Shown piece by piece: positions 1 to 64,000 of a stretch of 64,000 bases of DNA (within the stretch, counting starts at the first letter, position 1; every line of letters starts with the position of its first letter). The notes under the pieces are model-generated. The model saw only the letters and a program-made list of their open reading frames with translations, searched no databases and was not told the DNA's origin. Where the stretch lies: positions 714-64,713 of the forward strand of contig CAVXGQ010000002.1 of NCBI GenBank assembly GCA_963761425.1. The letters are read 5' to 3'. Position numbers and translations under genes: made by a program. This stretch comes from an uncultured Acidimicrobiaceae bacterium. Lineage in GTDB: Bacteria; Actinomycetota; Acidimicrobiia; Acidimicrobiales; Bog-793.

Positions 1-890
1 AGCCAGGTGGAGGTGACCCAAGAACCGAACACGGTCTTCTGGTCGTGGATCAGATCGGGCGACGGGTTGAATTGCAACCCACCGCCCTCGCCGAGCAGCA
101 CCACGCGGCCCCACTTGCCCGTCGCCCGCACCGCAGTGGAGCGAGCCGCGTCGTTGCCTGAGCAGTCCACGGCGCGCTCGACGCCCGCCCCACCGGTCAG
201 CTTGCGGACCTCGGCTACGTTGTCCGGCCCAGCTGCGAGTACCTCATTGCAAATCCCCAACTCCAGGGCCAGTTCCAGCCTCTCGGGCACGATGTCGATG
301 CCGATAATGGCCCGGGCGCCGAGCTTGCGACACAGCGCCCCTGCGGCCAGGCCGACCGGGCCGAGACCGGTGATGAGCACGGCATCGTCCCCACTGATGC
401 CTATCTTGCGCAATCCTTCGTAGGCCGTGCCGAAACCGCACGCCACCTGTGCACCGTCAGCGAAACTGAGTTTCGACGGTAAGGCTACGAGGTCCTTTTC
501 CTCCACCAGCAGGTACTCGGCCATGCCCCCGTCGCGCTGCCAGCCGTAGGCCTGGCGGTACTCGCTGGTGCATGAGATCATGTAGCCCCGCCGGCAATCG
601 TTGCAGACCCCGCACCCAGAGATGTGGTAGACGATCACCCGGTCACCCACCCCGAAGCGGCGGCATCCCGGCCCTGCCTCGACGATCTGCCCGCTTGGCT
701 CGTGGCCCGCCACGACTCCCTGGTAACCCTCAGGGCCCTTGCCCAGGTGCTCGTGGTAGATGGCGCGAATATCCGATCCACATATCGTGCATGCTTTCAT
801 TCGCAAGAGTGCCTCGCCGTGGGCGGGCACCGGAACGGGGACCTCTCTGAGTTCGGTGGTGCTGTTGCCCGGTAGAAAGGCACCCTTCAT
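1..890 (-). CDS. Zn-dependent alcohol/polyol dehydrogenase (MDR superfamily); C-terminus lies beyond the window edge
   Basis: Hand translation of the minus strand from ATG 890-888 gives MKGAFLPGNSTTELREVPVPVPAHGEALLRMKACTICGSDIRAIYHEHLG..GHEPSGQIVEAG..CNDCRRG..ITGLGPVGLAAG. These are the Zn-ligand Cys/His motifs and the GxGxxG NAD fold. It is absent from the ORF track because no stop lies inside the window. It starts 8 nt after the stop of the upstream AKR. Confidence 0.85.
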   Translation of the reverse strand, partial: MKGAFLPGNSTTELREVPVPVPAHGEALLRMKACTICGSDIRAIYHEHLGKGPEGYQGVVAGHEPSGQIVEAGPGCRRFGVGDRVIVYHISGCGVCNDCRRGYMISCTSEYRQAYGWQRDGGMAEYLLVEEKDLVALPSKLSFADGAQVACGFGTAYEGLRKIGISGDDAVLITGLGPVGLAAGALCRKLGARAIIGIDIVPERLELALELGICNEVLAAGPDNVAEVRKLTGGAGVERAVDCSGNDAARSTAVRATGKWGRVVLLGEGGGLQFNPSPDLIHDQKTVFGSWVTSTW

Positions 891-1576
891 GGTCTTGGTC
901 ATGATTTGATGCTCCCATCGATATCCCAGAGGTCTTCCCAGGGCTGGTCGTCCTTCCAAAGAAAAACGTAGCCTTTGATCAAGCGGTTGTTCTTGTCAAT
1001 CCCTGCGATGACGGCCATCTCGGCCGACGTGAGTGGGTCGTTGACGACGGCCTCAATGTTTGACTCGTACTCGTTGCGCTTGACCGACATCGGTATGGGA
1101 GTCTGACCTCGTTGCACCGCCCATTTCACACAGACGACGGCCGGGTGCACGCCGTGGTTGGCGGCGATGACGACGATCACGGGGTCTTCTATGTCAACGG
1201 TATCGTCGGGTGACCGGTCGCGGTCGGGGCGGGTGGGCGACCCGATCGGGCAGAAGGCGATCGGCTGGATATCCCGGGAGCGTACGTAGTCGAAGAGCTC
1301 GGGCTGCTGGAAGTGCGGGTGCAGTTCCATTTCGTTGACCGAAGGAGCGATGCAGGCGTCGCGCAGGAGGAGCTTGAGCTTGGCGATCGTCATGTTCGAA
1401 GTCCCGATGTGGCGGACGAGGCCCAGGTCGACGAGCCTCTCCATTTCGCGCCAGGTCGCCATGAACTCCTCGTGGATGTATGGCCGGGCGTTGGGGCTGC
1501 GGGAGGTGACATCGCAACCCGGCGGGTGGAAGTTCGGGTACGGCCAGTGCACCAGGTACGCGTCCAGGTAGCTCTC

Positions 1577-2884
1577 TCTATGAAGAGGGGCCGGTTGTCA
1601 ATGATCGTTCTGTTCTCGCTGATGCCTCCTTGGCGAACGTGACGGGTTGACCTGCACCCGGGGGTGGTGGGGGTGAGTTCTCATCTCTCTATCGCCTCCT
1701 CGAGGGAGGATCGGGTCTGGTGGGAGAACTCCGGCTGGTCCATCTCAGGTGAGGGTCCTCAGGGGACCAGAGCTGCAACGCGGGACCTTGCCGGAGCGAA
1801 GTACGAGCCCGTCTGGAGCATGTACCAAATAGCCTCGGCGAGCTTGCGGGCCACCTCGACGCGCGCGACCTTCGCACCGCGCTGGTGGCCGAAGCGGGCT
1901 TTGGTCTTGTCGTAGTGGTCCTTGTAGACCGCATGGCGTGAGGCGTGGGTCGCGGCCTCGATGAGCGCCCAACGCAGGTATTTTGGACCGTTCTTCGCGA
2001 GCGAGCCGCGGAAGTCCTTGCCCCCGGACTGGTAGACGCGTGGGCACAGTCCGGTGTAGCCGACAAGCTTCTTCGCCGAGGTGAAGCGCGAGATGTCGCC
2101 GATCTCTGAGGCGATCGTGAAGCCGAGCACCCAGGCGATGCCCGGAGCACTCTGGAGCAGGGACACGTAGGGGTGGTCGGCCCCGAGGGCGCGGAGCTCG
2201 CGCTCGCAGAGGTCGATCTCGGCATCGAGGTCGTCGATCATCTCCAGGGCCGTCGCGATGTTCCGCGTCCACGGATCGGGGAGCTCGAGGCGTGCGAGCA
2301 GCTCCCGGCCGCTCGTTCCGAAGAGGTCCGACACCGGGCAGGGCTTGCCGAAGGCGAGCAGGCTCGCGTGGATGCGGTTCTTCAGCATCACCCGGTGGCG
2401 CACGAGATGCAGGCGGAAGCGTGCCCGCTCCCGCTCGGCGCGCACCGACGGGTCGGGCAGCCAGATCGCCGGCACGAGGTCGCGTCGGGAGAGCTCCGCG
2501 AGGACCCACGCGTCGATCTTGTCGGTCTTGCAGGCGAGCGGCGCGAGACCCTTCACCTTCTGTGCGTCGGCGATCTCCACCTCCCAGCCCAGCAACTCGA
2601 GGCTGTCGTGGACGAAGCGAGCGCCGTTCATCGACTCGATCGCCGCGTGCACCGGTCCTCCGAGCGGCGCGATCTCGCGCGCCAGGTGGCGGAGCCCGTC
2701 GAGGTCAGGGGGTGCCTGGGTGACCGCGAGCCTCCCGCCGCTCTCGTCGAGCACGCAGACGTCGAGTCGTTTCCTGCTGAGGTCGAGTCCAAGATGCAAC
2801 ATGATGCGCGGGGGCCTCCTTGGTGATTGGTTCCGGAGAGAACCCAAGTCTGTTCTCACCGGGGAGGCCCCTCTTCATGGCATT
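1577..2884 (-). mobile_element. IS110-family insertion sequence (~1.3 kb)
   Basis: It fills exactly the gap between the two AKR halves and carries a single transposase ORF. A perfect 13-bp inverted repeat, ATGAAGAGGGGCC (1580-1592) / GGCCCCTCTTCAT (2866-2878), lies a few nt inside each junction. Confidence 0.8.
1759..2802 (-). CDS. IS110-family (DEDD) transposase
   Basis: ORF 1759..2859. The likely start is MLHLGLDLSRKRLDVCVLDESG at 2802. The C-terminal region GYTGLCPRVYQSGGKDFRGSLAKNGPKYLRWALIEAA is typical of IS110/IS116/IS902 transposases. Confidence 0.9.
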   Translation of the reverse strand: MLHLGLDLSRKRLDVCVLDESGGRLAVTQAPPDLDGLRHLAREIAPLGGPVHAAIESMNGARFVHDSLELLGWEVEIADAQKVKGLAPLACKTDKIDAWVLAELSRRDLVPAIWLPDPSVRAERERARFRLHLVRHRVMLKNRIHASLLAFGKPCPVSDLFGTSGRELLARLELPDPWTRNIATALEMIDDLDAEIDLCERELRALGADHPYVSLLQSAPGIAWVLGFTIASEIGDISRFTSAKKLVGYTGLCPRVYQSGGKDFRGSLAKNGPKYLRWALIEAATHASRHAVYKDHYDKTKARFGHQRGAKVARVEVARKLAEAIWYMLQTGSYFAPARSRVAALVP

Positions 2885-3268
2885 CAGGTGAAGGTCGGCG
2901 AGGGACTGCCGGCAGGCGGGGACGACGTCGCCGGGAGAATGCTTGTTGTTCCAGAGCTTGGAGGTGACCCAGAGCTGTTCCTGGGGGAGTCCCTTCAGCA
3001 CCTCGCCGATCTGCGCCTCGTTTTCGTATGCGGATGCGCAGTCGAAATGGCGGTAACCCACCTCGAATGCGTCGGCGACGGCCTGCGCGATTTCGTCAGC
3101 CCCGAATCGGTCTGAGCCGAAAGTTCCGAGCCCGATGGCGGGCATCAGAGCTCCGCTGCTCAGCCTGCGCTGAGGGACGAGAGCGGAGTCGACGCTCACG
3201 GGCTCACACACCTTGCTGTCAGGGCGGTTTTCCCGGTTACAGGTTTCATGTGTCCTCTCATTGGCTGA

Positions 3269-4414
3269 CTACCAACGTTGACAAATCAGATGAAGGTGGT
3301 GCAGGAGGTGCCCGGGTTCGCTGGCGCCAAGCCGGAAGACCCGGGCCCGGGCTTCACAGTGGCTCTTCGGGACGTGTTCCCAGATGTACTGGCGCGCCTT
3401 GGGATCTGCCTGGTCGCAGAACGACGTGCCGATCCGAGAGCTCATTCCCCGCTCCGGCCTGGTGGTGTGGAAGTTGGGGCTCGGTGAGCTCGATACGAGC
3501 GCGCCGCGCTCAGATATCGGCTCGTAGCTTGCCGAGAGAGGGTTCAGGCATGGCCACACCGAGACCATAAGCCTGGTCCCCATGGACTCGAGCTCGCTTA
3601 CCATGACCGCGTGATTCGGCCACTCGCCGGTTTGAATGCTCCGATCCCCAAGTACCCCAGTGGGACGACTCGCGCACGATCACGGAGAGGGGTACCCCTC
3701 AGAGGTGGTGCTCCCGGGCTGCGGCCAGCAGTTCCTCCGGGGTCCGACGGCGGAGTCTGCTGTGCCAAAAGCCGCTGGCCTATGACGAAAGCTTCGGAGC
3801 GTGCCCGGCCGCGCTCCTCCGGACAGGACCACCGCGCAACTGCGGGCCGCATCGCAGGAATCAAACCCTTCCACTGCCGCGATCGGCCAGTGACGCCCGG
3901 CTGACTTGTCGCTCAACGCCTGGACCTGCCTCTGTACCTCCGGAGGCCCGTCGGCCGCAGCGTCGCAGTCGCCCGCCGCCGGCGGCACTTGCCGCTGTTC
4001 GAGCGTCAATAACGGGGTGGATGCCCTTCGGCACTCATAGCTCCTTTCTCGGTCCTGTTGGGGACCTTTTACGTCCGCCGCCCGGACGGGCCCCCGTATG
4101 CTTCGGTGCGCCAAGGGCTCGCCGTCGTTTGGCCGCGGGCCCCTTGGGTACGGGACTCCCCTTTGTCACGAGCGTGGGCGAGAGGGTTACCATCCTGGCC
4201 CGGCCCAAGTGCCCTCGAGCCGGGAGAGCAGCCGAGCGCTCTCCACCCGAGGTCACAGGCCGGTTGAGCCACCGCCGTAGGGGGGCCGCAACAGCGACGA
4301 CGAGATCATGTCGTCAGAATTGACGTTGGCGATATCGGTGGGGATGGCGAGGTTCGCGTCCGCGATCGCGTGCAGGACCTCCACGGTCATGAGTGGGAAT
4401 CCGTTCGACGTCAT
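3269..4414 (-). pseudogene. degraded GH31 glycosidase paralogue (N-terminal ~55 percent only; stops and frameshifts)
   Basis: The minus strand aligns with the intact GH31 at 9849..11867. AYGG lies near 4080. GHAPKLSS*ASGFW matches GHSPELPSWASGFW, with TAG at 3780-3782. RTPEELLAAAREHHL*GVPL matches RTQEELLAVAREYHRRGVPL, with TGA at 3700-3702. VIVRESSHW matches VIVSDFFHW. There is a frameshift near 3600. MVSELESMGTRLMVSVWP..ARVFRLGASEP matches ..VRVFWLDACEPE. Similarity ends at about 3290. The part upstream of about 4270 is uncertain. Confidence 0.7.
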
Positions 4415-6870
4415 CCGTCAGCCACAGCGGTTACGGCCACAATGGAACGTTGCAAATAAGAAGCCACCGGTCCCGTTATGTCAATGACGGCCCGCTGGCG
4501 AATGTCAGTCGATGAAGCGCCAACGGCGAAGCGGAACGAGCCGGGCTCTACAACGAACCGCATGGACTCGTCATAAAAGGCTAGGCGGCTCGGGTGGACA
4601 TCGAAGGTAACCCTGGCAGATTCGCCAGGGGATAACTTCAGCCGGGTGAAGCCAATGAGGGAGGCCGCCGGTCGCGCAACCGACGCCACCAAGTCTGAGA
4701 CGTAAAGCTGGACGACCTCCTCGCCCTCCCGCGATCCGGTGTTAGTCACCGTTACTCCCACGGTGACACGGGAAAAGGTGTCAGCGCCCTCGACAGCAAT
4801 GTCCGAGTAACCGAAGGTGGTGTATCCGAGGCCGTGGCCAAAACTGAACAATGGCGTGTGGGGACAGTCCGTGTAATCGCCGTAGAACACCGAGCTGTCA
4901 CCTCCGGAGCGATGGCTGCTGTGAAGCGGGACCTGGCCGGTAGCCCGAGGAAGGGTAACGGCCAGCCTGCCGGTGGGCTCCGCCCGGCCCAACAGGACAT
5001 CTGCCAAAGCATTGCCCCCCTGTTCTCCTAGGGGCCAGGCGACCAACAGGGCTTGCACGCGGTTTGCTACCTCGGTCAACACATGCGCCCGCCCGCTCAT
5101 CACCACGAGCACAGTGGGAGTACCTGTCGCGGCCACGGCGCTCACCAGCTCTTCCTGAACGCCCGTCAGCCTGAGGTCCGTAGCGTCGCGCGCTTCGCCT
5201 ACCGTTGAGTTAAGGTCCAACCCCGAGCGGCCTCCGAGCACGACAACGGCGACGTCGGCTTGCGCGGCTGCCGCAACCGCGGTCGGGAAGCCTGCGCGGT
5301 CGTACCCCGTCAACTCGCAGCCCTTTTCGTACGCCACTTCAACCTCGGTGCCCAATGCGGCCCTGAGCCCCGCCAGTGGGGTGACATGTTCAGTGAAGTA
5401 CTCACCGGGCTTGAGCGCCCCTTTGCCGCTCGGCAAGTAAACAAGGTCGGAGATCTGGTCGTCGGAGTTGCCGTCAGCCGACCTGCTGAGAGCAGGTTCC
5501 ACGGTGGTGCCTGCCTCCCAATGGGCGTCGGCGAAGGAAGGCTCCTCAAGAGCGGCGGCCCTACTCGGGTCCAGGAATTGTTCTTGGTGCGCCGGGTAGT
5601 GGTAGTCGCCTTGCAGCAAGCGCCGGTCATCAGCCGCCGGGCCTATGACCGCTACTTTCGATACTTGCCCTGCCAACGGCAGCACGCCGTCGTTGGTCAA
5701 GAGCACAATTCCTCGGGTGGCGGCCCGCCTGGCAAGTTTGGCGTTCGCCGCGTCGGTGAAGACGAGCTCGGCTCGGCCGGCATCCACGTAGGGGGACTCG
5801 AATAAGCCTAGGCGCAGCTTGGAAGTGAGAACCCGGCGGACGGCGGTGTCGACCGTAGCCATAGCGACCTGCCCCTTCTTGATCGCAGTCTTGAGGGGCG
5901 CGCCAAAACAGTCCAAGGCGGGAAGTTCGAGGTCCAAGCCAGCCGTGAGAGCCTTGATGGCGGCCCCGGAGCGGTCGGCGGCCACCCGGTGGTAGCGCAT
6001 CAGCAGGATAACCGCGTAATAGTCGGCCACGACCATGCCGTCGAATCCGAGCTCGTCACGGAGCAGATGTGTCAAGATCTCCGCCGAGCCGCTGCCAGGA
6101 AGCCCGTCGATGCAACTGTAGGAGCTCATGACCGAGCTCAAGCCTGCCTCGCGGATCGCGGCGGCGAAAGGCTCTGCGAAGACTTCGCGCAGCTCCCTCG
6201 GCCCGATTTGTACGGGCGCGTGGTTGCGGCCACCCTCGGACAGTCCGTGAGCCAGGAAATGTTTCCCGGTGGCTAGGACACCCTGCGACAAGTCGTCGGT
6301 CTGGAGGCCGCGCACGTACGCAACCCCCAGCGTCCCGGCCAGCACCGGGTCCTCACCATACGTCTCCTCCAGGCGCCCCCACCGGGGGTCCCGGGCCACG
6401 TCGAGCACTGGCGCCAAGCTGTGCCGCGCGCCCACGGCGAGCAGTTGCCGCCGGATCTTGTCTGCTATTTCACGGACAAGCACCGGGTCCCAGGAGCAGG
6501 CGAGAGCGAGCGCTTGCGGGAAGACGGTAGCGCCCCGCGCGCAGTAGCCGCCAAGTGACTCTTCGTGCACCATTACCGGGATCCCGAGCCGGGTGCGTTC
6601 CACCATGAGCCGTTGGATCTGGTTGAACAGCTGGGCACTTTGTGCCGGCAAAAGGCCTGTCGTCGCACCTATGCGCGTGACCTCGCCGATGCCGTGGGGG
6701 ACGACGGTTAAAGCTGCTTCCTCATCAAAGTGGTCACCGTTCAGCAAGTGCGGGAACTCGACTGCACCCAGTTGCGCCAATTTTTCATCGACGTCCATGC
6801 GGTCGACGAGGTCGTTCACGCGGTCTTCGATCGCCAAGGCAGAATTCGTATAGGCGGCGGCCATTATCAA
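4411..6870 (-). CDS. glycoside hydrolase family 3 beta-glucosidase/beta-xylosidase-like
   Basis: 819-aa ORF with typical GH3 blocks (ARDPRWGRLEETYGEDP, TGKHFLAHG, MSSYSCIDGLP, the GLDLELP region). It has the two-domain GH3 architecture plus a C-terminal Fn3-like domain. Confidence 0.9.
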   Translation of the reverse strand: MIMAAAYTNSALAIEDRVNDLVDRMDVDEKLAQLGAVEFPHLLNGDHFDEEAALTVVPHGIGEVTRIGATTGLLPAQSAQLFNQIQRLMVERTRLGIPVMVHEESLGGYCARGATVFPQALALACSWDPVLVREIADKIRRQLLAVGARHSLAPVLDVARDPRWGRLEETYGEDPVLAGTLGVAYVRGLQTDDLSQGVLATGKHFLAHGLSEGGRNHAPVQIGPRELREVFAEPFAAAIREAGLSSVMSSYSCIDGLPGSGSAEILTHLLRDELGFDGMVVADYYAVILLMRYHRVAADRSGAAIKALTAGLDLELPALDCFGAPLKTAIKKGQVAMATVDTAVRRVLTSKLRLGLFESPYVDAGRAELVFTDAANAKLARRAATRGIVLLTNDGVLPLAGQVSKVAVIGPAADDRRLLQGDYHYPAHQEQFLDPSRAAALEEPSFADAHWEAGTTVEPALSRSADGNSDDQISDLVYLPSGKGALKPGEYFTEHVTPLAGLRAALGTEVEVAYEKGCELTGYDRAGFPTAVAAAAQADVAVVVLGGRSGLDLNSTVGEARDATDLRLTGVQEELVSAVAATGTPTVLVVMSGRAHVLTEVANRVQALLVAWPLGEQGGNALADVLLGRAEPTGRLAVTLPRATGQVPLHSSHRSGGDSSVFYGDYTDCPHTPLFSFGHGLGYTTFGYSDIAVEGADTFSRVTVGVTVTNTGSREGEEVVQLYVSDLVASVARPAASLIGFTRLKLSPGESARVTFDVHPSRLAFYDESMRFVVEPGSFRFAVGASSTDIRQRAVIDITGPVASYLQRSIVAVTAVADG

Positions 6871-6943
6871 TTCACCTCGTCACTTTCTATAGGAAGATGG
6901 ATGCTGATACCAAGGGTTCCGACCCGCCGCGGGCTGCACATAT

Positions 6944-7085
6944 TCATCGAAGGGCAAACCCGCCGATGCCTTTTACGAACTGACGGCGTAGAATTATGTA
7001 CAAGATCAATATCGGTACCATAGTGACAAAGATGAACGCCATCACCACCGGCACGTTGATGCCGTACTCTGAATTGGTGGCAAAG
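6944..7085 (-). pseudogene. C-terminal stump of a carbohydrate ABC-transporter permease
   Basis: The tail of ORF 6944..7165 (YGINVPVVMAFIFVTMVPILILYIILRRQFVKGIGG) matches the last TM helix and tail of MalF/MalG-type permeases. No upstream permease sequence is present. It sits directly upstream of the GH3 gene. Confidence 0.55.
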
Positions 7086-7379
7086 CGATACATTCCTGGG
7101 CCGGGGAGGGCGACGAACCTTGAGAGGTGGTCGCGGTGGCGCACAGAGCGGCGCGTCAGCGGCATCCTCCCTTCGCCGCTTAATTGGCGCCACGCCTTCC
7201 CACGGTACGCATCTCATTCGCGGAGACTGGCGTCCGGGCGGTGGAGGTGCTTGTCAGGCGGATCGCCGGGGAAGAGACGGCCGCGGCTCTGTTGCTGCCG
7301 TTCGAGCTTGTCGTCGGGGCTTCGATCGGGAGAGTCCGGCATGCTCCCTGACTGTCGTGCCAGCCCGATGGCTCAGGAC

Positions 7380-8522
7380 CTACCATTCCCCGGGTGGTGC
7401 CGTGCTCTCGCGTACGACCAAGTCGGTGGCGAGCTCCACCCGATGCCTGAGCATTCCGCCGCTGTTGGTGCTCTCGAGCAGCGTGCGCACGGCCACCGCG
7501 GCCATCTCCGTCAGCGGCTGGTGCACTGTCGTCAGCGGGGGGGTACTCCACGCGCTGAGTGGGATATCGTCGAAACCGACGACGCTCAGGTCCTCGGGGA
7601 CACGGAGGCCGGCTTCGCGCGCCGCACGCAGGACGCCAAGCGCCGACAGGTCATTTCCCGCGAAGATCGCCGTCGGGCGCGCGTCCAGGTTGAACAGCGC
7701 CTTCGCCTGCTCGTATCCACCTCTGGCGCGGAAGTCGCCCGACCTTACGATCTCGTCGTCAACGGAGAGGCCGGCTCTTTCCAGGGCGGCGCGATAACCG
7801 TCGAGGCGCGCTCGGCTGCACAGGAGTTCCGGAGGGCCGGTGATGATCCCGATCCGCCGGTGTCCCAAGTCGATCAGGTGTTTGGTTGCCGCCAGCCCGC
7901 CCGACCAGTTTGTGGCGCCGACCGAGCTCACCTCCGGACCGGGCTCTGCCGTCGGGTCGATCACGACGAACGGCAGACCGCGGGCCACGAGCACTGCCTT
8001 CTGGCGCTCCGTGAGCTGAGAGAGCAAGAGGATGATTCCCCGGGTGCCGCGAGATGTGATGTGGTCAAACCAGACCCGGCGCTCGTCTCCCTCCGACAGC
8101 GCTGTGAACGCGACCGTGAACCCCTCCGCTTGCGCGGCGGCGGCGGCACCCCGGACGATCTCAGTCGCCCACGGGCTGTCGAAGTCGTTGAACACGACGT
8201 CGATGAGCGGCGGCGCGTTATCGTTCGCACGCTTGCGGTAGCCGGCAGTCAAGAGCGCTTGTCGGACGAGGGTGCGGGTCCGGGCAGAAACGTCGGGTTT
8301 GCCGTTGAGGACCTTGGACACCGTTGCCGTGGATAAGCCGGTCTCTTGGGCGATCTGAGCAAGGGTGACCCGCTGACGGGCGTAGGTCCGAATTTGCCGC
8401 GCCGGTCGTCGGGTCCACGTAGCCTCCGACGCGGCTAGGGCCCTCTCGATCGGGGTCTGCGCGAGTATATGGCTTCCGCTCATGTTGCTGCAGATGATAG
8501 TGCTAACTTGCGAGCCTTTCAC
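7380..8522 (-). CDS. LacI-family transcriptional regulator
   Basis: It has the HTH VTLAQIAQETGLSTATVSKVLNG and a periplasmic-binding-fold core (..NDLSALGVLRAAREAGLRVPEDLSVVGFDDIPLSAWSTPPLTTVHQP). The true start may be the internal Met at 8483. Confidence 0.9.
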   Translation of the reverse strand: MKGSQVSTIICSNMSGSHILAQTPIERALAASEATWTRRPARQIRTYARQRVTLAQIAQETGLSTATVSKVLNGKPDVSARTRTLVRQALLTAGYRKRANDNAPPLIDVVFNDFDSPWATEIVRGAAAAAQAEGFTVAFTALSEGDERRVWFDHITSRGTRGIILLLSQLTERQKAVLVARGLPFVVIDPTAEPGPEVSSVGATNWSGGLAATKHLIDLGHRRIGIITGPPELLCSRARLDGYRAALERAGLSVDDEIVRSGDFRARGGYEQAKALFNLDARPTAIFAGNDLSALGVLRAAREAGLRVPEDLSVVGFDDIPLSAWSTPPLTTVHQPLTEMAAVAVRTLLESTNSGGMLRHRVELATDLVVRESTAPPGEW

Positions 8523-8600
8523 GTGAATCTTCGGAATTAGGACTTAAACTTGAACTGACGATTCCCAACTGGACCCATGGGCTGCTTGTGTATTCTCATA

Positions 8601-8630
8601 GAGGGGACCTGCACTGAGGGGACCTGCACT
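8601..8630. repeat. perfect 15-bp tandem duplication GAGGGGACCTGCACT x2
   Basis: Read directly from the sequence at 8601-8615 and 8616-8630. It lies in the AT-richer spacer between the LacI gene and the IS630 stump. A nearby 12-bp direct repeat GTTTCATTCGTA occurs at 8723-8734 and 8745-8756. Confidence 0.9.
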
Positions 8631-8830
8631 GAACGTGTCGTCATCAACACCTTTGGCGACACCGGCCACAACTGGGGGCATAGGCCATCGCAAGGTTAAC
8701 TTCCGCTACCCTGAGATGCGATGTTTCATTCGTAGAGATGTGACGTTTCATTCGTAACATTTAGCCCGAGTACCTCACGAGACTCGCGTAATAGGGTGAC
8801 ATTCTGACCCGATGATGGGATACTGATGTC

Positions 8831-9300
8831 ATGGCATCAGCGCGGCGGCGTCGGGACTTCGAGGCGATGGAGGAGCGGCGAAAACGGGCGGCGAAGCTGT
8901 TCACGCGTGGTGTCTCGCAGGCCGAAGTTGCTCGCGAGCTCGACGTCTCGCGCCAGAGCGTCAGCCGCTGGTATGCGAGTTTTCGAGAAGGTGGCGCGGC
9001 GGCGCTGCGCGGATCCGGTCGGGCCGGGCGCAGGCCGAGGCTCACGGCTTCCGACCTGCAGCGACTCGAGCGGGTGCTACGGCTCGGCGCGCGGGCGAAC
9101 GGCTATCCGACCGAGTTGTGGACGCTTCCCTGCATCACCGAGGTGATCGAGACCCTGCTCGGGGTCACGTATCACCCCGGTCACGTCTGGCGCCTCATGG
9201 GGCAGCTCGGCTGGAGTCCCAACGCCCGACACGCCGGGCGGCGGAGCGCGATGACGCCGCCGTCGCCACCTGGGTCGCCGAACGCTGGCCCCGGTTAAGA
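8831..9300 (+). pseudogene. IS630-family transposase, N-terminal (HTH) fragment with frameshift; DDE domain missing
   Basis: ORF 8831..9298 reads RRKRAAKLFTRGVSQAEVARELDVSRQSVSRWY..GRRPRLTASDLQRLE..GYPTELWTLPCI..LGWSP. The expected continuation QRPTRRAAERDDAAVATWVAERWPRL is in another frame (ORF 9118..). Similarity stops at about 9297, where permease sequence begins. Confidence 0.75.
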
Positions 9301-9301
9301 A

Positions 9302-9817
9302 AAACGCCCGATCGTGCTCCTGGTGACCCAGATGGTTCCCGGGATATCGCTGAGTTTGTCCTTCTACAACCTGTTCAAGCACATCGACCTCCCCAACACC
9401 ATTCCCGGCCCCATCCTCGGCGACTCGACAAGCGGTGTGCCCTTTGCTGTGCTCGTCCTGCGGGCCCACATGTCGTCGACACCTGTCGAGCTGTCAGACG
9501 CCGCCTACGTCGACGGCACCAGCGAGTGGCGCACGTTCCGTTCGGTCATCGCACCCCTTGTGTTGCCGGCGATAGTCACCGCAGGGCTGTTCGTTTTCCT
9601 GTTCGCCTGGGGCGATTTCATCTACGCGTATACCCTCAGTACTGGCGGCCTCACCCCGTTGACGTTGGGGATATACAAGTTCTTCACCAACGACCACATC
9701 AACTGGGGCCCGATACTGGCTTCGGTTGTGTTTGCCGCCGTCCCGGCAGGCTTGATCCTAGGTTTCGGGCAGCGCTATGTATATGGCGGGATGCGAGCCG
9801 GAGCGCTCAAAGGCTGA
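9302..9817 (+). pseudogene. carbohydrate ABC-transporter permease, N-terminally truncated (C-terminal ~170 aa)
   Basis: ORF 9314..9817 contains the EAA-loop region (ELSDAAYVDGTSEWRTFRSVIAPLVLPA) and terminal TM helices. The reading frame is open only from 9299, directly abutting the IS630 stump. Confidence 0.75.
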
Positions 9818-9848
9818 TAAGAAGTGCGACTTCTAGAAAGGTGCCTAA

Positions 9849-11867
9849 ATGTTCGACGACAGCGCCGCAGTGATTGAGTACTGCTCGGGCCACGAGCGCT
9901 TGCGCTTGGAGGCTTGGGGCAACGACTCGATCAGAGTCCGTGCCAGCCGGGGGCAGGTAGCCGAGGACATACCGGGCGCGCTCATCGCGGCCGGCTCGCC
10001 TGCTGCAGCTGGGGCGAGCAGCGACGAGGCAACCCTTGTCAACGGGAAACTCAGGGCGCAAATCTCTCGCGAAGGACTGGTCAGCTTCTGGCGCTCTGAT
10101 GACGGCAGGGAGCTGTTATCCGAAGAGAAGGCCCACTTCTGGTGGCCTGGCTCGCGCTTGTTCTTGGCCAATGGCAATGGGCATTACCGCATAGAGCAAC
10201 GCTTCAAGGCGTACGGCGGGGAGAAGCTCTACGGACTCGGCCAGCACCTCCATGGGCGCTTCGACCAAAAGGGCTTGGTCATAGATCTGGTCCAACGCAA
10301 CGCGGAGGTCTCGATCCCGTTCATGGTGTCGGACAGGGGCTACGGGTTCCTGTGGAACTCCCCAGCTGTCGGACGCGTGGAGCTGGCCGTCAACGGCACT
10401 CGCTGGGTGGCAGATAGCGCGCGCCAGATTGACTACTGGGTGACCGCAGGCGACAACCCCGCCGAGATCCTCTCGCACTACGCCGACGCCACCGGGCACT
10501 CGCCAGAGCTACCGTCCTGGGCAAGTGGCTTCTGGCAGAGCAAGCTTCGCTACCGGACCCAGGAGGAGCTGCTGGCCGTCGCTCGGGAATACCACCGCAG
10601 AGGGGTCCCGCTGGCGGTGATCGTGAGCGACTTCTTCCACTGGGAATATCTCGGGGACTGGAGCTTCCATTTGGTGGACTGGCCCGATCCGGCAGCAATG
10701 GTGAGCGAGCTCGAATCCATGGGCACCAAGCTCATGGTCTCGGTCTGGCCCTCCCTCAGCCCTCTCTCGGCCAACTTCAAGCCTATGTTGGAGCGTGGTT
10801 TACTGATCTCTAGCGAGCAGAGCGTCACCGTTCATACCACCTGGCCCGAGCGGGGTCTTAACAATTTCATTGGCGCCGCCTTCTACGACCCGACAAACCC
10901 TGAGGCGCGCGAGTACCTCTGGGAGCAGATCGAGAAGAGCTACTACAAGGCGGGAGTCCGGGTCTTCTGGCTCGACGCCTGTGAACCCGAGATGCAGCCC
11001 GCCTGCCCGGGGAGCCTGAAATTCGCCGCGGGCCCGGGGCTCGAGGTTGCCAACCTCTATCCGCGTGAGCACGCCCGCGCCTTCTACGAAGGCATGGTCG
11101 GACGCGGAGAGGAAGAGGTGCTGATGCTGTGCCGGTCTGCTTGGGCCGGCAGCCAGCGCTACGGAGCAGCGGTCTGGTCAGGGGACATACCGTCCACCTT
11201 TGAATCGCTTGCCATCCAGGTTCGTGCGGGTCTCAATATGGCCATGAGTGGCATCCCGTGGTGGACGACTGATATCGGTGGTTTCTTCGGGGGGAATCCT
11301 GAGGATCCCAGCTTCCGGGAGCTCGTTGTGCGCTGGTTCGAGTTCGGGGCGTTCTGCCCGCTGTTCCGCCTGCACGGGGACCGCATGCCCAATATGCCGA
11401 TGAGGTCCGATATGACCGGCGGCCCGAACGAAATCTGGTCCTTCGGTGACGAGGCCTACCGCATCGCGAGGGACTACATCTTCCTGCGGGAACGGCTGCG
11501 ACCGTACTTGCACGACCAGGCCAGGGAAACCAGCAGGACGGGAATGCCGATCATGCGCCCGCTCTTCCTCGAGTTCCCGGAGGATCAAAGCTCCTGGGAT
11601 GTCGACGACCAGTTCATGTTCGGCCGAGACCTACTCGTGGCGCCGGTGTTGGAGCAGGGGGCCAGGGAGCGCAGTGTCTATCTTCCAGCTGGGGCCGAGT
11701 GGACGAACGCTCGGTCTGGCGCAGGCGCACCGGGCGGTGCAATGGTAATTGTCGAGGCGCCTCTGGAGCAGATCCCTCTTTTCGTCCGCGATGGGGCGCG
11801 CCTCCCTATCGGAGGACCGCAACGCTATGACTTGCGGGGTCGAGAAACCGAAGAGCATGTCGCATAG
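9849..11867 (+). CDS. glycoside hydrolase family 31 (alpha-xylosidase/alpha-glucosidase-like)
   Basis: 672-aa ORF with GH31 blocks (GFWQSKLRY, VIVSDFFHW, VRVFWLDACEPE, AVWSGDI, WWTTDIGGF). Confidence 0.9.
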   Translation: MFDDSAAVIEYCSGHERLRLEAWGNDSIRVRASRGQVAEDIPGALIAAGSPAAAGASSDEATLVNGKLRAQISREGLVSFWRSDDGRELLSEEKAHFWWPGSRLFLANGNGHYRIEQRFKAYGGEKLYGLGQHLHGRFDQKGLVIDLVQRNAEVSIPFMVSDRGYGFLWNSPAVGRVELAVNGTRWVADSARQIDYWVTAGDNPAEILSHYADATGHSPELPSWASGFWQSKLRYRTQEELLAVAREYHRRGVPLAVIVSDFFHWEYLGDWSFHLVDWPDPAAMVSELESMGTKLMVSVWPSLSPLSANFKPMLERGLLISSEQSVTVHTTWPERGLNNFIGAAFYDPTNPEAREYLWEQIEKSYYKAGVRVFWLDACEPEMQPACPGSLKFAAGPGLEVANLYPREHARAFYEGMVGRGEEEVLMLCRSAWAGSQRYGAAVWSGDIPSTFESLAIQVRAGLNMAMSGIPWWTTDIGGFFGGNPEDPSFRELVVRWFEFGAFCPLFRLHGDRMPNMPMRSDMTGGPNEIWSFGDEAYRIARDYIFLRERLRPYLHDQARETSRTGMPIMRPLFLEFPEDQSSWDVDDQFMFGRDLLVAPVLEQGARERSVYLPAGAEWTNARSGAGAPGGAMVIVEAPLEQIPLFVRDGARLPIGGPQRYDLRGRETEEHVA

Positions 11868-12068
11868 CGGGACGACAGACCCTACTTCGATAGCTGGCCA
11901 CGTTGGCGCTTAGCATGCTCGACAGAAGCGACAAGAATTGCATCACGTGTTCCGCCAGCAGAAACGAGAAAAGCTTTTCGTCGGTCCGGCGCTCCCCCGA
12001 GACGGCGAAGGTCCGGAAGGCGCGAAGGTCGCCAGGGAAGGGCAGTTGATGAACACCAAGGAGGTCTC

Positions 12069-13265
12069 ATGGCAGAGGTGAGTCTGGAGAAGATAGGCAA
12101 GGTCTACCCCAATGGTTTCCCTGCGGTGACCGATCTGGATTTGGACGTGGCCGAGGGGGAGCTCGTGGTCCTGGTCGGACCGTCTGGCTCCGGCAAGACG
12201 ACCGCGTTGAGGATGGTCGCGGGCCTGGAGGACATCACCTCGGGGACCCTGCGCCTGGGGGGCGAAGTGGTGAACGACATGTCCCCCAAGGACCGCAACG
12301 TGGCCATGGTGTTTCAGAACTACGCCCTCTATCCCCACATGACCGTGGAAGAGAACATCGGCTTCGCCCTGAAGCTCCGCAAGGTCCCCAAGAAGGAGAT
12401 CAGGGTGAAAGTCCGCGCCGCCGCTGACCTGTTGGGTCTCGCGGAATACCTGAGAAGAAAGCCCGCCCAGCTCTCCGGCGGCCAGCGCCAGCGCGTGGCC
12501 ATGGGCCGGGCGATCGTGCGCGAGCCCTCGGTGTTCTTGATGGACGAGCCGCTGTCCAACCTCGACGCCAAGATGCGCGTCCAGATGCGCGCTGAGATCT
12601 CCCGCATCCAACGCCGGGTCGGGGTCGCGACCCTGTACGTCACCCACGACCAGGTGGAGGCGATGACGATGGGCGATCGGGTAGCGGTACTGCACCTGGG
12701 AAAGCTCCAGCAGTGCGGCTCACCCCAGTCCCTCTACGAGCACCCCGACAACCTCTTCGTGGCTGCCTTCATCGGCTCGCCTGCAATGAACCTCTACGAG
12801 GCCGTCGTCTCCCCCGAGGCCGACGAGGTGCGGCTCGGGGCGCAGTCCCTGGCCCTCTCCGAGCATGTCTTGGCGGCTCATCCGGCGCTACGCGGCTACC
12901 GGGACCGCAAGGTCGTCGTCGGTGTCCGCCCCGAGGAGCTCGCCGATGCCGCCCTGGGACCGCCGCCCGCACCAGGGTCCACGCTGGTTGCCGACGTGGA
13001 GCTGGTGGAGTCGCTCGGCAACGAGTTGCAAGTGCACTTCCTGATCGACGCCACGCGCGCCCGTTCCGAGGACACCGCCGCAGCCAGCGGGGATTCGGAG
13101 CTGGGCGAGGCATCGAAGCTCCAGCCCGGGGGGACGAAGTCCGAAGGGGTGGCGCGGATAGCGCCCCGCTCCGAGCTCAAAGCCGGCTCACGCGCCACCT
13201 TCGCCGTCGACACCGAGCAGCTGCACTTCTTCGACCTCGACAGGGGGTCCGCAATCTGGAACTGA
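12069..13265 (+). CDS. sugar ABC-transporter ATP-binding protein, MalK/MsiK/UgpC type
   Basis: It has Walker A GPSGSGKTT, the signature LSGGQRQRVAMGRA, Walker B VFLMDEPLSNLD and a C-terminal MalK-type regulatory domain. A strong RBS, AAGGAGG, lies 5 nt upstream of the ATG. Confidence 0.92.
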   Translation: MAEVSLEKIGKVYPNGFPAVTDLDLDVAEGELVVLVGPSGSGKTTALRMVAGLEDITSGTLRLGGEVVNDMSPKDRNVAMVFQNYALYPHMTVEENIGFALKLRKVPKKEIRVKVRAAADLLGLAEYLRRKPAQLSGGQRQRVAMGRAIVREPSVFLMDEPLSNLDAKMRVQMRAEISRIQRRVGVATLYVTHDQVEAMTMGDRVAVLHLGKLQQCGSPQSLYEHPDNLFVAAFIGSPAMNLYEAVVSPEADEVRLGAQSLALSEHVLAAHPALRGYRDRKVVVGVRPEELADAALGPPPAPGSTLVADVELVESLGNELQVHFLIDATRARSEDTAAASGDSELGEASKLQPGGTKSEGVARIAPRSELKAGSRATFAVDTEQLHFFDLDRGSAIWN

Positions 13266-13447
13266 CGAGGCGCTAAACGACTGCCGCGCTCCTGTCGGCG
13301 ACACCGTTCATCGTGCTCAATGTCCTCTTGCGCCGCCAGTGAGCGCGGGGGCTGAGCGGTGTTGCCATGCGGTGAGTGGCTCTGCCGGGCCAAGCGGCCG
13401 ACAAGCGTCCTTTTCAGCTGGACCGCAAGGTCCCGACCATCACAAGG

Positions 13448-14757
13448 TGAAGGGTCCAATAGCTTGATCCTGATCTTGCCTGGCCCGTACGAACGCGTCT
13501 GAAAGAAGCACCTATACGCGCCAAGGGCGATGCCGCTGTCAGCAGCGTGCGCATTGAGATCCGGGTCTTCTGCTCCCGAAGCGTTGGGAAGTGTGGCGGC
13601 GGTAGAGCCGAGGGAGTCGCGAGGGGGACTGATCAGGCGGCGAGCTCGTACTCGTGGATCAGCCCGCCGAGGAGGTCGCGGCGGCGGATCTTCTTGGCTT
13701 CGTTAGCCACGACCGCTGGCCGCGGAGGCGTGAGGTCGAGACCGCGATGCGGTCGGGACCGGTTGTAGTGCGTGACGTACTCGGTGAGGATCGTCTCCAG
13801 ATGGTGCCGGGAGAGCACGAGCAAGTGGTCGAGGCAGTCCTCGCGCACGGTGCGCACCCAGCGCTCGGCGAACGCGTTCGCCTTCGGGGAACGTACCGGG
13901 GTCATGATGGTTTCGGCGCCAATCGAAGCGAAGACCTCGTCGAAGCTGGCGCTGAACTTGCTGTCGCGGTCACGGATGAGGAACCGCACCCGCCGTCCTG
14001 CGTCCTCGAGGTCGGCACAGAAGTTGCGAGCGGCCTGAGTGACCCAGGGGCCGTTGGGGTTGGTGGTGGCGCCGAGGATGTGCACGACCCGCCGCTCCAA
14101 CTCGATCACGAAGAGCACGTAGTAGCGGCGAAGGAGCACAGTATCGACGGTGAAGAAGTCGGTGGCCACGATGCCCTTGGCCTGGACGCGGAGGAACTCG
14201 GTCCAGCTCGGTCCGATTCGGCGCGGCGCTGGCGGAAGCCGATGACGTCGCAGGACATTGGTCACGCTGCCCTTGGAGACGGTGACCCCGAGCTTCTTCA
14301 GCTCGCCGACGATGCGCAGGTAGCCCCAGCGCGGGTTCTGCCGGGCGAGACGGAGGATCAGTTCGACCGTCTCCTCCGATAGGGGAGGTCGTCCCGGCTG
14401 GTGGTGCGGGTACGTCCAGCGGCGCCGGACGAGCATCCGATGCCAGCGCAGGATCGTCTCAGGCGTGATGAGGAAGGCAGCCCAACGCTCCCGAGGCACG
14501 ACCTTGGCCAGGGCGGCAACGATGGCCCGGTCGGACCAGCTGAACCGGGGCCGTGCGACCTGACGGCGCAGGACGGCCAGCTGCTGGCGGAGGACCAGGA
14601 TCTCCGCATCCTTGGCGACGGCGTCCATGTGATGGATGCGCAAGACATCGGCGACGCGACGGACCAGGCGGTAGAGGAAACTGAGCGCCACGACGTGGCA
14701 GGATCGCCGTTCCGATCGTGCCTGGTCAAGCTCACGACCGGGTTGTTGGACCCTTCA
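13448..14757 (-). mobile_element. IS481-like insertion sequence (~1.3 kb)
   Basis: A 12-bp terminal inverted repeat, TGAAGGGTCCAA (13448-13459) / TTGGACCCTTCA (14746-14757), flanks a single integrase-core transposase ORF. Confidence 0.7.
13633..14691 (-). CDS. IS481/IS3-superfamily transposase (rve integrase core)
   Basis: 352-aa ORF reading ..RLARQNPRWGYLRIVGELKKLG..WTEFLRVQAKGIVATDFFTVDT..FLIRDRDSKF..SPKANAFAERWVRTVREDCLDH..YNRSRPHRGL. Confidence 0.9.
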   Translation of the reverse strand: MALSFLYRLVRRVADVLRIHHMDAVAKDAEILVLRQQLAVLRRQVARPRFSWSDRAIVAALAKVVPRERWAAFLITPETILRWHRMLVRRRWTYPHHQPGRPPLSEETVELILRLARQNPRWGYLRIVGELKKLGVTVSKGSVTNVLRRHRLPPAPRRIGPSWTEFLRVQAKGIVATDFFTVDTVLLRRYYVLFVIELERRVVHILGATTNPNGPWVTQAARNFCADLEDAGRRVRFLIRDRDSKFSASFDEVFASIGAETIMTPVRSPKANAFAERWVRTVREDCLDHLLVLSRHHLETILTEYVTHYNRSRPHRGLDLTPPRPAVVANEAKKIRRRDLLGGLIHEYELAA

Positions 14758-14837
14758 GGCAGGTCAGCCTGAAAACCGAACCCCGTGCTGTACCCACTTG
14801 CCTTCATTGATACGATGACGTTAAGCTTAGTAGTGTT

Positions 14838-15233
14838 ATGGCCGCGTCGAACAAGTACTCCAGGAGCACCCAAGAGTCGCGTCTCCGTCTGGCGGCAGTA
14901 AACCGCAACGACCCCACCTTGCTCCACGAACAGGTGGCCGTCGAGATTCGTCGCGCGATCGCAGATGGTGAAGCCGGCCCGGGCGACCGCATCCCCCAGG
15001 CGAAGGATCTCGCGACCGTCCTTGGCGTGAACACCAACACCGTGCTGCGTGCCCTTCGGGTCCTCCGGGACCAAGGACTGCTCGAGGTCGGACGAGGACG
15101 CGCCATCCGCGTCGCCGGCACGCCGGAGCGCAGCCAGGTCATCGAGCGCATGAAGGAACTCATCGAACTCGGTCGCCGCACCGGGTACCGACCCGAGGAC
15201 CTTGTCGAGCTCCTGCAACACCTGTCCGGCTAG
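14838..15233 (+). CDS. small GntR-family (YhcF-like) transcriptional regulator
   Basis: Winged HTH LHEQVAVEIRRAIADGEAGPGDRIPQAKDLATVLGVNTNTVLRALRVLRDQGLLEV. Its stop lies 8 nt before the next gene. Confidence 0.85.
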   Translation: MAASNKYSRSTQESRLRLAAVNRNDPTLLHEQVAVEIRRAIADGEAGPGDRIPQAKDLATVLGVNTNTVLRALRVLRDQGLLEVGRGRAIRVAGTPERSQVIERMKELIELGRRTGYRPEDLVELLQHLSG

Positions 15234-15241
15234 GAGCGGCA

Positions 15242-16267
15242 ATGACACTTCTCGACCCGCGGTCACGGATCGGCGACCTCAGCGACCCGATGGAGCCCCA
15301 AGCGCTCCTCGCCGAGGCGAGACGGAGGACGCGCCGACGCCGGCTCGGATTCGCCATTGTGACCGTGCTTGTCCTGGGCCTAGCTGCGACGATCGTCGCC
15401 CTTGTCATGACGCCGCCTTCGAGGCCGAAGGGTTTTCTGGCTCCCCCGAATTCGGGCGCGCTCCCGACTGGAGCAATGGTCAACCTGCAACTCGCCGGTT
15501 CACTCGCCGTGGGTCCGACGGGCGCGCTGTACGTCGCCGCTCCCTTGCAGCACCGAATTCTTGTTCTCCTGCCAGATGGCAAGTTCCGCGCCGTCGCGGG
15601 GAGCGGGAAAAGCGGCTACGCCGGGGACGGCGGACCCGCGATCGACGCCGATCTCTCGAATCCCTACGACCTCACCTTTGGACCCAATGGAAGCCTCTAC
15701 TTCGCCGACGCCGGTCGCATCCGAGAGATCCACTCCAACGGAACCATCCAGACGATCGCTGGAAACGGGGTGGATTCCGCGGCGCTGCCCGCACATCCGT
15801 TGCCGCTAATTGTGAACGGCGCCCCCGCCCCATCCACGTCGCTCGGTTGGCAACCCAATTTCGCAGTTGGACGCAACGGTCAGCTCGTGGTCGCTACCAC
15901 TCGCCAACTGCTGCGTCTCGAAGATGGCCGTTTCGAGCAGATCGCCACCCATCGAATGTCGTTCAGAAAAGTGCATTACATGCCAAACAGCCTCGACATG
16001 AATCTGGGTGCGATCGCCATCGACGCACGTGGGAACCTCGACGTCACCGGTTTCAACGGCTGGGGTGTCTGGCGAGTTGAACCCAACGGCGATGCCTACT
16101 ACCTCGGTTACGCGCGACAAAGCGGTGGTGACCATGGCCTGTTAACCGAGGGACCGGGCGGGGCGATCTACGTCGACAGCTTCTCGGCAATCATGCGGCT
16201 CGGTCGCTCGGGACTCGTCATGGCGGACAACCTCAGCAAGATCAACCTTCGCAGCGAGTACTTCTGA
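15242..16267 (+). CDS. membrane-anchored NHL-repeat protein; in-frame TGA with a further 53 coding-like codons (to 16429)
   Basis: It has an N-terminal TM helix (LGFAIVTVLVLGLAATIVALV). NHL-type repeats follow (GSGKSGYAGDGGPAIDADLSNPYDLTFGPNGSLYFAD). After TGA 16265-16267 the same frame continues LTSFSFAPGGVIYADELPGDGG... Confidence 0.75.
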   Translation: MTLLDPRSRIGDLSDPMEPQALLAEARRRTRRRRLGFAIVTVLVLGLAATIVALVMTPPSRPKGFLAPPNSGALPTGAMVNLQLAGSLAVGPTGALYVAAPLQHRILVLLPDGKFRAVAGSGKSGYAGDGGPAIDADLSNPYDLTFGPNGSLYFADAGRIREIHSNGTIQTIAGNGVDSAALPAHPLPLIVNGAPAPSTSLGWQPNFAVGRNGQLVVATTRQLLRLEDGRFEQIATHRMSFRKVHYMPNSLDMNLGAIAIDARGNLDVTGFNGWGVWRVEPNGDAYYLGYARQSGGDHGLLTEGPGGAIYVDSFSAIMRLGRSGLVMADNLSKINLRSEYF

Positions 16268-16523
16268 CTGACCTCCTTCTCGTTCGCCCCAGGCGGTGTC
16301 ATCTACGCCGATGAGCTACCCGGAGACGGCGGTTTCGAAGCGCACCAGCAGCTGATCGCCTTCAAGGCGGGCCAGGCACACCTGCTATGGCAAGAGCCTC
16401 GGGGCGTGCAGGCGGGACCTGCCAACTAGTGAAGCCTGACCACGGGTTGGACCGCTGGGTGTCGATGAAGGCGACTACCTCTTTTGTCGACCGTCGAGCG
16501 TCCAATGCCCCTTAAGAAGCGCG

Positions 16524-16695
16524 TTCGTGTAGCCATTTCTGTAGCCAAGCCCTCAGACCCGACTGGACGCGGACAGGCATCCGCGGACACAAGCACCTGG
16601 TCAGAGCCGCTCGGTGGACTCTGGTGGACGTCCGGATACCCGTTCGATTTCCCTGGGGGTCAAGAGGCCCCGGGTTCAAATCCCGGCAGCCCGAC
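16524..16695 (+). repeat. copy 1 of a ~173-bp repeat ending in the 3' half of tRNA-Pro(GGG) (att-like)
   Basis: The last 43 nt, CTGGGGGTCAAGAGGCCCCGGGTTCAAATCCCGGCAGCCCGAC (16653-16695), run from the anticodon loop through the T arm, acceptor 3' strand, discriminator A and a C. No matching 5' half lies upstream. It is about 85 percent identical to 29623-29796. Confidence 0.75.
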
Positions 16696-16881
16696 GGGGA
16701 AGTCACAGTTCAGCGGCCGAGTATTTCCTGTCGGCAACCTGCACCGAATCGGCGGTCAGGGGCACATGACAGCGGTAAGGCGATTGATATTCGGGGATAC
16801 CCGGAACGACTTGGCTCGATTGGCATTCAGGGATAGCAGCCTGATGCCGTCGATTGAATCTCGGCGCTCCTCGTCAAGCGC

Positions 16882-17274
16882 CTAGCGAGTAGCTGTCGGC
16901 TGGCGGACGGATTCGGCACCTTTGTCCTTGGGCGGGCGAACGATGACCAGGGCCATTCCGGCCAACGTCATTGAGGCAAAGACTGGAACCGCGAAGGGCG
17001 CGAGTCGGGCTCCGAACCACAGCTCGAACATCGGGACGTCGTCTCCGGTTCGTCGCTGGAAGATCCCAAGTGGACATCCTTTGGCGGCGATTAGCGCGAG
17101 TCCCTCGCCGACGAGAACGACTTCTGCCAGCCGGAGCCACGCGTCACGTCTCCGAACGAGCGCGCAGAACCACAAGTAACCCAAACACCCCAGCTCACCG
17201 ACGCCGATTGCATTGTGTACGAGTCGGAGCAGCCGGGCACCACCGCTGAGCGCTGGCCCATCGCGACGTCTCAC
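16882..17274 (-). CDS. hypothetical small membrane protein
   Basis: 130-aa ORF with 3-4 hydrophobic helices (LGCLGYLWFCALV, VVLVGEGLALIAA, FAVPVFASMTLAGMALVIV). No family was recognised. Confidence 0.5.
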   Translation of the reverse strand: MRRRDGPALSGGARLLRLVHNAIGVGELGCLGYLWFCALVRRRDAWLRLAEVVLVGEGLALIAAKGCPLGIFQRRTGDDVPMFELWFGARLAPFAVPVFASMTLAGMALVIVRPPKDKGAESVRQPTATR

Positions 17275-17417
17275 CGATCGAAATCATGACACCGGGTCCT
17301 CGGAAGCTCCCCGATGCCTGCACTGGACGCCGCGACGGAAACAGCTGGTTATGAACGGCGTTCTGTGACAGTCCGCGATCCGTCACTAGTGTCCAGGTCG
17401 CCCATGAGAGAGCGCAC

Positions 17418-17609
17418 TTGACCGTCACGAAGTTGAACCGGCAATGGCACGAGCAACACCGCTTGGGAACGGCCGCGAGCCTTGACGATCGTGTGCGGTG
17501 GCACCTCGAACACGCCAAAGTCTGTGCGTGTCGACCGATCCCGCCTCGCGTGCTCGACGAGATCAAACGACGCAGGGAACTGCCTAGCCAAGGCTCAGCA
17601 AAGTCATAG
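17418..17609 (+). CDS. small conserved hypothetical protein (Cys-x-Cys)
   Basis: The 63-aa sequence LNRQWHEQHRLGTAASLDDRVRWHLEHAKVCACRPIPPRVLDEIKRR resembles a widespread small protein family of the form ..WH..H.MP.N.tl..Ri.WH.eHa..C.CR.iP.. This is recalled from memory, not searched. It uses a TTG start. Confidence 0.55.
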   Translation: MTVTKLNRQWHEQHRLGTAASLDDRVRWHLEHAKVCACRPIPPRVLDEIKRRRELPSQGSAKS

Positions 17610-17686
17610 CCCGCGTCCGGCGATCTGGGGCGGATCAATCTGCGATGAGAGTCTTGGCAATCGGAGAAGGTCCCGAAGGAGGACGC

Positions 17687-18109
17687 ATGATCCAGGTTTC
17701 GATCATCAAGAGGACCTTGAGACAGGGCAAGACCTACGACGATTTCCGCCACGCCTGGTACCACTCGGTTGGCTTCGGCACGGCCAACAAGATGCTCACC
17801 ATGCTCAACGTTGCCAATCCCCGCGAGATCATCGTCATCGGGCTGACAGAGACGACCTTGGAACAGGCGGGTGCGCTGATTGCCCTAGACGCCAACGAAC
17901 GTGGCGAACATCCCCTCGACGACGTCATCGAGCCGCAGATCGATCGAACTTTCGGGATCCTCGTATCGGAGGACGATTTTTCGGAGCCGGGAGAGATCGA
18001 ATACAAGCCGGCCACTGTCAACGGCGAGGTCACCGACATGGCAGAGGCTGAAGCAGCATTACAAGCTGGCGCCCGCCTCCTCGCCGCCTATCTTCGCAAG
18101 AGCGTTTAG
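17687..18109 (+). CDS. hypothetical protein
   Basis: ORF 17645..18109. The likely start is MIQVSIIKRTL at 17687, preceded by GAAGGAGG. No family was recognised. Confidence 0.55.
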   Translation: MIQVSIIKRTLRQGKTYDDFRHAWYHSVGFGTANKMLTMLNVANPREIIVIGLTETTLEQAGALIALDANERGEHPLDDVIEPQIDRTFGILVSEDDFSEPGEIEYKPATVNGEVTDMAEAEAALQAGARLLAAYLRKSV

Positions 18110-18191
18110 GGCGCGTATCTATGGGGATCGGGCCGCAATGCACACCCGGCGGTCAGGGGCGCCTCTGGTACGCCTTGAGTAGGGTGACGGC

Positions 18192-19076
18192 ATGGCGGAG
18201 ATCACTCGTCGACGTTCGGGCGAACTTGTGCGCGGCGTGCTTCAAGTCCTCGCTGAGCATCCTGACGGTCTCCAGGCACGTGATGTTCTGACCGAACTTG
18301 AGCAGCGAGTTTCGCCTACGCCGTTTGAGCAGAGCTTCTACCCGAATCGACCTGGTGTTCGGCGGTACGAAAAAATCATCCGCTTTATGACGATCAATGC
18401 CGTGAAGGCCGGGTGGCTCACCAAGAGCAAAGGAACCTGGTCGGTTACGCCTGACGGTCTGGTGGCACTCGACGCGTTTCCTGACCCTGAGAAGTTCATG
18501 CTGGAGTCGGTTCGCCTCTACCGAGCGTGGAAGAAGGAACAGCCCGAAGTCGACAGCCAGGACATCGAAGAAACCGTAGAGACGCCTTCGAGCACGCTGG
18601 AGGAAGCCGAGGAGTCGGCTTGGCAGGAGGTATCGGGGTTTCTAGCGGACATGAATCCCTATGAGTTCCAAGAAATGGTCGCGGCGCTCCTGCGCGCGAT
18701 GGGCTACTACACGGCGTGGGTGTCTCCACCCGGCCCAGATCGGGGGCTTGACATCCTTGCGTTCAACGACCCGCTGGGGGCGGCTGGGCCGCGGATCAAG
18801 GTTCAGGTCAAGCGTCGAGCTGACAAGATCAACGTCGATGGTGTCCGCGCGTTCATGGCTCTCCTCGGTAGTCAGGATGTGGGAATCTTCATCTCTGCAG
18901 GCGGGTTTACGTCGGAAGCGGAGCGGGAGGTCCGGAGCCAGGAGAATCGTCGCATCTCTCTCATTGACCTTGAACGACTATTCGATCTGTGGGTCGAGCA
19001 CTACGACGCAATCCCCGAGGACGGACGACAACTACTTCCGCTGAAGGCCGTGTATTTCCTCGCTCCCCGAGACTGA
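18192..19076 (+). CDS. mrr: Mrr-type (type IV) restriction endonuclease with N-terminal winged-helix domain
   Basis: The N-terminal domain is Mrr_N-like (ELVRGVLQVLAEHPDGLQARDVL..). The C-terminal part is an Mrr catalytic core (PYEFQEMVAALLRAMGY..GPDRGLDILA..IKVQVKRR..VGIFISAGGFTSEA). Confidence 0.85.
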   Translation: MAEITRRRSGELVRGVLQVLAEHPDGLQARDVLTELEQRVSPTPFEQSFYPNRPGVRRYEKIIRFMTINAVKAGWLTKSKGTWSVTPDGLVALDAFPDPEKFMLESVRLYRAWKKEQPEVDSQDIEETVETPSSTLEEAEESAWQEVSGFLADMNPYEFQEMVAALLRAMGYYTAWVSPPGPDRGLDILAFNDPLGAAGPRIKVQVKRRADKINVDGVRAFMALLGSQDVGIFISAGGFTSEAEREVRSQENRRISLIDLERLFDLWVEHYDAIPEDGRQLLPLKAVYFLAPRD

Positions 19077-19099
19077 ACGATCCGGCGATTAGGGGCACC

Positions 19100-19125
19100 G
19101 GAACCCACTTTGGAGGACTCACGTT
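19100..19125 (+). promoter_or_regulatory. possible ECF-sigma-type promoter GGAAC-N17-CGTT
   Basis: GGAAC lies at 19100-19104 and CGTT at 19122-19125, separated by 17 nt. It is about 54 nt upstream of the start of the secreted-protein gene at 19179. This is a pattern match only. Confidence 0.3.
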
Positions 19126-19178
19126 CTGGGGCACGGCCGACGGTGAGCAATTGACGGAGGCGGGGGCCGCGGCACAGC

Positions 19179-20384
19179 GTGTCGGTGGCCAATGGCAAGA
19201 TTCCGCTAGTGGGTGCGATCTTCGTTTCGGCTGTCGTATTGCTCCTCGGACTCGCTTTGCCGACGCGAGCGCCCGGACTCGTCAACAACGGCGCCAAGGT
19301 TCACTCGGCTCGTCAATCGCTCGCTCCTGCTTGCTGGTCAGGATCGCTTCTGCTCACCGTGACTCCCAGCGAAGTGCATCCGGGTGAAGTCGTGAGCCTT
19401 TCACCGAACGTCGGCAATACCCGCCTTCTCATCGGGGGCACGGTCACAGAATTCGAATCGAGATCGCTCGGCCAATGGATCCTCGCCGACTACCTGACTT
19501 CTCCGTACGGGACCGCGACGAATTATGGCGTCGTCTCGGCAAGGGGATCCGCGGGATTCCTCGGCGTCGGCACCTACGCGCCGATCGAGGTCCGCATCCC
19601 TGACGTCCGCAGCGGCACCTATCGTCTGGCCAGTTACTTCAGCCCTGCCGGCGGCAACGGCTCCTTCCTCCCGGGCCACTACCCCAACAAGGGCGCCTAC
19701 CTCTGCAGCGAGGTCCAGGTCTTGTCGACGAGGCCGACGCTCTCGGCCTCGAACGACGTCTCCGTGCAAGCCATCCCGTCTTCGGGCTTGCGGGACGGCA
19801 AGCACATCCGAGTCAATGTGTCAGGCTTCGGCGTACGAGGGGTCGTCTCTCTTTCTGAGTGCGCGTTCTTTGGGGTTGTCGCCACATCGGGCTGTGGCAC
19901 GGCGCTCAATTCCGATTCCTTGATCCATGTCAACAAGAACGGGACGGCGTCCGTGACCTACGTTGCCGCTGGCCGCGCGCTTTCGTCTTCTCGTGGTCGG
20001 ACGTTTCCATGCACGGCGACGAACTGCGTGCTCGTCGCGACGCTCGGATCTGGCTTCGCGTACGCGGTCACCCGACTCAGTTTTCGCGTACCAGGTGCTG
20101 CAACGGGCTACCTGCACTTCGTCGGTGGTCCCGCCCCCGGGCTGGACAAACCGATTCCAGGGACCGTCCGATTCCAAGCCAGCTCCGGCGCTTCCTATGA
20201 GACAAGCCCGGCATCGGACGGCGAATTCTCGCTCATCCTCCCACCCGGTCGGTACCTAGTAGAGGCGAGGAGTCCAAACTTTATTTCGGTTGGCACAGAA
20301 TGGCCGTGCAGAGGCCAACCCGATTCATTAGTGGTGAAGCCGGGTCAAACGATTGATGAGCCCGTCTTCTGCGATGCGCCGTAG
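19179..20384 (+). CDS. secreted/anchored hypothetical protein (Ig-like/carboxypeptidase-regulatory-like C-terminus)
   Basis: 401-aa ORF with an N-terminal signal/anchor (IPLVGAIFVSAVVLLLGLALP). The body is beta-rich and Cys-paired. The C-terminal stretch GRYLVEARSPNF..VVKPGQT is reminiscent of CarboxypepD_reg-like domains. Confidence 0.6.
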   Translation: MSVANGKIPLVGAIFVSAVVLLLGLALPTRAPGLVNNGAKVHSARQSLAPACWSGSLLLTVTPSEVHPGEVVSLSPNVGNTRLLIGGTVTEFESRSLGQWILADYLTSPYGTATNYGVVSARGSAGFLGVGTYAPIEVRIPDVRSGTYRLASYFSPAGGNGSFLPGHYPNKGAYLCSEVQVLSTRPTLSASNDVSVQAIPSSGLRDGKHIRVNVSGFGVRGVVSLSECAFFGVVATSGCGTALNSDSLIHVNKNGTASVTYVAAGRALSSSRGRTFPCTATNCVLVATLGSGFAYAVTRLSFRVPGAATGYLHFVGGPAPGLDKPIPGTVRFQASSGASYETSPASDGEFSLILPPGRYLVEARSPNFISVGTEWPCRGQPDSLVVKPGQTIDEPVFCDAP

Positions 20385-20438
20385 CGAAACCGTCGCGGGC
20401 ATGTCGGTCGATCCGGCGTTGTGGGGCAGTCTGTTCAG

Positions 20439-21068
20439 ATGAACCCGGTAGAGGCAGCTAACCCTTTTGACCCCGAGGCCGTACTTTCCTCGTATTCCGA
20501 GGGAGTCTGCGCGATCGAACGAGCCGCTGCCGTGACCGTGGACTGGGAGGCTCCGACCCCCTGTGGCGAATGGCGGGTCGTAGAACTCGTTGGCCATCTC
20601 CTTGCCATTGTCCGTTACTACCATCGCCTTCTCGACGCTGCCTCTGCAGGCAGGCCGCTGATCGAATTGCCCCGAGGCGGGCGACTCGCGGCGATGAATG
20701 CCGACGACCTCTCCGGTCTTTCCGAAACTGAAGGCGCGGAGCGCAGCCGCCGGTTTGTTCATGAAGCAAGAGGCTACGCAGCGCGCCTCCGCGACATCGA
20801 CTGGAGCCTGACCCTCGGAGTTTGGTCGGGTCTCGGTCCTCTTTCTGTCGGTGAGCACACAGGGGTGGTTCTCGGAGAATGGCACGTGCATGCCTGGGAT
20901 CTCGCCCGGTCGGCGGGCATCGACCACCGCCCTAGCGATGCCGAGATGATTGCGAATGGACAACAAGCCGTGCTTCGGGCCGTCGGCCCCGGCGACCCAT
21001 GGATCGCCGTGCTGCGCGGTTACGGCCGCGATCCCGACTGGTCACGTCCCCCGGGCGGGACTGCATGA
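20439..21068 (+). CDS. DinB-like / mycothiol-dependent maleylpyruvate-isomerase N-terminal domain family protein
   Basis: PTPCGEWRVVELVGHLL and the later HVHAWDL motif are typical of the actinobacterial TIGR03083/MDMPI_N family. The track start at 20421 is a GTG inside the intergenic motif, so ATG 20439 is preferred. Confidence 0.75.
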   Translation: MNPVEAANPFDPEAVLSSYSEGVCAIERAAAVTVDWEAPTPCGEWRVVELVGHLLAIVRYYHRLLDAASAGRPLIELPRGGRLAAMNADDLSGLSETEGAERSRRFVHEARGYAARLRDIDWSLTLGVWSGLGPLSVGEHTGVVLGEWHVHAWDLARSAGIDHRPSDAEMIANGQQAVLRAVGPGDPWIAVLRGYGRDPDWSRPPGGTA

Positions 21069-21132
21069 AGCACGCCATTTGGATCCAGCCGGCGTTCGGG
21101 GGCACTCCATCGCCAGGCGCGAGAATGTGCGA

Positions 21133-21597
21133 ATGGCAAATCCGAGCTACTCAGAGTCGATCGTGATCGCCCGCCCAGCAGAGCTGCTCTACGACATGGT
21201 CTCCGACGTCACTCGAATGGGCGAATGGAGTCCGGTTTGCAAAGCCTGCTGGTGGGACGAAGGTGACGGCCCACGAGTAGGTGGGCGGTTCACCGGTCGC
21301 AACGAGACTTCCGCGCGGACGTGGGAGACGCGCTCCGAAGTCGTGGCGGCAGATCGGGGTCGAGAGTTCGCCTTTGTCGTTGGTGATTCGTGGGTTCGTT
21401 GGGGCTACACGTTCACCCCGGTTGAAGGTGGGACGAGGGTGACTGAGTCTTGGGAGTTCCTCCCGGCTGGCATCGCACGATTCGAGGAGCGATTCGGTGA
21501 TGACGCTCTCGTCCAGATTGCTGATCGAACCGAGGCTGCCCATCAGGGGATCCCAGCGACCCTTTTAGCGATCAAGAGGGCTGCAGAATCGGAGTGA
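21133..21597 (+). CDS. SRPBCC-family (polyketide cyclase/dehydrase-like) protein
   Basis: The sequence SIVIARPAELLYDMVSDVTRMGEWSPVC..RFTGRNE..WETRSEVV..FAFVVG..VRWGYTF is typical of SRPBCC proteins. It is the internal Met of ORF 20950..21597. Confidence 0.75.
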   Translation: MANPSYSESIVIARPAELLYDMVSDVTRMGEWSPVCKACWWDEGDGPRVGGRFTGRNETSARTWETRSEVVAADRGREFAFVVGDSWVRWGYTFTPVEGGTRVTESWEFLPAGIARFEERFGDDALVQIADRTEAAHQGIPATLLAIKRAAESE

Positions 21598-21735
21598 ACC
21601 CAATTGGATGGGGAAACGAAGGGTCGACGGGTACCTCTGACCTACCCGGCGATCAGGGGTACCCGGAGACGCCCTGGCCGAGGTTCCTCGGAGCGTTGGG
21701 CTCCGTTAGATGAAGGCGCCCACTGGACACAGCAA

Positions 21736-22662
21736 CTACTTCACGGCGCCGATCACACCTCCGCCAATGGCGGCAATCAGGATTCCGGTCAGGGCAATCC
21801 GCGCTGCTCGAGAGCCTGGCTCAGGCATTTTGAAAACCCAGATCCCAATGCTGGCATTAACGAGCAGGCTTAGCTGGGCGATGGTGAAGCCCACTCCAGT
21901 GCCCACTCGCGAGACCAAGCCAAGCAGAGCGAGATTGCCGACGCCGAATAGAAGCCCAGCCGCCAACTCCAAGGTTGTCACCCTGAGACTCAATCTGAAT
22001 GGTTTGCGGGCAGGCAGCGCGAGAAGGAACCCGCCAGTGAGGATGCCGAGCGAGAGGGGAAAGTTGGCCACCTGCGTCGGCACCTTTGCCCACTGAGCTG
22101 GCACGAAATAGCTACCCCACAGCAATCCTGCCGCAACGGCCCAGAGCAGGCCGCGTTGATATGTGTTGCTGGCCTTTGAAGTCAACGCCGGCGGTCCTAC
22201 CAACGTGACGACAGACGGGGAGATGCCAGCAGCATCTTGCGAACGCACAATGAGCAGTACCCCGACAAGGATGAACACGAGCGCCAGCGCTACCACTGTG
22301 AAGCGGGTGGAGCTGAAGCTCTTCAATTCGCCAAAAAGAAGGGCGCCCCACACGAACGCGGTGATGATGTTCAGTGGCGTCCAGGACCCAGCGGCACGGG
22401 CCAGTCCGATTGCTTCGGTGGCCCGAAAGGCGGAATAGTTTCCGACCGTCCACACCAAGCCCCCGGCCAAAGGCAGCCAGAACTCGCGCCAGCCGAAAGA
22501 GAGATGACCACCGCTGGAGACGAGCGCAATCGTTGCGAAAGCGAAGTTGCCAACGGTCACGTAGAAAGTCCGCAAGCGTTGGGGCACACCGCGTGCGACC
22601 TGAGCCATCGGTATCCAGGTGCCCCACGCCACCACCGTGATGAGTGCGAGGAGCGCGGTCAT
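21736..22662 (-). CDS. GRP/DMT-superfamily sugar transporter (GlcU/RbsU-like)
   Basis: About 308 aa with roughly 10 TM helices, beginning MTALLALITVVAWGTWIPMAQ. The family assignment rests on overall pattern only. Confidence 0.6.
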   Translation of the reverse strand: MTALLALITVVAWGTWIPMAQVARGVPQRLRTFYVTVGNFAFATIALVSSGGHLSFGWREFWLPLAGGLVWTVGNYSAFRATEAIGLARAAGSWTPLNIITAFVWGALLFGELKSFSSTRFTVVALALVFILVGVLLIVRSQDAAGISPSVVTLVGPPALTSKASNTYQRGLLWAVAAGLLWGSYFVPAQWAKVPTQVANFPLSLGILTGGFLLALPARKPFRLSLRVTTLELAAGLLFGVGNLALLGLVSRVGTGVGFTIAQLSLLVNASIGIWVFKMPEPGSRAARIALTGILIAAIGGGVIGAVK

Positions 22663-23009
22663 GTGCGTCTCGTTGTGCGTTCGGTCAGCTTCGAGCTTCG
22701 AAGCCAGACGGTAGGTGCGCGTTAAAGCCCACGATGATCCATTCAATAGCCGGTGTTTCGTCCGTCATCGGGCTCCAGGCTACATTTCGCCGCCCGATTG
22801 CTTGACGGCTTTACAACGCTAGTCAACGATCTCTGGCCCCTAAAGAGTGGGGTGTCGCCTCAGGGCCGCTCGGCGGAATAGCCGGCGTTATGGGGCACCC
22901 CGTCGTACCGAACTGGTCGGCTGCGACGTGAACCTATTTTGCTCAGTCCACCCATGTGGCTGAGTGCCGTCGCTGGACAAATCGTTCGGTACCTAGCATT
23001 ATTCATTAG

Positions 23010-23471
23010 GTGGCTGACGAACTACAGGACCCGAGACATTCGTCGGCGGGAGCGTGGGCAAAGAGGTTGTACTTCGCAAGCCGAGCCGTGATGGAGTCGG
23101 TCCTGCGGCCATATGACATCGGATCGACGCAGTGGTACGTGCTGTACCAGCTGGCTAACGATGGACCAACGATGCAGCGCGATCTCGGTCGGATGCTCCA
23201 GATCGAGAGGGCGACGCTGAGCGGGATCGTGAGCACGCTCGTGCGTAAGGGCCTCGTCGAACAAACGCCCGACCCCGCTGATCAGCGCCAGCGGATGCTT
23301 CGAATCACAGCCTCGGGCCTGAAGGTCTGGGATGAACTACCCGCTCTCGCCCTCATTGAGGCAGTTGCATTCGACGGTGTGGACGCCGCAGAGCTCGCGA
23401 CGGTCGTCAAGGTGCTCCAGGCCGCGACGCAACGCCTCAAGGACCACTTATCGAAGGGACACGAATCATGA
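23010..23471 (+). CDS. MarR-family transcriptional regulator
   Basis: It has the winged HTH STQWYVLYQLANDGPTMQRDLGRMLQIERATLSGIVSTLVRKGLVEQTPDPADQRQRML. Its stop overlaps the next gene by 4 nt (ATGA). Confidence 0.9.
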   Translation: MADELQDPRHSSAGAWAKRLYFASRAVMESVLRPYDIGSTQWYVLYQLANDGPTMQRDLGRMLQIERATLSGIVSTLVRKGLVEQTPDPADQRQRMLRITASGLKVWDELPALALIEAVAFDGVDAAELATVVKVLQAATQRLKDHLSKGHES

Positions 23472-24283
23472 CGATCTTGCTCACCGGTGGTACCGGCCGC
23501 GTGGGGTCGCGGCTTATACCGCACCTTGTGGATGCGGGAGTGGAGTGTCGCGCGCTAGTGCGGGTTGGCAAAGGCGTCCCCAACGGGGTTACGCCGGTGG
23601 AGGGGGACATCCTCGATCCGGAGTCATTGTCGCGCGCAGTGGAAGGCGTCTCGGCGATCGTCCATTTCGCTGCGCTGCTGGGCACGCCCGACTCCGACGC
23701 GATCTGGAAGGTCAACCTCGAGGGCACACGCAATCTCATCGCCGCCGCACAGCTACACGCACCTGAGGCACGTTTCGTGATGGCGAGCACCGGGCTGGTC
23801 TACGACGAGGATGCCGTGCATCCGGCCTTGGAGGATGACCCGGCGACTCCGACCACCGCCTACCCCGCGAGCAAGCTTGCAGCCGAACACGAACTCCGAG
23901 ACAGCGGACTGACGTGGAGTGTTCTCCGCCTTGGGTTTGTCTACGGCGACGGGGACGGACACCTTGCATTGGCCCCTCAGCTCTTGTCGGCCTGGAAGTG
24001 GCACCCAGCCCAGACCCTGAGTCTGATCCATCAGCGCGACGTCGCAACCGCGGTCGAACTTGCATTGACGGGAGCCATGGACGGGCACATCGTAAACATC
24101 GTCGATGAAGCACCGACCACCATCTACGAGATTGCCAGCCTCGTCGGCGCCGCTTGTGAAGAGTCGGGCGATCCCCTTCCCAACCCGTGGAAGGGCCACG
24201 CGGATGGGTCCCTCGCTCGCCGCCTTGGCTTCCAGCCGACAGTGCCGACCGTGTACCAGGCCATCCGAGAAGGCGCACTGTGA
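23468..24283 (+). CDS. NAD(P)-dependent epimerase/dehydratase-family (atypical SDR) protein
   Basis: It has the Rossmann motif ILLTGGTGRVGSRLIPHLV and YPASKLAAE (the YxxxK catalytic pair). Confidence 0.85.
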   Translation: MTILLTGGTGRVGSRLIPHLVDAGVECRALVRVGKGVPNGVTPVEGDILDPESLSRAVEGVSAIVHFAALLGTPDSDAIWKVNLEGTRNLIAAAQLHAPEARFVMASTGLVYDEDAVHPALEDDPATPTTAYPASKLAAEHELRDSGLTWSVLRLGFVYGDGDGHLALAPQLLSAWKWHPAQTLSLIHQRDVATAVELALTGAMDGHIVNIVDEAPTTIYEIASLVGAACEESGDPLPNPWKGHADGSLARRLGFQPTVPTVYQAIREGAL

Positions 24284-24489
24284 AGCTCGGCCGGACCTCG
24301 GATCTGCTGACATTTCGGTCTAGCCCGAAAGTGCCGAATGGTGGCGCACTCCCGGCGATAAGGGACACCCACGACCGAGGCGGTTGAGTCGCGATTATGA
24401 GACGGTCTTGGATCCCCGACGCCGTTCCCGTCGAGCGAACGCAATCGACGTCCGGACGGTGCGCATTTACGACAAGGTAGGCTACTTGC

Positions 24490-25095
24490 ATGTCGACGTG
24501 GGGTTCCAGCGAACCTTCCGATCGTGCTGACCGCGCGGCAGAGACGAACCCTACGAAGCAGTTTCACCGCAGGGACAGAAGGCTCGCCATCGCATTCGTG
24601 CTTGCCGCACCCGTAGTCTTGATCGCGGCCGCGGCCACGGCCACGGCCGCATCAACCGATCACCGCGCCAAGGTCACCGCGTCGTTCGCCTCACCGGCGC
24701 AGTACAGAACGCACCCCGCAGTCACCTACGACCGGCAAAGCGTGCCCACGGGCAGTCAGGTGGAGGTGATGGAGCGGCCCAACGACAAAGGCGGGCTGGT
24801 CGTCACGCTCAGGGTCTGGGGGCTTGACCCGTACAGAAGGTACGACGCGTACGTGTACACCAAAAGATGCGGCGCCACACCCGCCGCCGCGGGCAGACGA
24901 ACGCAGAACGGGCCGAGCAAGGAGCACTATCCGCAGAACGAGGTCTGGCTCAACTTCAAGACCAACCGCCGTGGCGACGCCAGCTCTCAAGTATGGCAGT
25001 ACTGGGCGTTCAACCCCGGCCAAGCAAACTCCGTGGTGATCCAGTCGCGTGCCACCGGGGGGCGCGTGGCATGCGTCTCGGTGCCGTTCAACTAA
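24490..25095 (+). CDS. secreted hypothetical protein
   Basis: 201-aa ORF with a signal-like segment (LAIAFVLAAPVVLIAAAATATAAS) and a beta-rich body. There is a weak resemblance to Cu/Zn-SOD-like folds without the metal-ligand histidines. Confidence 0.5.
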   Translation: MSTWGSSEPSDRADRAAETNPTKQFHRRDRRLAIAFVLAAPVVLIAAAATATAASTDHRAKVTASFASPAQYRTHPAVTYDRQSVPTGSQVEVMERPNDKGGLVVTLRVWGLDPYRRYDAYVYTKRCGATPAAAGRRTQNGPSKEHYPQNEVWLNFKTNRRGDASSQVWQYWAFNPGQANSVVIQSRATGGRVACVSVPFN

Positions 25096-25426
25096 CGCGA
25101 TTCCTCGTCGTTCTGAATTGCGATCGTAAGCCCATAACGCTCGTTGATTCGATCAACAACTGCTCGGCAGAAGTGCCGTACTGCCGCACCTACCCGGCGA
25201 TCAGCCTCGCGCTCGACGCGCCAGTCGGCGAACATTATGGGACGCGACCTGCACTCCATATCCGTCTCGCTATGGCGCGATGTTGAGCTGATCTGAGCCC
25301 AAATTCTGGCTGTACATAAAGAACTTTCTTGTACGGGGTGAACACGCGAGGACCGTGTTGACGATGGTCGCAGCCCGCCGCCGGACCTGCGTGGGCGAGA
25401 GCCGCCACTCGAGCGCGGCGGAGCTT

Positions 25427-26665
25427 TTAGCCCGTCGACGCCCGGTACGGGCGGAAGAACGCGCGGAGCTCCTCCGCGTATAGCTCGGGCTCTTCGAACG
25501 GCGCGAAGTGCCCACCGCGCTCGGGCTCGGTCACGCGCACGACGTTCGCCGTGCGCTCGAGCCACGCCCGCGGCGGGCGGACGATGTCGCCGGGAAAGAG
25601 AGAGAAGCCGGATGGCACCTCGACCCGGCGGGCGAGCTGCGCGGGCGGGATAGCGGCGTTGGCGCGGTACATGCGCATCGACGAGCCGATCGTGCCCGTG
25701 AGCCAGTAGAGCGTGACGTTCGTGAGGATCTCGTCCTTTGTGAAGCGCCTCTCGACGTCCCCGTCACAGTCGCTCCACGCCCGAAGCTTCTCGACGATCC
25801 ACGCCGCGAGCCCGGCCGGCGAGTCGGTGAGGCCGACGGCGGCGGTCTGTGGCTTCGTGCGGTGCATGGCAGCGTAGGCGCCCTCGGTCGCGCCCCAGGC
25901 TGCGGCGCCCTCGAGCCAGGCGCGCTCCTCGGGCTTGAGGTCGGCTGGGTCGCCGGTAAAGACGGGCAGGCCCGCGTCGGTGCGGTGGACGGCCACGACC
26001 CGGTCGGGGTGGTCGAGCGCGAGATAGCGGCTCACGTGGCTGCCGATGTCCCCGCCAGCCGCACCGAAGCGAGCGTAGCCGAGGACGCCCATGAGCTCGG
26101 CCCACAGGCGAGCGACAGCGATCGAGTCGAGGGCCGGGCCGACGGGGCGGTCGGAGTACCCGTAGCCCGGCATGTCTGGCACGACCACGTCAAAAGCGTC
26201 GGCGGGGTCGGCGCCGTGGGCGCCGGGGTCGGAAAGTAGCGGGATGACCTTGATGTAGCGCCAGAACGAGTCCGGCCAGCCGTGGCTGAGGACCAACGGA
26301 AGGACGGGCCCAGCCGGAGCGGCCGCCCGGGCGTGCAGGAAGTGGATCCCGAGGCCACCGAGGCGAACGTGCAAGTGGGGCAGCTGGGCGAGCGCCATTT
26401 CCTGTGCCGGCCAGTCGAAGCCGTCTGCCCAGTAGGCGACGAGCTCGCGTAGATAGGCGAGGTCGGTCCCGAGCGACCACCCAGCCTCCTCGGGCGTGTC
26501 CGGCCAACGAGTCGCGCGCAGCCGCGCGTGGAGATCCTCGAGCACCGCCGGGGCGGTCTGTGGGGTAAACGGCTCTAGGTGGGGCGGGGCGTCCGGCACG
26601 AGACGCACCTTACCGGCCGCCGCCCTCGCGTCGGCTGTCGAACCTAGCGGGAGCGCCGCGGCCAT
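25427..26665 (-). CDS. epoxide hydrolase (microsomal EH-like alpha/beta hydrolase with EHN domain)
   Basis: The N-terminal EHN pattern is present (PFTPQTAPAVLEDLHARLRATRWPD..GWSLGTDLAYLRELVAYW..FDWPAQE). It is followed by IHFLHARA..PLVLSHGWPDSFW and the nucleophile region GGDIGS. Confidence 0.88.
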   Translation of the reverse strand: MAAALPLGSTADARAAAGKVRLVPDAPPHLEPFTPQTAPAVLEDLHARLRATRWPDTPEEAGWSLGTDLAYLRELVAYWADGFDWPAQEMALAQLPHLHVRLGGLGIHFLHARAAAPAGPVLPLVLSHGWPDSFWRYIKVIPLLSDPGAHGADPADAFDVVVPDMPGYGYSDRPVGPALDSIAVARLWAELMGVLGYARFGAAGGDIGSHVSRYLALDHPDRVVAVHRTDAGLPVFTGDPADLKPEERAWLEGAAAWGATEGAYAAMHRTKPQTAAVGLTDSPAGLAAWIVEKLRAWSDCDGDVERRFTKDEILTNVTLYWLTGTIGSSMRMYRANAAIPPAQLARRVEVPSGFSLFPGDIVRPPRAWLERTANVVRVTEPERGGHFAPFEEPELYAEELRAFFRPYRASTG

Positions 26666-27020
26666 AGCACCAAAGGTCGGGTCGTCTTTTCGGGCCCGTC
26701 ACAGCTTGTCGGAGCGACGACCGTTTTATGTGCGGTGGTTCTGGCGCGGGTTCAGGTCGGGATTTGCGGGCTTTGCAACACCAATATCCGTCGTTCGGCA
26801 CCGCAGCCCCGGCTCGGAGGCGCGCCGAATCAGCGATTTGCATCCGCGGAACTGTCCCAGAACGCAGCCGACAGGGTGCCTCGGGGTCGCCCGAAAGTGC
26901 CGGTAGGGGACGGTCGCCAAGGTGCCCACCACGTGCCCCGCTGGAGCAGGCGTTCGGGGGCACCCGCAGAATGTTCGACAGCAGGACTGGTGCGCACCCC
27001 ACGCGCGTTGCTAGGTAGGC

Positions 27021-27743
27021 TTACTCAACGAAGTAGAGAAGGACGTGGTGCCTGCGATCGAGAAACAGAAACTCGCCTTGGAGCGCGGGTCCTGAACGTG
27101 GCCCGGTCACGAACATCCACGAGTCACGGGCTAAGCGCTCTCCGCATCTTGTTGCAATGAGGTGTGTGAGATCGGGAGGCCCTTCAGAAGAGCGATAGGA
27201 CTCCAGCCGTCCGTTGAAGATTATCGTGATTGTTTGCTTCGATGAGTGGACGAAAATTGGAGTTCCAATTCGCCAGCCGTGAGCGATGACAGGCCAAAGC
27301 GTTCGATCGGTCAGCCGCAAATCATTGGTGAAGCTGCGCCCGAGGTTTCGAAGCAGACGACGTGCGTCTTCAACGTCTCGAGCCCGAAATGGCTGCACTC
27401 CTTCCACGGATGGACAGTGTCCAATGAGGTTCACCACGGGACGCGGGCTCGGCGCAGGATAGATGGCCGAAGGAAAACCCGGAGCTCCGACAGGGGGAAT
27501 CGGATACCTCTGGTGTCGGGCAACTGAAGTCATCGGCGACTTCCCTTTGCTCCCAGCTCCGGCCCCGGGAGCTGCGTCCGCGCGCCACGTAAATGCTCCC
27601 GAACTCACTTCGCCGATCAATGCAACCACGAGAACACCCTGCGTCAGAAGAGCCCACCGCCGAGGCGCAGTTCGTTGGCCGTCACCTGCACCGGGTGGCG
27701 CGATCTGGTCGTGGTCCGATTGATGGAACTTGCATCGGTGCAT
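27021..27743 (-). CDS. hypothetical membrane-anchored/secreted protein
   Basis: 240-aa ORF with one N-terminal hydrophobic helix (WALLTQGVLVVALIGEV). No family was recognised. Confidence 0.45.
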   Translation of the reverse strand: MHRCKFHQSDHDQIAPPGAGDGQRTAPRRWALLTQGVLVVALIGEVSSGAFTWRADAAPGAGAGSKGKSPMTSVARHQRYPIPPVGAPGFPSAIYPAPSPRPVVNLIGHCPSVEGVQPFRARDVEDARRLLRNLGRSFTNDLRLTDRTLWPVIAHGWRIGTPIFVHSSKQTITIIFNGRLESYRSSEGPPDLTHLIATRCGERLARDSWMFVTGPRSGPALQGEFLFLDRRHHVLLYFVE

Positions 27744-28049
27744 GTCGCTCTTCGTTCCGTCGGTTGGGGAATCTACTTCTCGCCCAACTATCTGTCGGTG
27801 ACGTCCTAGTCTCGGGCTTACAACCGCTTAGGAGCCGACTACCTCCGACCACCACTGCCGATCCGACCGCCCTGCGATCACGGGCGCGACATGGAGTGCG
27901 AAGCCGCAGAGCGGGACGCGGCGACGAAATGGCGCGAATGTGCAGGTTCCGGGCTTCGATGTCCCGCTGTTCAAAGTTGCCTCGCCCGATTCATGACAAG
28001 AATTAGCCGAAAAAGCCTCCCTGAGCGGGACCGCGTGAGGCATTCAACG

Positions 28050-28120
28050 AGTGTTCCGATGGCCGAGAGCTTTCTTGGCACGCTCCAGCTCGAGCTCCTC
28101 GACCGCAAGCGCTGGCGGCC
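28050..28120 (+). pseudogene. IS3-family transposase (OrfB) C-terminal fragment
   Basis: MAESFLGTLQLELLDRKRW (within ORF 27891..28406) matches the conserved ..AESFFgtLK.ELl.rrrw motif near the C-terminus of IS3 OrfB. No other transposase sequence lies around it. Confidence 0.55.
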
Positions 28121-28224
28121 CGATCGGGTTCCGCCCACCTGTAGCGACCAGGAGCCCTGCGGACCGCCCGAGGTGATGCCGATCGAGACGAGCACGGGTA
28201 GACCGGCCGGGCGGGCGGCAGCTT

Positions 28225-29172
28225 CTATCGCACATGCACCACGCCTCGGGCTTGCGGCATGCAGCACACCAAAAGACCCCAGAACACTTCGGCCGACCCC
28301 GCCGACGCACTGTCCGGGATCGCCATCTCCATGTCGTAGGTCACCTCTCCATGCGCCGGGATGGCGTGCACACTCCGGCAGTTCAGTTCGTACTCCAGCT
28401 TGGTAGGGATGTACGAGTGCTCGATGTAGCCGGGGCACGGCGACAACGGGACAGCGCGGCTTCCGGGATTGAACAGCTCAACCTGGTACCTGAGGATGGT
28501 GCCCGGTTTCACCGCGGCGGGGAGCCGCAGGCGGGAAACGAGGTGCACGAGCGGGTCCGGCGGATAAACGGGCGGCGGTTTCCCCGTGAAGAACGGCGTC
28601 ACCCCCATTCCGCACGCCATGGTCACGGAGCGCACGGCGATCAACTTGCTTCCACCCCCAGGGAAACTGATCAACAGGTGGTTGTAGCCAGGAAGTCCCT
28701 GGTTCCCGCCGCCGGGATCGGCGGCACAGATGACCGGAATATCGATCCAGACGCTCACAAGCTTGCCCGGGTCGGTGTTGGCAATCTCGCTGTCTGGTGC
28801 CATGCCCTCCGGCCTCGCCGTCACCGTCGGTTTGCCGGGCTTACTCGCCACCACGTGCGGCCTTCCCCGAAGGAGACACGCCGTCCGACCCGTGTTGCGA
28901 AGCGCCACGCTGAAGCCAACATCCTGGGTGATCTGTAGCGGGTCCACCGATGCCACGACCAATTGCGAGGCGGCGCAGGGAGGTGCATTGGCAAGGGGCG
29001 GTTTCGTCGGCAAAGGCTTCACCAGAAGGGATTCCATGAACGCTCGAGTCACCGGCTTGTCTAGCCAGGGCACCGCCCTGGCCTGAACTGAAGCACTCGA
29101 ACAGGCGGCAAGCAAGACCGCAGCGGTGGCGATCACCGCGGCACCGCAGCAGTAGCTGCGCCACCTCTTCAT
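28225..29172 (-). CDS. lipoprotein, DUF4232-like
   Basis: The internal start MKRWRSYCCGAAVIATAAVLLAACSS is a lipobox. CAASQLVV..VGFSVALRNTGRTACLLRGRPHV matches the DUF4232 pattern (recalled from memory). Confidence 0.65.
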   Translation of the reverse strand: MKRWRSYCCGAAVIATAAVLLAACSSASVQARAVPWLDKPVTRAFMESLLVKPLPTKPPLANAPPCAASQLVVASVDPLQITQDVGFSVALRNTGRTACLLRGRPHVVASKPGKPTVTARPEGMAPDSEIANTDPGKLVSVWIDIPVICAADPGGGNQGLPGYNHLLISFPGGGSKLIAVRSVTMACGMGVTPFFTGKPPPVYPPDPLVHLVSRLRLPAAVKPGTILRYQVELFNPGSRAVPLSPCPGYIEHSYIPTKLEYELNCRSVHAIPAHGEVTYDMEMAIPDSASAGSAEVFWGLLVCCMPQARGVVHVR

Positions 29173-29359
29173 GTCAAAAGGACGCCGGTCGCCACCGACG
29201 CCTTGCGTCGCTCGCCGGCTCGCCCGAGAGACGGTGATCTCGGGGCCACAACCGACACGCCTTGCCACCTTCTCGTCCCTCCGCTAAACGGAATCGCCTC
29301 TAATCCCTATCGTATGGACGGCTTTTTCTGTGTGCAGGTCACCATTCGGCGCGTCGTGA

Positions 29360-29588
29360 CGCCGCCCTCGCCCTGCGCCCCCCTGCTGGCTGGCTGGGGT
29401 CGTCTCGTCTTCCCGCCGTCCGTGCGCTCCGGGCGCTCGCCCTTGCCGGTGCCCGGCCGGTTTCGTGTTGCCCCCCTCGGTCGGCCTGCTCGCCCCTCGC
29501 TCCCTTGTCCGTCACTCCTGCCCCGGTGCGCCGGTCGTCCCCTTCCCGTCTTTGGCTCGCCTTCCCGCGCCTGTCCTTCTTTTCCCCG
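29360..29588 (+). other. 229-nt tract with a single A on the + strand (C/T/G only)
   Basis: Counted directly: there is no A in 29360-29513 or in 29515-29588, and the only A is at 29514. All six frames are therefore stop-free, which explains the long P/R/G-rich ORFs called across it. Confidence 0.9.
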
Positions 29589-29622
29589 AATGCAAAGTTG
29601 GCGGCGAGGCACCCAGACAACC

Positions 29623-29796
29623 TTCGTGTGTAGCCATTTGTGTAGCCAAGCGCTCAGACCCGACTGGACGCGGACAGACGTCAGAGGACACAAGCACCTG
29701 GTCAGATTCTCTCGGTGGACTCTGATGGACACCCGGATACCGGTTCGATTTCTCTGGGGGTCAAGAGGCCCCGGGTTCAAATCCCGGCAGCCCGAC
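29623..29796 (+). repeat. copy 2 of the ~173-bp repeat ending in the 3' half of tRNA-Pro(GGG) (att-like)
   Basis: 29754-29796 is identical to 16653-16695. The upstream ~130 nt is about 85 percent identical to copy 1. It contains the tandem GTGTAGCCA-N3-GTGTAGCCA and several GGAC(A) repeats. Similarity ends exactly at the tRNA 3' end. Confidence 0.75.
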
Positions 29797-29849
29797 AAGA
29801 AATAGCAGGCCAGAGCCGTAGCGGTAGTCGAGTAACTGCTTCTTGGCAG

Positions 29850-29972
29850 GTCTCGCGAGCCAATTCGCGAGCCGACTCGTCGATCCGGATAACTGCGGAC
29901 GTCTATGGCTACACCCTCGATCCGCAGCGCCAACAGGCGGCCGAAGCGATGGCAGAAGCACTCTGGTCGTAG
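29850..29972 (+). pseudogene. tyrosine recombinase (phage-type integrase) C-terminal stump
   Basis: ..SRADSSIRITADVYGYTLDPQRQQAAEAMAEALWS* matches the catalytic-Tyr region of integrases (..GHssi.iTld.YgH......aa..m..). Nothing upstream is integrase-like. Confidence 0.6.
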
Positions 29973-30112
29973 CCTGAACCGTTCGTGCGTGACCGCGAAC
30001 CGGCGGTCAGGGGTGCACGCGCCACCTTCTCTCAGCCCCAAGGTGCTGAAGAGCGGCACACTCCCGGCATTCCTGGGCGCCCTTGATCAGGGGAGGGCCA
30101 TAGGCTTGCCCC

Positions 30113-30994
30113 ATGATCGAGCACGCGGACTTCGGGCGGACGGGACACTCGAGCACGCGCGTCATCTTCGGCGGTGCGGCGCTCGGGGATGTCAGCCAGC
30201 ACACAGCCGACGCCGTACTCGATGTGCTGCGCGAGTACGGCGTGAACCACCTCGACACGGCGGCAAGCTACGGGGATTCCGAGCTGCGCATCGCCCCGTG
30301 GCTCGTCGGCCGCCGGGACGAGTACTTCCTCGCGACAAAGACTGGCGAGCGGAACGGGCTCGCGGCGAGGGTGGAGCTCGAACGCTCGCTCACGCGCCTC
30401 GGCGTCGACCACGTCGACCTCATCCAACTGCACAACCTGGTCGAGGAGGACGAGTGGATGCAGGCACACTCGCCCGACGGAGCACTGGCCGCGCTCATGA
30501 TCGCGCGCGACGAAGGACTCGTCCGTTTCATCGGGGTCACCGGCCACGGGATGCGGATCCCCCGGATGCACCTCCGCAGTCTCGAGCGCTTCGACTACGA
30601 CTCAGTCATGCTGCCGTACAACTTCACGATGCGCGCCGACCCGAACTTTCGGGCAGACGTCGAGGAGCTGCTCGCCGTGTGCGCGGAACGCAACGTCGCA
30701 GTACAGACCATCAAGTCCGTCGCGCGCAGGCGCTGGCCGCAGGACGGTCCCTCCGAACGCCGCAGCTGGTACGAGCCGATCGGCGACCCCGACGCGATCG
30801 CCCGCGCCGTGCACTACGTGCTCGGTCGCCCCGGCCTGTTTCTCGCGTTGTCGAGCGACTACCGCCTGCTGCGCCAGATCCTCGAGGCGGCTTCGCACCC
30901 AGCACCGGTGCCGTCCGACAAGGAGATGGCGACTGACCGAGATACGTTCGGCATCGAACAGCTGTTCGACGGGGGCGAGCTCGAGCGGTTCTGA
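30113..30994 (+). CDS. aldo/keto reductase
   Basis: 293-aa ORF reading FGRTGHSSTRVIFGGAALG..GVNHLDTAASYGDSE..DLIQLHN..RFIGVTGH. Confidence 0.85.
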   Translation: MIEHADFGRTGHSSTRVIFGGAALGDVSQHTADAVLDVLREYGVNHLDTAASYGDSELRIAPWLVGRRDEYFLATKTGERNGLAARVELERSLTRLGVDHVDLIQLHNLVEEDEWMQAHSPDGALAALMIARDEGLVRFIGVTGHGMRIPRMHLRSLERFDYDSVMLPYNFTMRADPNFRADVEELLAVCAERNVAVQTIKSVARRRWPQDGPSERRSWYEPIGDPDAIARAVHYVLGRPGLFLALSSDYRLLRQILEAASHPAPVPSDKEMATDRDTFGIEQLFDGGELERF

Positions 30995-31285
30995 GCCCGC
31001 GATCCCATTCCGCGTGCCTTCGCCCTCCCTCTATCACCGCATGGCGGTCCTGTGTCGGGTACGCCCGCGAAGTGCCTGACGCGACACTTCCCGCGCCTGT
31101 CGCTCTCTCCCCACGACGTTCGGTCCGGTCTCCCTCATCGAAAAAGAGACGAGCACGCTTACGCGCATGGCACTCCGGGATTCGCTGACGAATGATCGGG
31201 CAGACCAGGGCGCTTGGCTTGGACGCGACGTGAACGAGCGTCGTGCCCGCGCCCGCTGAATTTCGAGAGGTTCTAGGTTGAGGAG

Positions 31286-31931
31286 GTGACCGTCACGATT
31301 GCACCTCCGAAGCCGCGTCTTCGCGGGTGGCTCCACGTCGGCGCATTCCCGTTCGCGCTCGTGTCGGGCCTCTGGCTCACTGCCAATGGGACGACGCATG
31401 CAGACCGCGTCGCGTGCGCGATGTTCACGCTCACGGCGTGCATGCTCTTTGTCACGTCCGCTGTCTACCACCGGGGCAAGTGGAGTCCACGCACGGCGGA
31501 CCTGCTGCGGCGTCTCGACCACTCGAACATCGCGCTGATCACTGCGGGCACGTACACGGCCCTCGGGGTCGCCGTGCTGCCTTCCTCTCAGGCCATCGTC
31601 ATGCTGTGCATCGTCTGGGTCACCGCGCTGGCGATAGTTCTGCTCCGTGTCGCTTGGCTTTCTGCTCCACGGTGGCTCTACACGGCGATGTACGTCGGTC
31701 TTGGCTGGGCGGCGATCTTCTGGCTCCCTGAGCTGTGGCATCTCGCGGGCGCGATCACGATCCTGCTCGTCGTCTTCGGGGGGGTTTTCTACACCGCTGG
31801 CGCCGTCGTCTACGCGCTGACGACGTCCGAGGTTGTCGGTACGCATCTTCGGCTACCACGAGCTGTTCCACGCGTGCACGATTGCGGCATTCACCTGCCA
31901 TCTGATCGCAATCTCACGCGTCGCGACCTGA
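31286..31931 (+). pseudogene. hemolysin-III / PAQR-family membrane protein with a 1-nt frameshift near 31817-31822
   Basis: Frame 1 reads RLRGWLHVGAFP..SAVYH..LDHSNIALITAGTYT..GGVFYTAGAVVYAL and then becomes nonsense. The +1 frame continues RRPRLSVRIFGYHELFHACTIAAFTCHLIAISRVAT* (stop 31929-31931). This is the conserved family C-terminus. Confidence 0.75.
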
Positions 31932-32368
31932 CTCACTCGAGTTGGCGAGCAACGTCGACATTTCGAAGCGCTCCGCGTCGAATCCCGCACTTCCGAGAAA
32001 CCCTTCGAGAAGATCGACGTTGCGGACTTCCTGTCCCGAGGCGATGCTGCCGTCGTTGACACGGCCGGTGCGGGTCATGCCTTGGAGCCTCCACCAGATC
32101 CAGCGCGGTTCAGTCGGAGTTCTTCGTTCGACGTGGGGCGACAACATTTCTGGCCCGTGCCGAAGAACTGCAAGCGATTCTTCATCGGGGCCAGACCGCT
32201 GACCCACCCTGCGAGTGATACAAGCGTTAGCCACGACCCGAAGGGCTTGGCAGACCTAATCGAACGGTTCGCGAACCATCGCCTGACCCGTCCTTCGCAG
32301 CAGTTCTCAGTCTCGCGATTACTCTCACGTCGTGAACGGAGTCCAGCGCGCCACGCGCAAATTACACC

Positions 32369-32512
32369 TTACTTCTTCGCTTTACCCTTCTTCTTCTTGC
32401 CAGACTTAGCCTGAGATAGGTCGCTACCGGCTACTTCCTTGACTTTCTTGGGTGTCTTGGGGTTGCGAAGTAGTCTGCCGGCTTCGGACGCGTCAGGCTT
32501 ACTTGTTGGCAT
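32369..32512 (-). CDS. 47-aa lysine-rich small protein (hypothetical)
   Basis: Hand-called, below the track cut-off. AGGAGG lies 6 nt upstream of the ATG. The sequence is MPTSKPDASEAGRLLRNPKTPKKVKEVAGSDLSQAKSGKKKKGKAKK*. It lies 124 nt downstream of the ApeA-like gene on the same strand. Confidence 0.5.
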   Translation of the reverse strand: MPTSKPDASEAGRLLRNPKTPKKVKEVAGSDLSQAKSGKKKKGKAKK

Positions 32513-32636
32513 GACAGACCTCCTAGTTAGCTTGATCGAAGATCCTATCTCACCATACGAACACGTGTTCGAAGCCGCTTCACCGCCGTCGCCTTTGCGG
32601 CCACTTAGCCAACCTGCCTGGAGAACCGGCGGCAGG

Positions 32637-34052
32637 TCATTCGCCTATCGGTTCGCCATCAAACGCTGGGGTCGGTGGAAATGGTTGGGCTGTCCACGAA
32701 AGGCGCTTAGCGATGAGGATGAACTGCTCATTCTTGCATAAGCGCTGGTGGATCCACGCCGGGGAGAGACCGATATTGGACAGCAAGATCAGCCTCACGA
32801 TCCAGTCCAGCGCCAAGAGCTCGTAGTACAACTCCTCAGGGTCCTTGCAGCCCGCGTACAGGTTCGAGCCATGCGATGGCAGATTTCGAGCGTTGCGAAT
32901 GTGATTCGCGAATGTGTCAATGTCTCCCGGAGCTAGCGGCATGCCGGCTTTGATAGCCTGCTCGACAAGTTCAACCATCCTCGTTTTGAACGAGGGCTGA
33001 TTCGCTGGCGAAAGCACCGAGCTAGCCCACTCTCGCAGCTCGCTTGGAGCAGCGTCGACAATGATCCGAACACGGGCCTCATGCTGATTCGTTGGCAGAT
33101 TCGGATGATTCCACAATGCGACATGCATTGCTTCCGCGGCCTGCGCGATGTTCGTTACACGATCGTCTTCGAACATGAACGGCGCGTACGTCGCGACGAT
33201 AACTCGAGTGACAACGCCCTCTAGCTTCTCTTGTGCGTCTAGCCAGAGGTCGATTGCCTGCTGTGCGTTGGCCAGCGCACTCAGCGGACCGACTTGACGG
33301 ACTTCGAGGAGAGATTTGTCTCGTTGCTTCAGATCATCTCCGAGTAACGGCATGTGGATCGGCAGCGGTCGCGGGGTGCTTTGGAACTTAGCCATCAAGA
33401 AGGTGATTCGATTGGCGGCACCCGTCAACAACGAAATCAAGTTTCGAAGTGGCGCGATCCAGCTGTTCAGACCTTCGTACACGGACATCGGTGATTCGAC
33501 GTCGATCGACCAACTAGTCGTGGCCTGTGCGCTGGCCTTCGTAGCAGAGACATGCATTTCTGGATAAGTGACGAGCTTGACCCTGGCTCCGTGTGATGCG
33601 AAGTCCAAGTGTTCCGTCCGCGGCACCTCGATTGAATGCTTCGACGACAGGTGAATCGCAGGCGGATTGACCCAATCCAACAGACAGTCAGTTTCGAAGG
33701 TGAACTGGTCACAAGCGAGGTTCGTTGCTGGAACGTGAGCGCCTTCAATCGCATACCGAAACGCGTCAGTGTGGTTTGCTTCGAGCGGACCTGGCCAGAA
33801 CAAGCTCAAGACGTCGACGAGCGTGACGTCACCGACATCATCGACACGTCCGAAGACGACCGGGTACTGACGATTCTCAATGCTTGCTGGAAAGCTGATA
33901 ACCGTCCCAGGAGGCAATGGAGTTGGAGGTTCAAGCTGAAGATTCAGTGCTAGCTCCAGATGAGCCCCAAATTGCACTGATCCGCGAAGTCCGCGTTGCG
34001 GGTACTCAGGCAACCAGAACACCCCGTTCCACGTCGTGTCCGGCATAGGCAT
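32637..34052 (-). CDS. ApeA-like HEPN-domain protein (candidate abortive-infection/defence effector)
   Basis: 471-aa ORF. The N-terminus WNGVFWLPEYPQRGLRGSVQFGAHLELAL resembles the ApeA N-terminal domain pattern (G.FWLPe.p...v.G.L.f....l.L.L). The helical C-terminal region carries an Rx4H HEPN motif (IRNARNLPSHGS). The local GC content is lower and the gene sits in a tRNA island. Confidence 0.6.
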   Translation of the reverse strand: MPMPDTTWNGVFWLPEYPQRGLRGSVQFGAHLELALNLQLEPPTPLPPGTVISFPASIENRQYPVVFGRVDDVGDVTLVDVLSLFWPGPLEANHTDAFRYAIEGAHVPATNLACDQFTFETDCLLDWVNPPAIHLSSKHSIEVPRTEHLDFASHGARVKLVTYPEMHVSATKASAQATTSWSIDVESPMSVYEGLNSWIAPLRNLISLLTGAANRITFLMAKFQSTPRPLPIHMPLLGDDLKQRDKSLLEVRQVGPLSALANAQQAIDLWLDAQEKLEGVVTRVIVATYAPFMFEDDRVTNIAQAAEAMHVALWNHPNLPTNQHEARVRIIVDAAPSELREWASSVLSPANQPSFKTRMVELVEQAIKAGMPLAPGDIDTFANHIRNARNLPSHGSNLYAGCKDPEELYYELLALDWIVRLILLSNIGLSPAWIHQRLCKNEQFILIAKRLSWTAQPFPPTPAFDGEPIGE

Positions 34053-34213
34053 AGGTCCAGGCTACGTACACCGCAGCAGAGCGGAGCGGCTGATGATGCC
34101 TCTGCCTTCGATGGCGAGGTCACTGACCAGTCCACCGGCGCTACACCAGAGCTGGGCCGGCCGGCAAAGCCACCTGCTCCAAAATGACGCGCGGTCATGG
34201 AGGGGGTGACCGT

Positions 34214-34243
34214 CGTTTCGGAGACGAAACGTCAACTTGACGT
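34214..34243. promoter_or_regulatory. two adjacent palindromes in the divergent promoter region (candidate operator)
   Basis: The first is CGTTTCG-gaga-CGAAACG (34214-34231). The second is ACGTCAA-c-TTGACGT (34229-34243). Both lie between the ApeA-like gene and the divergent HTH gene. Confidence 0.35.
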
Positions 34244-34273
34244 CGACGAGATGGCAACCTAACATTCTTTTTT

Positions 34274-35251
34274 GTGGAAAAAACTCAGGGCTACGTCGAT
34301 TTCCGACGAGTGCGCAGCGAGGCTGCCTCAATCGCCGAGCGCGCGGTACAGGCCGGGTTTGGTGTCCGCGATGGTTCGACCGCGTTCGAGGAGATCAAGG
34401 CGGCGAACGTTGCGAATCAGGCGACGACGCAGGCGATCCTTAATGCTGTCGTTCACGCTCGCGATCACGGCCTTGCGTGGGCCGACATCGGCCGCGCCCT
34501 CGGCATCACGAAGCAGGGAGCGCAGAAGCGATTTGCTGAAGAGGATGAGGACGCACTGGTGCAAGCGATTTTCGAGACGCGATCAGCCGGTCAGGTCGTG
34601 CGGGTGCCAAAGCCGATTGCCATCTTGCTTCCGTCGTTCCAGTGGATCAGAGACGGCTTGAACCGCGGGACGTTCTCCGATGGTTCGTTGAGGATCGATG
34701 GAGGCCAAGCCTACGTGCAAGTCTCCCGTGCCGAGTACCTCGAGCACCACCCAACCTGTGTCCCCGATCGATACTTCTTGCAGCACCTCACGAGCACACC
34801 GCCCCACGGACGGAACTGGACCATCTACGCCGACACCGAGCAGGAGGCGAAGGCGAAGGCGGACGAGGTGTGGGGGCCAGATCGCGTTGCTGATCGCCAG
34901 GAGATCATCGACACCGAGACGGGAAACAGGTGGGTCCGCGCGAATGGCAGGGTGGACTGGGTGAACGCGCCAGCCGCCATCCAAAACGCAGCGTGTCACA
35001 TCGCCGCGTCCGGTTACAGCCTCGTGACGAGACGGTGCACCTGCGGTGGAGCGCTCGTCGTCTACTTCAAGGACGACTACGGGCGCTATTGGGCGAAGTG
35101 CCAGAACGATCCAGCGACCGAAGAAGGATGGTTGACGGCGTTCCGGCTGCTCGACGACCAGTCCGAGGAGTCATACCTCCGACTCGCCCGCGAGAACACG
35201 ATGAACGGTCCCGCCGTGACGGCGCAGCTACTGAACGGCGGGCCTGTCTGA
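34274..35251 (+). CDS. hypothetical protein with N-terminal HTH (..LAWADIGRALGITKQGAQKRF..) and Cys-containing C-terminal domain
   Basis: 325-aa ORF transcribed divergently from the ApeA-like gene. Only the HTH segment was recognised. The C-terminus reads RRCTCGGALVVYFKDDYGRYWAKCQND. Confidence 0.6.
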   Translation: MEKTQGYVDFRRVRSEAASIAERAVQAGFGVRDGSTAFEEIKAANVANQATTQAILNAVVHARDHGLAWADIGRALGITKQGAQKRFAEEDEDALVQAIFETRSAGQVVRVPKPIAILLPSFQWIRDGLNRGTFSDGSLRIDGGQAYVQVSRAEYLEHHPTCVPDRYFLQHLTSTPPHGRNWTIYADTEQEAKAKADEVWGPDRVADRQEIIDTETGNRWVRANGRVDWVNAPAAIQNAACHIAASGYSLVTRRCTCGGALVVYFKDDYGRYWAKCQNDPATEEGWLTAFRLLDDQSEESYLRLARENTMNGPAVTAQLLNGGPV

Positions 35252-35332
35252 CGGACGTCGGTTCGGCACTTGAGGCGGGCGCCGCTCGTACGATTGGTTC
35301 CGCTGCGATCTCAAGGTTGGAGGAGCGTCGAC

Positions 35333-35512
35333 GTGCCACGGCGCAGATCAGTTACCAGCCAGCTTTACCGAGTGGCCCGCATCAGCAACAACCTTCGTGC
35401 CGTTTCCCGCGGACCAGGGGCCCTCGCGAAGCGCGAGGTACGTCGCAAGGCCTACCGAGCAAGCGGGAGCTTCACCCGCAGGATTCTGAAAGCGTTCAGC
35501 CTGAGCAAGTGA
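35333..35512 (+). CDS. small basic hypothetical protein (59 aa)
   Basis: A GTG start is preceded by GGAGGAG (35319-35325). The sequence is VPRRRSVTSQLYRVARISNNLRAVSRGPGALAKREVRRKAYRASGSFTRRILKAFSLSK. It resembles small Arg/Lys-rich proteins seen on actinobacterial phages and elements (recalled from memory). Confidence 0.45.
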   Translation: MPRRRSVTSQLYRVARISNNLRAVSRGPGALAKREVRRKAYRASGSFTRRILKAFSLSK

Positions 35513-36079
35513 CGACCAGACAACTAGGCAGAGTGGCTAGGACGGTGTTGAAATAATCGCTCGGGCTGAAACGGGCAACGCAGTGACCAGGGTATTCGCT
35601 CCGGAAAATTGGCTCGGGGGCGAATAAATCAGCATTCTCCTAGTGCGCGACGTGCGTGGAGCTGGAGCGAGTCGGTGTCGGAGATCAGCCGGCGCGGCGT
35701 CCCGGCAGAGGAGCGGGGGCAGTCATGGGGCTTTCAGCTCTGAGTTGTCGCCACCGGCTGAATACTGACTGTAAGTATCCACGTGGCAGCAAAGCGCCTC
35801 TGCCGGGCTGCTGCCGGTGGCGACGGGCATGGTTCAAAACACTGATTGGCAGGCTCGGGGTTGACGGTCGGTACCTCGTAGAGCTCTGCCGTCGCATTGA
35901 CGACGTGTAGATGGCGGTGCTTGTCCATGTTCCAGTGCTCGATGTCCGGCTACTGATCCCACTCGTGGTAACAGCCTGCGCAATCCCAGTGCTCAAGCTT
36001 TTCTGTCGCAGTCGCCGGTAAACGACTATTACCACTTAACTCCCGGGCTCAGGGTGAAGTTGCTCGTGCACCCGCGACA

Positions 36080-45321: not shown

Positions 45322-46234
45322 TCGTTCGGTGATCGGACAACCCCTCTCTTCCCACCGGGCCGTCGCTTGTTCGCTGCTCCCGGTCAGGGACGGAGGCGAG
45401 CACGCCATCGTGTTTCCGGTGGAGCGATCTGCCGACTGGCGATAGAGCTCGACTGAATCCAGCACTCCGTATGCATGATTTGGGTGTTTGATAGGCGCAG
45501 CTGACCGGCCGGCGAGACGTAGGGGGCAGGTCGGTGTAGCTGTCGAGCCCCGGGGAATTGGCGGAGCTTCGGCGGCACGTCGGTGCCAGGGTGATCCTTC
45601 GTGCGGTCACGCACCGTGACCCGTTCGCACCTCCCGTCAGAGGTTGCAGCAGCCGTTTCGCGGGCTGCACCGTGAGCTCGGACCCAGATCGGCCTTGCGG
45701 GGGCTCGAAGTTGACGCGAACTGGCCGACGGGGCACGCGGCGAAGGGTTTCGATTGCGTGACTGGGCGGCAGCCCGACGCGGCGCCCGGCGGGTTTGGCG
45801 TACAAACACCCAGTTCAGATGGGGCGGCCGACCGGACCCGGGAGGCCTTGCTTGTCGCACCGCATGTCAGTAACGTGACATCTCGAAGATTCCGTGAAAC
45901 CAGGTGTCAATGATCTCAGGACTTCCCGTAAAAGGGATACGCGGCCGATTTTGTCTGCCGCGGACGACTGTTGAGGTCGTTGTCCCCGACTCCTCCGGGG
46001 CGAACGCCGACCGGGCTCGCGATGAAGTCAGGCGTCGTTTCCGCGATTTAGGAGCGGAATCCAGTTTCGCACCGGGGCGGTTCCGCCACCCGATCGCGAC
46101 TTCCGACGGACGTCGGACCATCGGTACAACTCGCCAGGTTCGCTCCGTCGCCACCGCGGGACCCGCCATCACCACTCTGACGTACAGTCAGCAGCTACAA
46201 GAAAGGGGGTCGGCATAGGCGGCTCTGTCGGGTG

Positions 46235-46279
46235 AGCGCTTTGCGTTCGCTCTGGTCCAGCGCTTTCGGTTGAAGCGCT
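46235..46279. promoter_or_regulatory. three AGCGCT hexamers and a 7-bp hairpin upstream of the ABC operon (candidate operator/leader structure)
   Basis: AGCGCT occurs at 46235-46240, 46259-46264 and 46274-46279. AGCGCTT..AAGCGCT can form a 7-bp stem (46259-46279). The cluster lies 135-180 nt upstream of the SBP start. Confidence 0.25.
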
Positions 46280-46414
46280 CAGGCGATTCAGCCGGGTTGG
46301 AAGGGGCCGTGAGAAGGTGCAATTCACATTGTCGACTAAGCCCTCGGTGACCAGGAGAATCTGGTCGAGAGGGCCCCGAAGTCGCAACATGCATATAGAC
46401 AAGCCAAAGGGGAC

Positions 46415-47530
46415 ATGAATATGGCGAAGTTTGAACCCCATGAGGTGGACCCAAAGCAGTATGAGATATCGAGGCGCCGGTTCCTGCGTAATGCCGGCCT
46501 GGTGACGGCCTCTGTGCCGTTCCTCGGTGGGTTGACCGAGATTCTGGAAGAACGGGGAGCGTCGGCCGCGACGTACCACGATGAGTCGAATCCACTCTTC
46601 GCGCACCACCCGGCCTACAAGTTCACGTTCGACAACCACGTGACGACGAACCCGTTCTTCACGGCTACCATCTACGGCACCCAAGACGCCGCGCACATCC
46701 TCGGTATCCCAACGCCGCAATGGACGGGATCGGTGGTCTCTGCGGTCTCGGACATGGTGACCGCGATGGACGTCGCGATTGCCGCCAAGGTGAACGGGAT
46801 CGCCACCACGCTGATCGACCCGACGGCCTTCAACGCGCCGGTCGACCATGCGCTGAGTATCGGCATTCCCGTCGTCGCCTACAACGCCTGGGAGCCCCTC
46901 AACAACGCGATGTGCTACGTCGGACAGAGCAACCTCACGGCAGGTGCCGCGGCCGCGGAGCGGATCGTGGCCACCCTGAAGAAGGGCGACCTGATCGGCA
47001 TGGTCATCGCGACCCCGGGTACCGGCAACATCCAGCCGCGAATCAACGGAGCTCTGCCGATCTTCAAGAAGGCAGGACTGGTGACCGAAGTCGTTGCCGG
47101 TGGCGCACTACTTGCCGCCGAGGTCACGGCGGTCCAGGCATGGTGGGAAGGCCACAAGGACGTGAAGTTCTTGTACGCCGTTGACAACGGTGACTCTGCC
47201 GCCGTCGCCGACTGCATCACCGTCAACCACCTGCACGGGATTACCGGCGGTGGGGGATGGGACGTCAGCCTCCCGGTGCTCGACGGCATCAAGAGCGGCG
47301 CCCTGGAGTACTCGATCGACCAGCAGGCGTACCTGCAGGGCTTCGTACCGACCGTCCAGCTGTTCCTGTACAACATCTCGGCTGGTCTGATGAAGCCGTG
47401 CAACACCGACACCGGCCTTGGCTTCATTACCTCGGCGAACGTCGAGCCGTACCTTGTGCACGCGACGCGGTTCGAGGGAGCCAGCCCAACCGAGACGGCG
47501 TACGCGCCTCCGTCAAAGATCGGGTTCTAA
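46415..47530 (+). CDS. sugar ABC-transporter substrate-binding protein (CUT2/ribose-xylose type) with Tat-like signal
   Basis: It has the twin-arginine signal SRRRFLRNAGLVTASVPFLGG. The body has a periplasmic-binding-protein type-1 pattern. Confidence 0.85.
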   Translation: MNMAKFEPHEVDPKQYEISRRRFLRNAGLVTASVPFLGGLTEILEERGASAATYHDESNPLFAHHPAYKFTFDNHVTTNPFFTATIYGTQDAAHILGIPTPQWTGSVVSAVSDMVTAMDVAIAAKVNGIATTLIDPTAFNAPVDHALSIGIPVVAYNAWEPLNNAMCYVGQSNLTAGAAAAERIVATLKKGDLIGMVIATPGTGNIQPRINGALPIFKKAGLVTEVVAGGALLAAEVTAVQAWWEGHKDVKFLYAVDNGDSAAVADCITVNHLHGITGGGGWDVSLPVLDGIKSGALEYSIDQQAYLQGFVPTVQLFLYNISAGLMKPCNTDTGLGFITSANVEPYLVHATRFEGASPTETAYAPPSKIGF

Positions 47531-47533
47531 TTA

Positions 47534-48562
47534 GTGCAGTCCTCGACTCCTGAAGGGGAGGTCGCAGCCCCCGCTCCGCGGTTTGCGGAGCGGGGGCTCG
47601 TGCGACGTGTCTCGGATGTGTTCTTCATCCGACCGGAGGCGACGATCGTCGTCGTTGCCATCGCGCTGATCGCCTATTTCTCGTACCGCAACTCGTCCTT
47701 CTACTCCTACTACAACATCGTCACGATGACGCAGTACACCGCGCCGATCGCGGTGATCGGGGCGGGCGAGGTGCTGTTGCTCGACCTGGCCGAGATCGAC
47801 CTGTCCTCAGGCCAGGTCTTCCTCACGGCTCCGTGGATTGTCGTGCTCCTCAGGCAACACGGTCTGGCACTGGGCTGGGGGATCGGCCTGTCGCTGGTGA
47901 TCTGCTCGCTCATCGGCGCGTTCAATGGGTCCATCGTCGTTTGGCTGAAGGTGCCGTCGTTCGTCGCGACGCTAGGCGTGAACTACGTGCTCGCCGGGTA
48001 CGTTCTCGTCGTCTCGAGCGACATCACCACCGACATGGTCGGCACGACGGGCAAGTTCGGTGCCGTCGCCGGAATCAGCAATTGGGCCGAGGGCCTGTGG
48101 GGATTAGGGCTCCTCCTCATCGTCTGGGCGTTGCTCAAGGGGACCGTTTTCGGTCTCCACACGACAGCGACGGGCGGCAACGAGCTCGGTGCCGCTGAGG
48201 CCGGTGTCCGCACCCGGCAGGTCAAGATATGGTGTTTCGTCATCATCGCCTTCATTTCCGCTCTGATCGGCATTGTCGACGCGATCCGAATCGGAAGCCT
48301 CGACCCGGCGGCTCCCGGACTTAACGAGATGCTGGCCGGCGTCACGGCGGCGGTGATCGGGGGAACCGCTCTCACCGGTGGTAAGGCCACGGTGTTCGGG
48401 ACCTTGATCGGAGCGATCGTGCTCGGCGTGCTCGAGGACGGATTCAACCTCATTGGTATCAGCGCGAACTGGTTCATCCTCGTGGAAGGCGCCGTGATCC
48501 TTTTGGCGATGGCGGTGAACGTCCAGCTCGGACGCGTGACGGCGAAGACGATGCGACGATGA
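47534..48562 (+). CDS. sugar ABC-transporter permease (RbsC/XylH-like)
   Basis: 342-aa polytopic protein with typical CUT2 permease segments (..GEIDLSSGQV.., ..TATGGNELGAAEAGV.., GGTALTGGKATVFGTLIGA). Confidence 0.88.
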   Translation: MQSSTPEGEVAAPAPRFAERGLVRRVSDVFFIRPEATIVVVAIALIAYFSYRNSSFYSYYNIVTMTQYTAPIAVIGAGEVLLLDLAEIDLSSGQVFLTAPWIVVLLRQHGLALGWGIGLSLVICSLIGAFNGSIVVWLKVPSFVATLGVNYVLAGYVLVVSSDITTDMVGTTGKFGAVAGISNWAEGLWGLGLLLIVWALLKGTVFGLHTTATGGNELGAAEAGVRTRQVKIWCFVIIAFISALIGIVDAIRIGSLDPAAPGLNEMLAGVTAAVIGGTALTGGKATVFGTLIGAIVLGVLEDGFNLIGISANWFILVEGAVILLAMAVNVQLGRVTAKTMRR

Positions 48563-49461
48563 GTAATGATGATGGGATGAACGAAGTCCAGCTGGCAGGG
48601 ACGTCTGAGGTCGAGCTATCCGGCGGAGACTCGCCGGCAAGCGGTGTCGACGCGGCGCTCACCCGCCGCCAAGCGGTGGAGGGCCAGGACGTCATCCTTC
48701 GTACCGAAGGGATCACGAAGAGCTTCGGTGCTCTTATCGTCCTGAGGGGCCTTGATGTCTACCTTCGGCGCGGCGAAGTGCTCGGCTTGGTGGGCGACAA
48801 CGGCAGTGGCAAGAGCACCTTCATGAAGGTCCTCTGTGGTTTCCATCGCCAGGACGCGGGGAGGATCTTTGTCGAGGAAGAGGCGGTGGACTTCCACTCG
48901 GTGAAAGACGCTCGCCGACACGGCATCGAGGCCGTCTATCAGGACTTGGCACTCGTTCCGGCGCTTACGGTCTACCAGAACTTGTTCCTCAATCGCGAGA
49001 TGACCCATTTCGGGTGGCTGCGTTGGCTGTCGAACAAGAAGATGCGCCAGATGTCGCGCCAGTACCTCGCCGACATCAACGTGCAGGTCTCCAGCGTCGA
49101 CGCGCTCGTCGAGAGCATGTCCGGTGGCCAGCGGCAAGCCGTCGCCCTGGCGAGAGCGACGCACCAGCAGGCGAAGATTCTCCTGCTCGACGAGCCGCTC
49201 GCCGCGATGGGCGCCAAGGAGTCAGCGCTGGTCATCGACCTCGTCAAAGACCTTTCGCACAATCTCGGCGTGTCGATGCTCATCATCGACCACAACTATC
49301 AGCACTTGTTCGAGCTTTGCGACCGGCTGAACGTCTTGCAGGAAGGCCGCATCACCCTCGACCAGAGCGTCGAGGACACGACGATGGAGGACCTGACCGC
49401 GCTCATGGTCGCCGAGTACCGTCGTCGCATCACCCTCGGCCAAGAGGAGCTCCGGGTTTGA
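48559..49461 (+). CDS. sugar ABC-transporter ATP-binding protein (single NBD)
   Basis: It has Walker A GDNGSGKST, the signature MSGGQRQAVALARA and Walker B ILLLDEPLAAMG. It overlaps the permease stop by 4 nt. Confidence 0.9.
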   Translation: MSNDDGMNEVQLAGTSEVELSGGDSPASGVDAALTRRQAVEGQDVILRTEGITKSFGALIVLRGLDVYLRRGEVLGLVGDNGSGKSTFMKVLCGFHRQDAGRIFVEEEAVDFHSVKDARRHGIEAVYQDLALVPALTVYQNLFLNREMTHFGWLRWLSNKKMRQMSRQYLADINVQVSSVDALVESMSGGQRQAVALARATHQQAKILLLDEPLAAMGAKESALVIDLVKDLSHNLGVSMLIIDHNYQHLFELCDRLNVLQEGRITLDQSVEDTTMEDLTALMVAEYRRRITLGQEELRV

Positions 49462-49559
49462 CACCGCCGGGTCCGGGCGCAGCAGATGTCGGTGGTTGCA
49501 TCTTCGATCGACGGCTCTCGAATGAATGGATCATCTCAGACCGCTAAGGGGCCGCCATT

Positions 49560-50609
49560 ATGGAATATCGCCAGCTTGGCTATACGGGTGTGCGGGTTTC
49601 CGCCCTAGCGCTAGGCACCATGACCTTCGGGGGCCGTGGGAAGTTCGCCATGGTCGGCGAGACCGAGGTTGACGAGGCTCGGCGCATCGTCGATCGGGCG
49701 CTCGAAGGCGGCATCAACTTCATCGACACCGCCGACGTCTATTCGGACGGACGGTCCGAGGAGATCGTCGGTGAGGTGCTGAAGGGGCGCCGCGACGAGA
49801 TCGTGCTCGCCACCAAGGCGCGCTTCGCGATGGGGGAAGGCCAGAACGACGCCGGGCTGTCACGCCGGTACCTCCTGCGGGCTTGCGAGGCGAGCCTCCG
49901 CCGCCTGGGAACCGATTACATCGACCTGTACCAGGTGCACCAGCGGGACGGCCTTACCCCCATGGAGGAGACGCTGGACGCGCTCGACACCCTCGTGCAT
50001 CAGGGGAAGGTGCGCTACGTCGGCTGTTCGAACCACTCGGCGTGGCACCTCATGAAGGCGCTCGGCATCTCGGAGCGCCTGGGGCTGCAGCGCTACGTCA
50101 CCCAGCAGATCTACTACTCCTTGCTCGATAGGGACGCCGAGTACGAGCTCATCCCACTGTCGATCGACCAGCAGCTCGGGGTGCTCATCTGGAGCCCGCT
50201 GGCCGGTGGACTGCTCTCGGGCAAGTACCGGCGGAACGTGAAACCGCCGGCGGGTTCGCGGCAGACCACGCCCTGGGGCGAGCCACCCGTCTACGACCAG
50301 GACCGGATGTACCGCATCATCGACAAGCTCGTGGAGGTGGCTTCGGCCCGCGGCGTCTCCCCGGCGCAGGCGGCGCTCGCCTACCTGCTCGGGCGCCCGG
50401 CAATCACCTCGGTGATTGTCGGCGCGCGCAACGAGGAGCAGCTCCTCGACAATCTCGGATCCGTCGAATGGACGCTGAGCGATGACGAGCGGGCCCGGCT
50501 CGACGAGGTCAGTGCGCCGCGCCTCATCTACCCCTACTGGCACCAGGCCAACACCGCCTCGGAGCGACTCAGTGCGGCCGATGAAGCGCTACTGCGCCCG
50601 TACCACTAG
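49560..50609 (+). CDS. aldo/keto reductase
   Basis: [64 protein letters not shown]. Confidence 0.9.
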
Positions 50610-50743
50610 AACCTCCGGGCGCTTCGGAGCATGAGCACCTTCGGGAGACGCCAACAGGCGTCGTTGACGGGCCATCGCGCCCATCGGCTCCGGGAGCCGA
50701 CCGGTCGAGCAAGGCATGGGGAGGATCAGGAGAGGCTCGCCAG

Positions 50744-51016
50744 ATGACCGTTCCGACCAAGCAGGACAGGTTCTCGTTCGGTCTGCGGACGGTCGGCTGG
50801 CAGGCACGGGACAACTTCGGCGACGCGACGCGGCGTCCTCTCGATCCCGTGGAATCTGTTACTCACCTCGCCGAGCTCGGTGCCTGGGGCGTGAGCTTCC
50901 ATGACGACGACCTCGTTCCGTTCGGGAGCGATCAGGCCGAGCGCGACCGGCTCGTAAAGCGCTTCCGTCGTGCCGTCGACGAGTGCGGTCTCGTCGCGGG
51001 ACGTGCGGAGCGATGA
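50744..51016 (+). pseudogene. xylA: xylose isomerase remnant (first ~84 codons only; catalytic core deleted)
   Basis: [83 protein letters not shown] matches the N-terminus of actinobacterial XylA. The ORF then ends after 7 more codons. Full-length XylA is about 390 aa. Confidence 0.85.
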
Positions 51017-52458
51017 CCCTCGTCGCCGGCGTCGACTCCTCCACCCAGTCGTGCAAGGTCGTCGTGTGCGATGCCGCGACAGGCACGGTCGTCCGCTCGG
51101 GAAGCGCGCCGCATCCTGACGGGACCGAGATCGACCCGGCGTTCTGGCTGGCGGCACTGCGCAAGGCTCTTGATGAGGCCGGAGGCCTGGGCGACGTTGC
51201 CGCCGTCGCCGTGGCGGCGCAGCAACACGGGATGGTGTGCCTGGACGGGAACGGCTCGGTCGTCCGCCCGTCGCTGCTCTGGGACGACACCCGCTCGGCG
51301 GTGGCGGCCGCCGACCTCCTCGACGAGCTCGGCGGTCCGGTTGAAGGGGGTCGGGCGTGGGCCGAGGCCGTGGGCAGCGTGCCGACGGCGTCATTTACCG
51401 TGACGAAGCTGCGTTGGCTCGCCGAACACGAACCGGAACATGCCGCCACGACCGCCTCGGTGTGCCTTCCCCACGACTGGCTCACCTGGCAGCTCGGCGG
51501 GGCGAGAACCGGTCGGAAGCTCGGTGCGAACGCCCTCGCGACCGACCGGGGTGACGCCAGCGGGACGGGCTACTTCTCTCCGGCCACCGGCCAGTACCGC
51601 CTGGACCTGTTTGAGCGGGCCTTCGGACGGGTGGCTGAGGTACCGGGGATCCTCAACCCCTCGCAGCCTGCAGGCCAGACCGCCGACAGCCTGATTCTGG
51701 GGTGCGGCACCGGGGACAACGCCGCCGCGGCGCTCGGCGTTGGTGCGTCCTCCGGAGACGTCGTGGTGTCCATCGGGACCTCGGGAACCGTTTTCGCCGT
51801 CTGTGACCATCCGGTCGAAGACCCCACCGGGATCATCGCCGGCTTTGCCGACGCGACCGGTCGTTTCCTGCCCCTCGTGTGCACGCTCAACGCGGCCCGG
51901 GTGTTCAAGGCGGCGGCTCGACTCCTGGGGGTCGCCCAGCACGAGCTTTTTTCACTCGCCCTCCGGGCCCCGCCGGGGGCGGGCGGCCTCGTGGTGGTCC
52001 CCTACTTCGAAGGCGAGCGGACGCCGAACCGGCCCTTTTCCACGGCTGCCGTGCACGGCCTCCGTCTTCCCACCGCGACCCCGGCCTACTTCGCGCGCGC
52101 GGTGGTGGAAGGCGTGCTGTGCGGACTCGCGGTCGGACTCGATGCCCTCACCGCGCACGATGTGCGCGCCGAACGCGTGATCCTCATCGGGGGGGCCAGC
52201 CGCTCCGAGACCGTCCGTCGGATCGCCCCCGGGATCCTTGGGCGGCCCGTCGTGGTGCCGGCGGCGGCACAGCACGTCGCCATTGGCGCCGCCCGGCAGG
52301 CGGCATGGGCACTGAGCGGTGAGGCCCTTCCCCCGGCGTGGAGCGCCGGGCGGAGCACGACCTATGAAGCCGAGTCCCTCGATTTCGTCCGGGCCCGCTA
52401 CGCCGAGGTCTGCGACATGACGGCGAGCGTGCCAGCAGAAGAGACGGCGTCCGGTTGA
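51013..52458 (+). CDS. xylB: xylulokinase
   Basis: FGGY kinase: [46 protein letters not shown].. It lies beside xylA, and its ATG overlaps the remnant's TGA (ATGA). Confidence 0.88.
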
Positions 52459-52657
52459 GGGCCGCATCGGGCCAGGTACCCTGCGCCGAGGGCCGCGTTC
52501 GCCACCGGACCGTGTTGATGGCCAGTCCCGCTTGGGGCCGGGCACGGCCCGACCAGGCGGTGCCGGGAAATCGTAAGCGAGAACCCAGCTAAGGAGGGTG
52601 GGAGATGCAGTTGCGTGGGCGCGTTCTGCCGAGGCGATCCCGTTCGGCGGGCGGGGC

Positions 52658-54352
52658 ATGAACCCCGCGGTGCCGGCTAACGGTCGGCGACTGGCGATTG
52701 GCATCGACTTCGGGACGCGGTCCGGCCGCGTGCTGCTCCTCGATCTCGGTTCCGGAGAAGAGGTCGCGGTCTCGGAGATCCGCTACCCGCACGGTGTCAT
52801 CGACTCCAGGCTTCCCTCGAACAACGCAGAGCTGCCGCCAGACACCGCGCTGCAGGACCCCGGCGACTATCTCGAGGTCCTCTACCGGGGGATCCCCGAG
52901 GCGCTCGAGGCCGGGAGGGCCCGAGCCGAGGAGGTGATCGGCCTCGGTATCGACTCCACCGCTTGCACCGTGTTGCCGGTGACCGAAGACGGCACGCCGC
53001 TGTGCGAGCTCGAGGCGTGGCGGGACCACCCCCACGCCTGGGTCAAGCTCTGGAAGCACCACTCCGCTCAGCCGATCGCCGATCGGCTGAACGAGGTCGC
53101 CGTCGCCCGTGGGGAGGACTTTCTGGGCCGTTGTGGGGGGCGTCTGTCTTCTGAGTGGTACTTCCCGAAGCTCATCGAGACCTGGCAGGAAGACCGCGCC
53201 CTCTACGACGCGATGGCCGCATTCGTCGAGGCGACGGACTGGGTGGTGTGGCATCTCACCGGCTCGCTGGTGCGCGCCAGTTGCACCGCCGGCTACAAGG
53301 CCTGCTGGTCCCCGCGGGAGGGCCTGCCGTCGCGAGCCTATTTCGAGGCGGCCTATCCGGGCTTTCCGGACCCCTCCGAGAAACTGGGGACGGATTTTGC
53401 GCCCCCCGGTCGGTGCGCGGGAACTCTGCGACCCGAAGTGGCGGCCCGCCTCGGCCTGCCCTCGACGGTGGCAGTGGCGGTCGGCAACGTCGACTCTTTC
53501 GTTTCGCTCCCCGGAGTTGGGGTCCAGAGTCCAGGGGTGTTCGTGATGGTTGTGGGCACGTCGATCTGCGACCTGGTCATCGACCGACGTGAGGTCCCGA
53601 TGTCGGGGATCACCGGGGTGGTAGAAGACGGCATCCTTCCCGGTTTCTTCGGCTACGAGGCGGGACAAGCCGCGGTCGGAGATATGTTCGCCTGGTTTGG
53701 GGGGCGCCTATTGGGCTTCACCCGCCGTCACGCTGGTGGCAACGAAAACTGGTACACGAACCTGGAGCGGTCGGCGGCGGCCCTGGCGCCGGGCTCGAGC
53801 GGGCTCGTCGCCCTCGACTGGTGGAACGGAAACCGGTCGATTCTCGGTGACGCCGACCTATCCGGGGTCCTCGCCGGCCTGACCCTGGCGACGACGCCGG
53901 CGGAGATCTATCGGGCGCTCCTCGAGTCGGTGGCCTTCGGGACCCGGCGGATCGTCGAGAACTTCGTGGAGCACGACATCGCCCTCTCCGAGGTGGTCGC
54001 CTGTGGCGGGATCGCCGAGCGCAGCGCGCTCATGATGCAGCTGCTCGCCGACGTGACCGGGATGCCGCTCACCATCCCCGACTCGAAACAGATTCCCGCC
54101 CGTGGCGCGGCCCTGTTCGGCGCGCTGGCCGCGGGGGCGTCCCGCGGCGGCTTCGACGACATCGAGCGGGCCGTCGCCGAGCTCAGACCGGCCACCGCCC
54201 TTCGCTACCAACCGGCACCGCGCTGCCGGGCGACCTATGACGAGGTCTATGCGGTGTTCCGTGCCCTCCACGACGAGCTCGGTCGGGAGCACGTGGAGTG
54301 GCTGCACCGGTTGAAGCAGATCCGTCGAGCTGCCCTGGCGAGCCATCCCTGA
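52658..54352 (+). CDS. araB: L-ribulokinase
   Basis: It aligns along its length with the AraB pattern (LAIGIDFGTRSGRV.., GIDSTACT, LSSEWYFPKL, GTSICD, PGFFGYEAGQAAVGDMFAWF, LDWWNGNRS, GGIAE). The start was chosen at MNPAV. Confidence 0.88.
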   Translation: MNPAVPANGRRLAIGIDFGTRSGRVLLLDLGSGEEVAVSEIRYPHGVIDSRLPSNNAELPPDTALQDPGDYLEVLYRGIPEALEAGRARAEEVIGLGIDSTACTVLPVTEDGTPLCELEAWRDHPHAWVKLWKHHSAQPIADRLNEVAVARGEDFLGRCGGRLSSEWYFPKLIETWQEDRALYDAMAAFVEATDWVVWHLTGSLVRASCTAGYKACWSPREGLPSRAYFEAAYPGFPDPSEKLGTDFAPPGRCAGTLRPEVAARLGLPSTVAVAVGNVDSFVSLPGVGVQSPGVFVMVVGTSICDLVIDRREVPMSGITGVVEDGILPGFFGYEAGQAAVGDMFAWFGGRLLGFTRRHAGGNENWYTNLERSAAALAPGSSGLVALDWWNGNRSILGDADLSGVLAGLTLATTPAEIYRALLESVAFGTRRIVENFVEHDIALSEVVACGGIAERSALMMQLLADVTGMPLTIPDSKQIPARGAALFGALAAGASRGGFDDIERAVAELRPATALRYQPAPRCRATYDEVYAVFRALHDELGREHVEWLHRLKQIRRAALASHP

Positions 54353-54475
54353 ACCCGCCAGGAAGGGGTCTTCGAGGTGCTGATCGCCGCACGATTCGCC
54401 TCGGCGGGACCGCAAGGTCGCGGTACTAGGGTCAGAAATGAAGGGCCCGCGGACGCGGCTGCGAAGGAGGATGTG

Positions 54476-55876
54476 ATGCCAACCAACGAGCGACCGCGGA
54501 TCGGGATGCTCGGAATCATGCAGGAGCTCTACGACGACATGATCCCGCGCATCACCGAGCACCAGGCCGAATTCTCCCGCGAGCTCTGCGCCCAACTCGC
54601 CCCTGTTGCTGAGGTCGTCTTCACCCGCCCGGCGCGCAACCGCGACGACGTCGAGGCGATCGTGAAGGACCTCGTCGGCCGCAACCTCGACGGGATCATG
54701 ATCGTCATGCTCACCTACGGGCCCGCCATGCGCACCCTGCGGGCGCTCGAGGAGAACCCTCTGCCCATCCTGCTCGCCAACATCCAGCCGGAGCGGGTCG
54801 TCTCGGCGTCCTGGACGATGGACGACCTCACCTACAACCAGGGCATCCACGGGGCCCAGGACCAGTCGAACGCCCTGCTGCGCGCCGGACTGCCCTACTC
54901 GGTCCTCACCAACGAGTGGCGCTCACCGGAATTCCTGGCGTCCTTCGAGGCTTGGGCGAGGGTCGCGCAGACGGTGACGAAGCTGCGGCGCACGAAGATC
55001 GCCCTGTTCGGCTACCCCATGAACGGCATGGAGGACATCACCTACGACGCCGCGGCGCTGCTCCGCCAGATCGGGCCGATGATCGTCAACGAGAACCTCG
55101 GGGACGTCTACCGACGGATGCAGGCCGCGAGCGCCGACGCCGTGGAGTCGGTGCGCCGACAGCACGCCGCACAGTTCGAGATCGATCCCAAGCTTCCCCC
55201 CGAAAGCCACGAGTACGCCATCCGCTTCGAGCTGGCGTTGCGGGAGATCCTGTCCGAGCGTGGTTACGACGGGCTCTCGGTGCACTTCGAGCCGGTCGGG
55301 CGGGACGGGCGCTTCGAGCAGCTGCCCTTGCTGGCCGCCTCGGACCTCATGGCGGACGGCTACGGCTACGGCGCCGAAGGGGACACGAACACCGCCGCCC
55401 TCATCAGCGCCGGCCACACGCTCATCGGCGACGCGCACTTCAGCGAGATGTACGCCATGGACTACGAGCTGGACTCGGTGCTCATCAGCCACATGGGCGA
55501 GGGCAACTGGAAGATCGCACGTCACGACCGTCCGATCCGCCTCATCGACCGGCCGCTCGGGATCGCCGGTCTCGGCAACCCGCCCACGACCGTGTTCTCC
55601 GCCGAGCCCGGCGTCGCGACGGTAGCCACGCTCATCGCCCTCGAAGGTGATCTCTTCCGGCTCGCCGTCGCCCGCGGTGAGGTGCTCGACACCCCGGAAC
55701 TTCCCCAGGTCCAGATGCCGTACTTCCATTTCCGGCCGGACTCCGGAATGCGTTCGTTCCTCACCGCCTGGCTGCGGAACGGCGGGTTGCACCACTTCTG
55801 CCTGAACCTCGGTGATCATGTCGAACGTTGGCAGCGGCTCGCCGAGCTGCTCGACGTCGACTTCGTCGAGATCTGA
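54476..55876 (+). CDS. araA: L-arabinose isomerase-family protein
   Basis: ..GYGYGAEGDTNTAAL.. and ..HMGEGN.. with the C-terminal ..GGLHHFCLNLGDH.. match AraA blocks (GYGFAGEGDWKTAAL, SHMLEV, GGAHHTVF). It is positioned between araB and araD. Confidence 0.75.
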   Translation: MPTNERPRIGMLGIMQELYDDMIPRITEHQAEFSRELCAQLAPVAEVVFTRPARNRDDVEAIVKDLVGRNLDGIMIVMLTYGPAMRTLRALEENPLPILLANIQPERVVSASWTMDDLTYNQGIHGAQDQSNALLRAGLPYSVLTNEWRSPEFLASFEAWARVAQTVTKLRRTKIALFGYPMNGMEDITYDAAALLRQIGPMIVNENLGDVYRRMQAASADAVESVRRQHAAQFEIDPKLPPESHEYAIRFELALREILSERGYDGLSVHFEPVGRDGRFEQLPLLAASDLMADGYGYGAEGDTNTAALISAGHTLIGDAHFSEMYAMDYELDSVLISHMGEGNWKIARHDRPIRLIDRPLGIAGLGNPPTTVFSAEPGVATVATLIALEGDLFRLAVARGEVLDTPELPQVQMPYFHFRPDSGMRSFLTAWLRNGGLHHFCLNLGDHVERWQRLAELLDVDFVEI

Positions 55877-55885
55877 GCGGTCGCC

Positions 55886-64000: not shown

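What the first reader, a model, noticed from the sequence alone, without database searches (positions are those of the whole stretch)
16749..30016. Cassette-array-like architecture: a co-oriented 17-nt motif (CCGGCG-N4-GGGG-NAC) follows almost every gene unit across 13 kb
Read directly, perfect CCGGCG-N4-GGGG copies start at 17617, 18146, 19082, 20413, 21089, 21646, 22882 and 30000. One-mismatch copies start at 16749, 24352 and 26947. Degenerate copies start at 17355 and 25194, and the latter shares CTACCCGGCGATCAG with the 21646 copy. The next three bases are mostly CAC. All 13 copies are on the + strand and all are intergenic. Six consecutive + strand ORFs (17418, 17687, 18192, 19179, 20439, 21133) each have a copy 5-48 nt after the stop and 9-80 nt before the next start. 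The motif stays in + orientation where the enclosed gene is on the minus strand (16882-17274, 21736-22662, 25427-26665). The motif-delimited units measure 0.26-1.7 kb, apart from the ~3-kb last unit (26947-30000). They carry functionally unrelated genes: a small membrane protein, a Cys-x-Cys miniprotein, Mrr, a secreted protein, DinB/MDMPI, SRPBCC, a GRP transporter, MarR+SDR and an epoxide hydrolase. A 10-position G/C-only pattern should occur less than once per strand in 14 kb at this composition (rough estimate). By eye I found no perfect copy in intergenic DNA outside 16.7-30.1 kb. Compact ORF-plus-site units in one orientation recall integron cassette arrays or CALINs. Several things do not fit that model. 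The site is short, I could not find an attC-like imperfect palindrome, and there is no IntI. The only recombinase trace is a stump at 29850-29972 that is oriented the wrong way for a classical integron. To my knowledge canonical integrons are rare or absent in Actinobacteria. The array is bracketed by the two tRNA-Pro-half repeats. The copies nearest those repeats (16749, 30000) share the subtype CGAAYCGGCGGTCAGGGG.
Basis: partly seen in the sequence, partly recalled or inferred. Interest (0 to 1): 0.8.

Follow-up and report, generated by a model that had tools for sequence, protein, structure and literature searches.

The report
Integron-like gene cassette array in Acidimicrobiales
A short one-way DNA motif that follows almost every gene in this 13-kb island marks the joints of mobile single-gene cassettes, which suggests that peat actinobacteria, a group thought to lack integrons, have their own integron-like gene-capture system.

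Summary
CCGGCG-N4-GGGG(CAC) occurs 8 times perfectly and 3 times with one mismatch, always on the + strand and always between genes, within 16.7-30.1 kb. About 1.2 copies are expected in the whole window.

Comparison with other contigs shows that the motif marks cassette boundaries. Three units recur at 87-95% identity in unrelated contexts: the 140-aa protein, Mrr, and a GRP transporter that lies antisense to the motif. In every case homology starts and stops inside a motif copy.

The two bracketing 169-nt repeats are attR-type junctions of elements that integrate into tRNA-Pro(GGG). A stump of a tyrosine integrase ends 27 nt before the motif at 30000. In four related contigs with a longer or full-length integrase gene, homology breaks exactly after CCGGC(G/A), which makes this an attI-like site. 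One of them, L154, carries integrase, five motif-bounded cassettes (Mrr included) and then an excisionase-like gene.

The integrase is a generic phage-type enzyme, not IntI. The sites are short and have no attC-like palindrome.

Best reading: a non-canonical, integron-like cassette system carried in the cargo slot of ICE-like elements of peat Acidimicrobiales. Which recombinase acts on the sites is inferred, not shown.

The parts
16527..16695 (+). attR-type junction 1. It consists of a P-arm with two TGTAGCCA repeats plus the 3' part of tRNA-Pro(GGG), from the anticodon loop CTGGGGG to the acceptor end.
   Evidence: 169-nt direct repeat, 92% identical to 29628-29796. The 3' end matches tRNA-Pro genes. 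It is not an intact tRNA.
16696..16738 (+). Fragment of the P' arm, the sequence that follows tRNA-Pro and precedes int in intact relatives. The integrase gene that should follow has been deleted.
   Evidence: blastn: window 16653-16738 matches L151 7241-7326 at 84%. The sequence downstream of the L151 tRNA is shown.
16749..16765 (+). First cassette site, TCGGCGGTCAGGGGCAC. It is the same subtype as the site that follows the integrase stump, so it is likely an attI-derived site.
   Evidence: 26.9 bits
16882..17274 (-). Cassette gene: 130-aa protein with no Pfam match, antisense to the sites.
17355..17371 (+). Doubtful degenerate site, ACGGCGTTCTGTGACAG.
   Evidence: PWM 10.2 bits
17418..17609 (+). 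Cassette gene: 63-aa miniprotein.
17617..17633 (+). Cassette site. It is the left border of the 140-aa-protein cassette.
   Evidence: Homology to L012-L014 starts exactly here.
17687..18109 (+). Cassette gene: 140-aa hypothetical protein.
   Evidence: Homologues at 93-97% identity sit in other contexts.
18146..18162 (+). Cassette site. It is the right border of the 140-aa cassette and the left border of the Mrr cassette.
   Evidence: Homology to L012 ends at 18162. Homology to L154 starts at 18144.
18192..19076 (+). Cassette gene: Mrr-type restriction endonuclease.
   Evidence: Pfam Mrr_cat/Mrr_N. The same cassette lies in the L154 array.
19082..19098 (+). Cassette site. It is the right border of the Mrr cassette.
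   Evidence: Homology to L154 ends at 19094.
19179..20384 (+). Cassette gene: 401-aa protein with weak neocarzinostatin-like and CarboxypepD_reg matches.
20413..20429 (+). Cassette site.
20439..21068 (+). Cassette gene: DinB/MDMPI_N.
21089..21105 (+). Cassette site.
21133..21597 (+). Cassette gene: SRPBCC/polyketide-cyclase-like.
21646..21662 (+). Cassette site. It is the left border of the GRP-transporter cassette.
   Evidence: Homology to L229, L235 and L238 starts at 21639-21647.
21736..22662 (-). Cassette gene: GRP-family sugar transporter, antisense to the sites.
   Evidence: Pfam Sugar_transport. Homologues at 86.8-94% nucleotide identity keep the same site-gene-site unit in three other contexts.
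22882..22898 (+). Cassette site. It is the right border of the GRP cassette.
   Evidence: Homology ends at 22887-22903.
23010..24283 (+). Two-gene unit: MarR regulator (23010-23471) and NAD-dependent epimerase/SDR (23468-24283).
24352..24368 (+). Cassette site with one mismatch (GGGA). It is preceded by the shared ~40-nt left-arm module AGCCCGAAAGTGCCG...GCAC.
24490..25095 (+). Cassette gene: 201-aa hypothetical protein.
25194..25207 (+). Left half-site: CCGGCG-ATCA is present but the GGGG half is missing.
   Evidence: Window 25171-25204 is 97% identical to the left arm of the L235 site. PWM 7.1 bits.
25427..26665 (-). Cassette gene: epoxide hydrolase, antisense to the sites.
   Evidence: Pfam EHN + Abhydrolase_1
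26947..26963 (+). Cassette site with one mismatch (CAGGCG).
26964..29627 (.). Last unit or backbone remnant. It holds the - strand ORFs 27021-27743 and 28225-29268 (DUF4232). No excisionase-like gene or T4SS coupling-protein gene was found here.
   Evidence: blastn found no match to the L154/L151 backbone.
29628..29796 (+). attR-type junction 2: P-arm plus the 3' part of tRNA-Pro(GGG).
29875..29972 (+). C-terminal stump of a tyrosine integrase, ending ...SSIRITADVYGYTLDPQRQQAAEAMAEALWS*.
   Evidence: Translation. Protein homologues P0121-P0124. 88-95% nucleotide identity to the int genes of L151, L152, L154 and L158.
30000..30016 (+). Integrase-proximal (attI-like) site, 27 nt after the integrase stop.
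   Evidence: Homology to four int-bearing contigs ends at 30004-30014, right after CCGGC(G/A).
30064..30077 (+). Degenerate site, CCGGCATTCCTGGG, with the shared left-arm module.

Best explanation
The motif is the core of a site-specific recombination site that delimits mobile gene cassettes.

Each unit runs from the 4-nt spacer and GGGG(CAC) of one site, through one gene (sometimes two, in either orientation), to the CCGGCG of the next site. Strand exchange takes place at or just after CCGGCG. Because all sites point the same way, recombination between two sites excises a unit as a circle. The circle can then re-enter at another site.

Entry is preferentially at the site 27-28 nt downstream of the integrase gene (attI-like), and occasionally at secondary sites elsewhere in the chromosome.

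The array occupies the cargo slot between int and an excisionase-like gene of an ICE/IME-like element that itself integrates into tRNA-Pro(GGG).

In this window two such elements lie in tandem and both integrases have decayed: one is deleted and one is a stump. The 13-site array is therefore a fossil or trans-dependent array, comparable to a CALIN.

Shown: the motif's statistics; its co-orientation and intergenic position; cassette borders at the motif; the integrase-proximal break point; and the element backbone.

Inferred: that exchange is catalysed by a tyrosine recombinase; that this is the linked integrase; that circular intermediates exist; and the exact cleavage positions.
For: (1) The motif is enriched and strand-pure: 8 perfect + copies in 13.4 kb against 1.18 expected per window on both strands. 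No other PWM hit in the window exceeds 13.3 bits.

(2) Seven independent homology break points fall inside motif copies.
- Window 17617-18162 matches L012-14.
- Window 18144-19094 matches L154.
- Window 21639/21640/21647 to 22903/22890/22887 matches L229, L235-237 and L238-239.
- Window 29875-30004/30014 matches L151, L152, L154 and L158.
Sites plus 8 nt of tolerance cover about 3% of the island, so chance coincidence is negligible.

(3) The GRP cassette keeps its gene antisense to the sites in four contexts, one of them between purL and crgA. This excludes a promoter or terminator role tied to gene direction.

(4) L154 shows the platform most completely. Its int gene is cut at the 5' end by the contig edge. 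After it come the CCGGCA junction 28 nt past the stop, sites at 2261, 3197, 4221 and 5276 with one ORF per unit (Mrr included), and then an HTH_17 excisionase-like gene on the opposite strand.

(5) Independent arrays lie downstream of related integrases next to tRNA-Val (L195/L196) and in L187.

(6) Across 80 integrase loci, PWM hits of at least 12 bits number 9 on the integrase strand and 0 on the other. At 9 bits or more the counts are 18 downstream/+ against 5-7 in each of the three control compartments.

(7) CCGGCG, where the breaks fall, is the invariant part of the site, as expected if partner sites must match in the exchange region. The spacer travels with the downstream unit at 5 of 6 informative borders.
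Against: No recombinase is intact next to the window's array, and no experiment or read-level evidence for circles or empty sites was available.

Most loci with this integrase family lack arrays. Only 3 distinct arrays were seen among 34 loci with at least 3 kb downstream. L151 and L158 share the integrase-proximal junction but have cargo without further sites.

Cassettes also occur far from any integrase (L229, L235, L238).

The site shows no dyad symmetry of the kind typical of tyrosine-recombinase core sites. It has no significant similarity to the tRNA attB cores.

One border is inconsistent: the left side of Mrr has spacer GTCA in the window and ATCT in L154.

The same motif serves arrays next to tRNA-Pro- and tRNA-Val-type integrases, so site specificity is not obviously tied to one enzyme.

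L240 carries several + copies, two of them flanking a 5.7-kb unit that includes a pst operon, so units may not always be small.

Only the 64-kb window, not the whole genome, could be scanned.
Confidence: 0.75

Rival explanations
1. The sites are recombination sites, but the linked tRNA-targeting integrase only moves the whole element. On this view another, unlinked recombinase shuffles the cassettes. It could be a host Xer-type enzyme or another tyrosine or serine recombinase encoded elsewhere in the genome.
For: Cassettes flanked by sites occur tens of kilobases from any integrase and between core genes. Most members of the integrase family have no array. The site does not resemble the tRNA attB cores. 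The same motif is found with integrases that target different tRNAs.
Against: A site lies at a fixed 27-28 nt after the integrase stop in five loci, and homology breaks there. Hits are biased to the integrase strand and to the downstream side. No other gene is shared between arrays. The site has no 11-6-11 dif-like architecture, as the sequence itself shows.
Confidence: 0.2
2. The motif is a regulatory or structural intergenic element, such as an operator, a promoter or terminator part, or a REP-like repeat. On this view the cassette-like mosaic arises because homologous or illegitimate recombination tends to occur at these short repeats, as proposed for boundary sequences in mosaic phage genomes.
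For: The motif is always intergenic, close to stops and starts. A subset of sites has a small hairpin just upstream, GTGCCG...CGGCAC. L240 shows + copies around ordinary-looking operons.
Against: Motif orientation ignores gene orientation, and this is conserved for the antisense GRP cassette in four contexts. There are no copies in ~50 kb of flanking window. There is no consistent secondary structure (fold z-scores near 0; permutation p = 0.16). Ten conserved bases are too few for RecA-type recombination. Break points are confined to a few nucleotides at CCGGCG. The motif also sits directly after an integrase gene.
Confidence: 0.04
3. It is a canonical integron remnant (CALIN) whose attC sites are merely very divergent.
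For: It is a co-oriented array of mostly single-ORF units with unrelated functions, next to a decayed tyrosine recombinase.
Against: The integrase family scores 42 bits against a 265-bit cut-off for TIGR02249 and 31 against 435 for PRK15417. There is no R''-L''/L'-R' palindrome. The conserved core is CCGGCG-N4-GGGG, not GTTRRRY. The integrase is co-oriented with the array and upstream of it, with the junction after its stop codon.
Confidence: 0.01

Closest known systems
Integrons (mobile and sedentary chromosomal integrons; CALINs)
   Same: A co-oriented array of mostly single-gene, functionally unrelated cassettes, each bounded by a recombination site. A tyrosine recombinase gene sits at the head of the array, with a dedicated proximal site where homology breaks. 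The same cassette is found in different arrays and at secondary chromosomal sites. Arrays without an integrase also exist. The exchange point lies at a fixed position in a short conserved core, CCGGCG|N, comparable to G|TT in the integron core site.
   Different: The integrase is a generic phage/ICE-type enzyme (Phage_integrase + SAM_3) far below IntI cut-offs. The sites have a ~17-20-nt conserved core with no attC-like imperfect palindrome. The integrase is co-oriented with the array, and the proximal site follows its stop codon rather than lying upstream of a divergent intI with a Pc promoter. The platform is the cargo slot of a tRNA-integrating element. About a third of the genes are antisense. 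The host phylum is one in which complete integrons have not been found (PMC4889954; PMC13323075).
tRNA-integrating ICEs/IMEs of actinobacteria (pSAM2-type AICEs that integrate into tRNA-Pro; from my own knowledge)
   Same: The order tRNA, then int, then an HTH_17 excisionase-like gene and a TraG/TraD-type coupling protein. attR junctions duplicate the tRNA 3' part. Arm-type repeats (TGTAGCCA) are present. Elements occur in tandem.
   Different: Known elements carry cargo as ordinary variable regions. To my knowledge, an internal array of site-delimited, individually mobile cassettes between int and xis has not been described.
pdif modules (XerC/XerD-dependent modules on Acinetobacter plasmids; from my own knowledge)
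   Same: Short recombination sites flank small gene modules that recur in different contexts, without a dedicated linked recombinase in many cases.
   Different: pdif sites are 28-nt 11-6-11 dyads and flank modules in alternating orientation. Here the sites are asymmetric, strictly co-oriented, and linked to a phage-type integrase.
Tycheposons of Prochlorococcus (from my own knowledge)
   Same: Tyrosine-recombinase elements at tRNA genes build islands with partial tRNA repeats and carry niche-adaptive cargo.
   Different: In tycheposons the repeated unit is the whole element bounded by tRNA fragments. Here the repeated site is a non-tRNA 17-nt motif inside one element, and it bounds single genes.

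Membership tests
Integron | IntI-type integrase (integron-integrase models TIGR02249 / PRK15417; IntI-specific extra domain) | tested here: not met
   The full-length relatives L151 int and L196 int score 41.9 and 37.1 bits against a 265-bit cut-off, and 30.8 and 46.9 bits against 435. Their best Pfam matches are the generic Phage_integrase and Phage_int_SAM_3.
Integron | attC sites: 57-141-nt imperfect palindromes (R''-L''...L'-R') with the core GTTRRRY | tested here: not met
   ssDNA folds of 13 sites give z-scores from -1.9 to +0.9 with no common structure. Complementarity between the right arm and the 70 nt upstream is no better than for permuted pairs (p = 0.16, 23 sites). The conserved core is CCGGCG-N4-GGGG-CAC.
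Integron | attI next to the 5' end of a divergently transcribed intI, with the Pc promoter | tested here: not met
   The proximal junction lies 27-28 nt after the integrase stop codon, and the array is co-oriented with int.
Integron | Co-oriented array of cassettes that are individually mobile, with borders at the recombination sites | tested here: met
   Three cassettes recur in other contexts with homology ending in the sites. All 11 strong sites are on the + strand.
Integron | Match to the IntegronFinder attC covariance model | not testable with these tools
   The model is not available here. The Rfam gathering-threshold scan of the window returned only tRNA-Gly.
CALIN (cluster of attC sites lacking an integrase) | At least two bona fide attC sites without a nearby intI | tested here: not met
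   The window's array does lack a working integrase, but the sites are not attC. It is a CALIN analogue, not a member.
tRNA-integrating ICE/IME | Tyrosine integrase next to a tRNA gene, att repeats that duplicate the tRNA 3' part, and excisionase and transfer genes | tested here: met
   Relatives L151 and L158 have int followed by cargo, an HTH_17 region and TraG/T4CP, and L151 also shows tRNA-Pro(GGG) directly upstream of int. L154 shows int, cargo and an HTH_17 gene. The window keeps two attR-type junctions, a P'-arm fragment and an integrase stump, but no intact int, xis or T4CP.
pdif / Xer modules | 28-nt dif-like sites (11-6-11 dyad), inverted relative to each other around each module | tested here: not met
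   The aligned sites show no dyad and are all co-oriented.
REP/BIME-type extragenic repeats | Palindromic units scattered genome-wide in both orientations | tested here: inconclusive
   The sites are not palindromic. They are single-stranded in orientation and absent from the other ~50 kb of the window. However, the rest of the genome could not be scanned.

The most novel reading that the evidence does not exclude
Actinomycetota, at least the peat Acidimicrobiales, have independently evolved a gene-capture system that works like an integron but shares none of its parts. On this reading an ordinary tRNA-targeting ICE integrase recombines short, non-palindromic, double-strand sites (CCGGCG | N4-GGGG-CAC). 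This stacks single-gene cassettes between int and xis, moves them between elements, and seeds them into core-genome intergenic regions.
Probability: 0.5. Interest if true: 0.9.

Novelty: new variant of a known kind. Interest (0 to 1): 0.85.

Why it matters
Integrons are the model for modular gene capture, and complete integrons have not been found in Actinobacteria (PMC4889954). In thawing-permafrost peat their 'virtual absence' in the abundant Actinomycetota was singled out as an anomaly (PMC13323075).

A cassette system built from a generic integrase and a 17-nt site would fill that gap. It would also show that cassette arrays can evolve more than once.

It would be invisible to IntegronFinder-type searches, so cassette-borne gene flow in soils may be underestimated. 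That flow here includes defence genes such as Mrr and HEPN proteins, as well as transporters and detoxification enzymes.

The site is short and the candidate enzyme is a single protein. The hypothesis can therefore be tested directly with two-site substrates, and a working system could be useful for engineering high-GC Gram-positive bacteria.

Tried and rejected
(1) Scanning public collections with the short motif. I dropped this approach and used protein- and att-based retrieval instead.

(2) attC-like folding. There is no common hairpin and no excess complementarity. Only a few sites (21646, 22882, 26947) pair GGGGCAC with an upstream GTGCCCC.

(3) The idea that the site mimics the tRNA attB core. 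By eye, CTGGGGG-TCAAGAGG of tRNA-Pro and GCAAGGGGTCAC of tRNA-Val resemble it. PWM scores on the tRNA genes are below 3 bits and not above random. I rejected this as evidence and kept it only as a lead.

(4) The other integrase in the window, 36080-37342 next to tRNA-Gly. Its C-terminus is unrelated to the stump. It belongs to a separate island.

(5) More distant homologues of the 140-aa cassette protein (77-81% identity, L001-L011) and of the GRP transporter (80%, L240). These carry no flanking sites, and their homology is limited to the coding region. An apparent motif variant in L006/L007 (CCGGCGTTGTCGGCGGGCAC) looks like the reverse strand of a coding sequence, judged by eye and not checked with a tool.

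(6) De novo search for gapped k-mers in all loci. The output was too noisy to use.

(7) tmRNA or another RNA identity for the 169-nt repeat. Rfam gave nothing significant.

(8) Literature searches for a described equivalent. None was found.

Full report
**1. Observation.**

The pattern CCGGCG-N4-GGGG occurs 9 times in the window. Shuffles give 1.18 +/- 1.02, with a maximum of 4. The ninth, at 29521 on the - strand, overlaps long open reading frames on both strands and is probably chance.

With one mismatch, the additional copies at 16749, 24352 and 26947 stand out. They are the only ones that also carry the conserved T at spacer position 2 and the CAC tail.

A weight matrix built from the 11 strong sites scores them 20-29 bits. 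Nothing else in the 64 kb exceeds 13.3 bits.

The degenerate copies score less:
- 17355 scores 10.2 bits and is doubtful.
- 25194 scores 7.1 bits and is a left half-site.

All sites are intergenic, and the reported distances to stops and starts hold. The consensus is (C)CCGGCG-D-T-N-N-GGGG-CAC(C).

**2. What brackets the array.**

The two 'tRNA-Pro halves' are the ends of 169-nt direct repeats at 16527-16695 and 29628-29796, 92% identical. Neither is an intact tRNA.

Their last ~45 nt match a tRNA-Pro(GGG) gene from its anticodon loop (CTGGGGG-TCAAGAGG...) to the acceptor end. The final 32 nt match tRNA-Pro genes of several MAGs exactly.

Upstream of that tRNA part, each repeat carries two TGTAGCCA repeats. 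In relatives with an intact locus (L145, L151), the order is tRNA-Pro(GGG), about 80 nt, two TGTAGCCA repeats, then a tyrosine integrase. The window's repeats are therefore attR-type junctions: P-arm plus core plus the displaced tRNA 3' end.

After junction 1 come 43 nt of P' arm (84% identical to L151). Then the integrase is missing and the first motif copy (16749) follows.

After junction 2 comes a C-terminal integrase stump at 29875-29972, on the + strand, ending ...SSIRITADVYGYTLDPQRQQAAEAMAEALWS*. Twenty-seven nucleotides later comes the motif at 30000.

The locus is therefore two tandem elements that target tRNA-Pro, each with a decayed integrase followed by a site. The 13-kb array is the cargo of the first element.

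A second integrase at 36080-37342, next to tRNA-Gly, is unrelated and belongs to another island.

**3. The motif marks cassette borders.**

*(i) The unit 17617-18146 (140-aa protein).* It recurs at 94% identity in the Logan contigs L012-L014. Homology starts at the first base of the motif and ends 3 nt after the next one. The flanks are unrelated, and downstream there is a Peptidase_A4 gene on the other strand.

*(ii) The Mrr unit 18146-19082.* It recurs at 92% identity in L154, with the same 936-nt site-to-site spacing. Homology runs from 18144 to 19094, and the neighbours on both sides are unrelated.

*(iii) The GRP-transporter unit 21646-22882.* Its gene is antisense to the motif. It recurs, at 86.8-94% nucleotide identity, in three further contexts:
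- L229, on the same 157-kb contig as L151 but 130 kb away from its tRNA-Pro/int;
- L235-L237, between the core genes purL and crgA in other Acidimicrobiales MAGs;
- L238/L239, in yet another neighbourhood.

In all of these the gene stays antisense to the sites. Homology begins at the left site and ends at, or a few nucleotides past, the CCGGCG of the right site.

Together with the integrase-proximal junction described below, this makes seven distinct break points, each within a few nucleotides of a site. Sites plus tolerance cover about 3% of the island.

More distant homologues (77-81% identity) share only the coding sequence and have no flanking sites.

**4. Link to an integrase.**

A metagenome scan with the catalytic domain of the L145 integrase returned 80 loci, largely from peat and bog metagenomes.

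The four whose integrases are closest to the stump are L151, L152, L154 and L158. They share with the window the last 98 nt of the gene and the 3' flank CCTGGACCGTTCGTGCGTGACCGCGAA-CCGGC(G/A). The sequences then split into four unrelated continuations, with L151 and L154 sharing about 70 nt more before they too diverge. This is the signature of an attI-like insertion point.

L154 shows the platform most completely, although its int gene is cut at the 5' end by the contig edge. The order is int, this junction, then five units of one ORF each (four sense, one antisense; the second is Mrr). The units are separated by sites at 2261, 3197, 4221 and 5276. An HTH_17 excisionase-like gene follows on the opposite strand.

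In L151 and L158 the conserved backbone continues past the HTH_17 region with a TraG/TraD-type coupling protein. In many relatives the sequence right after the int stop looks, by eye, like the reverse strand of such an HTH_17 gene. I did not verify this with a tool. If it holds, the array occupies the gap between int and xis.

Independent arrays with the same motif lie downstream of 60-70%-related integrases. One is next to tRNA-Val(GAC) in L195/L196, with sites at 9203, 9884, 11130, 11543, 12172 and 12442. Another is in L187.

Over all 80 loci, hits of at least 12 bits number 9 on the integrase strand and 0 on the other. At 9 bits or more the downstream/+ compartment holds 18 hits, against 5-7 in each control compartment.

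Arrays are a minority, however: 3 distinct arrays among 34 loci with at least 3 kb downstream.

**5. Anatomy of the site.**

Break points cluster at the CCGGCG | spacer boundary. Everything up to CCGGCG stays with the upstream unit. The spacer, GGGG and CAC stay with the downstream unit at 5 of 6 informative borders.

The exception is the left border of Mrr, where the spacer is GTCA in the window and ATCT in L154.

CCGGCG is invariant. This fits a requirement for identity in the exchange region.

There is no attC-like structure:
- Folds of 13 sites show no common hairpin, with z-scores between -1.9 and +0.9.
- The right arm is no more complementary to its own upstream 70 nt than to that of other sites (p = 0.16).

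About a quarter of the sites share a longer left arm, AGCCCGAA(A/G)GTGCCG-N5-7-GCCGCAC-CTAC-CCGGCG, with a small GTGCCG/CGGCAC hairpin. This arm is conserved across different cassettes and genomes. Its role is unknown.

A visual resemblance of the site to the anticodon-arm region of the target tRNAs is not supported statistically.

**6. Mechanism and rivals.**

The best explanation (0.75) is site-specific recombination at co-oriented sites. Two sites recombine to excise a unit as a circle. The circle integrates at the integrase-proximal site, at other sites, or at secondary chromosomal sites.

The linked integrase is the most economical candidate enzyme, for three reasons: the site sits at a fixed position after its stop codon, the hits are biased to its strand, and no other gene is shared between arrays. 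This step is inferred. I give it roughly even odds against an unlinked recombinase (rival 1, 0.2 overall).

A regulatory or REP-like element with recombination occurring at it by accident (0.04) is contradicted on four counts:
- its orientation is independent of gene orientation;
- it is locally confined;
- it lacks structure;
- the break points are precise to a few nucleotides.

A divergent canonical integron (0.01) fails every molecular criterion that could be tested.

In the window itself both integrases are dead, so the array is either frozen or serviced in trans.

**7. Comparison with known systems.**

It works like an integron: a platform with a recombinase, a proximal site, a co-oriented array of individually mobile cassettes with unrelated functions, insertions at secondary sites, and arrays lacking an integrase.

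It is not a member of the integron family:
- the IntI models are missed by a wide margin;
- there is no attC palindrome;
- the gene order and orientation are opposite to intI-attI.

The carrier is a tRNA-integrating, ICE/IME-like element. The system also differs from pdif modules, which have dyad sites in alternating orientation. It differs from tycheposons, where whole elements are bounded by tRNA fragments.

Literature searches found no description of such a system.

Cury et al. report that all Actinobacteria genomes lacked complete integrons (PMC4889954). [quoted passage not shown]

**8. Verdict and limits.**

The system appears to be an undescribed, non-canonical cassette system, so I rate it a new variant of a known kind and of high interest.

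Limits:
- there is no whole-genome scan;
- there is no read-level or experimental evidence for excision;
- the recombinase is not identified;
- arrays are rare among carriers of the integrase;
- one border has an inconsistent spacer;
- at least one contig (L240) suggests that units can be operon-sized.

The source organism is inferred to be an uncultured Acidimicrobiales bacterium. The basis is the names given to 90-94% identical proteins and the origin of the related contigs.

Noticed in passing
window 32000-37442: A separate integrative island. tRNA-Gly(GCC) lies at 37369-37442 (-), directly followed by a tyrosine integrase at 36080-37342 (-). A low-GC stretch (0.57 at 32-34 kb) encodes an ApeA-like HEPN protein at 32637-34052 (-), a probable defence gene. 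The attachment-site repeat at its far end was not looked for.
   Followed up: partly
window 13633-14691 (-): A DDE transposase (rve_3 with HTH_32) lies just left of the first attR-type junction, followed by GntR (14838-15233) and an NHL-repeat protein (15242-16267). It may explain why no intact tRNA-Pro lies left of the tandem elements.
   Followed up: no
L144 3107-3155 (Acidimicrobiales MAG DASPSK010000232.1): A tRNA-Pro 3' fragment is directly abutted by a motif-like sequence, CCGGCGACTGGGG|TCAAGAGGCC.... The left half of the cassette site thus sits where the P-arm core half-site of an attR would be. This could link the cassette site to the attP core of some elements, or it could be coincidence.
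   Followed up: partly
window 24322-24356, 25165-25199, 26888-26946, 30034-30068; L196 11500-11548; L235 11046-11132: A 35-45-nt module, AGCCCGAA(A/G)GTGCCG...GCCGCAC-CTAC, with a small GTGCCG/CGGCAC hairpin, precedes CCGGCG at about a quarter of the sites. It is conserved between different cassettes and genomes. It could be an accessory arm of the site or a terminator; its role is unexplained.
   Followed up: partly
L240 330, 6074, 13312, 14045 (ENA ERZ25039587 contig_79453): Several + strand motif copies occur in another Acidimicrobiales-like contig. One pair flanks a 5.7-kb unit with a response regulator and a pst phosphate-transport operon. The 80%-identical GRP gene there has no sites and is flanked by IS110 and rve transposases. 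Units may therefore be operon-sized, or the motif may be more widespread than the window suggests.
   Followed up: partly
L235-L237 9700-11260: A single GRP-transporter cassette with both sites sits between the core genes purL and crgA in other Acidimicrobiales MAGs (for example GCA_003162815.1). This looks like a secondary-site insertion, analogous to integron attG events. The empty allele was not available.
   Followed up: partly
window 29521-29534 (-): The only perfect motif copy on the opposite strand, CCGGCGCACCGGGG. It lacks the conserved T and CAC and overlaps long ORFs, so it is probably chance.
   Followed up: partly
proteins P0016, P0021, P0079, P0102 (homologues of window 17687-18109): Homologues of the 140-aa cassette protein are named 'ROK family protein' or 'NBD/HSP70 family sugar kinase' in several public records. 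They are only ~140-170 aa long and have no Pfam domain, so the name looks like an annotation error that has spread.
   Followed up: no
L151 8640-15026; L145 9180-10150: The int-xis cargo slot of L151 holds an IS110 transposase and a DnaJ-Mrr_cat fusion protein but no further motif sites. L145 has an integrase pseudogene with an internal deletion next to an intact tRNA-Pro(GGG). Database homologues of the stump are themselves 38-76-aa fragments, so decay of this integrase seems common.
   Followed up: partly
L187 1266-1368; L194-L196 and L160, same region: In the tRNA-Val integrase clade the conserved 3' flank ends in a long hairpin, GTTGTCAAGGCCGGCC...GCCTTGACAA. Homology between L187 and L194-196 breaks right after it, not at a CCGGCG motif. 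The proximal junction of this clade may therefore be a different site.
   Followed up: no
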